DNA from: Raillietiella orientalis
Lineage: Eukaryota
NCBI GenBank assembly: GCA_036172245.1
Contig: JAYWIR010000078.1
Location: forward strand, 248,001-312,000
DNA length: 64,000 nucleotides
Direction: 5' to 3'
Shown: in pieces, positions 1 to 64,000 of the stretch
Layout: each line of letters opens with the position of its first letter
Numbering within the stretch: the first letter of the stretch is position 1
Made by a program: the position numbers and the translations under genes
Notes under the pieces: generated by a model
What the model saw: the letters and a program-made list of their open reading frames with translations, nothing else
What the model was told of the DNA's origin: nothing
The model's database searches: none

Positions 1-1970
1 GCAATAGGTCTTGTGTGCCTTCGGGAAGACAAATTGCCTGCTCATTTCAGATATGATGGCATTCATCTTCAGGAAACGCTTTCTTAAGGAAACCTTGAAT
101 TATTTCGCTCCTTTCATCTGAAGAAGAGGCAGGCATTCGAATCCCGAACTCGACGGAAAAGCGCATTCAATGAACTTTTTCAGTCAGGCAGTTGCAGTCT
201 TAACGAATTGTGGCAGAAGAATATTCATTTCCAGTCGAGAAAGCATTCAAGACAGTGCTGCTTGTGGTTGGTCTCGATAAGAGTTGAACTGTTTTTGCAA
301 GTTCGAAAAGACAGAGAGAGAGAGAGAAGGAAAAGACAAATAATTTAAAAACCGTTCTCCCTGGTATTTCCCCGGTATTTTCCGTTTAAAACAAGCAGCT
401 TGCCCCCCTCTCCCTCCCCCGCAGGACCACTAGCTTTCACAATAAGATTCAGAAGCGAAATCTTCGTAAGCATTCAGGCATAAAGTGCTGTATTTTCGAT
501 TTGCTCTGGACGAGGTGGAGCCATCCTGCTACGAAGGCATTCGAGGGACTGCGTTCTTCTGAATAAACAGGAAGGGTATTTGCGATTTTCCCTACCCCCT
601 TCCTTCAGGAACGCGCCCCCAAATCAAAAAACTTTTCGTAGCTCCGCTCCGTTATGCGTTCATCCAGAGAGGAATTCCATAAACGAAACTTGTCGAGACA
701 GAAAATAACGGGAAAGGGAAACTTGTGCGATTGGGGAATGCTGATCTCCCGAACAAACAAGCCGAAGATTAAACAGTTTCTCAGGTGACGGTGAGCGGAT
801 CTACTGTCAAATTTGCCCGTCTGGCCTTCCAAGCCAGCGCCACGGGAAGAAACCCCGTGGCGGCACCCATTTCCATGTTCTGCGGATGCAAACACTCCCA
901 TCCGCGTCGATGGCTTCTAAAAATTTTCCAACCGATCGTAGAACTTTCTCGGGAGATGGATCAAACGTGCAGTGCGATCTGCGAGTAATCAGATCCGTGC
1001 ACACTGCACACATCGGTAAAAATTCCCCTAACGATTACGATTGATTTACATGATTTGTTGATGCTGTCGAATTGGATTTTTATACATGGGTTCTTGTGTG
1101 TGTTCTTTCTTCGGATGACTCTCTCTTTGATCATATTTTTTTTTTTTTTTTTGTATCAAAAAGCTGCCAAGAAAATTCGTTCCGCAAAGACTTTTCAGAG
1201 AACACGCGCTATCAAGAAACTTGAACGTCGCCTACCTTTTCCAAACTACAGAGAAAGTACACATCATTAGATCACTACAGGGAAAGTATACATTGTAAAC
1301 GGGTTTACAAGGAGCCCCCTGTAAACTCTTTTAGGGGAGCAAAAAAGCTCGAGAAAGGGAATGCTTGATCAAAAGGAAGTTTTTCGGGGGACTGGACTCT
1401 TTGGGAGATCAATTGCTGAATTCTTAAATAGTCATAATGGGGGAGCAGGATCGAGTTCTGATGGTGGATAAAGTTTCCAGAAGGTTCGCACGCAACTGGT
1501 TGCTTCTTTGTATCCTATTAGGTGGCTAGAGATATATTCACGTAGGAAAACTCTGCATCGGGGTTTTTTCTTTCGTTTTTGCTTATGGATCTCACCACGG
1601 CTTTCACGTGACGATCGGTCTCAGATTACCCGTTCTAGGTAATTAATTTTTTTAAGCGAGGCAGCCGAAGAGACCAGAGCACTATTCGTCGGAAGCTGGT
1701 AGGAAACGAATAGCTGCTCATACCCGTCCTTCCTCATAACTTTTGCATCCAGTTTGCCTCGGCTCGAAGCTCCTCTCACCGGAAGAGTTGATCAATAAGG
1801 TGTTCCTGCATCCTTCCAGACAGGAGTGGTTTTTGAAACGGGAGTGAGGTTTCCGGAGTCTTGGAGGTGGAAGCAAGGAGCAGCCTTGCAAATCCCATCT
1901 TCTAGAATGCGTTGCATGACGAAACCCCATGAATTTATCTTTACATTTGAAATTACTGTCTTTTGACAAC

Positions 1971-2022
1971 TGTGTTTGTGTGTTTGTGTGTGTTTGCGTG
2001 TGTGTGTGTGTGTGTGTATGTA

Positions 2023-2056
<34 letters not shown>

Positions 2057-2058
2057 CG
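1971..2058. repeat. (GT)n microsatellite running into (CG)n
   Basis: Imperfect TG dinucleotide array 1971-2048 followed by CGCGCGCGCG; alternating purine/pyrimidine throughout. Confidence 0.95.
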
Positions 2059-3906
2059 ATCGATGAAATACAACAACTCCGAGAGATCTGTCTCTTCGAA
2101 ATAGAAGAAATGCTCTTATCAGATCATTCACGTTAGAATTTGAATAGTCATTGTGCCTGCTGCGTATCCTGGGAACAGGAGCCCGTAGAAGATGCAAATG
2201 AGTTCATCAGAGTTCCCGCTGTGCTGCAGCGGGCGCAAAAGCAAAGCATTTGTGAATTTGTGAACACGATGCACCATCTAAACATTTACCATCGCCGATC
2301 GCAATGTGCCGGGCAACTCCTGCCATGGGTTTGATTTTTCGTGCTGTGCATCGTTCCACTTTGGTGCCTGCGGGAAGTTAAATTACATGGGCTCAAGTGA
2401 CGCTAAGGTAAAAATTCATTGGTGAACCAGCTGTGCCTCTAAATGTTCGATGCGCTCGCAGAACATGGGTCGGTGGGGTATGTACGGGAAAGGGTCGATT
2501 TTATTGGGAAGAACGATTGGCAAGCAATTATGCTAATCAGGCTTGCATGAATGAATTTTCAAGGAATAGACGATCCGTTCCAAATAATGGCTTCGTTAAT
2601 GAATTGCAACCCCCTATCGAAAAAAAGGAAAGAATATGTACATATGTTAGCATGTGTATTCGAAAGTACACCAGCCCGAATATTTTCCGACTTGTGCGTA
2701 CGCGTACGTGTGGAAACTGGTTTTGTGGTAATAAGCGTAATCCATCCAAAACATATATGGAATCCACAGGAAACGATTTTATACAAACTCGGGAAAACAC
2801 GGTGCAGCCATGTACCTGGAACTCGGTTGGGACAGGAATGAAATCCTCCGTTCGGCGATAACGTTAAGGTTAGACTTAGAAAGAAAAAAAAAAGGCATCA
2901 ATTACTGAACAGAGTATAACTTCGGCTATTAACGACGATTTGTACACGGAGCTGCTGCTTTGCATAAGCAGTAGCTGAGAGGCGCACTCGAACTGATTCC
3001 AAATGGGGCCAGTGTTTTAAATGGGGTTGCAGGGATTTTCGGTTCGGAAAATGGATGAGTTTTAGCATGAAATCAGAACTAATGAGTCAGAATGCAACTC
3101 AGGTTCGAGCTCGGTGCTCTTTCATACCGGTTTCGAGCATCTGCAGCTCATTTGTAAGAGCTCGAGTGACGCTTTCGCGTGATAGAACCAGATCCAGGCG
3201 GTGAAGACCCAAAAGCAAAGGACAACGGTTTTATCAGGTGTCTTCATTAAGCTGCCAAAAAGTTGCCAAAAAAGGTTCGGAGCTGCTAAAAAAGAAAAGG
3301 TGATGCAGAATTCGAGAAGGGTTGCGTTTTGTCCATTTCACAGACGGTTCCGTGGAACAGAGCTACGCCGAATAATCCGCGGGCAGAACATTAGAAAACC
3401 AGACCCAGGCATCCACTGGTCACCACTGTTTTTGCTTTAAGAGAAATGAAACGTTTTCGTGCACACGGATGAATTTCTTGTGATGCAGTGAGGGGCAGCA
3501 CAAGAGATGCGCGAAGTGCTTCATTTTACAGAAACATCCCAGCCTTGATCATCGGAGTACTGTAATTGGCTAAATATATCGAAATGCATCTTGGATGATG
3601 GTCTCTTACTCCGTTCTAAATCGCTCGCGAACCATCACGCCGGGAAGATTCTCCTGGAAGCTCGGGTTTATTCATTTAAACGAATCTTTGCGATTCCTAG
3701 ATTTCTATGCACTTTTTTTTTTTTTTTTTTTCGCCCTCCTTCCCTCTACTTCCTCCAGTTTAAAAGTCATGTTTCAGTGGACGGCCTTCATCTGCAGCAC
3801 TTTTCTATTTCCTTTTGCTAACAAACACGGTCATACTTCAAGACGGAGAGCTTTCCAGAGCGTAGTTCGGGATCCCTCCATGTTCGGAGCAGTGGAATCC
3901 ATGAAT

Positions 3907-4044
3907 CCAACGAATTACGCAAATTAGGAGCTCATGGAGCCAACGAATCAAGTGAATTAGGGATACACCAAACCAACGAATTGTGTGAATTAGGCGTGTG
4001 TGGACCCAAAGAATTATGTGGGTAGGGCGTGCGTGGAACCAGCA
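3907..4044. repeat. 33-bp minisatellite, ~4 diverged units
   Basis: CCAA(C/A)GAAT motif starts at 3907, 3940, 3973 and 4006 (exact 33-bp period), with a partial unit at 4039. Confidence 0.85.
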
Positions 4045-6344
4045 GCGACTTAACCTCAGGAAAAAACTTCCCGACTGGGACTGGTATCTCCTCCAGAAAC
4101 TCAGTTTGTAGGGATGCTAAGACACTTTCGGAAGAATTTGCATCAAAATTGCATTTTTCAAACTCTTGCGAATTAAAGCCGAGAAAAATAGGAAGGATTC
4201 CCATATCTTGCAATGGAATGTGCATATTTAAGACAGATGACGGATGAAAATATGTAGCTATCTGGCATGTGACAATAAGGAAACATGCAAAACGTCTCTT
4301 GATCCATCAGGCATCTGGAGCACAAACCAGTGGAATGCCGAAAAGTGGAAACTAGGGGAATCACGAAAGCATCAAACGATGTGGAATTTTATTGCATTTC
4401 TACACGGGTTCCACGGAACACACGGTGTTTTGCAGGCTTTTCTGCTCGCTGCTTGGAGACTTGGTCGGGTTCGTTGGTTTTCTTGCAGCATTACAAAAAG
4501 ACGTACTCAGAGAACACAAAGCGCAAGTTTAATAGAAGAAATTATCTCCACCATCATTCCTTTTCTATGGAGTTTCCAGTCAGTTTTCAGGATGAGGAAG
4601 TTTCCCCTTGGAAAAAGTCACGGTAAGTTCCAGGTGCGCATTCCTTTTTGGAAGACATGGGGCGGGTCCCGGAATGATGACCGATCGTGAATGCTGGTGC
4701 TGGGCACTGGAAGACTGAGGCAAGCTGCATGAATGTAGATTCTGGACGCCACAATTATTCCCCACAGCTGCATAATACTTATGTAATTGCGTGCATGCAT
4801 GCGCATGACAATAAAGACAATATAAACAAACACAAATGGCTTACACAAATGGCTTTCTACATCCTACATGAATGTTATTTAATGATTCCACTGACTAGCA
4901 AAGTGCTTCCGTTAGTACAGAGCCATCAACGAAGATCGCACAAGAAAATGTTTCAAGAATGGATTCCGCTGGCTCCATTTTTTGCTTCCGTGTTCAGATT
5001 TTCCTCCTTTTTTCTTTCTTTCTTTCTTTTTTTTTTTTGAGGCTTGCAGTGCTTTAGGTCCCCGTATCGAAAAACTTCGTGCCGTAGGAGGAAGGCATCA
5101 AGATGGAACAAGATCACAGCAAGAGGAGCTCACAGAGTCGTTTAGCGAATGATGTGTTTTCACGCCGCACACTTTAGCTCTTGAGTATCTGAAAGACATG
5201 TCCCCACTCCGGTATGCATCTTCTGTTATCGAGGTTTTCCAGAGGAGTCTTTTGTCAAACTGAAAGTGATTCGAAAAAGATTGGAAAAATGGTTCAGAGG
5301 ATAACGCAGCAGAAGAGCAAGAGAGTGAATTTTGAAATATCTGTGAGCACCGCAAACAAATTGGGGAGCCGTTTTCATTAGATGCAACAGCAATGTCTAA
5401 TTATTACAGAAAGCAGTGCAGTCGATCGAACTGTCCTCGGAGGGCATTTGCAGCAAAAGTCCACAAAGAGGCGGGCCGAAAGATAAATCTTCGTTGCATT
5501 CGCTAAGACTGTCAAGTCAGATAATCCTCGTTTTCAATCAAATCAAGTTTAGGGATCTGTTAAGTGGTTCCTTTTTTTTTTTTGAGAAATAAGGATGGAC
5601 GTGAAAACATTGCAACTTCGAATGGATAAGGAAGTAATGTGAGATATTTTTGAGATTGCTGAAGCTCATGAGGTACTCATAAAGCAGACCGTAACGAATC
5701 TCCGTCGTGGAGATTATGGTTACTATGACAGTTCAGTGAGTGAGAAATCTGCCGAGCATCACTGTCGAAATTTCCTTACCTTGGCGGCTGCTGAAGTAAT
5801 CTCTCACCGAAAGACGTTTCATTTTGGGGAAATGAAGATGTGTGAACGAAGCAGCCATTATCAGAAAGGACAAGGCAGATGAGGAGCGGCATCTACTCTG
5901 AAGACAGTTTTTCTGCTACCATCGTTACATTTCACGTGATTGGACAAAGAGAAAGGCTCTTTCTACTTGACTGTCGCATGATAGTCGTGAAACAAATTCA
6001 TATTGAAATAAGGGAACTTTTTTCACTAAAACACCATTGCACAAACATTGGGAAACTCTGAAGGTGTCGTTGTGTTCGGGAATTTCGTTTTTTCCTACTG
6101 TCTCTGAATCTCCAATCTTTCCAAACCAACACCAAGGCTGATGTCCTAGCACGGGGCTATTTGAAAAGCGCAGATTTACTATCTTTGCCGCGTCTCTGAC
6201 TCTTCACATAAAATTCAAACCCAGGAAGGAAAGGACTGTGAAGGAGTGCGGCACAGAATCTCTACTGAAACGACCCCGAAGGATGTGAGGAAAAAGAGAA
6301 AACTGCACATCGTGAGGATTTTATCCAGCAAATCTACAGAGGTC

Positions 6345-6396
6345 ACCAAATATTGGGCGACCACAACATCTATTTTGTGGTCGCCGAATATTTGGT
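6345..6396. repeat. short inverted repeat / hairpin (22-bp arms, 1 mismatch, 8-nt loop)
   Basis: ACCAAATATTGGGCGACCACAA ... TTGTGGTCGCCGAATATTTGGT. Confidence 0.85.
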
Positions 6397-7384
6397 TGTG
6401 CGTGGTTGTGATTTTTTGATAGAGTTCTTGGAAATTTTTTTTTCCTTCGTTTCCGTCGTGATTTACCCTTACATTTGCAATTTACGAGCGTTTCTTGTTT
6501 TGTGGAAATAAATTCGTACATCGCCCATTACTCGACTCGATCGTGTCCATTTTTTTTTTCTTTCTTTTTTTTAAACCGTGCTTCTCTCGGATCCTTCAGA
6601 AGGAACGGTTGTCGGATTTCCTCTTCTTTTTGCCCTCCTGTTCCGGAAGCGCTAGAAACAGCCGAAGTGCAGAGTTCCTGTGTAGCAGCATCAGAAGATA
6701 CAACAGGGTCGTCTGTTTTTTCTGAGGGCTGTAAAAGGGCCGAAAGAGTGGGCTCGAAGATGGCATCCTAAAAATTCGCTACGGAGACGATCGTTAATCA
6801 CAAGCACAGAACGCTAATTTCATTTCATGGAAGCAGGAAAAATCAGAAGCGAATGCAGATTAACAACAGGCATTTCCATTTGCTAGGTATCGGGCCGTTT
6901 CTTAAGGTCTAGCTGATTGCATCTATTCTTCATTACAATGGTTCTTGCCCTATTCATTAATTACTCTTCATCAACTCGGTACTCTTCCTCTTTTTCTGCA
7001 AAGGCAAATTCTTATTATTTATTCTTAGAAACCTTTCTCAGGAGAAACAACGAATGCCAGAATCCCATGCTGATTTTGTCTCGGGGTGATATCTACCTTT
7101 CATGGGTTTTCGGAGCGTTGCGAGCACTGAATAACTATTACCTGATTAATTCATTCAACGTCCGCTGATAGATGCGTTCACCGATTGGAAGAATGCCTTC
7201 CCGGCTCGGAAGACTCGAGATCTGGTTGTATTGGCGTTTCCAAAATTCAGTACGCCGCCAATAAATAATAGCAGTTCATAGCAGAAGTTGCCGCATGCAA
7301 AAATCGTAGATCTCTTAGCTGGAAGAACGTAACAGGCATGGGAAGCGCTGCAAAGTCATCCGCGGCTGCACGCAGCATCTCAGC

Positions 7385-7600
7385 AAGAAGCAAGCGTCCG
7401 ATGCCCTCCTCTTGGGAGCTCCGATTCAAGTGCTAACCGCGCTTTTTGTGAAACAACAGCCTTCCAGGACGACCAGCTGTGTGGTTGTTTCTAGAAGTGA
7501 TCATCGTTGAAGGGGATGAGATGGATGCTGCAGAGGCTATCTGGCGTGTGCGACGGAGCGGTCAGTTGTTGGCGGTCAGGTTTCCAGTACTTCAGTTTCC
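7385..7600 (-). mobile_element. possible hAT transposase C-terminal dimerisation domain relic
   Basis: Frameshifted minus-strand peptides KLKYWK ... RQIASAASISSPS ... GRLLFHKKR ... IGRLLL follow the hATC pattern (LxWWK..YP.L...A...L.IPASS..SER.FS.AG...KR.RL). Motif level only. Confidence 0.3.
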
Positions 7601-8639
7601 TCGGAAACAAGCCGAAAGTTCCTCGTCGAACGGGAGCTGTCACAGGGAACGATGTGGAGAAAGCGACACCTTCTGAGCCGCTTTCAAACTCTGTTAACCG
7701 AAGAAGAAATTTCGGACGACTCTCCCTGCATAAAAGACACATATAGCAGGCATACGTAGTGAAACTGAGGAAGATTCCTCAGAGTTCGCTGATTCAGTTA
7801 TCGAACTCACGAAAGGGCACAAAATACGGATGCCTAAGGAGACTGCGAATATTAAAAGCAAAGAAAGAAAGAAGGCTCTTTGTTTTACCAATTATCATGC
7901 GCTAAGTCTTTTTTTTTTTTTTTTTTTTTTTAGTACATTAAAAAGACCGTTGTCCACGAGAGGACAGACGATTATTGGACACATGGAGCGTAGGCAGTCA
8001 CGGCAATTCATAAAACGTGTCAACGGGAGCTTTCCCAGTTGCGAAAAGCATCATCCCTTAACACCCAAGTTTCATCTGTGGCGCTCTTTGCCATCTCCGC
8101 CGTTCCTGTCCACAAACAGCACGACATTTTTCTTGTATGATTCCCGTGATGAATCCCTTTTCTATTTCCTCGTCCGATGATTGAAAGCTCAAACGGCGGA
8201 AACAGCAGCGAGTGCGCTGGCATTTGCATGAGATTCGCGCGGGAATCCCACCGTGCTGGAGAACCGCGTTGCCCAGATACGGCGGACAATAGCGCACCCG
8301 TTTCTGAGAACCGTCTGCGGAATCAGTTCTCCAGGGGAAGAAAGATGAGTACTCCCGCTGCAAAGGGGGGAAGGGGAGGGGGGAACAAGTGCGATTTTCC
8401 TCATATCGGCTGCCATTATCCTCCGGGATAAACCGTTATTAATACGAACCGAGAGGACAGTTTGTCTTCTCCCGCAGTCACCGTTGAGAGGTACGCGATC
8501 GCATCGCACTCTTCTTAGCAAGGGGTTTCCGGGCGTGCCGTCTGCTGGAACTCTGCAAGCGGCGGGTTCGTAGCAACAAGGAAGCAGCACCGTTTCGGGC
8601 TCCGGAAACTTCCGGGTTCTTCTATTGCGCCAGCACGGT

Positions 8640-9200
8640 GATTAGCGGTAAACGGCGAAGTCAGACTGCCTCCGGGGAATCCATCTTCCTTCGGAGATTT
8701 TGTAGGAATCGCATAGGTTCCCTGATCGCTCCCGATAGCTGGTGATCATTGGGAATGAGTACGTGGGAATGTGCTCTTGGATTCTCGCGTGACAGACCGA
8801 AAGGAAGAAAAGCAAAGCTCTTGCAAGAATGTGAACCACTGAGGTCGCGCCCTGAGAGGAGGCCAGAAAGACAAGGCACCAACAACCGCGTGTTTCAAAA
8901 ACAACGGGAGCGGGGAATATGCGCTCGCGAGGGCACCATTCCCACTGCGTTCTCAACCTTCAAACCGGCCGAAAGAACTACCCATGCCAGCTCCTGCTCC
9001 ACGGCCTCGGATGTCCCAGATCATTCCAAAAGATGTCAAGGGAGAGGTGAATGTTGGATCCTAAGGTGTTCTACCTGGGGGTTATCGATCTCTCAACACC
9101 ATCTCAGCTCCACGCCTCGTTCCTTGGGTTCAAGAAACTCAAGGATCCCGCGCCGAGTGTTCTTGGTGGAGCAGAGACTCCTTTTTTGACTCACTTGTAA
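8640..9200 (-). mobile_element. degenerate non-LTR retrotransposon (Jockey/I-like) RT C-terminal relic
   Basis: Broken minus-strand peptides QVEHLR, RPQWFT, IQEHIP and RWIPRR resemble the Jockey-type ORF2 C-terminus (V.YLG; GAPWF; I.E.I). Many frameshifts. Confidence 0.3.
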
Positions 9201-10289
9201 ACCGTCGGTGGTCCTCTAACTTTGATTTTCTTCCCTTTTCTCCGAAACCTCTGCTCTGGGGAGTGCTCTAAGTAAAGGCGACGTTTCGAGCGACAGCTAT
9301 GTCCCTGCTCTTGCAGCAGAAAGCGGGAAAGGCAACAGAAAGGAGCAGGAAACTGACGGTGGGCGCGGCTTAGTGGTTGCAGGTCTCCGTTCTTCCGATT
9401 AGCCTTTCAGACACGTGCTGCTATCTGGCCGTATCTCCGTGAGATTAGAGGCTGGTTGCCGTGACAGGCATTTCACACACACCTACCTGCACCATTCCCG
9501 CTGGGAATATCCGGCACAGGCAAAATCACAAAGTGCTGAAAGCATCCCCCATCAAGACAAAGCGGCCCTCTTCACCCCGATTCTCTCCCTTCCTTCATTT
9601 TTCCTCCCATAAGCTGCAACCAATGCGGCCTTAGAACATCACCTCTTCACCTCCGCCAAGTGACCCGAGAGCACTCCTGGATGTGTGCAGGAGAAGGTCC
9701 ACAAAAATGCAAAGCGAGAGAGAAGCGATATCCCCGAGGTTGCTGATCCGTTGCCACGGCGCTAACCGGACGCTCCCCATCCTAGCAGTCCGGATTTCAG
9801 CATGCCTTTCCAATTGTAATAAAGACCTCTTGGCGAAGAGAGCGACCCCGAGGATCGATCAGCGCTGCAAGTGAGCCTCGATGTTCCGCGAACGACAACA
9901 GAGTGTAATGCGGGAACTGCTCCTCCCTTAATCCTATCTTCCTCTTACTTTTTTTCCCTTCTTCTTCTTCCTTCTTCTTCTCCCCTTTTGCTTCCTCTTC
10001 ATCCTTCTTTCTTGATGCTCCTCCATCCATCCGACGGTGCAGTCACGTAGGGAGGAGGAAAGAGTAGAAGGGCATCTGTTTTTAGCTGAGCAGCTCCGCC
10101 TCCCCCACACTCTGGGTTTGGTCCATCTCCCTCAGCCGCGGTCGCCTCGCTCCCGTTCTCTCGGACGGACGCAGATACCGATGGCACCTGTCGGCATGTC
10201 AGGAGGAGGAGAGGTGAGAAGATTACAGGGCAACTGAGCATTCCTCACGTGTCCTTCGATGGATCATGGACCCTTTCACTCCTCCCATC

Positions 10290-10700
10290 TGTCCCGAGGA
10301 GGACTTTTTTTTGGACATCTCCACTTTTGCGGCGGAGTCCTTGTGAGCCCATCCACCTCTGCTTTCGGCGCATTCGCGTCCGTCCCTCGCTCCCGGAGTC
10401 TGCCTTTCAGGAGCGAAAGATGCTCCGCTGGAGCGGTCGAGAGCACCAGGAGGCGCGTGATCTGCCTCGAGGGCATCGCGTGGGTGTGGAGTGCGAGCCT
10501 CCGATTTTTCTCTACTTCTGCTCCAAAGCGACGGAATCGACGGATCGCACCCCTGGTCTCCGTCTCGGGAGGCAAACTCGGGGTCGGCGGGTTCCACAGG
10601 AAGCCAGGCTGACCTCACGCGAGGTCCTCTGGAGAAGCGGCGGCTCCATCTGCGTCCCTGAACGAGGATGCTTCGAATTTTTCGCTCCGAGCTCACTCTC
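10290..10700 (-). mobile_element. L1/Tx1-like ORF1 (Gag-like RRM + zinc knuckle) relic
   Basis: LPPETETRGAIRRFRRFGAEVEKNRR...ITRLLVLS...WRCPKK matches the LP.E...L.RFG.V...R.+.M....C..C...GH...CP layout of Tx1 ORF1. Confidence 0.45.
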
Positions 10701-12299
10701 CCTCTCCACTTACTCTCGACTGTAAGAAAAGGTCCTCTCCGTGCTGTGAGATCCGGGATGGATCGCCAAGACGACCTCCCTCCTCGCTTGCCGCCGACGT
10801 GCGGCGCTGAGACGGTCTCCACGTGACTTCCGCGGCGGTTCCTCAGCAGCTATCCGGCATGTGGACGACCATTCATGCTCTCGCCTATCGCGCATCTTCG
10901 CGTGCATCCGTCATCTCAGCGCGCCGTTGCCATGCGATCTCCACCCTCTCGTTCCCGCGTCTGCAGAAAATCGATAGTCGATTAGAAACTTCGTGATTGA
11001 TGGAAGGGGGAGAGGATGGTCTGGAGTGCTTGGGGACGCCGGACGCCAAGCCGACTCTTGAAGGAGCTCCGCGGCTTGCTCGGGAAGAGGAGGAACGGAG
11101 AGTACGGGATCTGGTCAGTAGAGAAGGGCTAGAAAGAGCGTCCGCAGCATCCGGATCCGCGCGCCGAGGAAAGAGGGGATGAATCGACAGCATCTTCACG
11201 TAGCAGGAGGGATATCCGCCACGCGAAACTGGACGCCACCCCCTCCCTCGAGAGCTTTTGAGAGAACGGATTGCTGGACCAGCAGGAAGGATAGCGCTTG
11301 TCCCCATCGTCCTCGCAGCAAGGGGTCGGCAAGCGACCCCCTGGTCGGCCATTGGGGGACTCTGGGAGTAAGGTGCTCCGGGCCTGGGCAACTTGATGCG
11401 CCTCTCTTCCGCAAAGGGATCAAGAAGCTTTTGTGGACGACTGCCGCTCCCTTTGCGTCCCTCGGGGAACGTCACTCTGACAGCAATGACCAGCCGTGTC
11501 CTCGTAAGTGCGAGCAGCTCCGTCAGGAAAACGCCAGAGCGAAATTTTCCCTCTTCCTTTCTTCGCCCTCTTCTTCCTCGTCTTCCACTTCCTCCTTTTC
11601 CGCCTATTCCTCTTCTTTCCTCTTCCTCGTCTTTCCTTCTTCCCTTTCGTCCCTTCCTCCCTCTTCCCTCTTCATCCCCCTCTTTTTTTCTGTCTCCTAC
11701 GCCATCAAAGCCACTGGAACCATGGCTCGAGAAGGAGAAGGAGTCTCCCTGGGGAATCCGGCATCGCTTCTGGCTCGCAAATCCCCCCAACCCCCCGGAT
11801 GGGGAAATTGGGAGAAGAGAGCGACAGAAGCTCCTCTCGGTTCGGTCGCTTTCCCCCCGGGGCAGCCTCCCCACTCCTTCGGAGCCAGGGGAACGCACGA
11901 CTCCAGGACACCAGCGAAGGGAGCGGCGGGGGCGCGGAAGGCGAAGCGGAGGAGCAGAATTTCCACGGTTTCCGCAGCAACCCCGGAGGCGGGGAAAAGC
12001 GGGTGGGAGGAGGAGGGGATGATAGGGCTCAGTCGGCGGTGCTCAGCTGCTGCCGCCGTTCTTCGGGATCATAGAGGCGGTTCAACCAAGAGGAGCTCGG
12101 CATCCTCTGTTTGTCTCATCTTCGGATGCCGAGGGATCGGGGAACGCGTCTTCTCGAGGTCGTGGTCTCCCTCGCTCTCCGCCCTGGGCCTCCCTTCTGG
12201 CGCACGCCGGAGGGCGGAGTTGCCGGGAGATCTACCCTCTCTTTTTCTTCTCGTGATGCGCACGCGGAGAGCCCGCTCGGCTCCCCCACTGCCACCCGC

Positions 12300-15200
12300 G
12301 AAGGGAGGGCGTGTCCAGGAGACATAGGATGCAAGCCGTGAGCACGCACGGGCCGCAGCGGAGTGAACCTTCCCGTCTTGGGGCGACTTCAGCAGCGCTC
12401 CCGAGGCGCCGGCGATGGCAGTGGTAATCAGGCGAGGGAATGACAGTAGAAGGGACAGGGCCTTCAGGGAGCTCACCCCCGCGTCCTCGGTCTCGACTGA
12501 AGGGAAGAAAGCCCCTTCCTCTGACGGCTTGCCTCGTCCCTCTCTCAGCTTCGCTTGTCGCGTTGGGAACGCCCGCTGCCCCACTCCGCAGCGCTCTTTG
12601 CTGCTCTCCTTCGCTTAAGGGCGGGGGGCGACGGCAGTCTCTCCCGGTGGCACTCTGTTCCTTCTCTTCCCCCCTTTTCTCCCGTCTCCCGCCTCTTCTT
12701 CCCGAGGCTTACCGGCGGTGCTGCTGCCTCCAAGGAGACCGTGCCTTGCCGAAGATCCGCGGGAAAGGCGCGCCCATACATCCGTATCAGGGACATCCCG
12801 AAGAGGGCAGAGAGCTCCCTCCTTTGCTCATTCACATCATCTCTGCTCAACCCTCCGGGCCCCCCGATTGCTGCGGCCGAGGAAGGGTCTCCACGGAGAC
12901 GGCGCCAGATTTCCCATAGGAGGCGGAAGCTTCCGGGGGTCCCTCAGCAGACCTGCTTCCGTGGAATAGGGGGGTTAGAGACCCTCTAGGGCAGTCCAGG
13001 GATCTCCTCGGCTCTTTCTTGACTCCTCTTCAGGACGGGAGGGACAGCGGCCACGTTGGCTCTTTTCTGCGCTTTGCGCCCCTCTTACTCCTCCTGGGAA
13101 GACAGGACGAGAAGCGTCCTGCGCGTGCTCACACAAAAGCTCTCCCATCCCCTACGGCTGGTAAACGGATCCCTCAACCGTCGTCCTTACTCCTACGGTC
13201 AGCAAGGACCGGGAGCAGGGCCGCTGGCATTACACGGTGAGGGCCTGGCAGCCGGGAGGCTACCTCGCGAATTCCGAGGACCCGCGGGCTCGGTTGGCTG
13301 AGAGTAAGGGATCCGGCAAACGCAGGACCCATCGGGAGAAGGACCTTGTCAGACCCTCAGGAAATGCAGGAAGCCTCTCGGCGTCACCCTTCCCTCAGCT
13401 CCGTCTCCAGAGCGACCACTCGCCCCAGCGCCAGCCCATGCACTCGAGAGCAGTAGGGCGTCTCTGCTTCCCGTCCTCTCAGTGAACGGCCGTCGGTCAT
13501 GAGGGCGGTCGGAAGGCAGGAAGACAAGACGCCTTATTGGGTGGCGCCCGCAGCGCACTCCTTGACCGATGACCTCACCATCCGTGTCCCTCGGGAGTTC
13601 CACTGAGCTCCTGCAAGGCCATCGAAAAGTCCATCCCTGTCTCACAGAAACACATCCCTCCTCTCCCGGCCGGCTCCAGATAGACCCTCCTCGTGGGTCC
13701 CGTCGACGCCTTCGTGGGCTGGGTCTGCCTTAGGGAGGTTCCTGCCTTGCGGGTCTATGCGGGTGCTCCGCCGACCTTTCCGTAGCCTCCCAGGCGCGCC
13801 CGGAGAAGATCCGCGACCGTGCAGCAACACATGTCCACATGCAGGAGGAAGGAGGAGTGGAATCCGGGGTCCGCAAAAGCTTCCCAGGGTATCCCCAACG
13901 TGGAATGGGTCCGAGACCAAAAAGGCAGGAGCGCCTTCATCGTGGCCGGAAGGCTCGAGCGCGGGGTTCCACCAGGCCATCCCGAGCCGGCAGCGCGTCT
14001 TCCGGCTATTCCGAGACGTGGACCCGAGTCAGGGGGAGGGGAGGTTGGCTTCCTTGCCTCTTCCAGTGGCTTAGGGGCCCAGGGATTCATTCCGCAGCGC
14101 CAGGAACAAGTGATGCACCTTCGTAGGCACCCTGCGAGCGTCCATTTCCCGGTGGGCACCCGCCCCTTCCTCCTTAGGTGACCTTCGTCCCTCACGATCG
14201 CCTTCCGCTCCTTCCGCTTCCGCGGATTCCTCGGGGGTCCCTGGTTTGCGTGGGAGGAAGGCTACATCGTGCGTCACTGTTCGGGAGGTTCTCTGATTGC
14301 CCCATTGTGCGTCCCCTGCCCCACAATCAACCGCAGATTGACGGGCGCCCTCCCTCCCCTCGCTAGCTAGCGCGCGAGCGCGTTTTTCTTCTTCTTCCTC
14401 CTCCTCCCCCCCCCTTTCTCCATTGCTCCCGCGCCAGAGTCTCCTTTCCTCTCCTTCTCCTTGGCGCGCGGGGGCGGAAAAGGGGTTGCGAGCCTCCCGG
14501 CGTCTTCCAGGTGCATGCGCCTCTGAGTCCTTCTTCGGTTTGCTTGCGTCACTCCTCACGCCGCAGCCTCCCTGCTACCGCAGCAGCATCCCTGAGCTCG
14601 GAGCGTAATCGATGGCATCCACTCGAACGGGACGTGTCGCAATTACCGGATGCGCAAGCACCGATCCCGCTCCCGGAAAATTAAAAGGGATGGCGAAGCC
14701 CCATTTCCATATTTCACTTCACCGGTAGGCGTCCTGGCTCAGGCGTCCATTCGGAGTAGCCGTCGGGAGTACAGGAGAGGGTCAATAAATGTAAATCAGG
14801 ATGAAAGGGAATTCCGGGGTTTTCCTCCTGGGCGGGAGGAGGGGGAGGAGGAGGAGGAAGATCCAAGAACGGGGGGAACTGACTGGCGGGAAGCGATCGA
14901 GCGGAAGAAATTCGGGAAATCGATAGCGACGTGAGGGATCTCCGGGCGAAAGGCGTCCTGGGGAGTCCCGGAGAGGAAGGGTAGCTCAGGGGGTTTGTTC
15001 GACGGGTGGGGCTCAAAGACTGCCTGAGAGTCACGCCGTCGCGCGAGATGGCTGGGCGGCATCGGCGGTGGCGCTTCCCGTCCGTCGCCACTGCTGGCGC
15101 TGCGTTAGCCCTGGACGGACGGTAAAAAGAAGGTGCGGTCGCGAGGCGTCGTCGTCTTCGGAGGCCGGACAACGACGACCTCCAGCCTTCCGAGGACCCC

Positions 15201-15500
15201 GCACTCTCGGCCACGAAACTGTTCCTCTCTCCCGTCTCGGGATCCCTGCGTGCCTCCGCTCTAGGCGCATCCGCTTCAGGACACACGTACGGGGACTCCC
15301 CCCTCCCCCCTTCTGCACCTCTCTCCATCCTCGCCTCCTTCCAAGACACCCTCCCGAGCTCCGCAGCCTTCTCGCTGACCTTGCCAGGGCGGCACCCTCC
15401 CGTGCTCACGGGGCGACCGTGAACGCGCGAACGAGACGCAGCATCTTCCCGCCGGCTGAAAAAGCATCCGAAGGAGGTTGCTGGGGTCCAAGGGCTCCCT
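12300..15500 (-). mobile_element. cluster of further degenerate L1/Tx1 ORF1-like relics (about three copies)
   Basis: GC-rich block. Peptides DLLRARLGGYGKV / RIDP (~13750), RRPTALECMG (~13450), GSPRTCVLKRMRLERRHAGIP...RCP (~15150-15300) and PMSPGH (~12320). Boundaries approximate. Confidence 0.4.
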
Positions 15501-16299
15501 TGGAGGTACGGAGCCGGTCAGTTCCTCCGCATCCGGTGTTTGCCCGCTAATCGGGCGCGTCCCGGGGCGATTTACGCTGTCCTTAGCATTTCACGCCCCC
15601 TCCCCCCCCATGTTGCGCTCACCGGAGATAAAGCTTGCGCGGTCCGGTGGTAGACCGGCAAGGGAAGATTCTTGGCTCTTTCCTGATACCTTGAACGGTT
15701 TCGTAGAGGGACTTTTCTCGGGAGCACGGCGCGAACGGGGCCATGGGTCTCCATCAGGTGAAAACTCGGCGTTGAGCTGAGCCGATTTCTCTCTCACCCC
15801 CCTTCTTCGGCATGCGAGGGACGCACGTCAGGCGACCGGAGACTGAGGAGATCCAGCGACCGCACACGCTGCGTGGTGGGGTTTCGACCATCCGGAGCGC
15901 TTCAGAGGTGCGGTCGTTTGTCCTGGAAGGGAGCGATTGCATCGTCGTGGGCTTTCAGGGAGCGGGAACCCACGGCTTACTGCACTCCGGTCTCTGCCTT
16001 CGGAGTGGGAGCCGCCGCACTGGATCCACTCCGGCGCTCGGGGTGGCTCCGTGGTTCTAGGTGGGACGGAAGACCAGCATCGACGACGCTTTCTGCTGCC
16101 AGTCGCTGTGCCGGACGGAGGGCAGCCTGGACCGCCGGTCGCGCGCTGCTGGTCCTCGACGGCGGGGAAGCGGAGCCGGAGACCTCGGCTCGGTGGGGGT
16201 GGCAGTGGCGCTTGCAGTCTCTTCGAGGAACGGTGCGGCACGGCGTACGCGACCACTAAATTGCTGGCATTCCGTGAAGGGAGCGAAACCCTATCTCGA

Positions 16300-19000
16300 T
16301 CCCCATCTTGAATTTGCGGGTTTGCGCGCCCCCTGCACACTCCGGACAGCCTTGCTTTCGGCATCTCAAATGCTTCTTTCCCACCTGGCGCCCAGCTTCG
16401 TTTTGGTGCAGCGTTCAAGAGAGCCGTTCCCGGAAGAACCCGAGTGCTTCTTTGACGTGGAATCGAATAAGGATCCTCGTTCCGGTCGCCTTTTATTTCT
16501 AACTTAGCGCGTGGGAATGAATCTCCGAAGGATTGCGAGAGGCTGTTTCCAAGTAATTTCGATCTGTAGTCGTCGAGGAGGCTGCAATTCCTCCTCCTGA
16601 ACGACGTCTGATTCGTGTGCTGCTCGTGGAGATGAGCGAAAGGGTAGCTGCCTCCCAGCAGCTGCCTCCCAGCATCGGCTGAACGCTCCTGAAAATCACT
16701 CCCGGATCCCAAAGTTCGCGTTCTCCAAATCCCCGAAGCCGCTTCGCGTTTCCCGAGCACGGTTTCCTGAGCACACTATGGGCCTACATCACGACCGCTA
16801 ATCGGAAAGATGGCAGCTGAAACCAGCCTGATCTCAGTAGACTGCCTGGATACCTCCAGGTCGTGTTCCCGTGATAAGTCGTGCGATGACACCTCATCTG
16901 ACACCCAATGGTGCTTTTCCTTTGTTTATGAGGATCGTTCCCCGGTGTGAAGAGACAAACAGATGTTCGCAGCAACCACTTTTTTCCACAAGACTCGCAA
17001 TCACGATATTTCATTGATAAAGCAATATTTATGGCTCGTAAACACCCAAGGAAGCATCTCGAATATTTAGAAAATGATGCAATATTAAAAAGAGGCCCTT
17101 CTTTGCCCGGCTCTGTTCGTGAACTGCGGCGAAATGAGTTCGCGAAGACTTGGGGCAGGAGGAAGACGAATGGGCTTTGCCTAGCAGCGAGACATCGGGA
17201 GATCAAATAATCAGTTTTGGTCACCCCTTCAACCAATCTACCAACTGCAGTCGACCATCACGAGCGGAACGAGTACTGACACGCTGACTTTTATGTATTA
17301 TGGGCCCACAATACATAAGAGAATCTAAATGAACTTACTCTTCGTTTACTCTCACAACAATCGTCATCTTCGGATGCTGACTGTGCGCGAGAACAAAAGT
17401 TTCTGCAAGGTATCTTCTTCTCCTCTGCAGACAGCAAAGGAGAATCCTGGATTCCTGAGTTTCGGGAATGGATTTCGATCGATTTATCACTATCGTGAGG
17501 TGGGAAGTTTGGTTTGCTAAGGAGTTACGTTGCCACCGGTGTTGAGAAGGGAATCTGTCGGAGTAGATGGACAGAACAAGAGGTGGCAGGTGTGTGAATC
17601 TGCAACAAGAAGCCTCGTGCGTTCCGACAGATACTGAGCAGCTCAAGATCAAAGAATTGCCACTTTCTAAGCGAGACCTCCGAGCCAAGAGAGAGATCTG
17701 CCTCTTGGTACACAGGTACGGTTCAAGATTGCCCCGACGAGTACGATTCAAGATGCCGCCATATTTGAATCATTCATCTCACGCTCCAGGATAAACGATG
17801 AGGATTCGTATCTTCAGGAGGAGACCGCCAACCAGATACTTTATCCTTGTACCGCGAATTTCTCGTTCCTCACATAGCAGCCCAGAGGCTCTTCGGCAAC
17901 CAGTTCCCAGCGTATCCGAGAACTCTGTCGCCAAGTGGCTTCTTGTTGATGGCACCGGACCGAAATCCCTGTAAGCCTCTTGGAATTGCAGCAGATACTC
18001 ATCTGAGAACTGTTTGCCCAAGAACCTTGGTAGGCAGAATTCCTTCGAGACGAGCAGCACCTCTTTCAGGTGAGGTTCCTCTTCCTTCCGACGTCGTTTC
18101 AGACAGAGGCGGCGGCCTTGCCGGATCCATTCATCTACCGTAAGAAATCAGCTGTTTTCAAGGAAAACAAATCGCTGATCTCGATTGCTGAGCGTCTCGA
18201 GCAGAAAAACCTCACCAGAACCTGAATCAAAGAAAGCGAGTGTGCCACTCAAGGGTGTCCCTGTAAGAGAGCGAAGCATCCAGACAACCACCCCGTGCTC
18301 GTCAGGCGTGTTCATCAGGAGATCTCAGCCTCGGGCTGATAGTTTCGAGACCTCAGCTCGCATTTGATTTATAGTGGGCGGACGGTGAGACACGGTTGCA
18401 TGAAACGTGTGGCATGTTGGAAGCTGGGAGGGGAAGGATGCACGTTTCCTTGAGAATCCCTCATGCCTTGGATTCTGAAAGTCACCTGAAGATCGGAAAT
18501 GAAAAAACAAACATTTGAACGAATCGGAAACTCCTAGCCTTCCGCGATCATTGCAACAAAATGACCACTGGCTCCACACTTGACACCGGTATCGATGTCC
18601 GAGGCTCTCGAACCGATGCCATTTTCTGAGGAGCTCTGGAAAGCCGCTCAGTGAAGATCTGAACTGAGAGAAAGAAACGAGGAATGCCATAGGCTCTCTC
18701 TGGTTTTCGTGATGCTTTCATCGTTTTTTCAAAGGAGGGAAAAAACAATCGCACAGAGAGAACAGACGATGTCTGCATCCAAAAAAAAGATAAAATGCTC
18801 AATCTCGAGCCTCCCGGTGGCGAGGAACAGCCTGTTTGAAAAACTACAGGGAGGCTGTGCCAGACAAGGGGCGACTGCGGTCCGAAAGATCGCAGCCAAA
18901 ATCCGATCTTCCTCTGAAAAGGCGCCTAAGACTGGTGGTGTTGTTCCTTGGCTGGCTGGAGCGAGGAACGACCGCTCGTGAGAATCAGATGGCCGCTCTT
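16300..19000 (-). pseudogene. degraded NACHT-like NTPase (NLR/STAND) locus 1
   Basis: Ordered minus-strand remnants HFIFFLD, LSGFPELL (Walker B LDGFDEL-like, 18628-18651), VVILLQ*SR, HEGFS, DLLMNTP, QFQE and KYLVGGLL. Numerous stops and frameshifts. Confidence 0.3.
17291..17318. repeat. 28-bp near-perfect palindrome
   Basis: TTATGTATTATGGGCCCACAATACATAA; one mismatched pair. Confidence 0.8.
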
Positions 19001-19869
19001 CCTCCTCTTGCATCCCTCATATTTTTTTTCTCCCATTTCCTCGGGCAAGGGGACGTCCCCAGCTCCGCTCGCCCCTGTACGCGAGACAGGCCTTGTGCGA
19101 CGGAGGAGGACGGAAAGTCGATGGGTTTCTCCCGGAAAACCACTGCCCACGAATCCGCTCCTCCATCGAAACATACGTATCTGCGAACTCTCCATGCGCC
19201 GGCCTCCTTCCCGCCTCCCTTCGTAAGCTTTTCGCGGAGATGCAATCTGGTTTTTCGTCTCAGAAATTCCTTCCCATCTTCTTCTTCTTCTCCTCCTCCC
19301 TCCCTCCCTGCCTCCCCCTTCCCTTCCTACATGGATCCACGGGAGAACAAAAATGAATGAATATTTTTGATGCAGAAATACGTAATGATGCACTGCAGCA
19401 GCAACAGAAGCTCGCGCGAGGATGCACAGAACTAATGACGGGAGAAGAGGGTCCATCGATCTTAGAGGCCTGCCAGTGCAGCTGAACTATTGGGTTCTGG
19501 TTCTCTGACGACCGTGCATGTTCTTCCAGGACTCCTGGGCTGAAGCCGCGAGCAGTGCGGCCACTGCACTCCCGATCCGTAGGATGCTTCCCATCGTTCT
19601 CTTTACTAGGGTCACGTGATTAGGCCGGTCCCTCTTTTTGGCTCCCCTTCTCTTGTGCCATCTCTTTTCCTGGCTCGGCCGATATTCCAATGCGCACTGG
19701 TGGCGGTTTCCCCCCACCCCAATCCATCGCGACGAACCGCCGCTCTCAAAGCCGAGAGGCGGCGCCTGTTCAGTTCCCACTCGCACAACAAATGAATTTC
19801 GTTCCCGTACGCCTCTGTGAGTCCCTGTCCCACTCCGTCTATCCACTTTACGATTGTGCACCTCCTGGT

Positions 19870-20370
19870 TTGACACCCGGTTGCGCCGGAGAGTTTATTT
19901 ATAAAAAAAATGAACACTTGCATGTGGCAGGACGTTTGATCCTGCCACTTTACTTGTAACTGCGAGAGGGAACCTGCCAGGAGCTGCCACGCAGGCCAGC
20001 AGGGTTCGCCTCGGCAGCACAGGGTAAGGGGAGACAAACAAAAAGAAAAAAACAAACAAAATAAAAAACATAGAGTCAAAAAATGGGGGGGTTCGGGAAG
20101 GAATCATTGTGTACCGGCGGGTGTCCTCTGCATTCTTGTAAGGATGCCCTCAACTTCCTGCTTCGAAATTCCCAGATGGTGCCATCTTGACGCTATCCTC
20201 GTAAAGAATACATTAAAATAGATGGCATCCCTGTTGTTCTGACCTCCTCTGGCGTTGCTGCTCCATGCAGCCACGATCCCGCGTAGGCAGCACAGTGCTG
20301 CTAGGGATGCGGCCGGAGTGAGGGCGTCGCGCAGGAAGAGGCGCTTCCTGATCCGAACCGCATCGCAACC
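19870..20370 (-). mobile_element. L1/Tx1-clade LINE 3' end, 5'-truncated (copy A)
   Basis: ORF end RKRLFLRDALTPAASLAALCC...EGILTRMQRTPAGTQ* (stop at 20104). 3'UTR has stem-loop GTGGCAGGA-CGTTTGA-TCCTGCCAC (19924-19948) and AATAAA (19894-19899). Clearly homologous to 31749-32290 and 60969-61846. Confidence 0.75.
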
Positions 20371-20849
20371 ACCTTTCTCTTCCGCCAAACCGGACGGGGC
20401 GAGGAGCACGCCGCCGCCTTCCCGGAGGTGAAACGGGAAACCGTTCCCTCCTGTCGTCTCGGCAGACCCTGTTGGCCTATCAGCGGGCTCCACGACGACA
20501 AGGAGGGGGGTGGGAGGAGAGGAAGCGAACTGTGTGGCCGGCGCGCTGCTTGCCCTCGACACCATCACACCCCTGCAAGAGATTCCTCCGAACAGGAGCT
20601 TGCCCGGGTCGATTGGGGCGCAAAGGCAGGACGCCACATTGGCTGAGCGAGGCTCCTAGCAAATCCCCTACTTCTCATGCTGCTTGGCACTTCCCATACC
20701 TGTCCTCCGACTTGCTCCTGAAGGCTCATGCTCATCGAGAACCTTTGTCGGTGCCTCTTTTTTGTGTGCTCGTCTTCATCTTCACCTATTCACTACGCGC
20801 ATCATCTGACGATGAAGCCGAACTTCCTTTCGATGATTTCACCCGGTGT

Positions 20850-23380
20850 GCCTTTCAAGGAAATGTGACGAACCAAGAAAAGGCGTTCGGAAGAATGACT
20901 TTAAAAAAGCAGTGATCCACAAGGGAACCCTTCGTGACCTGGTGAGGGAAATCCCTTTCTCCCTTTACGACCACTTCGGCAGCCCTGCCCTCGAACACTT
21001 CGCTCCCCGACGTTTTGCAAAGCACTTCGTGATGAGCGTCCATTCCGGGAAACACATCCAGGCACTCGCTCGCAGACGGTCCTCCGCCATGAAAACCGGC
21101 TGGATGGAGAGGTCGCGGCCGCAGCTGGCGAGGCCGGCTTCTTCCGGTCCCTGCCGCGATACGACCAGTTTTTGTCCGTGTGCTTTCCCGGCCACGGACC
21201 GTCCAAAGCACATCTTCCTCCAGCGTGCAGCACGCCCCAGCGCAAAAAGGAAAAGTCTCGGAAGGACTCCAAGGGAAACGCACGGGACTCGCTCCGGAGC
21301 GCGTTTCACACACTCTGAAGCTGCTCCCGCTTCCCTCCAGAGATCTGCATCTTTGGATGCTGAAAATCTTCCGATGCGAGTCGGGAAGGCGCAGCGCAGA
21401 GTGAGACCGCATGGGATGCAAAGATGGCTTCCCTGAGAGAACGGTTCCGCGGAGGTCTCTGTGCAGCTGGTGCACTCTTGTCTGGAACTCTTCAAGAATC
21501 AGCTTTTTGGTGCTTCGCTGGAAGAGGGCCTCCTCTTCTGAGAGGGGGGATCACGAGTCAGAGTGAATGGACATCTGGTTCTCGAAAGCTATAATGGCGG
21601 TCAGTGTGACTCAGGCGAAGAGTGATAGGCGTGTCTGCGTTCTTCCTCGATACCTGTGACATGAGGAGTCTGAGCGGAAGGAAATTTTCTCTGGTTGCCG
21701 AGGCCATCCGGTTGAGCGCCGCTGGTGGTTCGATTCGATGTGGCCCGCTTGTCCTCCTCCCATGCAAATGAGCTCTCCTGCTCCGCGAGAAAACGGGATC
21801 CATTCGTCTCTGCCCTAGGATGATCATGGCCGTTGAGAGCGACAGCTGACAGAGAGCGCGCTCATCGTGCAAGTCGGAGGAGCGTGCGTCTTTCTTCCTA
21901 TGCAACCAAGGACTGCTTACTCCCCTCACTCGCCCTGTGGATGCGTCGCTTACGCTCCCTGGTAGTCTTGCAAGGGTTGGGGTCTGGTTGTGGAGTAACT
22001 GGCAGGAGTTCGTTTGGTTTGCAGAGGGCTTATAAAGTGCTATGTGCAGAGAAGCCAGGAGAGCATCCGATGAGATCGCTGCATGGCTTGCATACTCGAA
22101 GAGACAGGAAAAAAGATCTGCATCCCTTGTGCTTCCTTGATCTTTCTTGATTTCCGTGTGTTCACTTCTTGATCCTCACCTTTGCTCTTGGCTTTGAAGC
22201 CATTTGCGGCTAACAATCCGATAAACTCCTGACAAGAGTTTATCGGATACCACTCCAAGAAACCACCCCAAGAAGTGACGGGGTCACATGGAAAACGGCT
22301 GCACCCTGTTCATTTTCTTGTCAAGCACCATTCATTTCCGAAAAGAGTTCTCGTTTGTGAAGGAGAAGAAGGAAATAACAACAGCAACACGTGTCGGAGA
22401 TAAGAGAGTGATCCACTTGGTAATTGAAGTTCAACCACGTTCGCGGACTGCTGACAGCTGTCCACGATTTACGCCCTTCGCCTGGAGAATGCGTTTAGCG
22501 ATACTGTTTGCGTCCATCAGGAGGATGCATTGAAATTGCTGCCGTGAAACCAGCAAGTGCATTCCGAGGACCTACGATTCCTTGTTCTTCAACAGCTGGC
22601 TCAGACTGCAACTCCTCCACCAGGAGTACCAAGTTATCTGGGCTCCATTGGCAGATGCCCCGAAATTCAGTGGTGACGGCCACTGTTCTTGCCAACCGAC
22701 TCCACGTCTTCCGATTTTTTCCCAGGAGGACCGATATTCTTGCATGCCGAAGAACCAAAGATCTACGGAAACTTCATAGCGTTCCTGCTTCTCCCTCGAA
22801 ATCTACCCACAGCACAAACAAACAAAAAAATGAACAGATGAATGAAATCCGTCTTGTCCGGAAGATGAAGTGCTCTGAATGAACGGGAAATACCGCCAGA
22901 AGGGAACATCGATTTGCAGCCCGGTTCGAGGAGCTTCATATCGCTCCGCTTTTAAAGTCCTTGAATGAGTCCTGCGCGCAGGGATGCAAGAAAGCACCGT
23001 CCAAGAGGTCTCCAAGCAACGAACGGGCTGTCACGTGAGACGCCAGGACAAAAAACCTGTTTGGAAGAATATTTTGTCCTCGCTCTCTTCGGATGAGCTT
23101 TCTTCCACCGTCTCATTTCTTCTCGAAGCGACCGGTACGGATTCTCTTGCAGACAATCAGGGATGGGTTCTTGCAGCCGAAGCGCGCAAATACCGAGAAG
23201 AGGGATTCGTTGTGAAGAGCAGGAATCGGTTCCCTGCTTACCACCCTGCCGGCGAAAGGATTTCGATGCTGCAGGCGATCCTTCGGAGAAACCTCATAAC
23301 TTTGGTTCTCTAGTTGCTTGAAAAAGCAATCTCCAAACCACCGCCCAATGATGGTGGTGATGTAGGAGCCCAGCACGAAT
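20850..23380 (-). pseudogene. degraded NACHT-like NTPase (NLR/STAND) locus 2
   Basis: Ordered remnants: EGSPAASKS (Walker A EGxPGxGKS-like, 23258-23284), LLGICALR, KIFFQTGF, LLGDLLDGAFL (~23000), GICQWSPDNLVLL (C..PL.L-like) and EWYPINSCQEF..LAA (H.S.QEFLAA-like, ~22230). Frameshifted. Confidence 0.45.
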
Positions 23381-26300
23381 CATTTGCTTCCGCGGGAACT
23401 GAATTGATCACATCACGAGACGTAATTTGAAAAACCAGAGGTCTGGCACCACTGACGGAGAGCTGCTCCAGCGAATTACCATTTTACCCCTCCTTGCAAA
23501 TATCTTTTTTTTTCAAAGCCAGCTGGCACTCAGAGATAACCCGCGCAAGAGCCACGTGCTGTAAAACATCCCTGTGCTGTATCCCAAAAAGAAAAAATGC
23601 TCTTCTAAACTCGAGGAAGCAGTGCTTGACACGAGCAGACCTTGGAAAGATGAGCTGAATCCCTCAGCACTGGCAGCACAGGCCGTGTTCACCTGTTGAC
23701 AGTGCAGGAGGAATCACGTCACAGTCTCCTGATCTCAACCGAGGAGAAAGTGCTCTATGTACCACACTGACGCTTCCTGCAGGTTCCATGTTCAATCCAA
23801 AACGCCTTTGGGGCTCCTTAAAAAACCCCCTAAGGAACGCTGCAACCGGCTTCACGATAAGGGGGAGCGGTTCGAAAGTCCTACTCCAATAAAATCTCCG
23901 TTTCTACTCAGAAGCTAATTATCACGATTACTACTTTTCAATGGTCCTCGAGGCAGAAGTCTCTCGGATTTCGTACGTGGCCGAAAGTCCAACGTATGGA
24001 TTTTTAAACCAAGAGTGTACAAGAACGAGTACCAACCGATAAAAACCAATGTGCCAACGATGGGAGGTGAAATTCAGAAATCTGTACGGGATAGTAAAGG
24101 AGTTCGGTGATGTCAAGGGAATTTGGAATTTTCGCGCCCACGTTGACTCCAAAAAATAAGAAGAAAGAAATGCATAAGCCGGACCAAGAGGACACGATTG
24201 GTAGAGCTGGTTCGGCCGAAATGAGCAATAAATGTACTTAGGTGGCACACACTTCTTGCATGTAAATTCCCAGCGTCAGTGATGACAGCGTATATTTCAC
24301 AGCATAGTCATACCCTTTGGGCAGCCTCAATGTGTGTGTAAAAAATTTTTTTTTTTTGTCTGGGTTTGTTTCGCTTCATTCGAATTTGGGCATTCGAAAT
24401 TTGTGCTTGAATGCTTGAATATAAAAAATAATTATGATAATTTTTTGAATAGACACAATAATAATAATAATAGCGGAACGGGGGGAGGGGTAGGAGGGTG
24501 ATTCTAACAGTTTGGCAGCTCCCTTACGGTTCCGACTGTAAAAAGGTTACGCGAACCCCCGTTTCAACAAGATCATATAGGTGTCTTATATGGAGCTGTT
24601 ACTCTCGGTATCAGTTACCATGGATACAGATCGGTTGAAATGGGAAATAGAGATGGTAATTGCAAAAAAGGTTCTAGAATTTGGTTATTGAACTGAATTT
24701 CAGTACTGATTTATGCATCTTTTCGTGACCTCTTCCAGTCTTAAGGTAGCCTAAAACGGCAAAAGTCCGGAGACTCTTATCGGGAGACCACGTTATCACC
24801 TTGTGGATTAGTTACTGGGTTTTTCGTTCAGGTGGCTGAAGAATGCAGAGTGGGTCAATCAAAGTTGGTGCGATTTCATTTCGTACCCGCGCTATGAGTG
24901 TACAGTACAACGTTGCACACAAAGTGCTGGGATTTCAATTCATGAGCGCAATACTTTACAGTATTGAAACTAAAACCTCGCCTCACGCTATGGAATCCTT
25001 TTCTACATCCCTATCATCCACGCGTCTTCTACACAGAGCTTCTGGACGAACGACGTTCAGATTCTGTTTCCTCGAGAGATGTTGCAGCGTCCCTACTGCG
25101 TCCACTGCGAACAGGGATGTTTTGGGAACTCTGGAGCTCACCGGTTTCCGCACTTCTCAGTGTCCATGCCATTGGGTTCAGTAGATTCTTCCAGGTTCCC
25201 CGAATTACCCCCCGTTCCTGTCTTTGATTTTAGAAAAACCCCAATGCTTTAAATCGTCCTGTTTTCGTATTTCGCCGTTTCATGCTTTCTGAATCCATGC
25301 GCTTGGCGCCATCTATGATTGCATCCCTGAACACGTTTTGATTACAAGCCTCTGTGATCAGAAAAGGCAACTATTCACTTTCAGTAGCCTCAGCAAGCAA
25401 TACTTCCAAGAAACTTCGATCTTTCAATGATTATGAGTGAGTGACTTCGAGACTTCAATTATCCAAATGTGACCCAAGGAATCATCGTTAAAATGAACTC
25501 GTTTTTTTCACGCTTCAACCGAAATGAGAGTTTTGGGACAAATATGTAATGGAAGCTGTTGGAACGTGATGAAAATGATGTTCAAATCATTGTCTCATAA
25601 TTCTTGGTGGATGTCGGACCCACTGCGTAGCTAAACCCACAAAGTAACAGCCGATAGATTAGAAGGATTGCTCATGCATGAAGCTTTGATGATGAATGTT
25701 CTTTTCAAAGATACATATGAGGTGACTGGAAAGGCTTCACAGGAATCGTAAATGAACTTTACAATTTATGCCCTCACACCTGTAACACCAGATAGTAGCC
25801 TCAGCTCTACAAACTTTCTTATTATATCAATCGTAAATAGCGTTAACGAAAGAAAAGATTCTGATCCAAAAAAGCAGATGCCCCGGATCATCAGAAAAGC
25901 AGGAAGTTGGATAATTTCTCTTTATATAATTGAATAGGCGTAGCAATGGCTAAACAGCACTTTCAACCACCTTGCTATCTATAATGGTTGATTTTTGTAT
26001 GTTTACTGCCGAAGCAACCACACATACCACTATGATACAGCACTATAATGTACAAAACCTTCCTATCGTGCATGCTGACTTCACATTCGTTTATTTGGAA
26101 ATGGAACTTCCCCAAAACGGATGGTGAGAAAAATTCGATAGGGCCTCGTAATGCCTGAGATTAGAAAAAAAATTCCACTCTTCAACTGCCCTCTCAATGC
26201 TCACTCTCAATGCAAGCATCAGTGGTTTACTCGGAATATGTGAGGAAGAACACTCGCAGTTTCCCTACATCTCCACACTTCCTGTCAGAGGAGACACTGC

Positions 26301-29038
26301 CATTTGTGCGGCCCCTGCCTCTTCTTAGAGCTTCACATGGAAACCTGACTTCGGTCTTCTAGTGAATGCTTTCGGTCCGTCAATTTGATCTACGAAGTTT
26401 CGAAAAGATAAGCTTTCCCAATTCACCTGACAGTTGGAAATCTTCTACAGACTCTGAGCTTTCTATCGCCAAGGACCCCCGTCCACTAGTTTCCATTCCA
26501 AGAGAACGCTCGAATTTCCTCCGCTGCCACGAATAGCTGCATTTGCTAAAAAGGTGTAGAAGAAAAACTCAGTTTGTAGCAGTGCTGGAGGCACAATCAT
26601 GCAGTCGTTAAGCAGTTTTCCAGAAAGGTTACAGTGCGGTCAATAAGGCAATGGAGTGAAGCAGCATTGGAAATGAAACTGCTTGACATTTGCTTTTCTA
26701 AAAACGAAAATATGCCAAAACGTCGGTGTTAAAAGGCATGGTTAATCTGGAGGAAATTCCAGTCTTCCCGTATTCCGAAGAGAATACGTGGATTGCTGTT
26801 CACACTGTGAGAACGTCAGACTTGGATGGTATTTTTGGAACTTAATTCGTTAAGAAAATTTCTGACTAACAGAAAAGAAGGGTACGTCTTCAGAAATGCA
26901 TTGATCATTATGGCTCTGGGTCGTTTGGGGACCGAAGACTTCGAACAGGATCAGAGGGACACAGCAGTTACATAGTAATTCAAATCAGAGCATTAGGAAT
27001 AACTTCTGGAGCAGTGCTGCAGAGCAAGCAAGAATAAGGAAAAAAAGCGAAATGTCACCACAGGAGACCATCAGGAAAGCATGCACTGAGGTACAAGGAG
27101 GAAAATAACTGAAGCGTAGCGAAATTCACCACAGAGTTGCATCAGCAGAAAACACACGGCTGTTTTTTGCGATACAAACTGGGGGGGGGAGGGTAGGGGA
27201 GAAGGGTTCTCAGAACCCTCTTTCCCCAGCCGAACCAAAATTTACGTGACTCCGCTGGACGGCTGCAACAGGTGTCTGCCCAACCATTGAAATGGGAAGG
27301 TGGTGAAAGGAAGAATAAGCATTCACCAAAAAGAGGAACGACTCTCGAAATTTCAATCAGCTACCTCCGTCCATTTTCAAGTCCCTACCACTTTGTTTCT
27401 GAAAATGAATTATTTCAAAAGACAGAGAATGATAGGGACGAAACGGGGAGATGAGTGACTTATCTGCTGAAGAATTATCGAAGACAGTTCATTAGGAACT
27501 TCGAGGACAAAAACCGAAGCCCTGAATCAGTTTCTTCAAACTGAAGGCTTGTCTTTAGGCACTTGGATTCAAAACATCATTACATCTCTACAAACATGAT
27601 GAAGATTCTTCGTTTTTATCATCGCAGCTTTCAGGAGAGGGGACTTTCGTGAGCGTCCAGCGTACTCAATAGCAGTTGCATTCTTTTCCCCTAGACTGGC
27701 TTCTGTAACACTTTTTGCTCTGGTGCGATACATCTGATAGGAATATACATGCTTTTATGACTGTTGTACCTTGAAATCTGGTTATTTGATATGTATGTAT
27801 GTATATTGGCTACCTTCTGCACCCTTTTTGTCCAGCATTGTGGATGTATTCCCTTCAATGATCTGATCCCAAACATTCTTCATCGAAATCGTGCATGTGT
27901 GCAGTTACTCTCCATAAGATGCCTTCCTCTGCCTTTTTCCTTACACCAGTGTGGGTTTTCTACACCTGGATGTATCCGTTGCGTCTGAGCAGACTGAATC
28001 AGCTGTCATTTCATGCGTTCTGCCTTTGGTTCCTCACATCTGCTCAAGCTGCAACATACTTGTCTCTCCGTCTATTTAGTGGCTTTCCTTTCTGTTTTTG
28101 GTTGTTGTTGTACAAATTTCCCATTATGTAAATGTTTCGTTTGTTTGTTTTTTAAATAGAAACTGAGACCTTGTTTCAATTTTCCTGCTAACACTTGATC
28201 TTCTTCTTTTTTTGCTCCTCATGGGAAGACTATGTTTACATCGATGGCACACAAATTTCATCCGAATGCATCTGTTTAAACACAAACAGCTCGAAAGTTA
28301 CCGTTTCGGTTTCTCTTCCTTTCCGTTGATCACAAACTTCTTGCACCGGTTTGATAACTTTATGTGCTCTTTAAAAGTACAATAATCCTTATCCACTGAT
28401 TTTGGTTGCCTACTTTTCATTATGTCTTTAATTTCAAGCGCAGTTCTCCAGGAACTGCACCCCAGACCTATTCTCCTACGGGTACCCATCTTTTTCGCAC
28501 AGAAATGTACGCCATATTCCTGTGTTTAGGCGCACTCTATGAACAAACCTCATAAGCTTGGTGGTTGATTCTTTAGCTGGAAGAGGGCAGGGCATGCTCA
28601 GTATAGGGACGAGTTTGGTGTTTTGGGAAGAAAAGCTTCTCAGAGATTCATGACCTGGTTATTTATATATGCCCTTCTTTTCCTTCCTTCCTTTTTTTTT
28701 TTTTTTTCATCAATGTCACAATGAAATTCAGTTGCAACCACAAATAACAATTATAGGTTCAAAACTGTACCGGTCCTTTTTACTAATCACTGTTTTTAAC
28801 TGGTTGGCAAACCCGGGTAAGAATCTAATCGAAGCTGCTTCACTTATCTTGTAACACAAGTCCAGCCTATTCTAAATGTTTGTATCACATCCCATTTGGA
28901 CGAAATTTCAAAGTATTTCTCGTGCATCGATTTGTGTGTATGTGTTTCATGCCGATATGTTGTACATGCAAACATTGCTCCAGAAAATTAAGAACTGACA
29001 TTGGCTTCTTCGATTCTGTATCATTGTATATATTCCGA

Positions 29039-29103
29039 AATATTGCCCGTTTTCCGAACACATGAAGAATCGACATTTACGTGTTCGGAAAACGGGCAAT
29101 ATT
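29039..29103. repeat. perfect 23-bp inverted repeat with 19-nt spacer (65-nt hairpin)
   Basis: AATATTGCCCGTTTTCCGAACAC (29039-29061) / GTGTTCGGAAAACGGGCAATATT (29081-29103). Confidence 0.9.
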
Positions 29104-30053
29104 GCAAAGATCGGTAAATAAAACTTGTGCCCACGCAGTTTTGATAAACCACTCTTTTTTAAATGTCGTATCCCTATCTCGATAAGTCAAATGAAGTGTT
29201 ACCACTGCACAAGGCAGAACCAGGCCAGGAAGAGTTCGGGTTGCTCTTTTCAAACTTGGGGAGGATGGCTAGAGAAGGGGGGAAAAAAAACAAGCATAAT
29301 ACTTCAAAATAAAATGTGGATTCGATGCGGGGTGCACTGCAAACCTGAATTCTCAACTACCCTTGGTTTCATAAATCTCGACGCGCCTTGGGCATGCAGG
29401 ATTTACTGTGATTAAAGTGTTGCCAACAGCGTCATTAATAAGCTTGTTTGCCACAGGTTCCTTGATAGAAAGCTACTTTTTGTTCGCCAAATGACTCGCT
29501 GAATAGAGCCAGATTTTTTTTTATAGATGACCGATGATTTATTGACTGCAGTAAATAAACTGATAACGAACTTACATGAATTTTCGAACAGTGAATATAG
29601 AAAATACCATAGAATGAGTAAAATTCAACATTTCTGTTGGCAAGCCGAAAGTTTGCAGGAGCCAGAACGCAAGAAAGTCTTTGTGGAATTTGTCTTGAGG
29701 CTGCTTCCTTGTTATCTCAAATTGATGTCATGGAAACTCGAATCTGATGTTCCTGCTGAACTGATTCAGCTGAAAGGAAAAAGAAAAAAAAAAAAATTTT
29801 ATTGCACAGTTTACAATTCGATCGCCCTTTGTTTTTTTTGTAGCGGTGCCTCCCTAATCAATAGCTATGGATTTAAACTTTAAGCAATCACCCGGTCAAC
29901 TCAAAAAGTTAACCCTGCAATTACTTAAAGTTTCTCATATTATGATAAAAATAGTTCATAGTGGCGCTTGATAGAAGAGCGGTTAACAAATGGGTGGGAC
30001 TTGCGAGTAGTTACTCATTCGGATGCTTCACCTACACGTTAAGAGATGTTTCC

Positions 30054-30368
30054 ATTATGCAATCGTTATGCTAGTAATTAGCAATTAGCCTACTTAGAGT
30101 ACATTGCTCAGCCTTGGATTCATGCTATTCGGAAAAAGCATTTTCTGGTGATATCATGATACCGATCACTCTTTTCCTGTTGCAGTCTTAACATCCAGGG
30201 TTTTTCCAGCTCCTATGGACCAGGCTGACATTCTTCATACCAAAGCGTTTGGTGTATCTCACTTTACTCAAGCAGGGCTGTTTCCAAACAGGTGTCTCAA
30301 GAGTCCAAGGCTACGCAAAGTACGCTAAGTAGGCTATTTGCTGATTACTAGCATAATGATTGCATAAT
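30054..30368. mobile_element. MITE-like element with ~68-bp terminal inverted repeats
   Basis: Left ATTATGCAATCGTTATGCTAGTAATTAGCAATTAGCCTACTTAG...GCCTTGGATTC is the reverse complement of 30301-30368 apart from a handful of mismatches. The interior is non-coding. Confidence 0.75.
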
Positions 30369-31600
30369 TCGTGAGCCATATGAGCCTCGCGAAAGATCTG
30401 CCTCGGTCCCAGTACTGGGACGAGAAACATCTCGAGACCCTAGAACTTTCCGGTTTCGTTGCTCGAGAGTGTCCCAGAATCCTTTTCCTTTGCATCATTC
30501 CTTCTGGACATGTGCAAAGGGAACCTCAGTTTTCGAGTAGAGGATGCCAACTCTTGCACAGTCCGATAAGGAAAGGCAGCCGTGGGAGAGGACGTGTCTG
30601 TCCATTCGCACATCCAATTCGCGAAACAGCCAGTTGAGCTCTCTGGACAACTGCGTGAAGAGATTCATGAAGGTTTTCCGAATGTTCCTCCCTTCCTGGC
30701 GGTACTGTTCACAAAGAGACAACGAATTCGGCACAGAAAAGGCCTCTCTGAGAAGCCCCACGCTCAGAAAGAACCCAGTGCTCATACGCCACCGCTTCCC
30801 TACCTTCCCCCTCTTGCCCTTGAAGCACAAATCAGTTGTGGTAACCCTTTCGAAACCTCTGGCCCTGTTCCCTTTCATCTTCGATCCTTACTCTTTGAGG
30901 TCGAGTTGTTTCATGGAGCTCTTTCTGAGTACACGAACTTTCCAAATCTAGCCACGGATGGGGATGTTTGCTGCTCGGATCTGCTAGGGATCTCCAAGGC
31001 GAAAGAACTATGAGGTTGATCAGCGCGATCATTAATACCGAATTCCCCCTCCTTGTGAAGGCAGCATTGCCTCTGTCTTCTGCAGATCAAGAAGGACGAA
31101 CGTGCCTTTTGCACACTTCGAAGCTCAGAAAAAGGGCTCTGCGACGTCCTCCGGTTGTAAGAAGAAATACGAGGAAACTCCATTCCACATACTCGTCTTG
31201 CGGCGAGCACTCTTCTCGTGAGATCTGGAGTCGGACCATTTCCTCGGTCTCTGTTTCCCTGTTCCTTCCAAACGTGCGCGTTGAGATCCGTCAATTGAGA
31301 TCATTTTGATATCCCTCGCTCGATCGATTCCAATGCTTTGCAGGCGTTAAGCCAAAAACTACAGGGAAATTAAAACCCGGTTTAGCACGTACCTGACTCG
31401 TCCAAGGCGGAGTCGCAGGTCAAATCAGACACGCGGCGACAGCAAGTGAAAACGTCTTGAAGCTGCTGACGCCTCTACGTCGCCAAGTCGACCACGAACA
31501 AAAGGCATCAGCTTCGGTGTTTCGAAAAGGATTCCCATACTGTCTCGCAATAGGCGGAAGTAGGCTTCTCCCCATGTTCCCGCTCGTCCCCAAAGAAACA

Positions 31601-31748
31601 GAGCGTTGGAGGGCACGGGGCAATTGCCTCCTCGAGTGGCACCCAGCGCTGCGGGTTCGAGTCCCTCCCGTGAAGGATCGACAGCGAGGGTTCGGAGTCT
31701 CACGCGCAAGATGACGCTGGTTGACCCGTATTCGGGGGCAGCACTGGT
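31601..31748 (+). mobile_element. tRNA-derived SINE, 5' part (copy B); resumes briefly at 32291-32311 after the LINE insert
   Basis: B-box GGGTTCGAGTCCC at 31653-31665, followed by GGATCGAC...CAAGATGACGCTG...GCACTGGT shared with 43953-44137 and 60795-60968. Confidence 0.65.
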
Positions 31749-32290
31749 TGGCATTCGGTCACACCGGGCATTTATTTATAAAATACACGTCTGCGGCAGG
31801 ACGTTTGATCCTGCCACGTTACTTATAACTACGAGGGGGAACCTGCCGGGAACTGGCACGCGGGTCAGCGGGGTTGGCTTTCTCATCACAAGGGAAGGGG
31901 AGACAAACAGAAAGATAAAATGAAACGAAAAGCATGCAGTCAAAAAAATGGGGGATCCGAGAAGGAATCCCTGTATGCTGAACTATGTCCTCTGCATCCT
32001 TGTAAGGATGCCGACAAGTTCCCAGATAGGGTCATCTTGACGTCATCCTCATGAAGAGGACATCAAAATAGATGGCGTCCCTGTCGTCCTGGCCTCTGGC
32101 GTTGCTCCATGAAGCCCCACGGTCCTGCCGCGTGGGCAGCAAAGTGCTGCTAGGGATGCGGCCAGCGTGAGAACGTCGCGTAGGAAGAGGCGCTTTCAAA
32201 CGGCTCTGGTGTTACCACCGGGGGTTCCAAGGGTCTCGGCAAAGCATACCCGAAGGGGTAGGAAGAGAACACAGCCCACTAGGAGGTGCG
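31749..32290 (-). mobile_element. L1/Tx1-clade LINE 3' end, 5'-truncated (copy B)
   Basis: Homologous to copies A and C. Contains PHLLVGC...LRVCFAETLGTPGG, the 3'UTR stem-loop (31793-31817) and AATAAA (31771-31776). Flanked by the direct repeat GCACTGGT (31741-31748, 32291-32298). Confidence 0.75.
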
Positions 32291-32311
32291 GCACTGGTGG
32301 AAGTCGGAAAC

Positions 32312-32353
32312 CCTCGACTGCGGCATTGAGCAAGGGCAATGCCGCAGTCGAGG
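32312..32353. repeat. perfect 17-bp inverted repeat, 8-nt loop
   Basis: CCTCGACTGCGGCATTG-AGCAAGGG-CAATGCCGCAGTCGAGG. Confidence 0.9.
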
Positions 32354-35300
32354 ACGGAAACGGAGGAGCGATCGTTGCTAGATGAAAACTCAGTTCCCAA
32401 AGCAATAGAGCGTCACCCACTTCACCGGAAAAGAAGCTCTCGTGCAAACAACGCGTCCTCTTTGCGGTTGAGCTTTCTTTCTTTCTTCACGAGCTGCTGT
32501 TGGTGGCATCTCTGGCGCGTACCACCTTAGTTTCGTGATAATGCATGCTGCTCAGCGTCGCAAGCACTTTTTACGACATCGCAACCCGAAATCGCCGCCA
32601 TGGATGGTGAATTTATTATGATGGAGGCCGTTTCGGACGCAAAATAAAAGTAAAAAAAAAAAAAAAAAACTGCAGTCTCTTGGCGCACGCAAAAAACATC
32701 GGGAATAAGAAGGGAAGAACCTTCATTTTAATTTTAAATGATAGCAGACACAAAAAAACTGCAACGTTGCCATGGCACTGAATACCGAAAAGGCACGTCA
32801 CCGCCCTTACTCATTCCCTGCACAAAAGACTCCTGTGAACACACATACGGGATGGAAGCGACAGGTACGTTTGCGTGCGTGCGGGTCTGCGAACGTGGAT
32901 CCACTCGCTGGGTCCACATCGACCTTCCTTTGGAAGCAAGAACCTGAGAATCTTCACAAGGGTATTAATGGGAGCAGGGAGGAGGAGTCTTGGAAGTCTG
33001 GAGACGGAATGCCTTGGCTCTTCGCTTCTCAGCCAAGAATTCATCGAGTATTCCATGAGTTTCCATAGCCGACTCCAAGCACTCTCCTCTGGCACGACGC
33101 GTCTTGAGTGTCGAAGACTCCTGCCACATCCGCATTTTTCCTCACTCTGCATCCCGTTCTCCAGCCACCTGAATCCCCCAACCCTTGCGCTTCTTTTTGT
33201 TAAAGGCGGGATCTCAGGGTTCCATCAAATTCGCTGCGTAGAGGAAACGCCCCGTGCTGTCTAAATATCGGTGCAGAAATGGGCGGCTGGAATCCACGGC
33301 CGCAGCAGAAGTGCACGGAAGGGCATCCCTGAAGCTACTGTCTGGTTTTCGGGAAGCTTCAAGTTCAGGGCAGTGCTTAAGAGGATAGGTTTCGCATCCC
33401 CAGATTGCTCCAGTGCGATCCTGTTTGAAATTCCAAGGGAACAAAAGGAAATCCGTTTTTTTCACGATGATGGCACTGACCAACTTCGTAAGATAAGCAA
33501 ATCGAGCAGACCCGGGACCCCGACACGTCCCTCTCGATGGAACAAACCAGCCTTGTTTATGTGTCAGGACACGACGTAGGCATTTTGGAACCCCGTCGCG
33601 AAGAGATAAGAGGAGTTGGTGACGAGATTCCTTACTACGAGAACGCCACCAAAAAGTGGAAGGAACGGATCCGTGTTCTCAGTCGTGGTGGCCTCTTCTC
33701 CTTTCCTCAAGAACTCTCCCACCCCGACGTGGTACGCCTTAGAAAAACCGTGCCTTGACTTGGCTTCGACTGCAGAAACACCGGTGGAAACACGCGTTCC
33801 GCATGCCGCCTTGCGTGTGCTTGGGATCTTAGCAAGACGTGGCATGATGCCTGGAAGAGGGCGATCCCTCACTTTTCCTCGCAAGTTCTCGTTCCCATCT
33901 TAGTTGGTCCTCCTGCACACAATTCCTTTGGTTCCCACCATCAGCTTTCGCTAACATTGGTCGCTCCTATCACCACAACACCTCCGGCACGTTTGACGCT
34001 TCAAAGTGTCCGAAAGCGATATTTGAGGAGAGGAGGCTGCTTTGGCGTGCGTCACTTTTCCCGTTTCGCTGGATACGCTGCTCTCGTGAGACTGCAGCTG
34101 CAGCTTACAGACGAGTGCGATCACTCTGGCAATGCGCACGTTGCAGCACTGGAACGCGAAGCGCCAGGAAGAGGGGAAGCAGTACACTGGAAAACCGTAG
34201 ACATCAGGGCATCCAGAACATGTCACGTTTTCTAGGCAAGTCGAAGAATACCATTTGTGGGTGATACAGTGTTCACCAATCCACAAAACGTCTTGAATAC
34301 TAAATGATGCTTTAGTGGTCCTTAATTGTATGTATCCCGGAAATCACAGATGTGGCTCACTAACCAGATAAATAGCTGCAAGTGCCCTTCCCTTAATGAT
34401 TTCAAAAGGATCGCAAGTCCCGTCAGCATAAGCTTGTTTTAGTCAGGAGCAAGGTAATCTTCAGGAGTTCCAACAGCAAAACAACAACAGTAAGCAGCTT
34501 TTCATTTTACAACATTCTGTCTTTTCTAATAAGACAGGGCTGTTCCTGAAATCAATAAAGGAATAAATTCGTAAAGCAATTTCGTGTTCTGCAAGTACTT
34601 TTTCGTTTGCAGCCAGCTGTTAGGGAGGCAAATAAACACCACGCAGTGCCTCCTTGTTGTTAGTTTTCACCACGATATCGGGACCTTTCGTCCTGAAAAC
34701 AGGACAAAATAATGCTGTCATAAAATAGGTATATGCTAAAGATATCCTTAGTCCATGTATCTAAAGGGTGCCCTGCACCCACGAGTCACTTCCTTTGGAA
34801 CCTAACGATGAGTCACAATCCTATGGTCGCAAATCAACCCAGAGGTGTCTGCTGAGTGATTCGTCTGCACAGGCGTCACAAGAGGTCCTTGTAGAATCCT
34901 GGATGTTTGCTAACGAGTGCCCAGACGAAAGAGGTTCATTCACAAAAACCACACGTCAGAGGGCAACGCTACCTGGAGCGAAAATCGGTGATTCGAGGAA
35001 ATTTAGAAACTTTCTATCCCATTTCCACGACAAGTTCAAGACTGATAGATAGCAAACCACGAAACGAAAGACCTGCAAGTCTTTAATCAACGAAGAGCGT
35101 TGTTAAGTCCGCGGCTGTCTCCCGAGGAAATGATTGCAGTTGGGTCCATTTCAAAATGCGGTCTCTTCCATAGAAAATAGACGTTGAATTTTAATCTGTG
35201 AATCGAATTATCAACTACGGACCATCGCTCGCTGAATGAAGGAATGGGTGGGGCAAGATTTCCTCATATCCCCAGCCCCAGTCTGAGAGGAGAGATTCTT

Positions 35301-36757
35301 GCAGGATTTTCCTAGCATGCACCATCCCAAATTTGAGTGATCATGCAAAGAATAGTCTCATTAACCCGCTGCCATTATTTATAAATCGATCCATATTCGG
35401 CAAATTGATCGGAATGTTTTTAGAGTTGACGGGAAATGATTTTTGTTGTTCGATCTCTGCATGGACTTCAATAGAAGATCATGCAGGAGATTTCAATTTC
35501 AAATCCGGAACGTGCATGCCTGCCACGGAGGGGGAGCTTTCTTCTTCCATAATTTTCCTTGCACCTGCCACACGCGGAAAGGACAGTTAAAAAAAAAAAA
35601 AAATATGCTATCGCACATGCACGGTTTCTTTGCGTCATTTTCGAAATTTGTTTGCCTATTTCGTGTGAGGAGGTTACTTGAAATGTCTCGCAAAGGGAAG
35701 AAGAATAGTGCTCGTCTGATTATCACATCTGGAGTGCGGCTCAACAGAAAATCTCTCCACCAATTGATTCGCGTGAAGTCGCCTCTCCAGATGCTCCTGA
35801 AAATACCTGCATGCTTCCAGATTCACGAGATCCGGTCTAGTCTTCATTTACCAGCTCTTTCGTATTTGCCTCCATGTGATTCTTCCCTGCCTCTCATCGA
35901 GACTGATGAGTCCACAAAAGAAAAATGCAAACAGTCAGCGAGATCAATGCATTGCTGGTAGAAAACGCTATCTCTCCGCCCATTGCAAAACTGGAATTAA
36001 GAAAATTGTGGAATTTGAAACTCTCGGCTTCCTGAAAGCTGTCATGTTCCATATTGGGATGTCTTCGGTACCCATGGAATGGTAACCTGAGATCTCGATG
36101 CTCAGGTTCCTGATGCTGCTGACATGCTGTACCTGTACGCAGGCGAGAGGGAGAAGCCAATGCAGGAGGGATGCAATCTTTTCATAATGCACGTATCTCT
36201 GGTACAAGGCACCATCCGACTCCCAAATCAGTTATTGTCATCAGCTGCTCACTGTGTCCGGAATCGAGTTTTCAGAAGAGACTCCCTCTTGCCTGGAATC
36301 GCAAGAGAACTTTCTCAGAAACAAGTACACACGGCGTGAGCGACGACCCAGCCCAAGCCCAAGAAAAGTAGGCACACTTCGAGAAAGGCAAGCCTAGGGA
36401 AAGAGTCGCGGGCCATGATGATCGCTGGATGATCAGATGATTCGGATGACTCTGACTTCATTAAGCATGTTGCTGTTCTTGTTGCTACTGTGTTATCGCT
36501 GTTGCCGCTGCTTCCGTTATTGCCAATAATAACTGTTGCTGTCGTTGCCGTTATTTATGCTCTCGATTGTCCGTCCGCCGATCTCAGCGAAACTCGAATG
36601 TCTCTCGAGACAAACGCCGCGTTCCGCAGCGATGACCAGCGAGCGCATGCAGCCCCGCGGTCACCGGTCGAACGAAGAACGTGCTTTCATTCTTGAACAT
36701 GTCATTTTTTTTCGCCCGCCGCCAGTGGTCCTCTTTGTAACGTTCCAGTACTTTCAG

Positions 36758-38342
36758 ATGTCAGCAGTTTGCTTTGTTTGCAACTTGCCGATTTTGAATC
36801 ATCAGGTCAGCCTTGTGTGGCAAGGAGGAAATGGGATAGACGAGATCATGCAGATTGTGGCCAACAACAGGCGGCGCGCGTCGGCGGATGTCACCGTGGT
36901 GCAGACGCAGAGGGAGTCGGGAGCCCAGATCTCCCCGTGCTTCCCTCAAGAAGCCCACGAAACCTCGCCGCCCATATCCAGGAGACGCCAGAGCTCTCTT
37001 GCTCAGCTGACTGACCTGATTCGAGACTGGGGGCTGGTCAATCGAGAAAAGGACAGCTCCAGTAAAAAAGACGGCGGCCCGGTGCTGTCCCGCAATGAGA
37101 CGCTCGCAGATCTCACGAAGAAAGATGCCAGGAGGGAAACTTCCCTGCTTGAAAACATCCCCGACAAATTCAAAAGGCTCGGCAACTCTTCAAACGCGAA
37201 ATCAAGACGCAAGGCGAGGTCAGACTCCAAAGCCGACATCTCCAGAGCGCTGTTTCGGAAAGATTTTGCCGACCTGAGGCAAGGAGGACCAGAGACAACC
37301 AAAAAGCTAAAGATGGATTCCACCACTCAAGTGTATTACAAGGCCCGCCAGGACATGATTTCCAGCTACCCCGACGAGTACAGCGTCTTCAAGGAGCAAA
37401 AGATAAAGGAGAAGAACAGCTCCAAACCTACCATTGCTATCAGCAAAATTTCTCACAAGCAACTCAAGAGACAAGATGCAGCCACTGAAGAATTTTCGGC
37501 TAACTACTCAGATGGCAACAGGCATGCGTATTATCCTCAAGCACCCGCAGAGAGAGCCAAGAACCCTCCCACAGATCAGCCCAAAGTCAGCATCCCCATA
37601 TATCTAACGTGCGAGACAGGGAACAGTGAACTCAAAGTGTCAGTAGAAGGGAACTCGACGAGGCAAAATATTCCAGAGTTAAAATACCCCCTCCGGGAAG
37701 AGAAAGAGGATGGAGAAAGTCGAGGAGCAGAGGCGTATCCCAACAACGATACGAATCCAACCGAAGAGTTCGGTGCTCCTAAAGCAGCAATGCTCAAGGC
37801 GAGTGTAGCAAAAGATGCTGCTGCTACTACGAGAGATTCCAAAGCCAGACGACTGTACGACATGTCCAACCGAAGGAAATCATCAAAATCTCCGTTATCC
37901 TTTGATTTTTCCGAAGAAAAAAGGTCTGTTTCAACTGAAACTTCCACTACAAGCACTGAAATCACGTGCTTGAGTGAAAAAACAGGCCATCTGAAACAAA
38001 GCTCGGATGATCTGTTCAAAGATAAGTCGGTGAGGAAACCCCCAAGAAACAGATCTGATACTTCGTCATCGTGTAGTTCAAGAGATACTTCGCCTCTACC
38101 ACAGTTGCCATTACTAAGACAGAGTACAACGGAAGAAATCTTGATTGCCAGAGGATTTCGCAGGCAAAGCACAACAGAAGACATCATGCGCGCTAGAAAT
38201 TTCAGACGTCAGTCTGTACAAGACAGTGAAATATCGAGGACAAGGGAACGAGTGGATTCCATGGTTCAGATTACGGATGGCACAACAGGCACCATGACCG
38301 TGGAAACCATGAATTTCGCCGTCGACACTGCCACCCAGACAG
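36758..38342 (+). CDS. rad: radish-like RapGAP protein, first visible coding exon (N-terminal CxxC and long region rich in RRxS motifs)
   Basis: Lies within the 633-aa ORF. tttcag|ATG start MSAVCFVCNLPILNHQVSLVWQGGNG; LLRQSTTEEILIARGFRRQSTTED...; donor G|gtgagt after 38342 (phase 1) matches the next exon. Confidence 0.85.
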
Positions 38343-40699
38343 GTGAGTGGATCATGCCGCTGGTAGGCAAGGTGCGAGTTTCTGAGGCATCAGGTGCTTA
38401 CCCTAAAGCTCTTGCATGCAGGCGTACGCCCGGGTAAGGGGCTGCACTCCATCTATCCGTGTGTGTGTGTGTCTTTTGTTCCCATATTCGTTTTCCTGCT
38501 CCGAATGGCGCTAGCGAAGCCCTCGCAGCATCATCAGTGCACACCTTATCGCCTTTCGAATGTGTGGCTTCAGAAAGTTCACATCTTGAGCGTGGTCCCC
38601 CTCGTGGAACCTCCGAAACTTGCCCTGTGTGCACGGGGCACTTAGCCTTCGAGGAAATCGCACTCACGAGGATAGATGGCGGCACATGAATGGCGATCGC
38701 AAAAAAGGAACGTCTCGTGGGACGTTCTTTGAAGAAGAAGAAGAAGAGAAAAAAAAAAAAAAAAAGGGATAGGAAAGCGGCGACGACGTTTGCCGCAATT
38801 TTCGTGTCATCAGCCTTGCCTTTCCCATGGCACAGCACGAAGAACCCACTTTTACGTCATTACTCTGCGTAAGGATGGTCGGAAAACGAGAACCACCCGC
38901 TCCAGCCACGGAGAACGCTTCAGGTTAACCTTGCCACTGTTCCGCTTCTCCCACACGATAGTGGATTCTGGATACTCACCCTGTACCGAGAATAAAGCGT
39001 AGGAGTGTGTGGGGTAGCGACGGTCATGCGATGCTTTCCGATCGCTGAGATGTCACGCGTGCTTCGAAGGGCACGTTTGGTCACTGCTGCTGGCTCACGA
39101 AATGCTCGTTTCCCTCCTTGCTGGATCGCTGCTCCAGTCGCTTCGAGCCGGATGCACTTTTGAGCTTCACGTCACATTTTGATGTACTTGCTGGATGTTC
39201 ATGCGTAAGCATTGGTACACGAGTACGGTACTACGCATGTTCCGAGAAGTCGATTTTCGTGCCATTCATCCCGATTGTATGACGGAAAATATCCGAAGAA
39301 ACTACTTGTTGATGTGAAAGTACAGTGATTTTGTATCAGACGAAGTGTCGACATCCCCGATCTTTCGAATTCGTCAAGGCAGTTGTTTTTGATGCAAGTG
39401 GCTGGAATTCCCCGCGAAGGAAATGATGTTTCCAAGCGTTTCTCCAGATGAAAAGCTTTGCAAACTTGCCTTATCATAACAGGAGCCACAAAAAATCGGA
39501 GCACGATCCCGGCGACATTTCCCCTTTGAAAAGTGCGAGCCTTTCGCAGAGGAACGATGCTCCAGGAAATCCGCTGTCTCCCAAAGAGGAAGGTGAGTCT
39601 CTCCCTGCAAACCGCTGTGAAGTTGGCGTTCGGAATGAGTGATGTACACGTAGGCCGTGCGAATCGGTACGTGTACACGGCGGAATTCGATTTTCGTTCT
39701 GCGAGGGCACGGATCGGTTGAGATTCTGAGGGGTGAAATCGATACCGTGGTGCATTCGCGTGCACGCCGCCGTGGGGTGATTCGCGTCTTCGCGTGGAGA
39801 TCCCGCTTCCCGCGCGGCGGATGTTCCCTCTCCCGTGTTCCTCTTTTCCCCGTGCAGCCTCCAGCTTTGTTCCCTGTGGGAAAAGGACGGTTCCGCAAGG
39901 CTGGAAAATTCCGTGTATTCCTCATCCGGGAGCGTACCCCCATCGCGCCTTGGGGAGAAAGCGATCTCTCACGTCACCCCTTTATCTGGCTGGTCCCCTC
40001 ACTGCAGAAGAAGGCTTGGCTTGTCGGAAATGTTCCTGGACGTGCGTCGAGCCTTCCGTGCGTGCCTCTTGCGCACCCATGAGGGCACGCTGTCTCTCTT
40101 GCCTGCGAGGCTGTCCCTGCCGAGTGACGACAACTCGGGTGGGGCTCCTAGTTTTTGCTCTGCGAGAGCAACCCGCCGCCCTGGGGTAGGCGAACGGATG
40201 GCGAGTGAGCTGCGTGACAATGCCAGAGGAATCCGGGGAAGCGGGACTGATAGAAGTCTTCCCCTCTCCCTGCGGAGCCATCAGGGCACACTCCTTTCCG
40301 TTCCTCTGAGTTCTCCTATGCAAGAGGATCCTTCGAGTTCCGCGGTACCCCTTCCAACCCGATCGAGGAGCTCCTGCTTTCCCACGACCCCTGAGCCCAT
40401 GTGTCCCAATCGACACCGCTGTGGCGCCCCTCCCCCCTTCCCCACCCCCTCCGAGGTGGTAAGCAATGCCTAGCGATGCCCAGCTACGAGCTCACGGGTT
40501 CGTTCGCTTCCTCACCGAGAGAGTGCAGTAGGAGCGAATCCCAACAAAGGAAAGGAAAGGAAAGGAGCCGTGGTTTCACCCGCCGCGCTACGATCCAGCG
40601 GTCCAATCCATCTTTCAGCTAGCTGCGCGTGTTGCGTGCGCTCCGCGCCGTCGAATCCAGGCACGCGGGGCCCGTCCCGTGCCAGCCGTTGGGAAACGC

Positions 40700-41000
40700 G
40701 CCCGCCTCCACCTTTCTCTCCCTCTCTTCCCGACCTCCCCACGTCTTTTGCGTGTAATCGCGTGCGCACCCCGTTGGGTTCCTCCTCGGACGTGCGGCCG
40801 AAGCCTCATCGAATGTCCGGGAAGATGCTCTCGGGAATTCGCATCGGGATGCCGAATGGCAGGCAGGCCCCGATCCCGGACGCATCCCAAACAGGTCCCC
40901 GCTGCATGAAAATCGATGCCCGCGCATTCAACGGGAAACGGGGTCATCCGCTGCTCCGCAGTGCGCGAGGAACTGGCAGGATCTGGGCTGTGGGGACGGC
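40700..41000 (+). mobile_element. L1/Tx1 ORF1-like relic (intronic)
   Basis: KMLSGIRIGMPNGRQAPIPDASQTGPRCMKI...GTG fits +SG.R.+.M....IP....G...+.Y.G...C..C..GH. Confidence 0.4.
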
Positions 41001-42369
41001 GGCGAGTGGGGCGCTTGCCAGGACGGGATTCCCCCTGAGGGAAGGCGGTCCCCAGGGTCGGCACGTTGTCCCACTCTGGAAGAAAGCGGGAATTCGTGGC
41101 GCGTGTTGGGACGCCGCGGCCCCTTTCCTGAAGAAGGAGGAGGTCAGGATGAAGCACCAGCGCCGTTGCCAAGAGACTCTTGAACCGAGATGATGAAAAG
41201 GGAGGACGATGAAGATGGGAGGGGGAGGATCGGGAGAGGAGGCAGCGACGGCGGCGAGGAGGAGGAAGGAGGGAGAGGGAGGTGTTGATCGTCATGGAGA
41301 ACGCGCTGCACCTCCGCGCAGGCGCTGCTGTCGTCACGCCAAAGCCGACCACTGCGGGACGCCCTTCCCCGCGACTTGCGTCACACGAAGATCCTCTTCC
41401 GGTTCCCACTCAAAGATACATCTCCGTCCGGCGGCGGTAGTGAGGCTGCATCGATCTACACGTCCAGAAAGCCTCCGATCTCCGGATTTTTCGAATTTAT
41501 GGCTTCAGCAGCTGTCACGGAGACGGGGAGATGGAAGCTCCTCTTCGTGAACCGAGGCAGGGGGAGCCCTTCACACATTTCCAGACGTTCCTGGAAATTT
41601 TCACGTGCCCCGAGGAAAGTTCCCGAATTTCCCTGTAGATCGAGGGTGGGTGCCTCTCCCGCCGCGCCCTCTGCGAAAGATCCTCCGCTCGACCTCCGAC
41701 GACGACCTGTCCCTCCCGTCTTGACGTCGTCACCACCATCCTGGGGAGCTCCCTCATGGGACAGGCCTTTCGCCTCGAGCCAATGCATCCCCGACCGCCT
41801 CCGGAGGGATGCAGAGAGAGACGACGGTCGGTCTTCGGGCTGCATGTGCATCCGGGGGTGCTTGCTTCTTCGGGGCGGGAGGAGGTTACTGCTGCTGCGG
41901 ATAATGATGATGACGACGATGATGATGATGAAAGGGCTATCGAATCTTCTCGCCCTCGGATGGAGCGGCGAAGATTCGATCTCCGTTTTCGAGGAGATTC
42001 AATTGGGTCGCGTGGTTCTCCCAGAATCACTACACCGTAAGGAAACGGAGAGCGCGAAGAATTGGCACCGCAAAGGGAGGGGGGGAGGAGGGTCAAGGCG
42101 AACCAAGGGGGTGGTCAAGGAGAAGCTCTTTGCGTAAGGAGGAACCTTCGTTTGCTCGCTTCCTGCCTGTCGCGTTTCCCGACATGGAGAGACGCTTATG
42201 ATGTCACCGGAAAGAAAACCGGTCGACGGAGGAACGGCAAGGTGGGACGGGCGCTTCCCCGGGAAGCACGCGCAGTCGGGGCGGGGTCCGTCGCCGCGCT
42301 GGGGGTGTCCTTCGTGTCTCCTCTCCATCGGGTTGCTTGCGGCACTCTGGTCGAGAGGTGCTTGGCCTT

Positions 42370-43892
42370 CTAGCTGAAAGGAGGAGTACATCTGTTCCGT
42401 GGGCTCCCTGACGAACATGGAGACGGGGGCTGCAGTCATCCTGTTTGGAAAGAGTGGGGCCGTTCCCTACTGATCGGAAAGAAGGTCCTTCGCGTGAGAC
42501 CCATGGAGGATCGAAACCGGCTTCCCGAAAAAAGGATTCTCCCATCCTGCTCCCCTTCCCTTTCCCTCCTGACTCCCACATCCAGATCGCGGACTGCGGC
42601 CTCTTGCAGGTCCCCTTGGAAACGCTTCCAGGAGCTCCTTACCCCCTCATGTCTGGAAGGCTTCCGCTAGAACCGCCTCAGGGGAACATGGAACATCTAG
42701 CGTGCTAGTCCCGCCGTCGGGAGGGTGCATGGCTTTGCTCACTTCGAAGGCGGCGCCACACCGAGGGTGCAGCTACCGGAAGTGGATCGCTGTCGGGCTG
42801 GTCGCACAGAGGTCACCGGGCCGAAAATCTCCCTCCTCGAGCCGCATGAACGGATCGCAGCGTCTCCCGAAATGAAAAACGGCCTCAGGAGTGTGCAGGA
42901 GCAGGAACCTTGAACCAAGATGCCCGACAGCGAACCGAGGCAGGAAGGAGGGGACGCCGGAGGGAAGGGAAGGGCTGGGTCGCGCGCTCGCGAGCTCTGA
43001 GGGAGATAGAGGCTCAGCCTCCCTGGAGGAAGAGCCTTTGAAAGCACGCGGGAGAGGCGACCACGGTCCCTGCGGAACCTCTGCGGGAATCTTCCCGAAC
43101 CCCTCGGAGGGAGGATAACCCGCGAGTTTCCCACTTTTCCTGTTCCTGGAGCGCTCACCTGTCGCACGGGACCGAGGCAGCACGCAGTGCCGGGGGAGAA
43201 GGGGGGGGAACCTCCTCGAAAGCTCCGCGGGCGGTGGCACAGCCAGGGGGCGAGCTCAGAGAAAAGGGAAGCCTCGTGTGCCTGTAGCGCTCTTGGGACC
43301 CTCCGCGGACGATGGCCTGGGGAGAGCGACTGCAAATGGGCGAGACGATGCCCGGGAAAAAAGTCCCCCTCAGGCGAGCCTCGGTCGGGAGAATTCTCCT
43401 GCCCGAGGAAACGGGCGGGGGGCGGAGCAGGGAAAAGGGAGCCAGTTCCGAACTCTTCCTGGAGGCTGGGGAGGAAAAGTTCGACCCTAGCTTTGGAACC
43501 TGTCGGCGTCCCGGGCGAGGACGGAGGGAAGCGGTCCTCAGTTCCGGGAATTCGGATTTTTGGACCGTCGTCCCGAAACCCCACGGGAGGCAAACGTCCT
43601 TTTCCGGGGAGTGTTGCAGCCTCCGCCTTCCTGGTCACTTCTCGAGGGTCGCCGGTGGTCCGTGAACCCCAGCTTGCCTGTAGAGATTCCGAAGGGATCC
43701 AGGCGCAGCAGCGAGTGATCAGCGGGGTTTTCGTGACTCTGGTCGAGAGGCTCATCAGCCAGCAACAGCTCCCGGTGAGGCAGGTGGCGTGCCGGAACCT
43801 TGCAGCAGCTGCCTACGCAACAAGGTTCCGGCTGTTCTGTTCTTTCGGGTTCGCGAGGTGAGTAGGGGGGGGATATTTAAAAAAAAAAAAAA
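42370..43892 (+). mobile_element. ORF1-like retroposon relic ending in a hairpin and poly(A)
   Basis: EEYICSVGSLTNMETGAAVILF and CRSRNLEPRCP remnants; 12-bp hairpin GCCGGAACCTTG...CAAGGTTCCGGC (43791-43832); A-run at 43879-43892. Confidence 0.4.
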
Positions 43893-43952
43893 GGGCCAGA
43901 GAGGGAGATTTTCCGCAGTTTCCGCAGTTTCATTGATTTTTTCATCTTCGAT

Positions 43953-44640
43953 GCCCGCGCTGGTGGTCGCGCGGCTGCGATATCCTCCGCGCTTGGCACC
44001 GGGCGTCGCACGGATGCGAATCCCACCCGGGGAAGGATCGACTCGGGAGAAATGGGTGCGTCATGGGTTTTGAGTTCCCTTCCCCCCTCAAGATGACGCT
44101 GCTTGGCCCCATGGACTTCGGGTGCAGTAGCACTGGTGCAAGCCGGAAGCCCCGTTGATCGACCGGGAGTGAAAGTCGACCTTCCGAGGTTCTTCCAGGA
44201 ATCAAGGAGCGCCGGTTCCCTTCGATTATGAAAATGGAGACGAGCTTCTTTCTCCGAGGGGGATCCCTCTACATCTTGTACCCCACGGAGCTGCTGGTGG
44301 ATTGATGATGCTTCTCCAAAGTGTGAAGAAGCGCGCTGCTGCTGCCTCCGGAGAGCGGCTCTTCAGATAGAAGTCGGGAAGCGTCCCTTCGGGGATCTCT
44401 TCGGAGGAGGAAATAGGGAACAGTCTTCCCTTCGGGGTTCCTTCCCAAGCGCGAGAGGAATGGACTCCTTCCTCCGGAGTCCTTCCTGGACTTATAGGGC
44501 GGTCCCCTTTAGGGGGTACTTCCTTCAACTTGAAGAAGAGCTGCACGCGCTCTCGGGTGGACAATTTTAAGGAGCTTCGTGAGCCCTCAGGCGGACGGCG
44601 GTTCTTCAGTACTGAGCGAACCAAAAAAAAAAGAAAAGAA
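43953..44640 (+). mobile_element. uninterrupted tRNA-derived SINE (~670 bp + A-tail; copy D, empty target site)
   Basis: A-box-like TGGTCGCGCGG (43964-43974) and degenerate B-box GCGAATCCC. The body is collinear with 60795-60968 joined to 61891-62331. A-rich tail at 44623-44640; GCACTGGT at 44130-44137. Confidence 0.7.
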
Positions 44641-45429
44641 ACCCGGAAAAAAAAACTGGAATGAAAACAGCGAAGACGGAAAAGAACCCAAGGGGATTTG
44701 TGTCATCGGGGGACGAAGGGTGCTCGTTCAAGGGTGGGGATATCGCGCGTCGAGGTTGGCTGGCAAGGGCTTCGTCGAGAGAGCTGAAGGTTCGACCTTC
44801 TTCTCTTCACGGGGAGGGTTCTCGCCGCTGGACCAAGGCGAATTAAAAGGTCGTTGGTCCCCTCCTGGTGACTTTGCTATCAAGTCTGAGCTTCGGAATG
44901 AGATTGCCCCAGGGGGGGAAGACTGGCTAACTCGGGGAGAGGGGGGGCATTCGTTGCGAGAGAGAGAAGGCGACACTTGGTGCTCTTTTCCCCCTTTCCC
45001 CCTCCCTTTCCCCCTCCCTTTCCCCAAGACGGACAGTGGCATCCCTGGCATCAAAAGGTGAGACACGTGATGGAAAAGAAGACGCAGGGGGGTCTCGCGC
45101 TGAAAAAGGATCCGGAGTGCCTTCGGATGGTGAGAACTGAAAGGCTGAGATGGATGAGAGGTGGCCGTGAAAAGCGGTAACGCCAAGAAACACCCCGCGG
45201 GCATGCGAGCAGACGCCCTCTCACGGATACACCAGCACGTGCTAATCTGAGCATCTTGGCGCTTCAAATCTCGGGCTGAGTCCCAGCGTAGGATTCACTA
45301 GAGGGCAGTGCTAGTTTCAAGGGACCCCCCCCCCCCCCCTACAAAAGCCTCCGTCGCTGCGCTTGGACGTTTCGGCGGAAAGTTCAAGGTCAAAGGAGAG
45401 AGCGGCCGAGCAAGCATCAACAATCATCA

Positions 45430-46374
45430 CGTGAGTCTCCACTTTACCAGCCTCATAAAGCCAAATGATCCGGCTGCAAGCAGGATGAGCAGCGCCCAGC
45501 TCTTCTCTTCCAGAGAAACCTGCTGGTTTCCAAAGAGGTTTCGGCCCCGCACATCGACTCCTTGCGTCTCAGCGTTTGCGACGGAGAGACAACTGTCTGG
45601 ATGCAAGAGCGCAGCAGGGCGTCCATCCCAGAGAACCTCACCGGGTGTAATTTTCGTCTCGGCATGCGATGAGCGCAGTGGGTTCTGATCCCGTGACTCT
45701 TGGTTACCGCAGCTCCGACGCCAGGGAACCACAGCTGCCTCCCACCCAATCCTCGGATGATGGATCTTCGTGGTGAACCGGCCGGTTGCAGCGCTGAGCC
45801 CCATCGATCCATCAGCCGGGGGTTCGTTGCTGAGAATCCGCAGGCCTCTCAGCAGCGTGACGCGTGCACGACAAACAGAAGGGGGGGGGGGAAGGAAGTG
45901 ATGGAAATCCCCAAGGAAGATCACGTGGTCAATCTGGGAGAGTCGCCAGCGTCCAAAACGCTCGCCTGCGGAAAGAATTTTTCGAAGGAGGAGTGCGCCT
46001 ACCTCGGGCACGGAAACTGCCCTTCGGCTAACCGTTGCCAGGTGGGGCAAAGACGGGCAAGAGACTCGCGAGTCCCACGGAAGGCAGCCAGGTGGTGGAA
46101 TGGAACGGTCCGTGATCCTGCGAGGAGCTTCCACGTCAACCCCAGGTTCATCTCTGCAGGCGCTCAGGAGAAAACGTGTCCTTCATCGAAGGAGAGGGGG
46201 AGGGGAGGGGAAGGTGGGGGGGAGGGTTGACGGTGATTGCAGGAGCTGAATCGCACGGAAAAGCCGCGCCTATTGAACGCGTCCCTTCGGTTTACGCGTT
46301 GAGCTGGGAACGCGTAGGTGCATCCGTGCACCCGGGACGTGCACGTGGGAACACTTGCATCACGGAGCGGTGTT

Positions 46375-46405
<31 letters not shown>

Positions 46406-47300
46406 AGGCTGCTGAGCGCAGCGTGAGAGTGGAGACGTGGATCAGAAGTCTGAAGCAGGTGCGGAAAGGCTCCCTCGGCTCGGATACGGCTTGACCGCAA
46501 CGACAGTTTCGCTCCCTCGCCACGCTCTGGGAATGGGCAAAGGAGTCAGCTGTCAGGTCGCGGAAGCCCCGCTTGCCTCAGCGTGGGAGGAGACGCGGAG
46601 AGCCAAGCCGTGCTTCAGTTGTAAAAACGGTGAGCTCTGAGGAGATGAAAGTACTCCTTGTCGTAAGAGTGAAGGCGCGGAAGTGGCGCCTGCTATCTGA
46701 AACTCAGGGTGAAGGGTGCTCATACCTTCCTTCCTTTTTTTTTTTTTTTTTTTCCTCTCTCCGAGGACTGCGGAAGGATCTTTTTTGGTTCCTCTTGATT
46801 TTTCCGAGTGCCTTCTCGGATCCGGACTGCCCCGTAATTCAGCCTGGATCATCTTTCCCGAACGTTTCTGGATGAACAGGAAGAAATTTTTTTTTCCGGG
46901 AGTCACCCTGTCGGGTTCCTCTGACGACGCAGGGTAAGCGTGGAAGCAGTGGACACTCGAGTGGGGAGAACCGTCGCAGGAACTGCGGGCTTGTGAGAAG
47001 AGGCATCGCGTCGGTGGCAGATCCGGAACAGATGTTGCAGACGTTGAGAGCAGACCACCTTCGTCTTCCCTCGGATGGAACGGGGATCAAAAACCTGCAA
47101 ACCTGTGGATTCACCTGTGAGGGAAACGGAATCTCTGGAGAGATTAGGTGCTCCAAGAAGCACCTGGAGGGTTTCGTCCTCTGGCTCTGGGCACCGAGCT
47201 TGCCCACCAGGGAAACCGAAGACGAAAAGAGAGGGGCACAGCGAAAGGAAGAAGGAGATTTTTCCCGCCCAGTACTTCGGGTCGGAAACGCGGGAGAAGG
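45430..47300 (-). mobile_element. degenerate L1/Tx1-like element: ORF1-like part followed by possible AP-endonuclease remnant
   Basis: EDETLQVLLG...TGESTG...VCNIC (46950-47200), then SQIDHVIF (SRIDY-like, ~45920). Confidence 0.35.
46371..46405. repeat. (TTG)n microsatellite
   Basis: About 10 contiguous TTG units. Confidence 0.95.
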
Positions 47301-50300
47301 TCGCAGGAAGTGGACGCGGCCGTGATCGGAGGACACTCGCCGCGACCTCAAGGGCTTCGGCGGACGGTGACGCGCCCGACTCCGCTCCGGGTTTCGCATC
47401 CAAAACCCAAAGGGAGTTCCCGATCTTGTCCCAAACCTCAAGAATCCCTCTCGTTTGCGTCAACGAAGATGCCAGTACTGATTTTTTTTTTTTTCTCTTT
47501 CTTTCTTTTTCCGAGCGGAAATTCCACTTCTTTTCTAGAACGTTCTCCTTCCGCGCGCTACCATCAGGGACTCGGAGCATCGATCAGGAAAGGGAAAGAT
47601 CAATTACAATGATGCAACTATTGAAAAAGAGGATGTACAAAATATAAGAATATGCTTGCGCCCCTCGCACCACACACACACACGATGTTTGTTATGGGAA
47701 GTGACGATGGCTAGAGGGTGGGGAGGGGGGGACAGGAAAAAGTCGATGATCTAATGAAGGAAATACCTCATTAGATCATTAACATTTATGAATATGGACG
47801 GGAGAAAAACGAGGCAGTCAGTGATAAATGTTTGCCTTGAGGCCCGCTGGGGTGACATTTGCCGGAGCGTTGTGAGCGCTCACAACGCGCGTTCGGAGCT
47901 TCCGAAACTCGCATCCTCCTCGCTTGGCAACGGGCTGTTTTCGTGACGCGTGAAGATGCGGAAAGTTGTTCGAAGGGAGAAAGGGAGAGAGATCCCCGAG
48001 CCGAGGTGTGCTTCCCTCGTGGCTGACGACTAACGCCCCTGCGCGCGTCCCGGCAAACACGTCCTTGTGACTCAATAATTCATTAGCAGTTCCATTAAGT
48101 CACAGTGCATTTTGCCGCATCGGCTGTGAGTTCACGAGAAGTGGCTGCTGCCTCCTCCCTCCCTCCCCCCGTGAGTGAAGCTGCGGAAAGCGCAGCTGAG
48201 AGAAGGACCTGCACAACTGCTGATTTCTCTCACCATGCGGTTCGCGCAAAAGACGTTTGAGGCAGCGGAAGGAAGAGCGAATTCTTCTTCTTCCGCGACG
48301 TGAAGTCCGCATTCGCAGCCATTGGTAGAGCAGGAGGTTCCTGGGCAGGCCGTTGCTAGGCGTTCGAGAAAGGGGGAAGGGGAGGGGCGGGGGGTTGGGG
48401 GAGGGAAGAGCTCGTGATAAATTGTGGACTGAGAATCGTGAACTCCGGAAAGAATGATGACGATCCTCCTGCCATTGGTGACGCTGAGAACAACGCTCAT
48501 TTTTCAATGATGCCGTGACGCGATCTGCCGTTGCGATTCGGTTCGCCGTGAGCATGCAAAAAGCGCGCGCCGTCGAAAAACGAAACTCGTGGATGAAAGA
48601 GAGATGCGGAAACGAAACGGAAATTTGTGAGCCCTGGAATTCAAAAAACAGTTTCATGAGGCAAGCTACTGTGGCAGATGGACCTGTCTGACGGAACTGC
48701 AAGAGCGCGAATCTTTCATCCGTTATCAGTATTGGCTGTATTGCTTACGAGGTTCACCGGGAGATGCATGCATCACGTACTCTGTAGGAATTTGGATTGC
48801 TGGGGTCTTCGCTTCATGTCTGGACCAAGATGAGCACTAAGCAGTGTTCATCCTCCTCCTCTCCCTTGTTTCCCAAACCTTACGTCACTTGTCCCTTTTT
48901 TTTTTTTGGATGCCGTACAGAAGCACTGATCAAGGGTGGCATTCGCAATGTAGTGAGTCAGTCCATTCGCATGTGCCACCCCTTTCACAGGTTGCAGCCG
49001 GACTGCGTTCTGGGAAGAAGGGGAAAGACTTCCACGGTGAACTCACTCTTCCAGCTCGTGGAAGCGATGTAATAACTCCGTTTCCTCTTTGGAAACGAAA
49101 AACGCATGTAATGGTACACCTCTTGCATGACCGATTAAACATAGGTGAGATGCAAAAATCATAGGAAATTCCGGCGTGTGACGGGCGCATGCTCGAATCT
49201 GATCTGCAGCACGTTCTTTGACAAGATTGAGCAAGAGATCAACTGCTAGGATAGCAATGCAAGATTGCTGACGCTCACGGCAATCGTCACTATCATCCCC
49301 CCTCCCTTTTTTTTTTTTAAAAAAAAAATTCTTTGCTTCGTTTCTGCCCACATTTTCCCGAGATCTCTCTCTCGTGATGACATAGATGACGAAATGGTAC
49401 TTTTCTGCTTCCATCATGGCTCGCGGCACTCGAGAGGGCTATTCAAGTCGTCTTCGGAAGGTCAACGCAGCTTTCGATGATGCAGTGACATTTAGCAACC
49501 ACTTGTTGCCAGTCAACTATTTAGTAAGCACTTTCAGTGTCGCCGTTGACTCCGGGTCTTACTAAACGGGGAACGGTGACCATGGCAGCCTCCACCTTTC
49601 CTCCAATTTTCGGCTAGCCAATTCTTCTTGAGTTGTAGTGGTTAACCCTACTTCGAGTAGCGAGGCAAATGGGAGGCTTTGTCCCTCATTTCTTGTTTTG
49701 CTCGAGAGACTCATCTTTACTCAAAGCCTCCGGATTCACTGATGTCAACTGCCGCTCGTATCAGGGTTTTCTATGACCTGCTGTCCTAGCTACTACTCGA
49801 CCCGCTACTAATGCTAATACTAAGAATCTTGCTGAGACTGATGCGTTCAATGACGCCAGTGTGGCTGGGAGCTGAGTACTGTAGCTATTTCCACCGCCCA
49901 TGCTGGGGCTGTTGGCAAGGCCTTCACCAGCAGGACGCGATGTAGAGGTCGATAAATGCTATGGCCAGGAGGCAGATGAGGAATTTAGGCAAGAGGTTGT
50001 AGAGAACTATGGGAAGACTCAAGATGTCTTGTTCCCTAAAGATGTACATAACTCGAATCTAAGGACTTTCAGCCTCGTCAAGACCGATCAAAGCAAGAGC
50101 TGCCTCATGTCCGCTCGAGTTAACATGGCAACAGACTCATCGCTAGAAAATGAACGGGAGCAGCTTGGAGAGTTACTGAGGTGAAGATTTAGCAGCTGAG
50201 TGAAAGCAATCGAGTTGATAAGTGGGAATCTGAACCTAGGATCGCCGTATTGAAATCGGGAAGTGTATCTTAAAGAATAGCAAATGAAACTTTGAAGCAA

Positions 50301-52699
50301 AAGATTCGGGACCAGAAAATTTTAAGCTAAAACAGGTCCTTTATCCATCTGACGTTCTACGACACCTAGCACTGAAGCGCTGCGCAATCTGACGGAAGTT
50401 ATCCCAGAGGGTGGTCATCGGCAGTGAAGTCGAATTATTCACCAGAGAGCGAATCCTTGCTAAATAATTCTATTAGACAGTACAGGCAGTTAGCTAAACC
50501 AGCAAAAACAACCCGATACCTTATATACATTATGTATCCCTAAATGCAAGAGATGCTATTCAAATATGACTGTAGTAGTGAATACAACTTCTATTAATCT
50601 TAGTGGCTTTGAATGAAAAGGCGGGGACCAAACCTTCCCCTCTGACTCCTTGTGCGTTTCCACTTGGAAGACCAGAAGTATCTCCCAGAGTAACAGCCTG
50701 AAGAACGATTATGAATGATGAACATAAAGCTGGTGGGGACGAGTAATATAAACTAATATGCTTCAATGTGTTAACTAAAGTGAATTTGGGATTAACATAT
50801 GAATACGTTAAACGTAGCTTTCCGAAGGGTTCTCCATACCTCAATTTCAACAACGATTTTGTTTGGATATTCGTTCAAATATTTGAATCCGCTATCATTT
50901 TTTTTTTTATTCTGCGTAAAACAGACACAGACGAGTTTTTTTTTTTTTCTTTTCAAGTGTGGATGAGTTTGAAAAGAGAGGGGGGAAAAAGCATTTCCAG
51001 AACTCATATTATTTAATGGTAGAAACAAGTGCTAGGCATCTCACATTTACCTACACATTAGTCACGTAAAAATGATCGGAAGGAAAGAAGGGCGGTATTT
51101 TTACTTTTATTCTTTTGAAGGAAGAGAAGTTTAGGAGGAGGAAAGTATTGCTAAGCATCCACTCAGAGTTTGCTATGTTTATTTATGTATTGCCATATAT
51201 GTAGTTGCCGGACCGTCCTGAGGGGTAGTCGCACCGACGAACCTAAAAATTGCTTGGCCATGATGGAATGAAGTCTAGTGCCCTATTTATTTGCTGTGAA
51301 GTAGGAGTTCCTTGTTCTTCCAGACACATATTTTTTATTGGGTCACCATTGACACAACAGCCGGAATTTCTAAAATAGGATTCCACCAGCGACACGAAAG
51401 CAATAGTCTAATGAACGGTGACAATGAGAAACGTTTAATGCGCATGTGGTTCATTCAGAACCTCTGGAATCCCCTCGACGCAGCTCTATGGAAAATAGAG
51501 ACGAAGATAGACGCAGTCCAGACTGGCAATCGGTAATAAAATAAATATGAACAGAAACATTTTCAGCTGAGCGCATATGGTAAAGAAATGCATGAGCAGC
51601 CAGAGGCTGTCTGTGCATGCTCACTGCAGAGCTCGTAAATCCCCGCGTGGATGCGACCGTGTCAAGTTCCTCGCGCGCGTAAAAGTGGAGCCTAACCACG
51701 TTGGCTCGGTGTGGTCGTTCGGCAAAACGACGACACGAAAACGACGCAGTTTTAAAAAGCGGTTGCGAGCCATGTGAAAGAGGCGCACAGGATGTAATGG
51801 TCCACCAGCTGGCACCGGTACCTGCAGTGAGATATGGATGCAACGGGTTAGGATAGAAATATGGAAGGAAGCTTCATGCAAAGTGAAAGACTATTCGCCA
51901 CGCATTCATCCATTATGCTTAGAAGATATCGTGCTGTACGCTGCGTTTTTCCCCATACCCTCGTGGTTCTGGGAGTAGGAAAGTGTGTTATTTCCAGTCT
52001 ATGAAAATGCCCGTAGCTGCAAAAAATCCGGATAAGAAAGTGGGGATTGAATTGTTCCACGAGAGCTTTCCCGCTGTCCTCCTATTTGGCTGTTAGCCAG
52101 ATTCGGCTGATTTCAATTCCCGATCCTTTTCGGTGAACTCTTTGAGGAATGGCTCGAATGGCGGTCGGGTTTCCGTGAATCCTCACGTGCTTCGGGAACG
52201 TTTTCTCTCTTGCTTCGGTCGTCAGATCGCATGCAATTTTTTTTCGCGTGTGTTTCTCCCTCTCTCCCTCTTTTTTCCCTGTCTCCGTCTGAGATCACGG
52301 ACATAGAATGCCGTGGCAGTCTCTTCCGTCCCGCGCCCTCGTCCGCAGCCCGCTTTTGCTGCAAGCAACGCCTCGCGTCCACGAAAAACACGGCAAGCGT
52401 GGAACACACGGCTTCCCCGCGTTTCCTTGGGGAAAGGTCAGGTCCACAGCGCGAGAAAAGGACGCAGGATCGCGCCGACGGCAGAAAGGCCAGCGCAGAC
52501 CTTTCGATGGTTGGCAAGGACGAATGCGGAGGGGAGGAGGAAAGGAAAACGAAACGAAAGTTCCTGGTTTCGTCAAGAAAAAAAGTGAACTGGTAGGAAC
52601 CGTTGGCACCCATGGGAAGGGAGGGGGTCTCCGGGGGCCTGTGGTTTCCGTGGGCTTCTAGGAGAAAAAACCGAGTTGGGACGAGCTGTCGAGGAAGAT

Positions 52700-53400
52700 C
52701 TGTTACAAGGGCAAAGGCGAGTCCGCCCCTGAAGCAAGGAGTCGCACGACGGTAGGGAGAGGGGTGAGAATAGTGGGGACTCGGGAATGCAAGCTGTCTC
52801 CCAAGCCAATCCATGGCTGCGAGGAAGTCCACCACAAAGACCGCAGCGGACCGCTCTTGCTCCGGACGACACGACCTCCCCATGAGAACATTTGCATGCT
52901 TGAACCTCTTTCGGAACGAGGAAGTCTTCTGTGAGCTTCCTCGACGGCGGGAAATCCCATCTCGGAATCCCGGGAAGCTGGCAGTCGGGAGAAGCTTCCC
53001 GTCGATGGAGCACTCCGGGAGGCGGTTGGTGCTGAGCCTGCGAAGAGGCCTGGAAGGGAACCTTCCCTGAAGGCTCTGTCCTTTTTGCCGCGGGCTGATA
53101 TCGTGACTTCGGAAACTTCTTGTCCTGCACCCTCCGGTAGCTACCAGTCCGTCCGGAGCCGTCCCTCTTTCAGAGAGAAGCGGGCTCTTGGACGACGACC
53201 GCGCCAGAGGGACAGCCCGGCCGGTTGGCTGCAACTAAGGAGATTGTCGCGTTTCCCAGTCCCGAACCCCAGAGCGAGCCAGCCCGGAGCCACGTCCGTC
53301 GCCCCTTCTTCCTCTCACCTCTAGGAAGCAGGAGACTCGCGAGTGGAGCGAGGAATGCACTGCCATGTTCGCTCTCACGGACCCAGCTGAACCCATGACC
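52700..53400 (-). mobile_element. L1/Tx1 ORF1-like relic upstream of rad exon 2
   Basis: PGFRDGISRR...RKLTEDFLVPKEV...AVRCGLCGGLPRSH...AC (zinc-knuckle-like). Confidence 0.5.
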
Positions 53401-54333
53401 AAGAACCTGGGCATATAGCGGGGGAGGCTCGAAAGGAAGGGGAGAAGGGTGCATGCGTCGCACGCAGAGCGTGGGTTCCGACCCGAGCAATGCAGAGATC
53501 TCGGCTTGGCCGCTTGGGATTCACGTCGCCATCCTTCAAGGAAGATATTCCCTCTTTTCTCAGTGCGTTTGCGTTTGTGCACGGGAAATACCACCCTTGC
53601 CACCCCTTTCCCTCCTCCGTCGAGCAGATGGCTGCCGCTCCGTGTGCTCGAGGAACGTTGTCTATGGATCTGCGGCCTAAATCCAAGCACGCGGTTCCAG
53701 GGGCCAGAGGACCCTTTCGGTTCGATGCAGGACGCCAATGCTTGCAGGCAGCAGGCTTCTGGATCTCCTCCCCCTCGTCATCCATCGGCCACGGAAGCAA
53801 AGGGAGCTTCTAGACATTCGAGGAAGGAGAATGGTCGTGGAAGAAACGCCACCGGGAAGATCCTCGGGATGCGAGCGAACAGAGGCAGAGAAGGAAAGAT
53901 CTGAGAACCCACATGCGGTGGAAGCGAAGATGCTCTTCCAGGAGACAGGAATCGAGATCCACTCTACGAATGGTCGCGCGGGAGAGGGAGGCGTTCGCTC
54001 CTGAAAGGAACGAAGGCACGCTCCCGGTCCGAACTTTTTGATGGTCGGTGCTCTCATGGGGCACGTACACAGAGCGAGCCCTCCGTGGTGCAGCTGCTCC
54101 CGGCTCCCGACCTCTTCTCCAAGAGGTCCTTCCGAGGTGCGGCGCTGCATCCTCGGACTTGGACGCAGGGGGAGGGAGGGAGAAGGGGGAGATCGTCGCG
54201 ACGGTCCCTGGACGCGAGGGACTCTTGCGGCCCAACGAGATCGCAGGACTGAGCCAAAAAACCCGGGTCGCCAGCACGCAGCGCGTAGGTGTTCCACGGG
54301 CCACTGCTACTCCTGTTTTTTCTTTTTTTCCAG

Positions 54334-54609
54334 ATTCTGCTTCCTTGTACAACAACAACCACTACCACGAGGAATGCCTCCGCTGCGATACGTGCGGTTC
54401 CGACCTAACTGGACCCAACCAGATCAGAGTGCGGAGGTTCAAGAACAAGCTGTTCTGCGACCTTCACTTCGCAGATGTTGCCCGTCTGGAAAGCACCGAT
54501 TTCATGCAGCAGTTGCGAGGCTTCAAGTCGCAGAGCCTGGGATGTGCCGTCGCTCGTCGGAAAAGCTCAACCACGCTTATCTTCCCTCTTCCCACCCAAG
54601 CCTGCTGCG
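54334..54609 (+). CDS. rad: radish-like protein, exon with LIM-type zinc-binding region
   Basis: tttttttccag| acceptor; (D)SASLYNNNHYHEECLRCDTCGSDLTGPNQIRVRRFKNKLFCDLHFADV...RRKSSTTLIFPLPTQACC; donor G|gtgagt; phase 1-1, 276 nt. Confidence 0.92.
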
Positions 54610-54819
54610 GTGAGTCGTTTGCGGCTGCTTCATCACCCTGCACGTCCTGCACTTTTGCCTGCATTTTTCTCTGCTCCCTTCTCTCCTCCTCCCTTCGCTT
54701 CTTCTTGCCTCTCCTCTCCTCTCCCTCACCCTTTTTTTTTGTTTCTTTTCTCCACGGTGGCAATGCTGCTGTGCCGAAATGACTGGGAAGACCCACCGAA
54801 GTTTCCACACGTGCTGTCT

Positions 54820-55050
54820 CTGTTGGTCCGTGAAACTCGTGGTCGGCGACTTCTGGCAGATGGGGCGAGCCTTCCGCTTCCTGGAGATACGAGGAGGAAG
54901 TGGCGGCGGACGCTGCTCCGGGCTGGCGCACGCCGGGACTCGGGACTGGGAAATGCGGCAGTTTCAGCCAGCCGGCCAGGCCGTTCCTCTGCTTCTTTCT
55001 GGAAGAGGGATAGCTACGGGCGGACTGGTGGCTCACGAGAAGTGCATTTG
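54820..55050 (+). mobile_element. second, inverted copy of the element at 53127-53400
   Basis: 54876-54962 aligns without gaps to the reverse complement of 53243-53329 (69/87 by hand count). Homology continues to ~55045. Confidence 0.7.
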
Positions 55051-57239
55051 GGCAGCACTCATGATGGCCTTGTGCATATTTCGCTCATTAGGCCGGGTCG
55101 GTATGCGTAGGTTCGCGCGCAAAGAAGCGGACGGGTGGAGAGTCTCTTCCGTACGCAAATTTGACCAGGTTGATGGTCGTCGGCTCACCTCCAGACGCCA
55201 CTCGGTCAGCGCTTCGCTTTCGGGACCTTTACCGCAGCTCGAGGGAGCCTCGTACGAGTTGTCGGTGCCGTCAGGACGTTCCTGCGCTTCCTCTCCCTCC
55301 CGTCGTCACGCCTCCTCCCACCTGAGGACGTTCCCTTCGTTTCATTGCTTCCCTCGAGCACTACTTGGCTGACGCGGGCCTGATCGGGCCCAGCCAAGAA
55401 GTCTGATCCCTGTTCCTGTTCCTCTTCTTGGCGCACTCCGCACACCTGGTCCTGTTGCGTTGCTTACCCGTCCGGGAGAGTTCGTCCCTTGGCCTCAGGA
55501 CAAGGAAGGGAGCGAGTCAATAGGAGGGCACGTGATCGTTCCCTGCTCAAAAGAAAGGGGAAGGGAAGGAAGGAGAGGAAGAAATCGGCAGCAACTCCAG
55601 AATCAACTCGTTCGTTTGGACGGTTTTCTCAGGATGCCGAATCCAATGCTCTCTCACGGTCACTCTCGTTCCGGCTTCTGTTGGAACGAGGAATTTCAAT
55701 CCTTCCCACCCCACCCTTACGATGCAGCTCTGGCATGCCTAGTTTTCTCGGATCAGGCATTCTAATCCGTTGGATTAGAATAGAGAGGGATGCTGAGCGA
55801 TTCCATGAGCGGCAGCTTGTGAGAACGAAACTTGGAACACACGCATACAAGAAACAAGCGATGTGCGCTTGCTCCACCTCCTCCCTGACGGTTGCTGCAG
55901 CTTGGACCGCCTGCATTGCCGTTTTTTATTGCTCGCCATAGGGCAAATTAAAGCAGCATCGACCGCTGACTAAGGAATTGTTTAGCGGAGCGACTCTTCA
56001 TCCGAGCAAACGAGTTCGACGGCGAATCAGCCACAACCATGCGATTGGCCTCGTTCCGTTTTCGCCGTGTTTTCCTCCAACCTGGAGAGGAACGTCTCGA
56101 TCGCAACCGAAATTACAAGCACCAAGTCTGAACTGTTTGTCTAACGCTAGAGAAAGCAAACAGCGTTCCGCGCCACATCTCATCAGTGAGCAGTGTTTGC
56201 GTCTTGTAACCTTGCAAAAGTGCATCACGTCTGGACTGATGTCCGAATCCAGGAATGCTTGGGATCGATGATCGAAAAACTCAGGAGTAACGTCATGAGC
56301 AGCCGATCGGAGGCCCCTTCTGGTCAGCTCTCAGGTGCCACACAAAACGCCATTGGTGCCGTGATGCTGCTGGCAAAAAAACACGAAGCTCTTCCCTCGC
56401 TTTCTCTCAACGGTCCCTTGCTTCCTCCCTCCACACACCCCAAAACAGTTGCTGTGTACAAGGACATGGCTCAAGAAACCTGTCTCTTACCTCCCTTCTT
56501 CCACTCCCTTCTCCCATGGCACACTAGCGGATGCCACACAAGAGTAGCCGTCAGGATGAAAACTCCTGCAGATTTTGGATGGGGTGTCAGAATGGATCGT
56601 CAAGGAAAGGGCTCGAATCTCTGGTACAGAAGAAGAAGGAATAATAATAGGGAGAGCCTTTGCAACCGTACCCTCAAGGCGGAAGCAGTGGAATCCAAAT
56701 CGATTGTCCAAGAGGCATCTTTGGCCTCGATCGGCAAAAGAACCCAGCACGAAGGATGATTATGGTCGAAGCGGGACAGAAACCTGGAAGATCAGCCTCG
56801 ACTTTGAGACGTGAAGGTTCCCTCTCCCTCTCTCCTCCTTTCCTCGGGAGGGAATCGAGGAAAGGGGGACTGCCTTCATCTTCCCCGGGGAATTTGGAAT
56901 GGAGGGGAGATGTCGTATGGGCACGCTAATGCTGAGGTCGATCAATGGGGTCGTCACGGTTAAAGGGACCAAGAGGCTCCTCAATGCAGGTTTCCCTGGC
57001 TAAACAATCTTGTACCATCCTCGCGTTCTCTTAGCCCCTCCCTCAGCAGCGACATGAGGCATGCATGCGCAGAGGGCGTTAGGCACTCTCCTCCTGGAGG
57101 AAAGGACTGCTCGGGAAAAACGCTACAACGCTAAGAAACTTAAAAAACGCTACTACTAACGCTAAACGCGTCCTGGACTGCACCCTGCTCTATCCTCTTC
57201 GAGAGTGCCTCTTCCTTCGGCATCATTACTACTACTATC

Positions 57240-57545
57240 ATCTCCATCAACTAGTTCTTCTCCTCTTCTTCCTTTTCTTTTTTCTTCTCTTCCTCCTCCT
57301 CCTCCTCTTTTTCCCTTGCGCCTTCACACTTTCTCCTCCTCCTTTCCTCCCTTCCTTCTCTTCTTTCTCTTGCAGCTCCTCTGTTTCTCCCTTGCATTTA
57401 AACACTTCTCTTCTTCCTTCACATCTTCACACTTTCTCCTCTTCTTTCTCTTCCTTCCTCCTCCCCCCCTTTCCTTGCTGCTCCTCCCTTCATCGCTTGC
57501 ACTGCCACACCTCCTCTTCCCTCCTTCCTCCTTCTTCCCCTGTCC
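57240..57545. repeat. polypyrimidine (CT/CCT/CTT) low-complexity tract; similar tracts at ~9935-10015, ~11540-11690 and ~60500-60560
   Basis: Almost purely C/T on the + strand. Confidence 0.85.
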
Positions 57546-58821
57546 CCCCCAGTGCACTGAGCGACGCGAACGAAATGACAGGGAGGCGTTTAGGGAAGAG
57601 AAAGAAACACGGCAGAGCAGCATCCTCTCTACTTCTGCAGCTGGCTGGATCGGCCAGAGAGGCGACCTCTGCCCTGAATTCTTCCTCCCCGGAGCTTTCC
57701 ATTCTGCATCATGAGGGCTCTCTCACGGAGAGCAAGGGAGACGTTGACGGCGGTGGACTAACGACTGCTCTCCGACACGCACCGAGACCTCCTTCCCGGC
57801 CCCCTCCCGCCGCTGACTTTTCCTCGAGTACATTGGCTCCCTCGAGCGACGCCGGAGGCGACAAGAGAGCAGAGAGGGAGGCCCGGTAATGGGTCCCGAG
57901 CGGCAGGAAGTTGGCGAGGATCCCTTGCTGTCTCTAGAAAGATTATGAAGGGGGATGGAAATGACTGGCGTATGCGCGCCTCCCCCCCTTTACTGCGCAG
58001 CCGGCTGGAGGGAGAAGACGGCATGCTGCTGCGACTCCCGATCCGAGAGGAGATCGTGGAGCCGGAGCTACCGGTCATCACAGCGGGGTGATGAAATAAA
58101 CTTTCATGCCGCTGGAGACGGGGTGGCGCTTTCCCTTCCTGTCTCTCCTTCCACTCCCCACCCCCCTCACCGGAGTCTCCTCCGCTGTTGTGCCCTCCCA
58201 CAAGAGGGGACTCGTGCGGATCTCCTTTCTCCCGCCTTTTTTCTCCCTGCCTCCCCCAGGAAGAGATGGTGATCGAGGCGTTAGAGGGGAGATCTGGGCG
58301 CTACGAGAGAAAACTCAGGGAATGACGGAGGAGGGTCTGTTCTGCTGCGCCCTCGGGAAAACGTCCCGCGTTGCCTGGCAACGGCGGAAAGGCGCGACAG
58401 CTCGAGGCGCGGCTTTCCTTGATCCCCAGCACCCTGACTTTCTTTTCGCCTGACCTGGCTGTTTCTGTTGGACCTGCTGGCGAGATCACCTGTCAGTCTT
58501 CACCGAAGTGACACAGCACCAGGAGTCGTGGGCGGTTGGACTTGCGAGCGAGGAAGGCTACCAAATTCGAGTGGAAGAAAGGCAGGAAAGCGAACTTCCT
58601 CCACTTTCCTCTCCTTCCGGTCGCTTTTTCCCCTTCATCTTCAATTCTTCCCCTTCTTCTTTCTCTTATTCCCGATCCCTCCGTCTAAGGTCCGCGGGCT
58701 CGCCACACCCTCTGCGGGCTGCACGCCTATCACCTCCATCGCTGGCGGAGAGCTGGGGAGCATCACCAGAGCCTCCGCGTGCTTCCCCTCCATCTTGAAA
58801 GCGGAGAGAATTCCTTTGCAG

Positions 58822-59068
58822 CCGAGGCGTGCGACGAATACCCCCACAGCCTGCTGCCTATTCCCGGATACTGGATAGAATGCCCAAAAAGGAGGAGGAG
58901 CCACTGTGACAAGGAGGCCGGCTCGTACGAAAACCACCTGGAGGAAATCGAGGAGACGGAGGAATCTCCTGAGAAGGAAGCGTTCTTCAACGACTTGGGT
59001 GAGCTGGTGTCCAGAGGGAACGAACTGCCCAATCATCTTCACAGGAAGGCGACGTCTATCGAGGAGAG
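58822..59068 (+). CDS. rad: radish-like protein, exon 3
   Basis: ttcctttgcag| acceptor; (A)EACDEYPHSLLPIPGYWIECPK...KATSIEE; donor AG|gtaggt (phase 2). Confidence 0.85.
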
Positions 59069-60794
59069 GTAGGTTCGTGTTCACCTTTTCTCCGGAGCCA
59101 TCCGCGACGTTGCGCATGGTCTGCGCACCTCAAGGCGCAGCAGAGGAATTTTTCCACCCTTCCTCCTTCATCCCGTCGTATGGTTTCCGAGCTAATTCGC
59201 TCGCGCGAAAGAGAGATGGAGAAGTTGATCTCGGTCCTGAGTCATCTGCGCCGCCGCCAGCCGAAGAGGGGGGGCGGGGATCAAGCTGCTCCAATGGAGG
59301 ATGTGTCTTGGAGCCTTCGATCCACCCGAAAGAACTCGGGAAAAAAAAAAATATGGGTTTCGGAAAGCGAGAGACGCGTCTGAGGGAGCAGCCCCTCGCC
59401 GGCCCGGAAACGCCACCGTCTCTCCCCCTGCTGCCAGCAAGAGCGCGCTGGAGATCTTCAAGAACGCCAGCCTGCTGAAGAAGCGATTGCCGAGCGGGCG
59501 AGATCAACTCGCCCTGAGAAGGAAGAAGCAAGACGGACAGCGGAGTACTCTTCTCTGGCGGAAGCTGGGAGATTCCTCCTCGACTCGGCCAGCAAACTTG
59601 GACTGTTCTCATCTGAAGAGGAGAGGGAGCTCGTTATGTCAAGGCAGGAGCATCATGTCGGCGAGCATCCTGAGAAGTCTTGGTTTAAAAGATGGGGAGA
59701 GGGGAGGGAAAGCAAAGCAGCAGGAGCGACAGCCTTCGATCGTGGCTTCTGAAGCAGCCCTCGCTGAGAAGCATGAAGTGCCACGGTGATTCCATCATAT
59801 CCATGCGTGCCTTCGTGGCTCGCCAGCGCACCCGGTTGACCACCCCGCTCGCCGGACTGCCCAACGTCTCCACCACCACCGCCGCCAGCGTGGAGCGTCT
59901 GCCAGGTTTCGATGGTACGGCAGCCCGCGTGCGCACCATATCAAGGTGCTCTTGGGAACTCTGGGTACTGGGAGGTTGGGTGACCTCTGATGGCGAAAGC
60001 GAACCTCACGGACTCGTTGCGGTGCCTGACGCTCCGTCGTACCACGGGGACTTTCTGGAACTCACGGAGCATGGACTCGAGGAAGTCCAAGAAGCAAGAG
60101 GATTGTGGACACTCCCCCACGACAATTGGAGGCAAGAGAAAATGGGTTGGATAGTAAGTGAAGAGTACTTGGCTACCACGAACGACGCTCAGCAGCCATT
60201 TATCCGAGTAACCGTAGTGCGGACGATGCTCCGTGTCGTCCTTGACAGGATGATCGAGAGAGACGTCCCCTCTCATTTCAGTCTAAAGTAATTTTGGGAG
60301 AGAAGGAACGGGGGGAAGGGAAGGAGGAAGAAGAGAAAAGGAGAAGTAGTGGTTTGGTGCTGAGATGCCCTTCGTACAATTCCGTTGCGGTATTCAGGCG
60401 CCTGGAGCAAAGATTCCGTTCGGGAGCGAAGCAAGCAGGCTGGAATGACTTCCTCCTCGAAGAGATGAAGTCGAGCTTAGACTATGGGCAATTGCAAGCG
60501 TCACTCTCTTCCTCCTTCTCTCTCTCTTCCTCTCTTCCTCCTTCTCTCTCTCTTCCTTTCAGTCCGCCTTGACCAGCAATGACCACACGCTGCCTAACTG
60601 TCGAGCCGAACTCCCACTGTAGACAGGAAAGCTGTTGCTGTGACGGAAGAGTCCACGCCTCTTGTGATTCAGGAAATGCAATGCAATGAGGAACGACCTC
60701 AGCTTGGCTGCAATGAGAAGGTGGAAGAATCAACAGTGGTCCATTTCCGATCCAGGAAGTTTCTCCTAAGGGAAATATGGAGTGCAGGGTGATC

Positions 60795-60968
60795 GCCGCC
60801 TTAACGGCCGTGTGGCTACGGTCTGCGTACGTGCCACCAGCGTTGCGGGCTCGAATCCCGCCTGCGGACTAATCGACTCCGAGAAATGGGTGCGTCATAG
60901 GTGTCGAGTCCCCCCCCTCTTCGCAGGATGCTGCTGCTTAGCCTACAGACCTCGGATGAGGCAGTGGT
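60795..60968 (+). mobile_element. tRNA-derived SINE, 5' part (copy C)
   Basis: A-box-like CGGCCGTGTGG (60805-60815) and B-box GGGCTCGAATCCC (60847-60859), then ATCGACTCCGAGAAATGGGTGCGTCAT, shared with copy D. Confidence 0.7.
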
Positions 60969-61846
60969 TGACACCCAGTCACGCCGGAGCGTTTATTTAT
61001 AAAAAATTAACACACGTGTCTGTGGCTGGACGTTCGATCTTGCCACGTCCCTTATAACTACGAGAAGGAATCTGTTGGAAACTGGCACGCAGGCCAGCGG
61101 GGTTGACTCAGCAGCACAAAGAAAGGGGAGACAAACAAACAGAAAAAATTAAATAAAAAACATGCAGTCAAAAAATGGAAAGGAAGGGGGGTTTGGGAAG
61201 GGATCACTGTTTGCTGGAGGATGTTCTCTGCATCCTTGTAAGGATGTCCTAAAGTTCCTGTTTCGAGGCTCTCAGATGGAGCCATCTTGACTCTGTCCTC
61301 ATTACGAGGACATTAGAATAGATCGGTCCCCTATCGTTCTGTCTTCCTCTGGCGTTGCTTCATGTAACCACGGCCCTGCCGTGTGGGCAGCAAAGTGCTG
61401 CTAAGGATGTGGCCGGCGTAGCGCGTCACACAGGAAGAGGCGCTTTCAAACGTCTCTGATGTTGCCACCGGGGATTCCAAAGGTCGCGGCAAAGCGCCCC
61501 AAAGGGGTCGGAAGGCAATATAGTCCACTAGGAGGTGCGGGAGGGATTCCCGCTCCCCACACCTTGCACAGTTTGGATCCACACACACCCGTGTCCAAAA
61601 ATGCCGGCAGACGTTGCACGGGAGGTCCCAGTACAGCACCCTGCCACTTCAAGGGAAGGGTGCGGTTGCTCATGAGCGCCAGGGTCCACTGCAGATCTTC
61701 CTCCGGAATACCCAATAGCACGCCCCAGCGCAAAAGTTCGCGAGCAATGGGGATTGCAGCGTCGGTGGGATAGCCCATCGTCCACTCGCCCATTCCTCTC
61801 CTCCTTCCGGAGATTTGCACAGTAACCTCCCATCTCACCTTACGGC
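60969..61846 (-). mobile_element. L1/Tx1-clade LINE 3' end with zf-RVT-like motif, 5'-truncated (copy C)
   Basis: LYWDLPCNVCRHFWTRVCVDPNCARCGERESLPHLLVD (C-x2-C-x4-E-S-x2-H, L1/Tx1 ORF2 C-terminal zinc finger); 3'UTR stem-loop at 61022-61046; AATAAA at 60992-60997. Confidence 0.8.
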
Positions 61847-62331
61847 AAGATGCTGCTGCTTGGCCTGCGGGCTTCGGGCGCAGCAATGGTGGAAGCCCGA
61901 AACCGGGTGCCCATTTTGACTGGCTGGGATTGGAAGTTGGCCCTCAGAGATACTTTCAGGATTCAGAATCAAGCAGTCGTTTCCCTTTGGGGCTTCCCTC
62001 CGGTTGTGCAAATGGGGCCGTCCCCCCCTTCTCCGGGGGAGATTCCCTCCATCTCATGCCACAGAGTTGGTGGATCGATACCTCTCCAGAGTGAAGTGTG
62101 AAGAAGCGAGCTTCTCCCTTCGAGGAGCGCCCTTCAGAGAAATTGGGAAGCGTTCCTTCGGGGTTCTTTCCAGAGGAGGAAACAGGAAGCAGTTCCTCCG
62201 ATCCCTGTTCCTCCCTTGCAGGTCCCTCCGGAGAAGAAATATCTGGAGCGGATCCCTTCATCGGGTAAAGTGAAACAGAGTTGAGGAGCTTCGTGTGCCC
62301 CTAGGCGAACAGTTCTTGAGAACTCAGCGAG
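61847..62331 (+). mobile_element. tRNA-derived SINE, 3' part (copy C)
   Basis: Collinear with 44090-44620 (AAGTGTGAAGAAGCG, GGGAAGCGT.CCTTCGGGG, GGAGCTTCGTG.GCCC). Confidence 0.7.
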
Positions 62332-62505
62332 ATTGAGAACTCACTCTCTGAGATTTCTCCTGCCCTTACGAATCACTGCTTTAGGGCGGGTCGCGCCTGC
62401 TGCGTTCTCATTTTTTTTAAATGAATAAGCTCGAGATGTATTTGAAAGTAGAGACTATGTAAAATTCTGTTCTAAAAGTTCTAATGATGATGTGTTACTT
62501 CTAAG

Positions 62506-62670
62506 ATACGAGAGATTTGGATGCTTTGAACTGACATCGATAGAGCAAGAGGTGTACGAGAAGTACTTTTACGGGACCGAACACTGGAACTACTTCACTC
62601 AGGACGAAGATTTGGGACCGGTCATTCTTAGTCTAAAACAAGAGGCTGTGCAAGGGAGAGACCAATTCAG
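62506..62670 (+). CDS. rad: radish-like protein, exon 4: start of the Rap1GAP dimerisation region; gene continues beyond the window
   Basis: (R)[54 protein letters not shown](R), matching the Y..YF.G.EH.NY...D..LGP+++S+K motif of Rap1GAP/SIPA1L. Acceptor ctaag|, donor AG|gtacga. Confidence 0.9.
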
Positions 62671-63633
62671 GTACGATCGTGAGTCTCGTTAGTGCGAGAA
62701 ACTTGGGATGATCTGTGAGACCGTTTCCTCCCCGTGTGCGTGATTCTGCCTTAAGGAAACGAGCTGGCTGCAATGCAAAGGGAAAAAGGTAAATGCGGCT
62801 CTTCGTTCCGGCCAGGCTTAACTGACTCTGTGGACACAGCCGAAGTGTTGAATTTTGCACGCGTCCTTCTGTGTTCTAGCATTCAGAACGTGTGCATACA
62901 GAAATGCATGCTTCTCTGCACACGCAACCTGTTAGGATGGCACAAACGTACTCTGGGGCTTTGCAGACACGAATCCACTGTATGTGGGAATATGTGAGTA
63001 TGTATTTACACATATGCATGCGCGCACATCAGGTTTCGAATTCGGAGCGGTAAAGACCCTTGACCCTCACGTAATTCAAGCTAACATGCAGGTGCATGAA
63101 ATAAGATTTCCTATCTTCCATTGCCCTCACTTTCTCAGCAGTCGTGGTGACTGACTTCGCATAATCATGCAAAGAAACCCAATGGATACTTGGCAGTCCT
63201 ATCGTGGAATCAGGAGGAACGGAGGTGCTCTTTCGTAGGTTAGACGTCACACAGATGACCTCCTTAGTCTCGCTGTTTCAACTGCGCTCTAAAATACTTG
63301 AAACGAGTCTCCTGGGCTTGGGACATTCTCGTGAGCTTCACTGAGGTCCCGTGCACTTTTCTTCCGTTACATGGCGTTGCAGAACTCCTTGATCCAAACC
63401 TTTGATCTTTCTGTTCCTAGTTTCATTGGGGGTCAAGTCCGGAGGAGATTGCTCAGAACCGACTTTTCCATGCAAGCGATTCCCTGAAGGCATACTTTGC
63501 TTGAGAACCAGTTCCCTTTCTTGTTTCGAACATTTCTGAGGTTTTCGTTCCTGAAGCAAGATGAGAACATCCCTTCTGGAACGAATCCATTTTCTTCCTA
63601 GAATTGTTTCCCGCATCCATTTTCCGACACATC

Positions 63634-63803
63634 TTGCCACGTTCCTTATAACTACGAGAAGGAATCTGTTGGAAACTGGCTTGCAGGCCAGCGGGGTTGA
63701 CTCAGCAGCACAAAGAAAGGGGAGACAAACAAACAGAAAAAATTAAATAAAAAACATGCAGTCAAAAAATGGAAAGGAAGGGGGGTTTAGGAAGGGATCA
63801 CTG
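63634..63803 (-). repeat. 170-bp near-identical copy of the LINE 3'UTR at 61040-61209
   Basis: 4 mismatches by hand count; flanked by ACATC on both sides. Confidence 0.85.
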
Positions 63804-64000
63804 ACATCCATCTGTGTCACCCAGTCGTTCCAGTGATTCGAATCAACAGATTTTGGTTTTCCATACGAGTGCGTTGGTTCCATTTTGATGAGGTCATCAT
63901 GGTGCCATGTCACAAAGTTGACGTATAGCTCTGAACTCCAGAAAAGTCGCCGAACCTCGTTGTGTGCCAAAATTCCATCTAGCATAGGTGCATCTAGAGT

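Follow-up and report, generated by a model that had tools for sequence, protein, structure and literature searches.

LINE-like fragments at one nucleotide of a dispersed SINE module in a 64-kb window of Raillietiella orientalis

The DNA analysed here, a stretch of 64,000 nucleotides of Raillietiella orientalis that we call the window, contains the 5' module of a SINE in three dispersed copies (B, C and D) and decayed fragments of a second, LINE-like repeat (Table 1). The initial annotation had described one SINE family occurring three times. This holds for the 5' module, which is found in B, C and D, but the body of B is not of the C/D type. Indeed, B shares with C and D only the first ~170-190 nt, and past GCACTGGTGGAAGTCGGAAACC its body cannot be aligned with theirs; a U4-snRNA-like stretch stands there instead, 3' of which are found an AATAAA (32643-32648) and a poly(A) (32652-32669). 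Copy D, for its part, has an exon of a LIM-domain host gene on either side. The same annotation called the SINE tRNA-derived. B-box-like 11-mers (at most 3 mismatches) are present in B, C and D, and a tRNA origin of the SINE head is plausible in view of the T-arm or B-box-like GGTTCGAGTCC and GGCTCGAATCC, but no significant match backs it: ARAGORN at default settings returned 0 tRNA genes, and the best Rfam match for the head of C, tRNA-Sec (13.4 bits, E 4.5), is not significant, with none for B. A partner relation between the two repeats was tested by BLAST, and no similarity was detected between the SINE tail and the LINE-like tail.

The LINE-like copies A, B and C belong to one repeat family, with BLAST identities of 76-78% over 455-585 columns and pairwise identities of 81-82% when gaps are left out. 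All three are in minus-strand orientation and 5'-truncated; their 3' terminus (at 19870, 31749 and 60969) is the same within 1 nt in 3/3 copies and their 5' ends differ, the lengths being at least 477 bp for A, 542 bp for B and 877 bp for C. An additional weak match at 21201-21247 suggests that copy A may reach further, with extra DNA interposed. The AATAAA lies 22-24 nt ahead of the LINE-like end, the integrated copies carry no poly(A) tail, and the 3' UTR, which measures ~360 nt in C, contains a hairpin of 10 bp that is kept in A and B. A metagenome contig matching the 23-nt pattern of this hairpin was set aside as a chance match, being GC-rich and unrelated outside the pattern, and a 25-nt LINE pattern gave 0 hits in genome contigs and 0 in viral contigs. 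The piece designated E has no 3' terminus and its flanks are unrelated; it probably derives from C by recent, local copying.

Table 1. Repeat-derived features of the window, in order of position
Feature	Positions	Strand	Remarks
LINE-like copy A, 3' part	19870..20346	-	3' terminus 19870 adjoins ...CACCTCCTGGT, non-SINE DNA
SINE copy B, left part	31601..31748	+	tRNA-like head and core, ends ...GCACTGGT; B-box-like GGTTCGAGTCC at 31654-31664
Target-site duplication (TSD) of insertion B, 8 bp	left 31741..31748, right 32291-32298	+	GCACTGGT, exact (8/8)
LINE-like copy B, 542 bp	31749..32290	-	5'-truncated; AATAAA 31771-31776 (minus strand); hairpin 31795-31817; ORF end with HLLVGC
SINE copy B, right part	32291..32312	+	22 nt GCACTGGTGGAAGTCGGAAACC homologous to C/D; 19/22 vs C
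U4-snRNA-like stretch	32322..32404	+	first ~75 model positions; in place of the C/D-type body in B
SINE copy D, uninterrupted	43953..44640	+	A-rich tail from 44623
SINE copy C, left part	60780..60968	+	ends ...GGCAGTGGT; B-box-like GGCTCGAATCC at 60848-60858
Duplicated SINE segment around insertion C, 45 bp	left 60924..60968, right 61846-61890	+	
LINE-like copy C, 877 bp	60969..61845	-	ORF remnant with one frame shift; stop 61331-61333; AATAAA 60992-60997; hairpin 61024-61046
SINE copy C, right part	61846..62331	+	vs the D body: 76.7% identical, 408 nt aligned
LINE-like piece E, internal 3' UTR, 173 bp	63631..63803	-	97.7% identical to C 61037-61209

It is from this anatomy and from one short motif that the label LINE derives, the ORF remnant having no detectable homologue. 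The motif had been reported as a zf-RVT-type finger, and a Cys-His arrangement of the CX2CX7HX4C pattern can be seen by eye (CARCGERESLPHLLVDY in C, HLLVGC in B); in C it is encoded at about 61499-61570 in the form CX2CX7HX4(C>Y). The family assignment did not follow, Pfam returning 0 families at E<=10, zf-RVT (PF13966) included, for both ORF pieces of C, and the L1/Tx1 clade to which the initial annotation took the finger to point finds no support in the searches given here. A phmmer search of 1.84 billion representatives with the 165-aa ORF piece gave 0 homologues, and word-index protein searches with the 105-aa piece gave 0 among longer sequences and 0 among those of near length. PDB sequences gave 0 matches for one ORF piece and, for the other, two matches to ribosomal uL29 (E 0.6-0.8) which we read as chance; the ESM Atlas weakly suggested a cluster with zf-RVT in 15% of its members (score 0.92). 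No reverse transcriptase or endonuclease was detected in the 64-kb window, where 226 ORF scans gave only the host LIM domain, and minus-strand ORFs of 45 aa or more in the region lying upstream of copy A (20.3-23.7 kb) showed no reverse transcriptase match above chance; the copies are 5'-truncated and at most 877 bp long, and a reverse transcriptase domain may simply be missing from them. Mismatches between copies number 10, 14 and 6 at codon positions 1, 2 and 3, that is, without bias, which is expected of dead copies and lends coding no support. R1-clade LINEs have a Cys-His motif near the ORF2 C-terminus, and the CX2CX7HX4C pattern is also found in LINE clades other than L1/Tx1.

The inserts of B and C occupy the homologous nucleotide (...TGGT^G) of the ~190-nt SINE module. 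Copy D runs unbroken through ...GCACTGGT^GCAAGCCGGAAGCC, as the initial annotation had stated, and provides the empty site, between 44137 and 44138 (GCACTGGT^GCAAGCC). The account given there of B, an antisense fragment flanked by an 8-bp duplication of GCACTGGT, is likewise accurate: the SINE resumes with GGAAGTCGGAAACC 3' of the insert and continues for 14 more SINE nt past the duplication. The C insert does start immediately 3' of GCAGTGGT, at the same point and with a different 5' breakpoint, but it ends at 61845 and measures 877 bp, not the 878 bp first proposed. Here the SINE picks up again 45 bp upstream of the insertion point, not at the point itself, and the two copies of the duplicated segment are identical at 34/45 positions, the differences being 10 transitions and 1 transversion. 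The target-site duplications consequently vary in length, 8 bp in B and 45 bp in C. That of C is unusually long and diverged, and it has a 10:1 excess of transitions for which the explanation we prefer does not account; these points count against that explanation. Its divergence of 24%, on the other hand, is in keeping with that between the inserts (~18% in pairs) and counts in favour of it. At ~190 bp each, the three modules cover 0.9% of the 64 kb, and the probability that random insertion would bring two of the three 3' ends to one common nucleotide, in one orientation, is about 6e-7 by an arithmetic estimate.

Copy A had been noted to abut CTGGT, and CCTGGT is indeed found directly beside its 3' terminus, in a flank that is not SINE. 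The idea that this flank might be a degenerate SINE was rejected: it is no more SINE-like than other CTGGT sites, ranking 67, 88, 75 and 83 among 112 such sites in comparisons with four SINE flanks. No TSD was found for copy A, where only two 8-mers of the flanks recur, neither of them at a plausible boundary. Within the 64-kb window, two of the three 3' junctions thus fall at the SINE site and one (A) elsewhere. Strict SINE specificity, as originally suggested, is not supported; the element would be site-preferring and not strictly SINE-specific, because copy A, in non-SINE DNA, shares only CTGGT with the SINE site. TGGT stands beside the LINE-like end in 3/3 copies, the non-SINE copy A included (the chance of CTGGT being about 1/1024), and the site in C reads GTGGT, not CTGGT. 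The site is likely determined by a short motif for nicking or annealing, given that the sequence of the LINE-like end is ...TCA^ACCA(G).

From the comparison of the two loci, B and C are best understood as separate insertion events that hit the same nucleotide of the dispersed SINE module, as the initial annotation had argued. This reading follows from the differences between their 5' breakpoints (542 vs 877 bp) and between their duplications (8 bp, exact, vs 45 bp, 34/45), from SINE flanks that are more diverged than the inserts, from the unrelated downstream bodies of B and of C/D, and from the two loci being devoid of flank homology beyond the repeats in BLAST comparisons. B and C are identical at 98/147 positions in the SINE flanks vs 440/537 in the inserts (Fisher p=1.5e-4, all mismatches), and they differ by transversions at 30/147 vs 32/537 positions (Fisher p=8e-7); CpG decay cannot be the cause of the excess in the flanks, because the difference persists when transversions alone are counted. 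The common position and orientation of B and C, and the roughly equal distances between the three LINE copies (81-82% identity), could also be explained by a single ancestral insertion, the SINE and its antisense LINE being amplified as a composite in which internal deletions later gave the observed lengths. We hold this to be quite improbable: the composite would have to carry SINE flanks far more diverged than the LINE parts, unrelated downstream bodies and duplications of 8 vs 45 bp, the deletion in B would need to stop exactly at an intact 8-bp repeat, and copy A lies outside any SINE. The doubt may be carried further, to the nature of the repeat itself, which would then be not a LINE but another repeat class or a gene fragment, with junctions created by recombination or templated repair between repeats. 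The searches made, which brought up no reverse transcriptase, endonuclease or protein homologue, speak for this, as does piece E, a fragment copied without the 3' end; against it stand a common 3' end, graded 5' truncation, flanking duplications and a CCHC-type motif ahead of a stop and of a UTR with AATAAA and hairpin, which together form the anatomy expected as standard from target-primed retrotransposition, and the weak ESM Atlas lead to a cluster with 15% zf-RVT (score 0.92), and we judge it distinctly unlikely.

Two other explanations accept repeated insertion and differ in what directs it. In one of them, the element would have a loose preference for a short motif, nicking after CTGGT or TGGT, and the SINE hits would reflect the abundance or accessibility of SINEs rather than their recognition. 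It accounts for copy A, at a CTGGT in unrelated DNA whose flank is not specially SINE-like; it is nevertheless unlikely, as with 112 CTGGT sites on both strands two of three insertions would fall at the homologous SINE position by chance about 2 times in 1000, and as the site of C is GTGGT, not CTGGT. In the other, the element would be guided, in the manner of the Dictyostelium TRE elements, by the RNA polymerase III machinery assembled on the SINE's tRNA-like promoter rather than by the DNA sequence of the nick site. The target does contain B-box-like motifs, and the insertion lies ~100 nt downstream of them, much as TRE3 inserts downstream of a Pol III unit with a B box; the distances observed here (84-114 nt) fall within the 40-150 bp range that PMC5911963 describes for TRE3. 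But the B-box-like motif lies 84 nt from the insertion site in B, 110 in C and 114 in D, so that the site follows sequence homology, not distance: a difference of 26 nt in box distance between B and C (84 vs 110 nt) leaves their junctions at the homologous nucleotide. Moreover, the inserts run opposite to the tRNA-like head, while PMC5911963 describes TRE3 as taking the orientation of the tRNA gene it targets, and there is no tRNA-like sequence near copy A. Guidance by this machinery is accordingly very improbable.

The model we favour, with moderate confidence, is that of a non-LTR retrotransposon which inserted independently, at least twice, at the same nick in the shared ~190-nt module of a tRNA-like SINE. 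The element would nick the SINE plus strand 3' of ...C(A/G)(C/G)TGGT; a second-strand nick 8 bp (B) or 45 bp (C) away would generate the duplications, and 5' truncation would result in the different insert lengths. The initial annotation held that the endonuclease recognises the site, but pairing between the 3' terminus of the RNA (...ACCA(G)) and the ...TGGT exposed by the nick accounts for the same data, and what reads the site may be a protein or an RNA feature. Genome-wide, the preference would be strong without being exclusive, copy A having gone into unrelated DNA at a CTGGT. The case for it is made of two SINE insertions and three 3' junctions in all, in one 64-kb window. Could an arthropod LINE family home to one nucleotide of a tRNA-like SINE module through a few target-matching bases of its RNA 3' end, possibly from SINE-resident master copies, so that one retroposon family becomes the regular safe harbour of another? 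We put this forward tentatively, as a possible but rather doubtful extension of the model.

Precedents for such a relation exist. LINEs of the Tx1 clade reside in other transposons, and PMC4494074 describes Tx1L in Tx1D (piggyBac), Tx1-Mar in Mariner-N4_AMi, Tx1-9_AMi in Harbinger, and Tx1-8_Crp and Tx1-4_AMi in LTR elements. As in the cases presented there, a LINE-like repeat recurs in our window at one position and in one orientation of another dispersed repeat, differing truncations mark independent insertions, and the repeat that is hit offers a landing place where insertion does no harm. In contrast, a tRNA-like SINE module is not among the targets named in PMC4494074, whose Tx1 examples come from vertebrates whereas the host here is an arthropod, and one of our three copies is off target. 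The R1 clade (R1Bm in 28S rDNA, SART1Bm in telomeric repeats) resembles our element in its arthropod host, its precise 3' junction and its lack of a long poly(A) tail. PMC7265360 describes how, in R1Bm and SART1Bm, the point at which reverse transcription begins can be fixed by base pairing between a few nucleotides at the 3' end of the RNA and the nicked target, which provides a precedent for the annealing step proposed here. The targets of the R1 clade differ in being multicopy genes or telomeric repeats, not a SINE. A phrase search of the literature for a LINE inserted in a SINE returned nothing relevant, which is weak evidence of its absence from print.

In conclusion, the presence of two decayed LINE-like fragments at exactly the same nucleotide of two SINE copies points to a mobile element that prefers another one as its landing site. 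LINEs having other transposons as their target are already known (Tx1L/Tx1D, Tx1-Mar), and a SINE target, for which the evidence consists of two insertions, would add to them. The window offers a clean series of filled, empty and filled sites for dating. LINEs with a target preference illustrate a way in which a mobile element keeps the harm to its host low, and interest in them extends to their use in site-directed gene delivery. If true, the landing of a LINE in a dispersed SINE would give it access to thousands of harmless targets, unlike elements that are tied to a tandem gene array, and would put to a natural test which of the two, the endonuclease or RNA-DNA annealing, determines where insertion takes place.

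The site of insertion lies in a SINE module of about 190 nt with T-arm- or B-box-like motifs, present in the window in three plus-strand copies (B, C and D), and the inserts belong to a LINE-like repeat represented by copies A, B and C and the piece E, of which B and C lie within the SINE copies of the same letter. The LINE-like copies were located by self-comparison of the window and by profile searches; as the profiles were made from these copies themselves, they show only the absence of further copies in the window.

Positions of the SINE module and of the LINE-like repeat in the window
Feature	Position	Strand	Located by
SINE module copy B	from 31601	+	
SINE module copy D	from 43953	+	
SINE module copy C	from 60780	+	
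LINE-like copy A	19870-20346, plus weak match 21201-21247	-	self-comparison, profiles
LINE-like copy B	31749-32290	-	self-comparison, profiles
LINE-like copy C	60969-61845	-	self-comparison, profiles
LINE-like piece E	63631-63803	-	self-comparison, profiles

The junctions described in the initial annotation were recovered: the empty site in D reads GCACTGGT|GCAAGCCGGAAGCC uninterrupted, the B insert is bracketed by an exact duplication of GCACTGGT (at 31741-31748 and at 32291-32298), the C insert begins immediately after GGCAGTGGT, and copy A adjoins CCTCCTGGT. The SINE in B resumes as the 22 nt GGAAGTCGGAAACC, 19 of them identical to C. The reading of B as a third copy of the C/D SINE stands for the module and these 22 nt, and fails for the body beyond them, which is unalignable to C or D. 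This body contains a U4-snRNA-like stretch (32312-32404). Its match to RF00015, confined to the first ~75 positions of the model, scores 32.1 bits against a gathering score of 46, with E 0.0018 when the whole window is searched and 1.2e-5 when a 421-nt segment is; AATAAA and poly(A) come after it, at 32643-32669. The U4-like stretch lies 24 nt past the SINE-homologous 22-mer, and part of it falls in an inverted repeat whose 17-bp arms (32312-32328, 32337-32353) match perfectly. The U4-like body may be a chimeric retrocopy, or may belong to a SINE subfamily whose body derives from an snRNA. As to the tRNA origin ascribed to the SINE, the T-arm/B-box-like motifs are present and no model supports the label: ARAGORN at default settings found no tRNA and the best Rfam match reached 13.4 bits (E 4.5).

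Judged by its anatomy, namely its 3' ends, duplications, ORF remnant and tail, the insert is a LINE. The 3' ends of A, B and C agree within one base (...GGGTGTCA(A) in A and C, ...GAATGCCA in B) and the opposite ends differ. The stop is followed by an untranslated tail of ~360 nt, in which AATAAA lies 22-24 nt ahead of the LINE end and a 10-bp hairpin survives in A and B but has decayed in C; the integrated copies carry no poly(A) tail. The ORF remnant of C, with one frameshift, includes CARCGERESLPHLLVDY, and together with HLLVGC, retained in B, gives the pattern CX2CX7HX4C. The zf-RVT label previously attached to this remnant was not borne out by Pfam, which returned nothing even at E<=10; protein searches found no relative, one giving chance-level matches only, and the ESM Atlas offered a weak lead (rank-2 cluster, score 0.92, 15% of members with zf-RVT). 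No reverse transcriptase or endonuclease was found anywhere in the window, the sole above-cut-off domain in 226 ORF scans being the LIM domain of the host gene. Such a Cys-His pattern is common to several APE-type LINE clades, and the R1 group in arthropods would be no less natural a guess than Tx1. Piece E is a 173-bp internal segment of the LINE 3' UTR, without the 3' terminus, lying 2.4 kb downstream of copy C in the same orientation with unrelated flanks. At 97.7% identity to C (61037-61209), against ~77-82% for the other copies, it is much younger than they are and looks more like a recent copy made nearby than a fresh retrotransposition; a local duplication or a templated repair patch could have produced it.

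Several lines point to B and C being two events rather than one, as initially proposed. Their 5' breakpoints differ (inserts of 542 bp in B and 877 bp in C), as do their duplications (8 bp versus 45 bp), and self-comparison reveals no shared sequence between the two loci outside the repeats. A composite of SINE and LINE, amplified as a unit from one insertion, would predict that both parts diverge to the same degree and that the body is shared; it is disfavoured, since B and C are identical at 98/147 positions in the SINE left of the insert versus 440/537 in the inserts (p=1.5e-4, all mismatches), and the SINE bodies downstream are unrelated. The CpG content of the SINE heads is higher (0.10 per base versus 0.05-0.06) and cannot account for this gap, because the difference is stronger for transversions alone (30/147 in the flanks, 32/537 in the inserts, p=8e-7). 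The SINE sequence that follows the C insert starts 45 bp upstream of the insertion point, so that the insert is flanked by a 45-bp duplication (60924-60968 and 61846-61890), identical at 34/45 positions with 10 transitions and 1 transversion. This 24% divergence agrees with an old insertion, as the inserts themselves differ pairwise by ~18%. The transition excess far exceeds the ~2:1 between LINE copies, and five differences have A in the left copy and G in the right.

The window (52% GC, no N) is eukaryotic in appearance and also carries a host gene, relative to which all LINE copies are antisense. A disordered 634-aa open exon (36533-38434, +) has 80 insect/crustacean protein matches (best E 6e-72) that bear the names 'LIM zinc-binding domain-containing' or 'SRRM1-like', and another exon, at 54042-54779 (+), encodes a LIM domain (PF00412, E 3.3e-6); these homologies mark the host as an arthropod. 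SINE copy D falls between two of the gene's exons. Two GC-rich blocks, 10000-16000 and 40000-48000 (57-64% GC versus 39-45% elsewhere), carry, on both strands, numerous long stop-free frames that overlap, none matched by Pfam, and look like compositional islands rather than genes. Self-comparison also revealed a 71-bp inverted pair (30054-30124/30298-30368, 87%), a 136-bp inverted pair near the LIM exon (53205-53340/54865-54991, 75%) and a short tandem duplication (57302-57523, 73%).

Under random insertion, the chance of two of three LINE 3' ends falling at the same SINE nucleotide and orientation is ~6e-7 by our own arithmetic, the SINE module making up 0.9% of the window; a genuine insertion preference, drawn from three junctions in one window, is therefore likely. 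Strict SINE specificity did not hold: the preference is not exclusive, and the flank of copy A is not SINE-like. None of 10 local alignments of this flank with the SINE exceeded the maximum of 100 shuffles, and anchored alignments ranked it 67, 88, 75 and 83 among the 112 CTGGT-ending 40-mers of the window. The A junction shares with the SINE site CTGGT right at the LINE end (chance ~1 in 1000). The 10-mer GCACTGGTGG, the B target site, also occurs at 19692-19711 (+), 160 nt from the end of copy A, probably by chance since the surrounding DNA has no SINE similarity.

On the LINE strand the junctions read TCAA|ACCAGG (A), CCA|ACCAGTG (B) and TCA|ACCACTG (C). Either the endonuclease would nick after TGGT, or the 3' bases ACCA(G) of the LINE RNA, its own terminus or a carry-over from a SINE-resident master, would anneal to the nicked end and fix where reverse transcription begins; both readings fit the junction sequences alike, and pairing of the RNA end has precedents in R1Bm and SART1Bm, according to the available text of PMC7265360. 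It is unlikely that a TRE3-type ruler based on the Pol III complex sets the site: the junction lies 84 nt from the B-box-like motif in B, against 110 nt in C and 114 nt in D, and the LINE orientation is opposite to that given in the available description of TRE3.

A literature phrase search for a LINE targeting a SINE returned nothing useful, which is weak evidence of absence. Tx1-clade LINEs that target a transposon family are established, as the available text of PMC4494074 describes: Tx1L inserts into Tx1D and Tx1-Mar into a Mariner family, while further members use Harbinger and LTR elements. The target here is a SINE, whereas no SINE is among the targets named in that text. Given these precedents, the candidate element described here, with its preference read from three junctions, is a probable addition to the LINEs that target another transposon.
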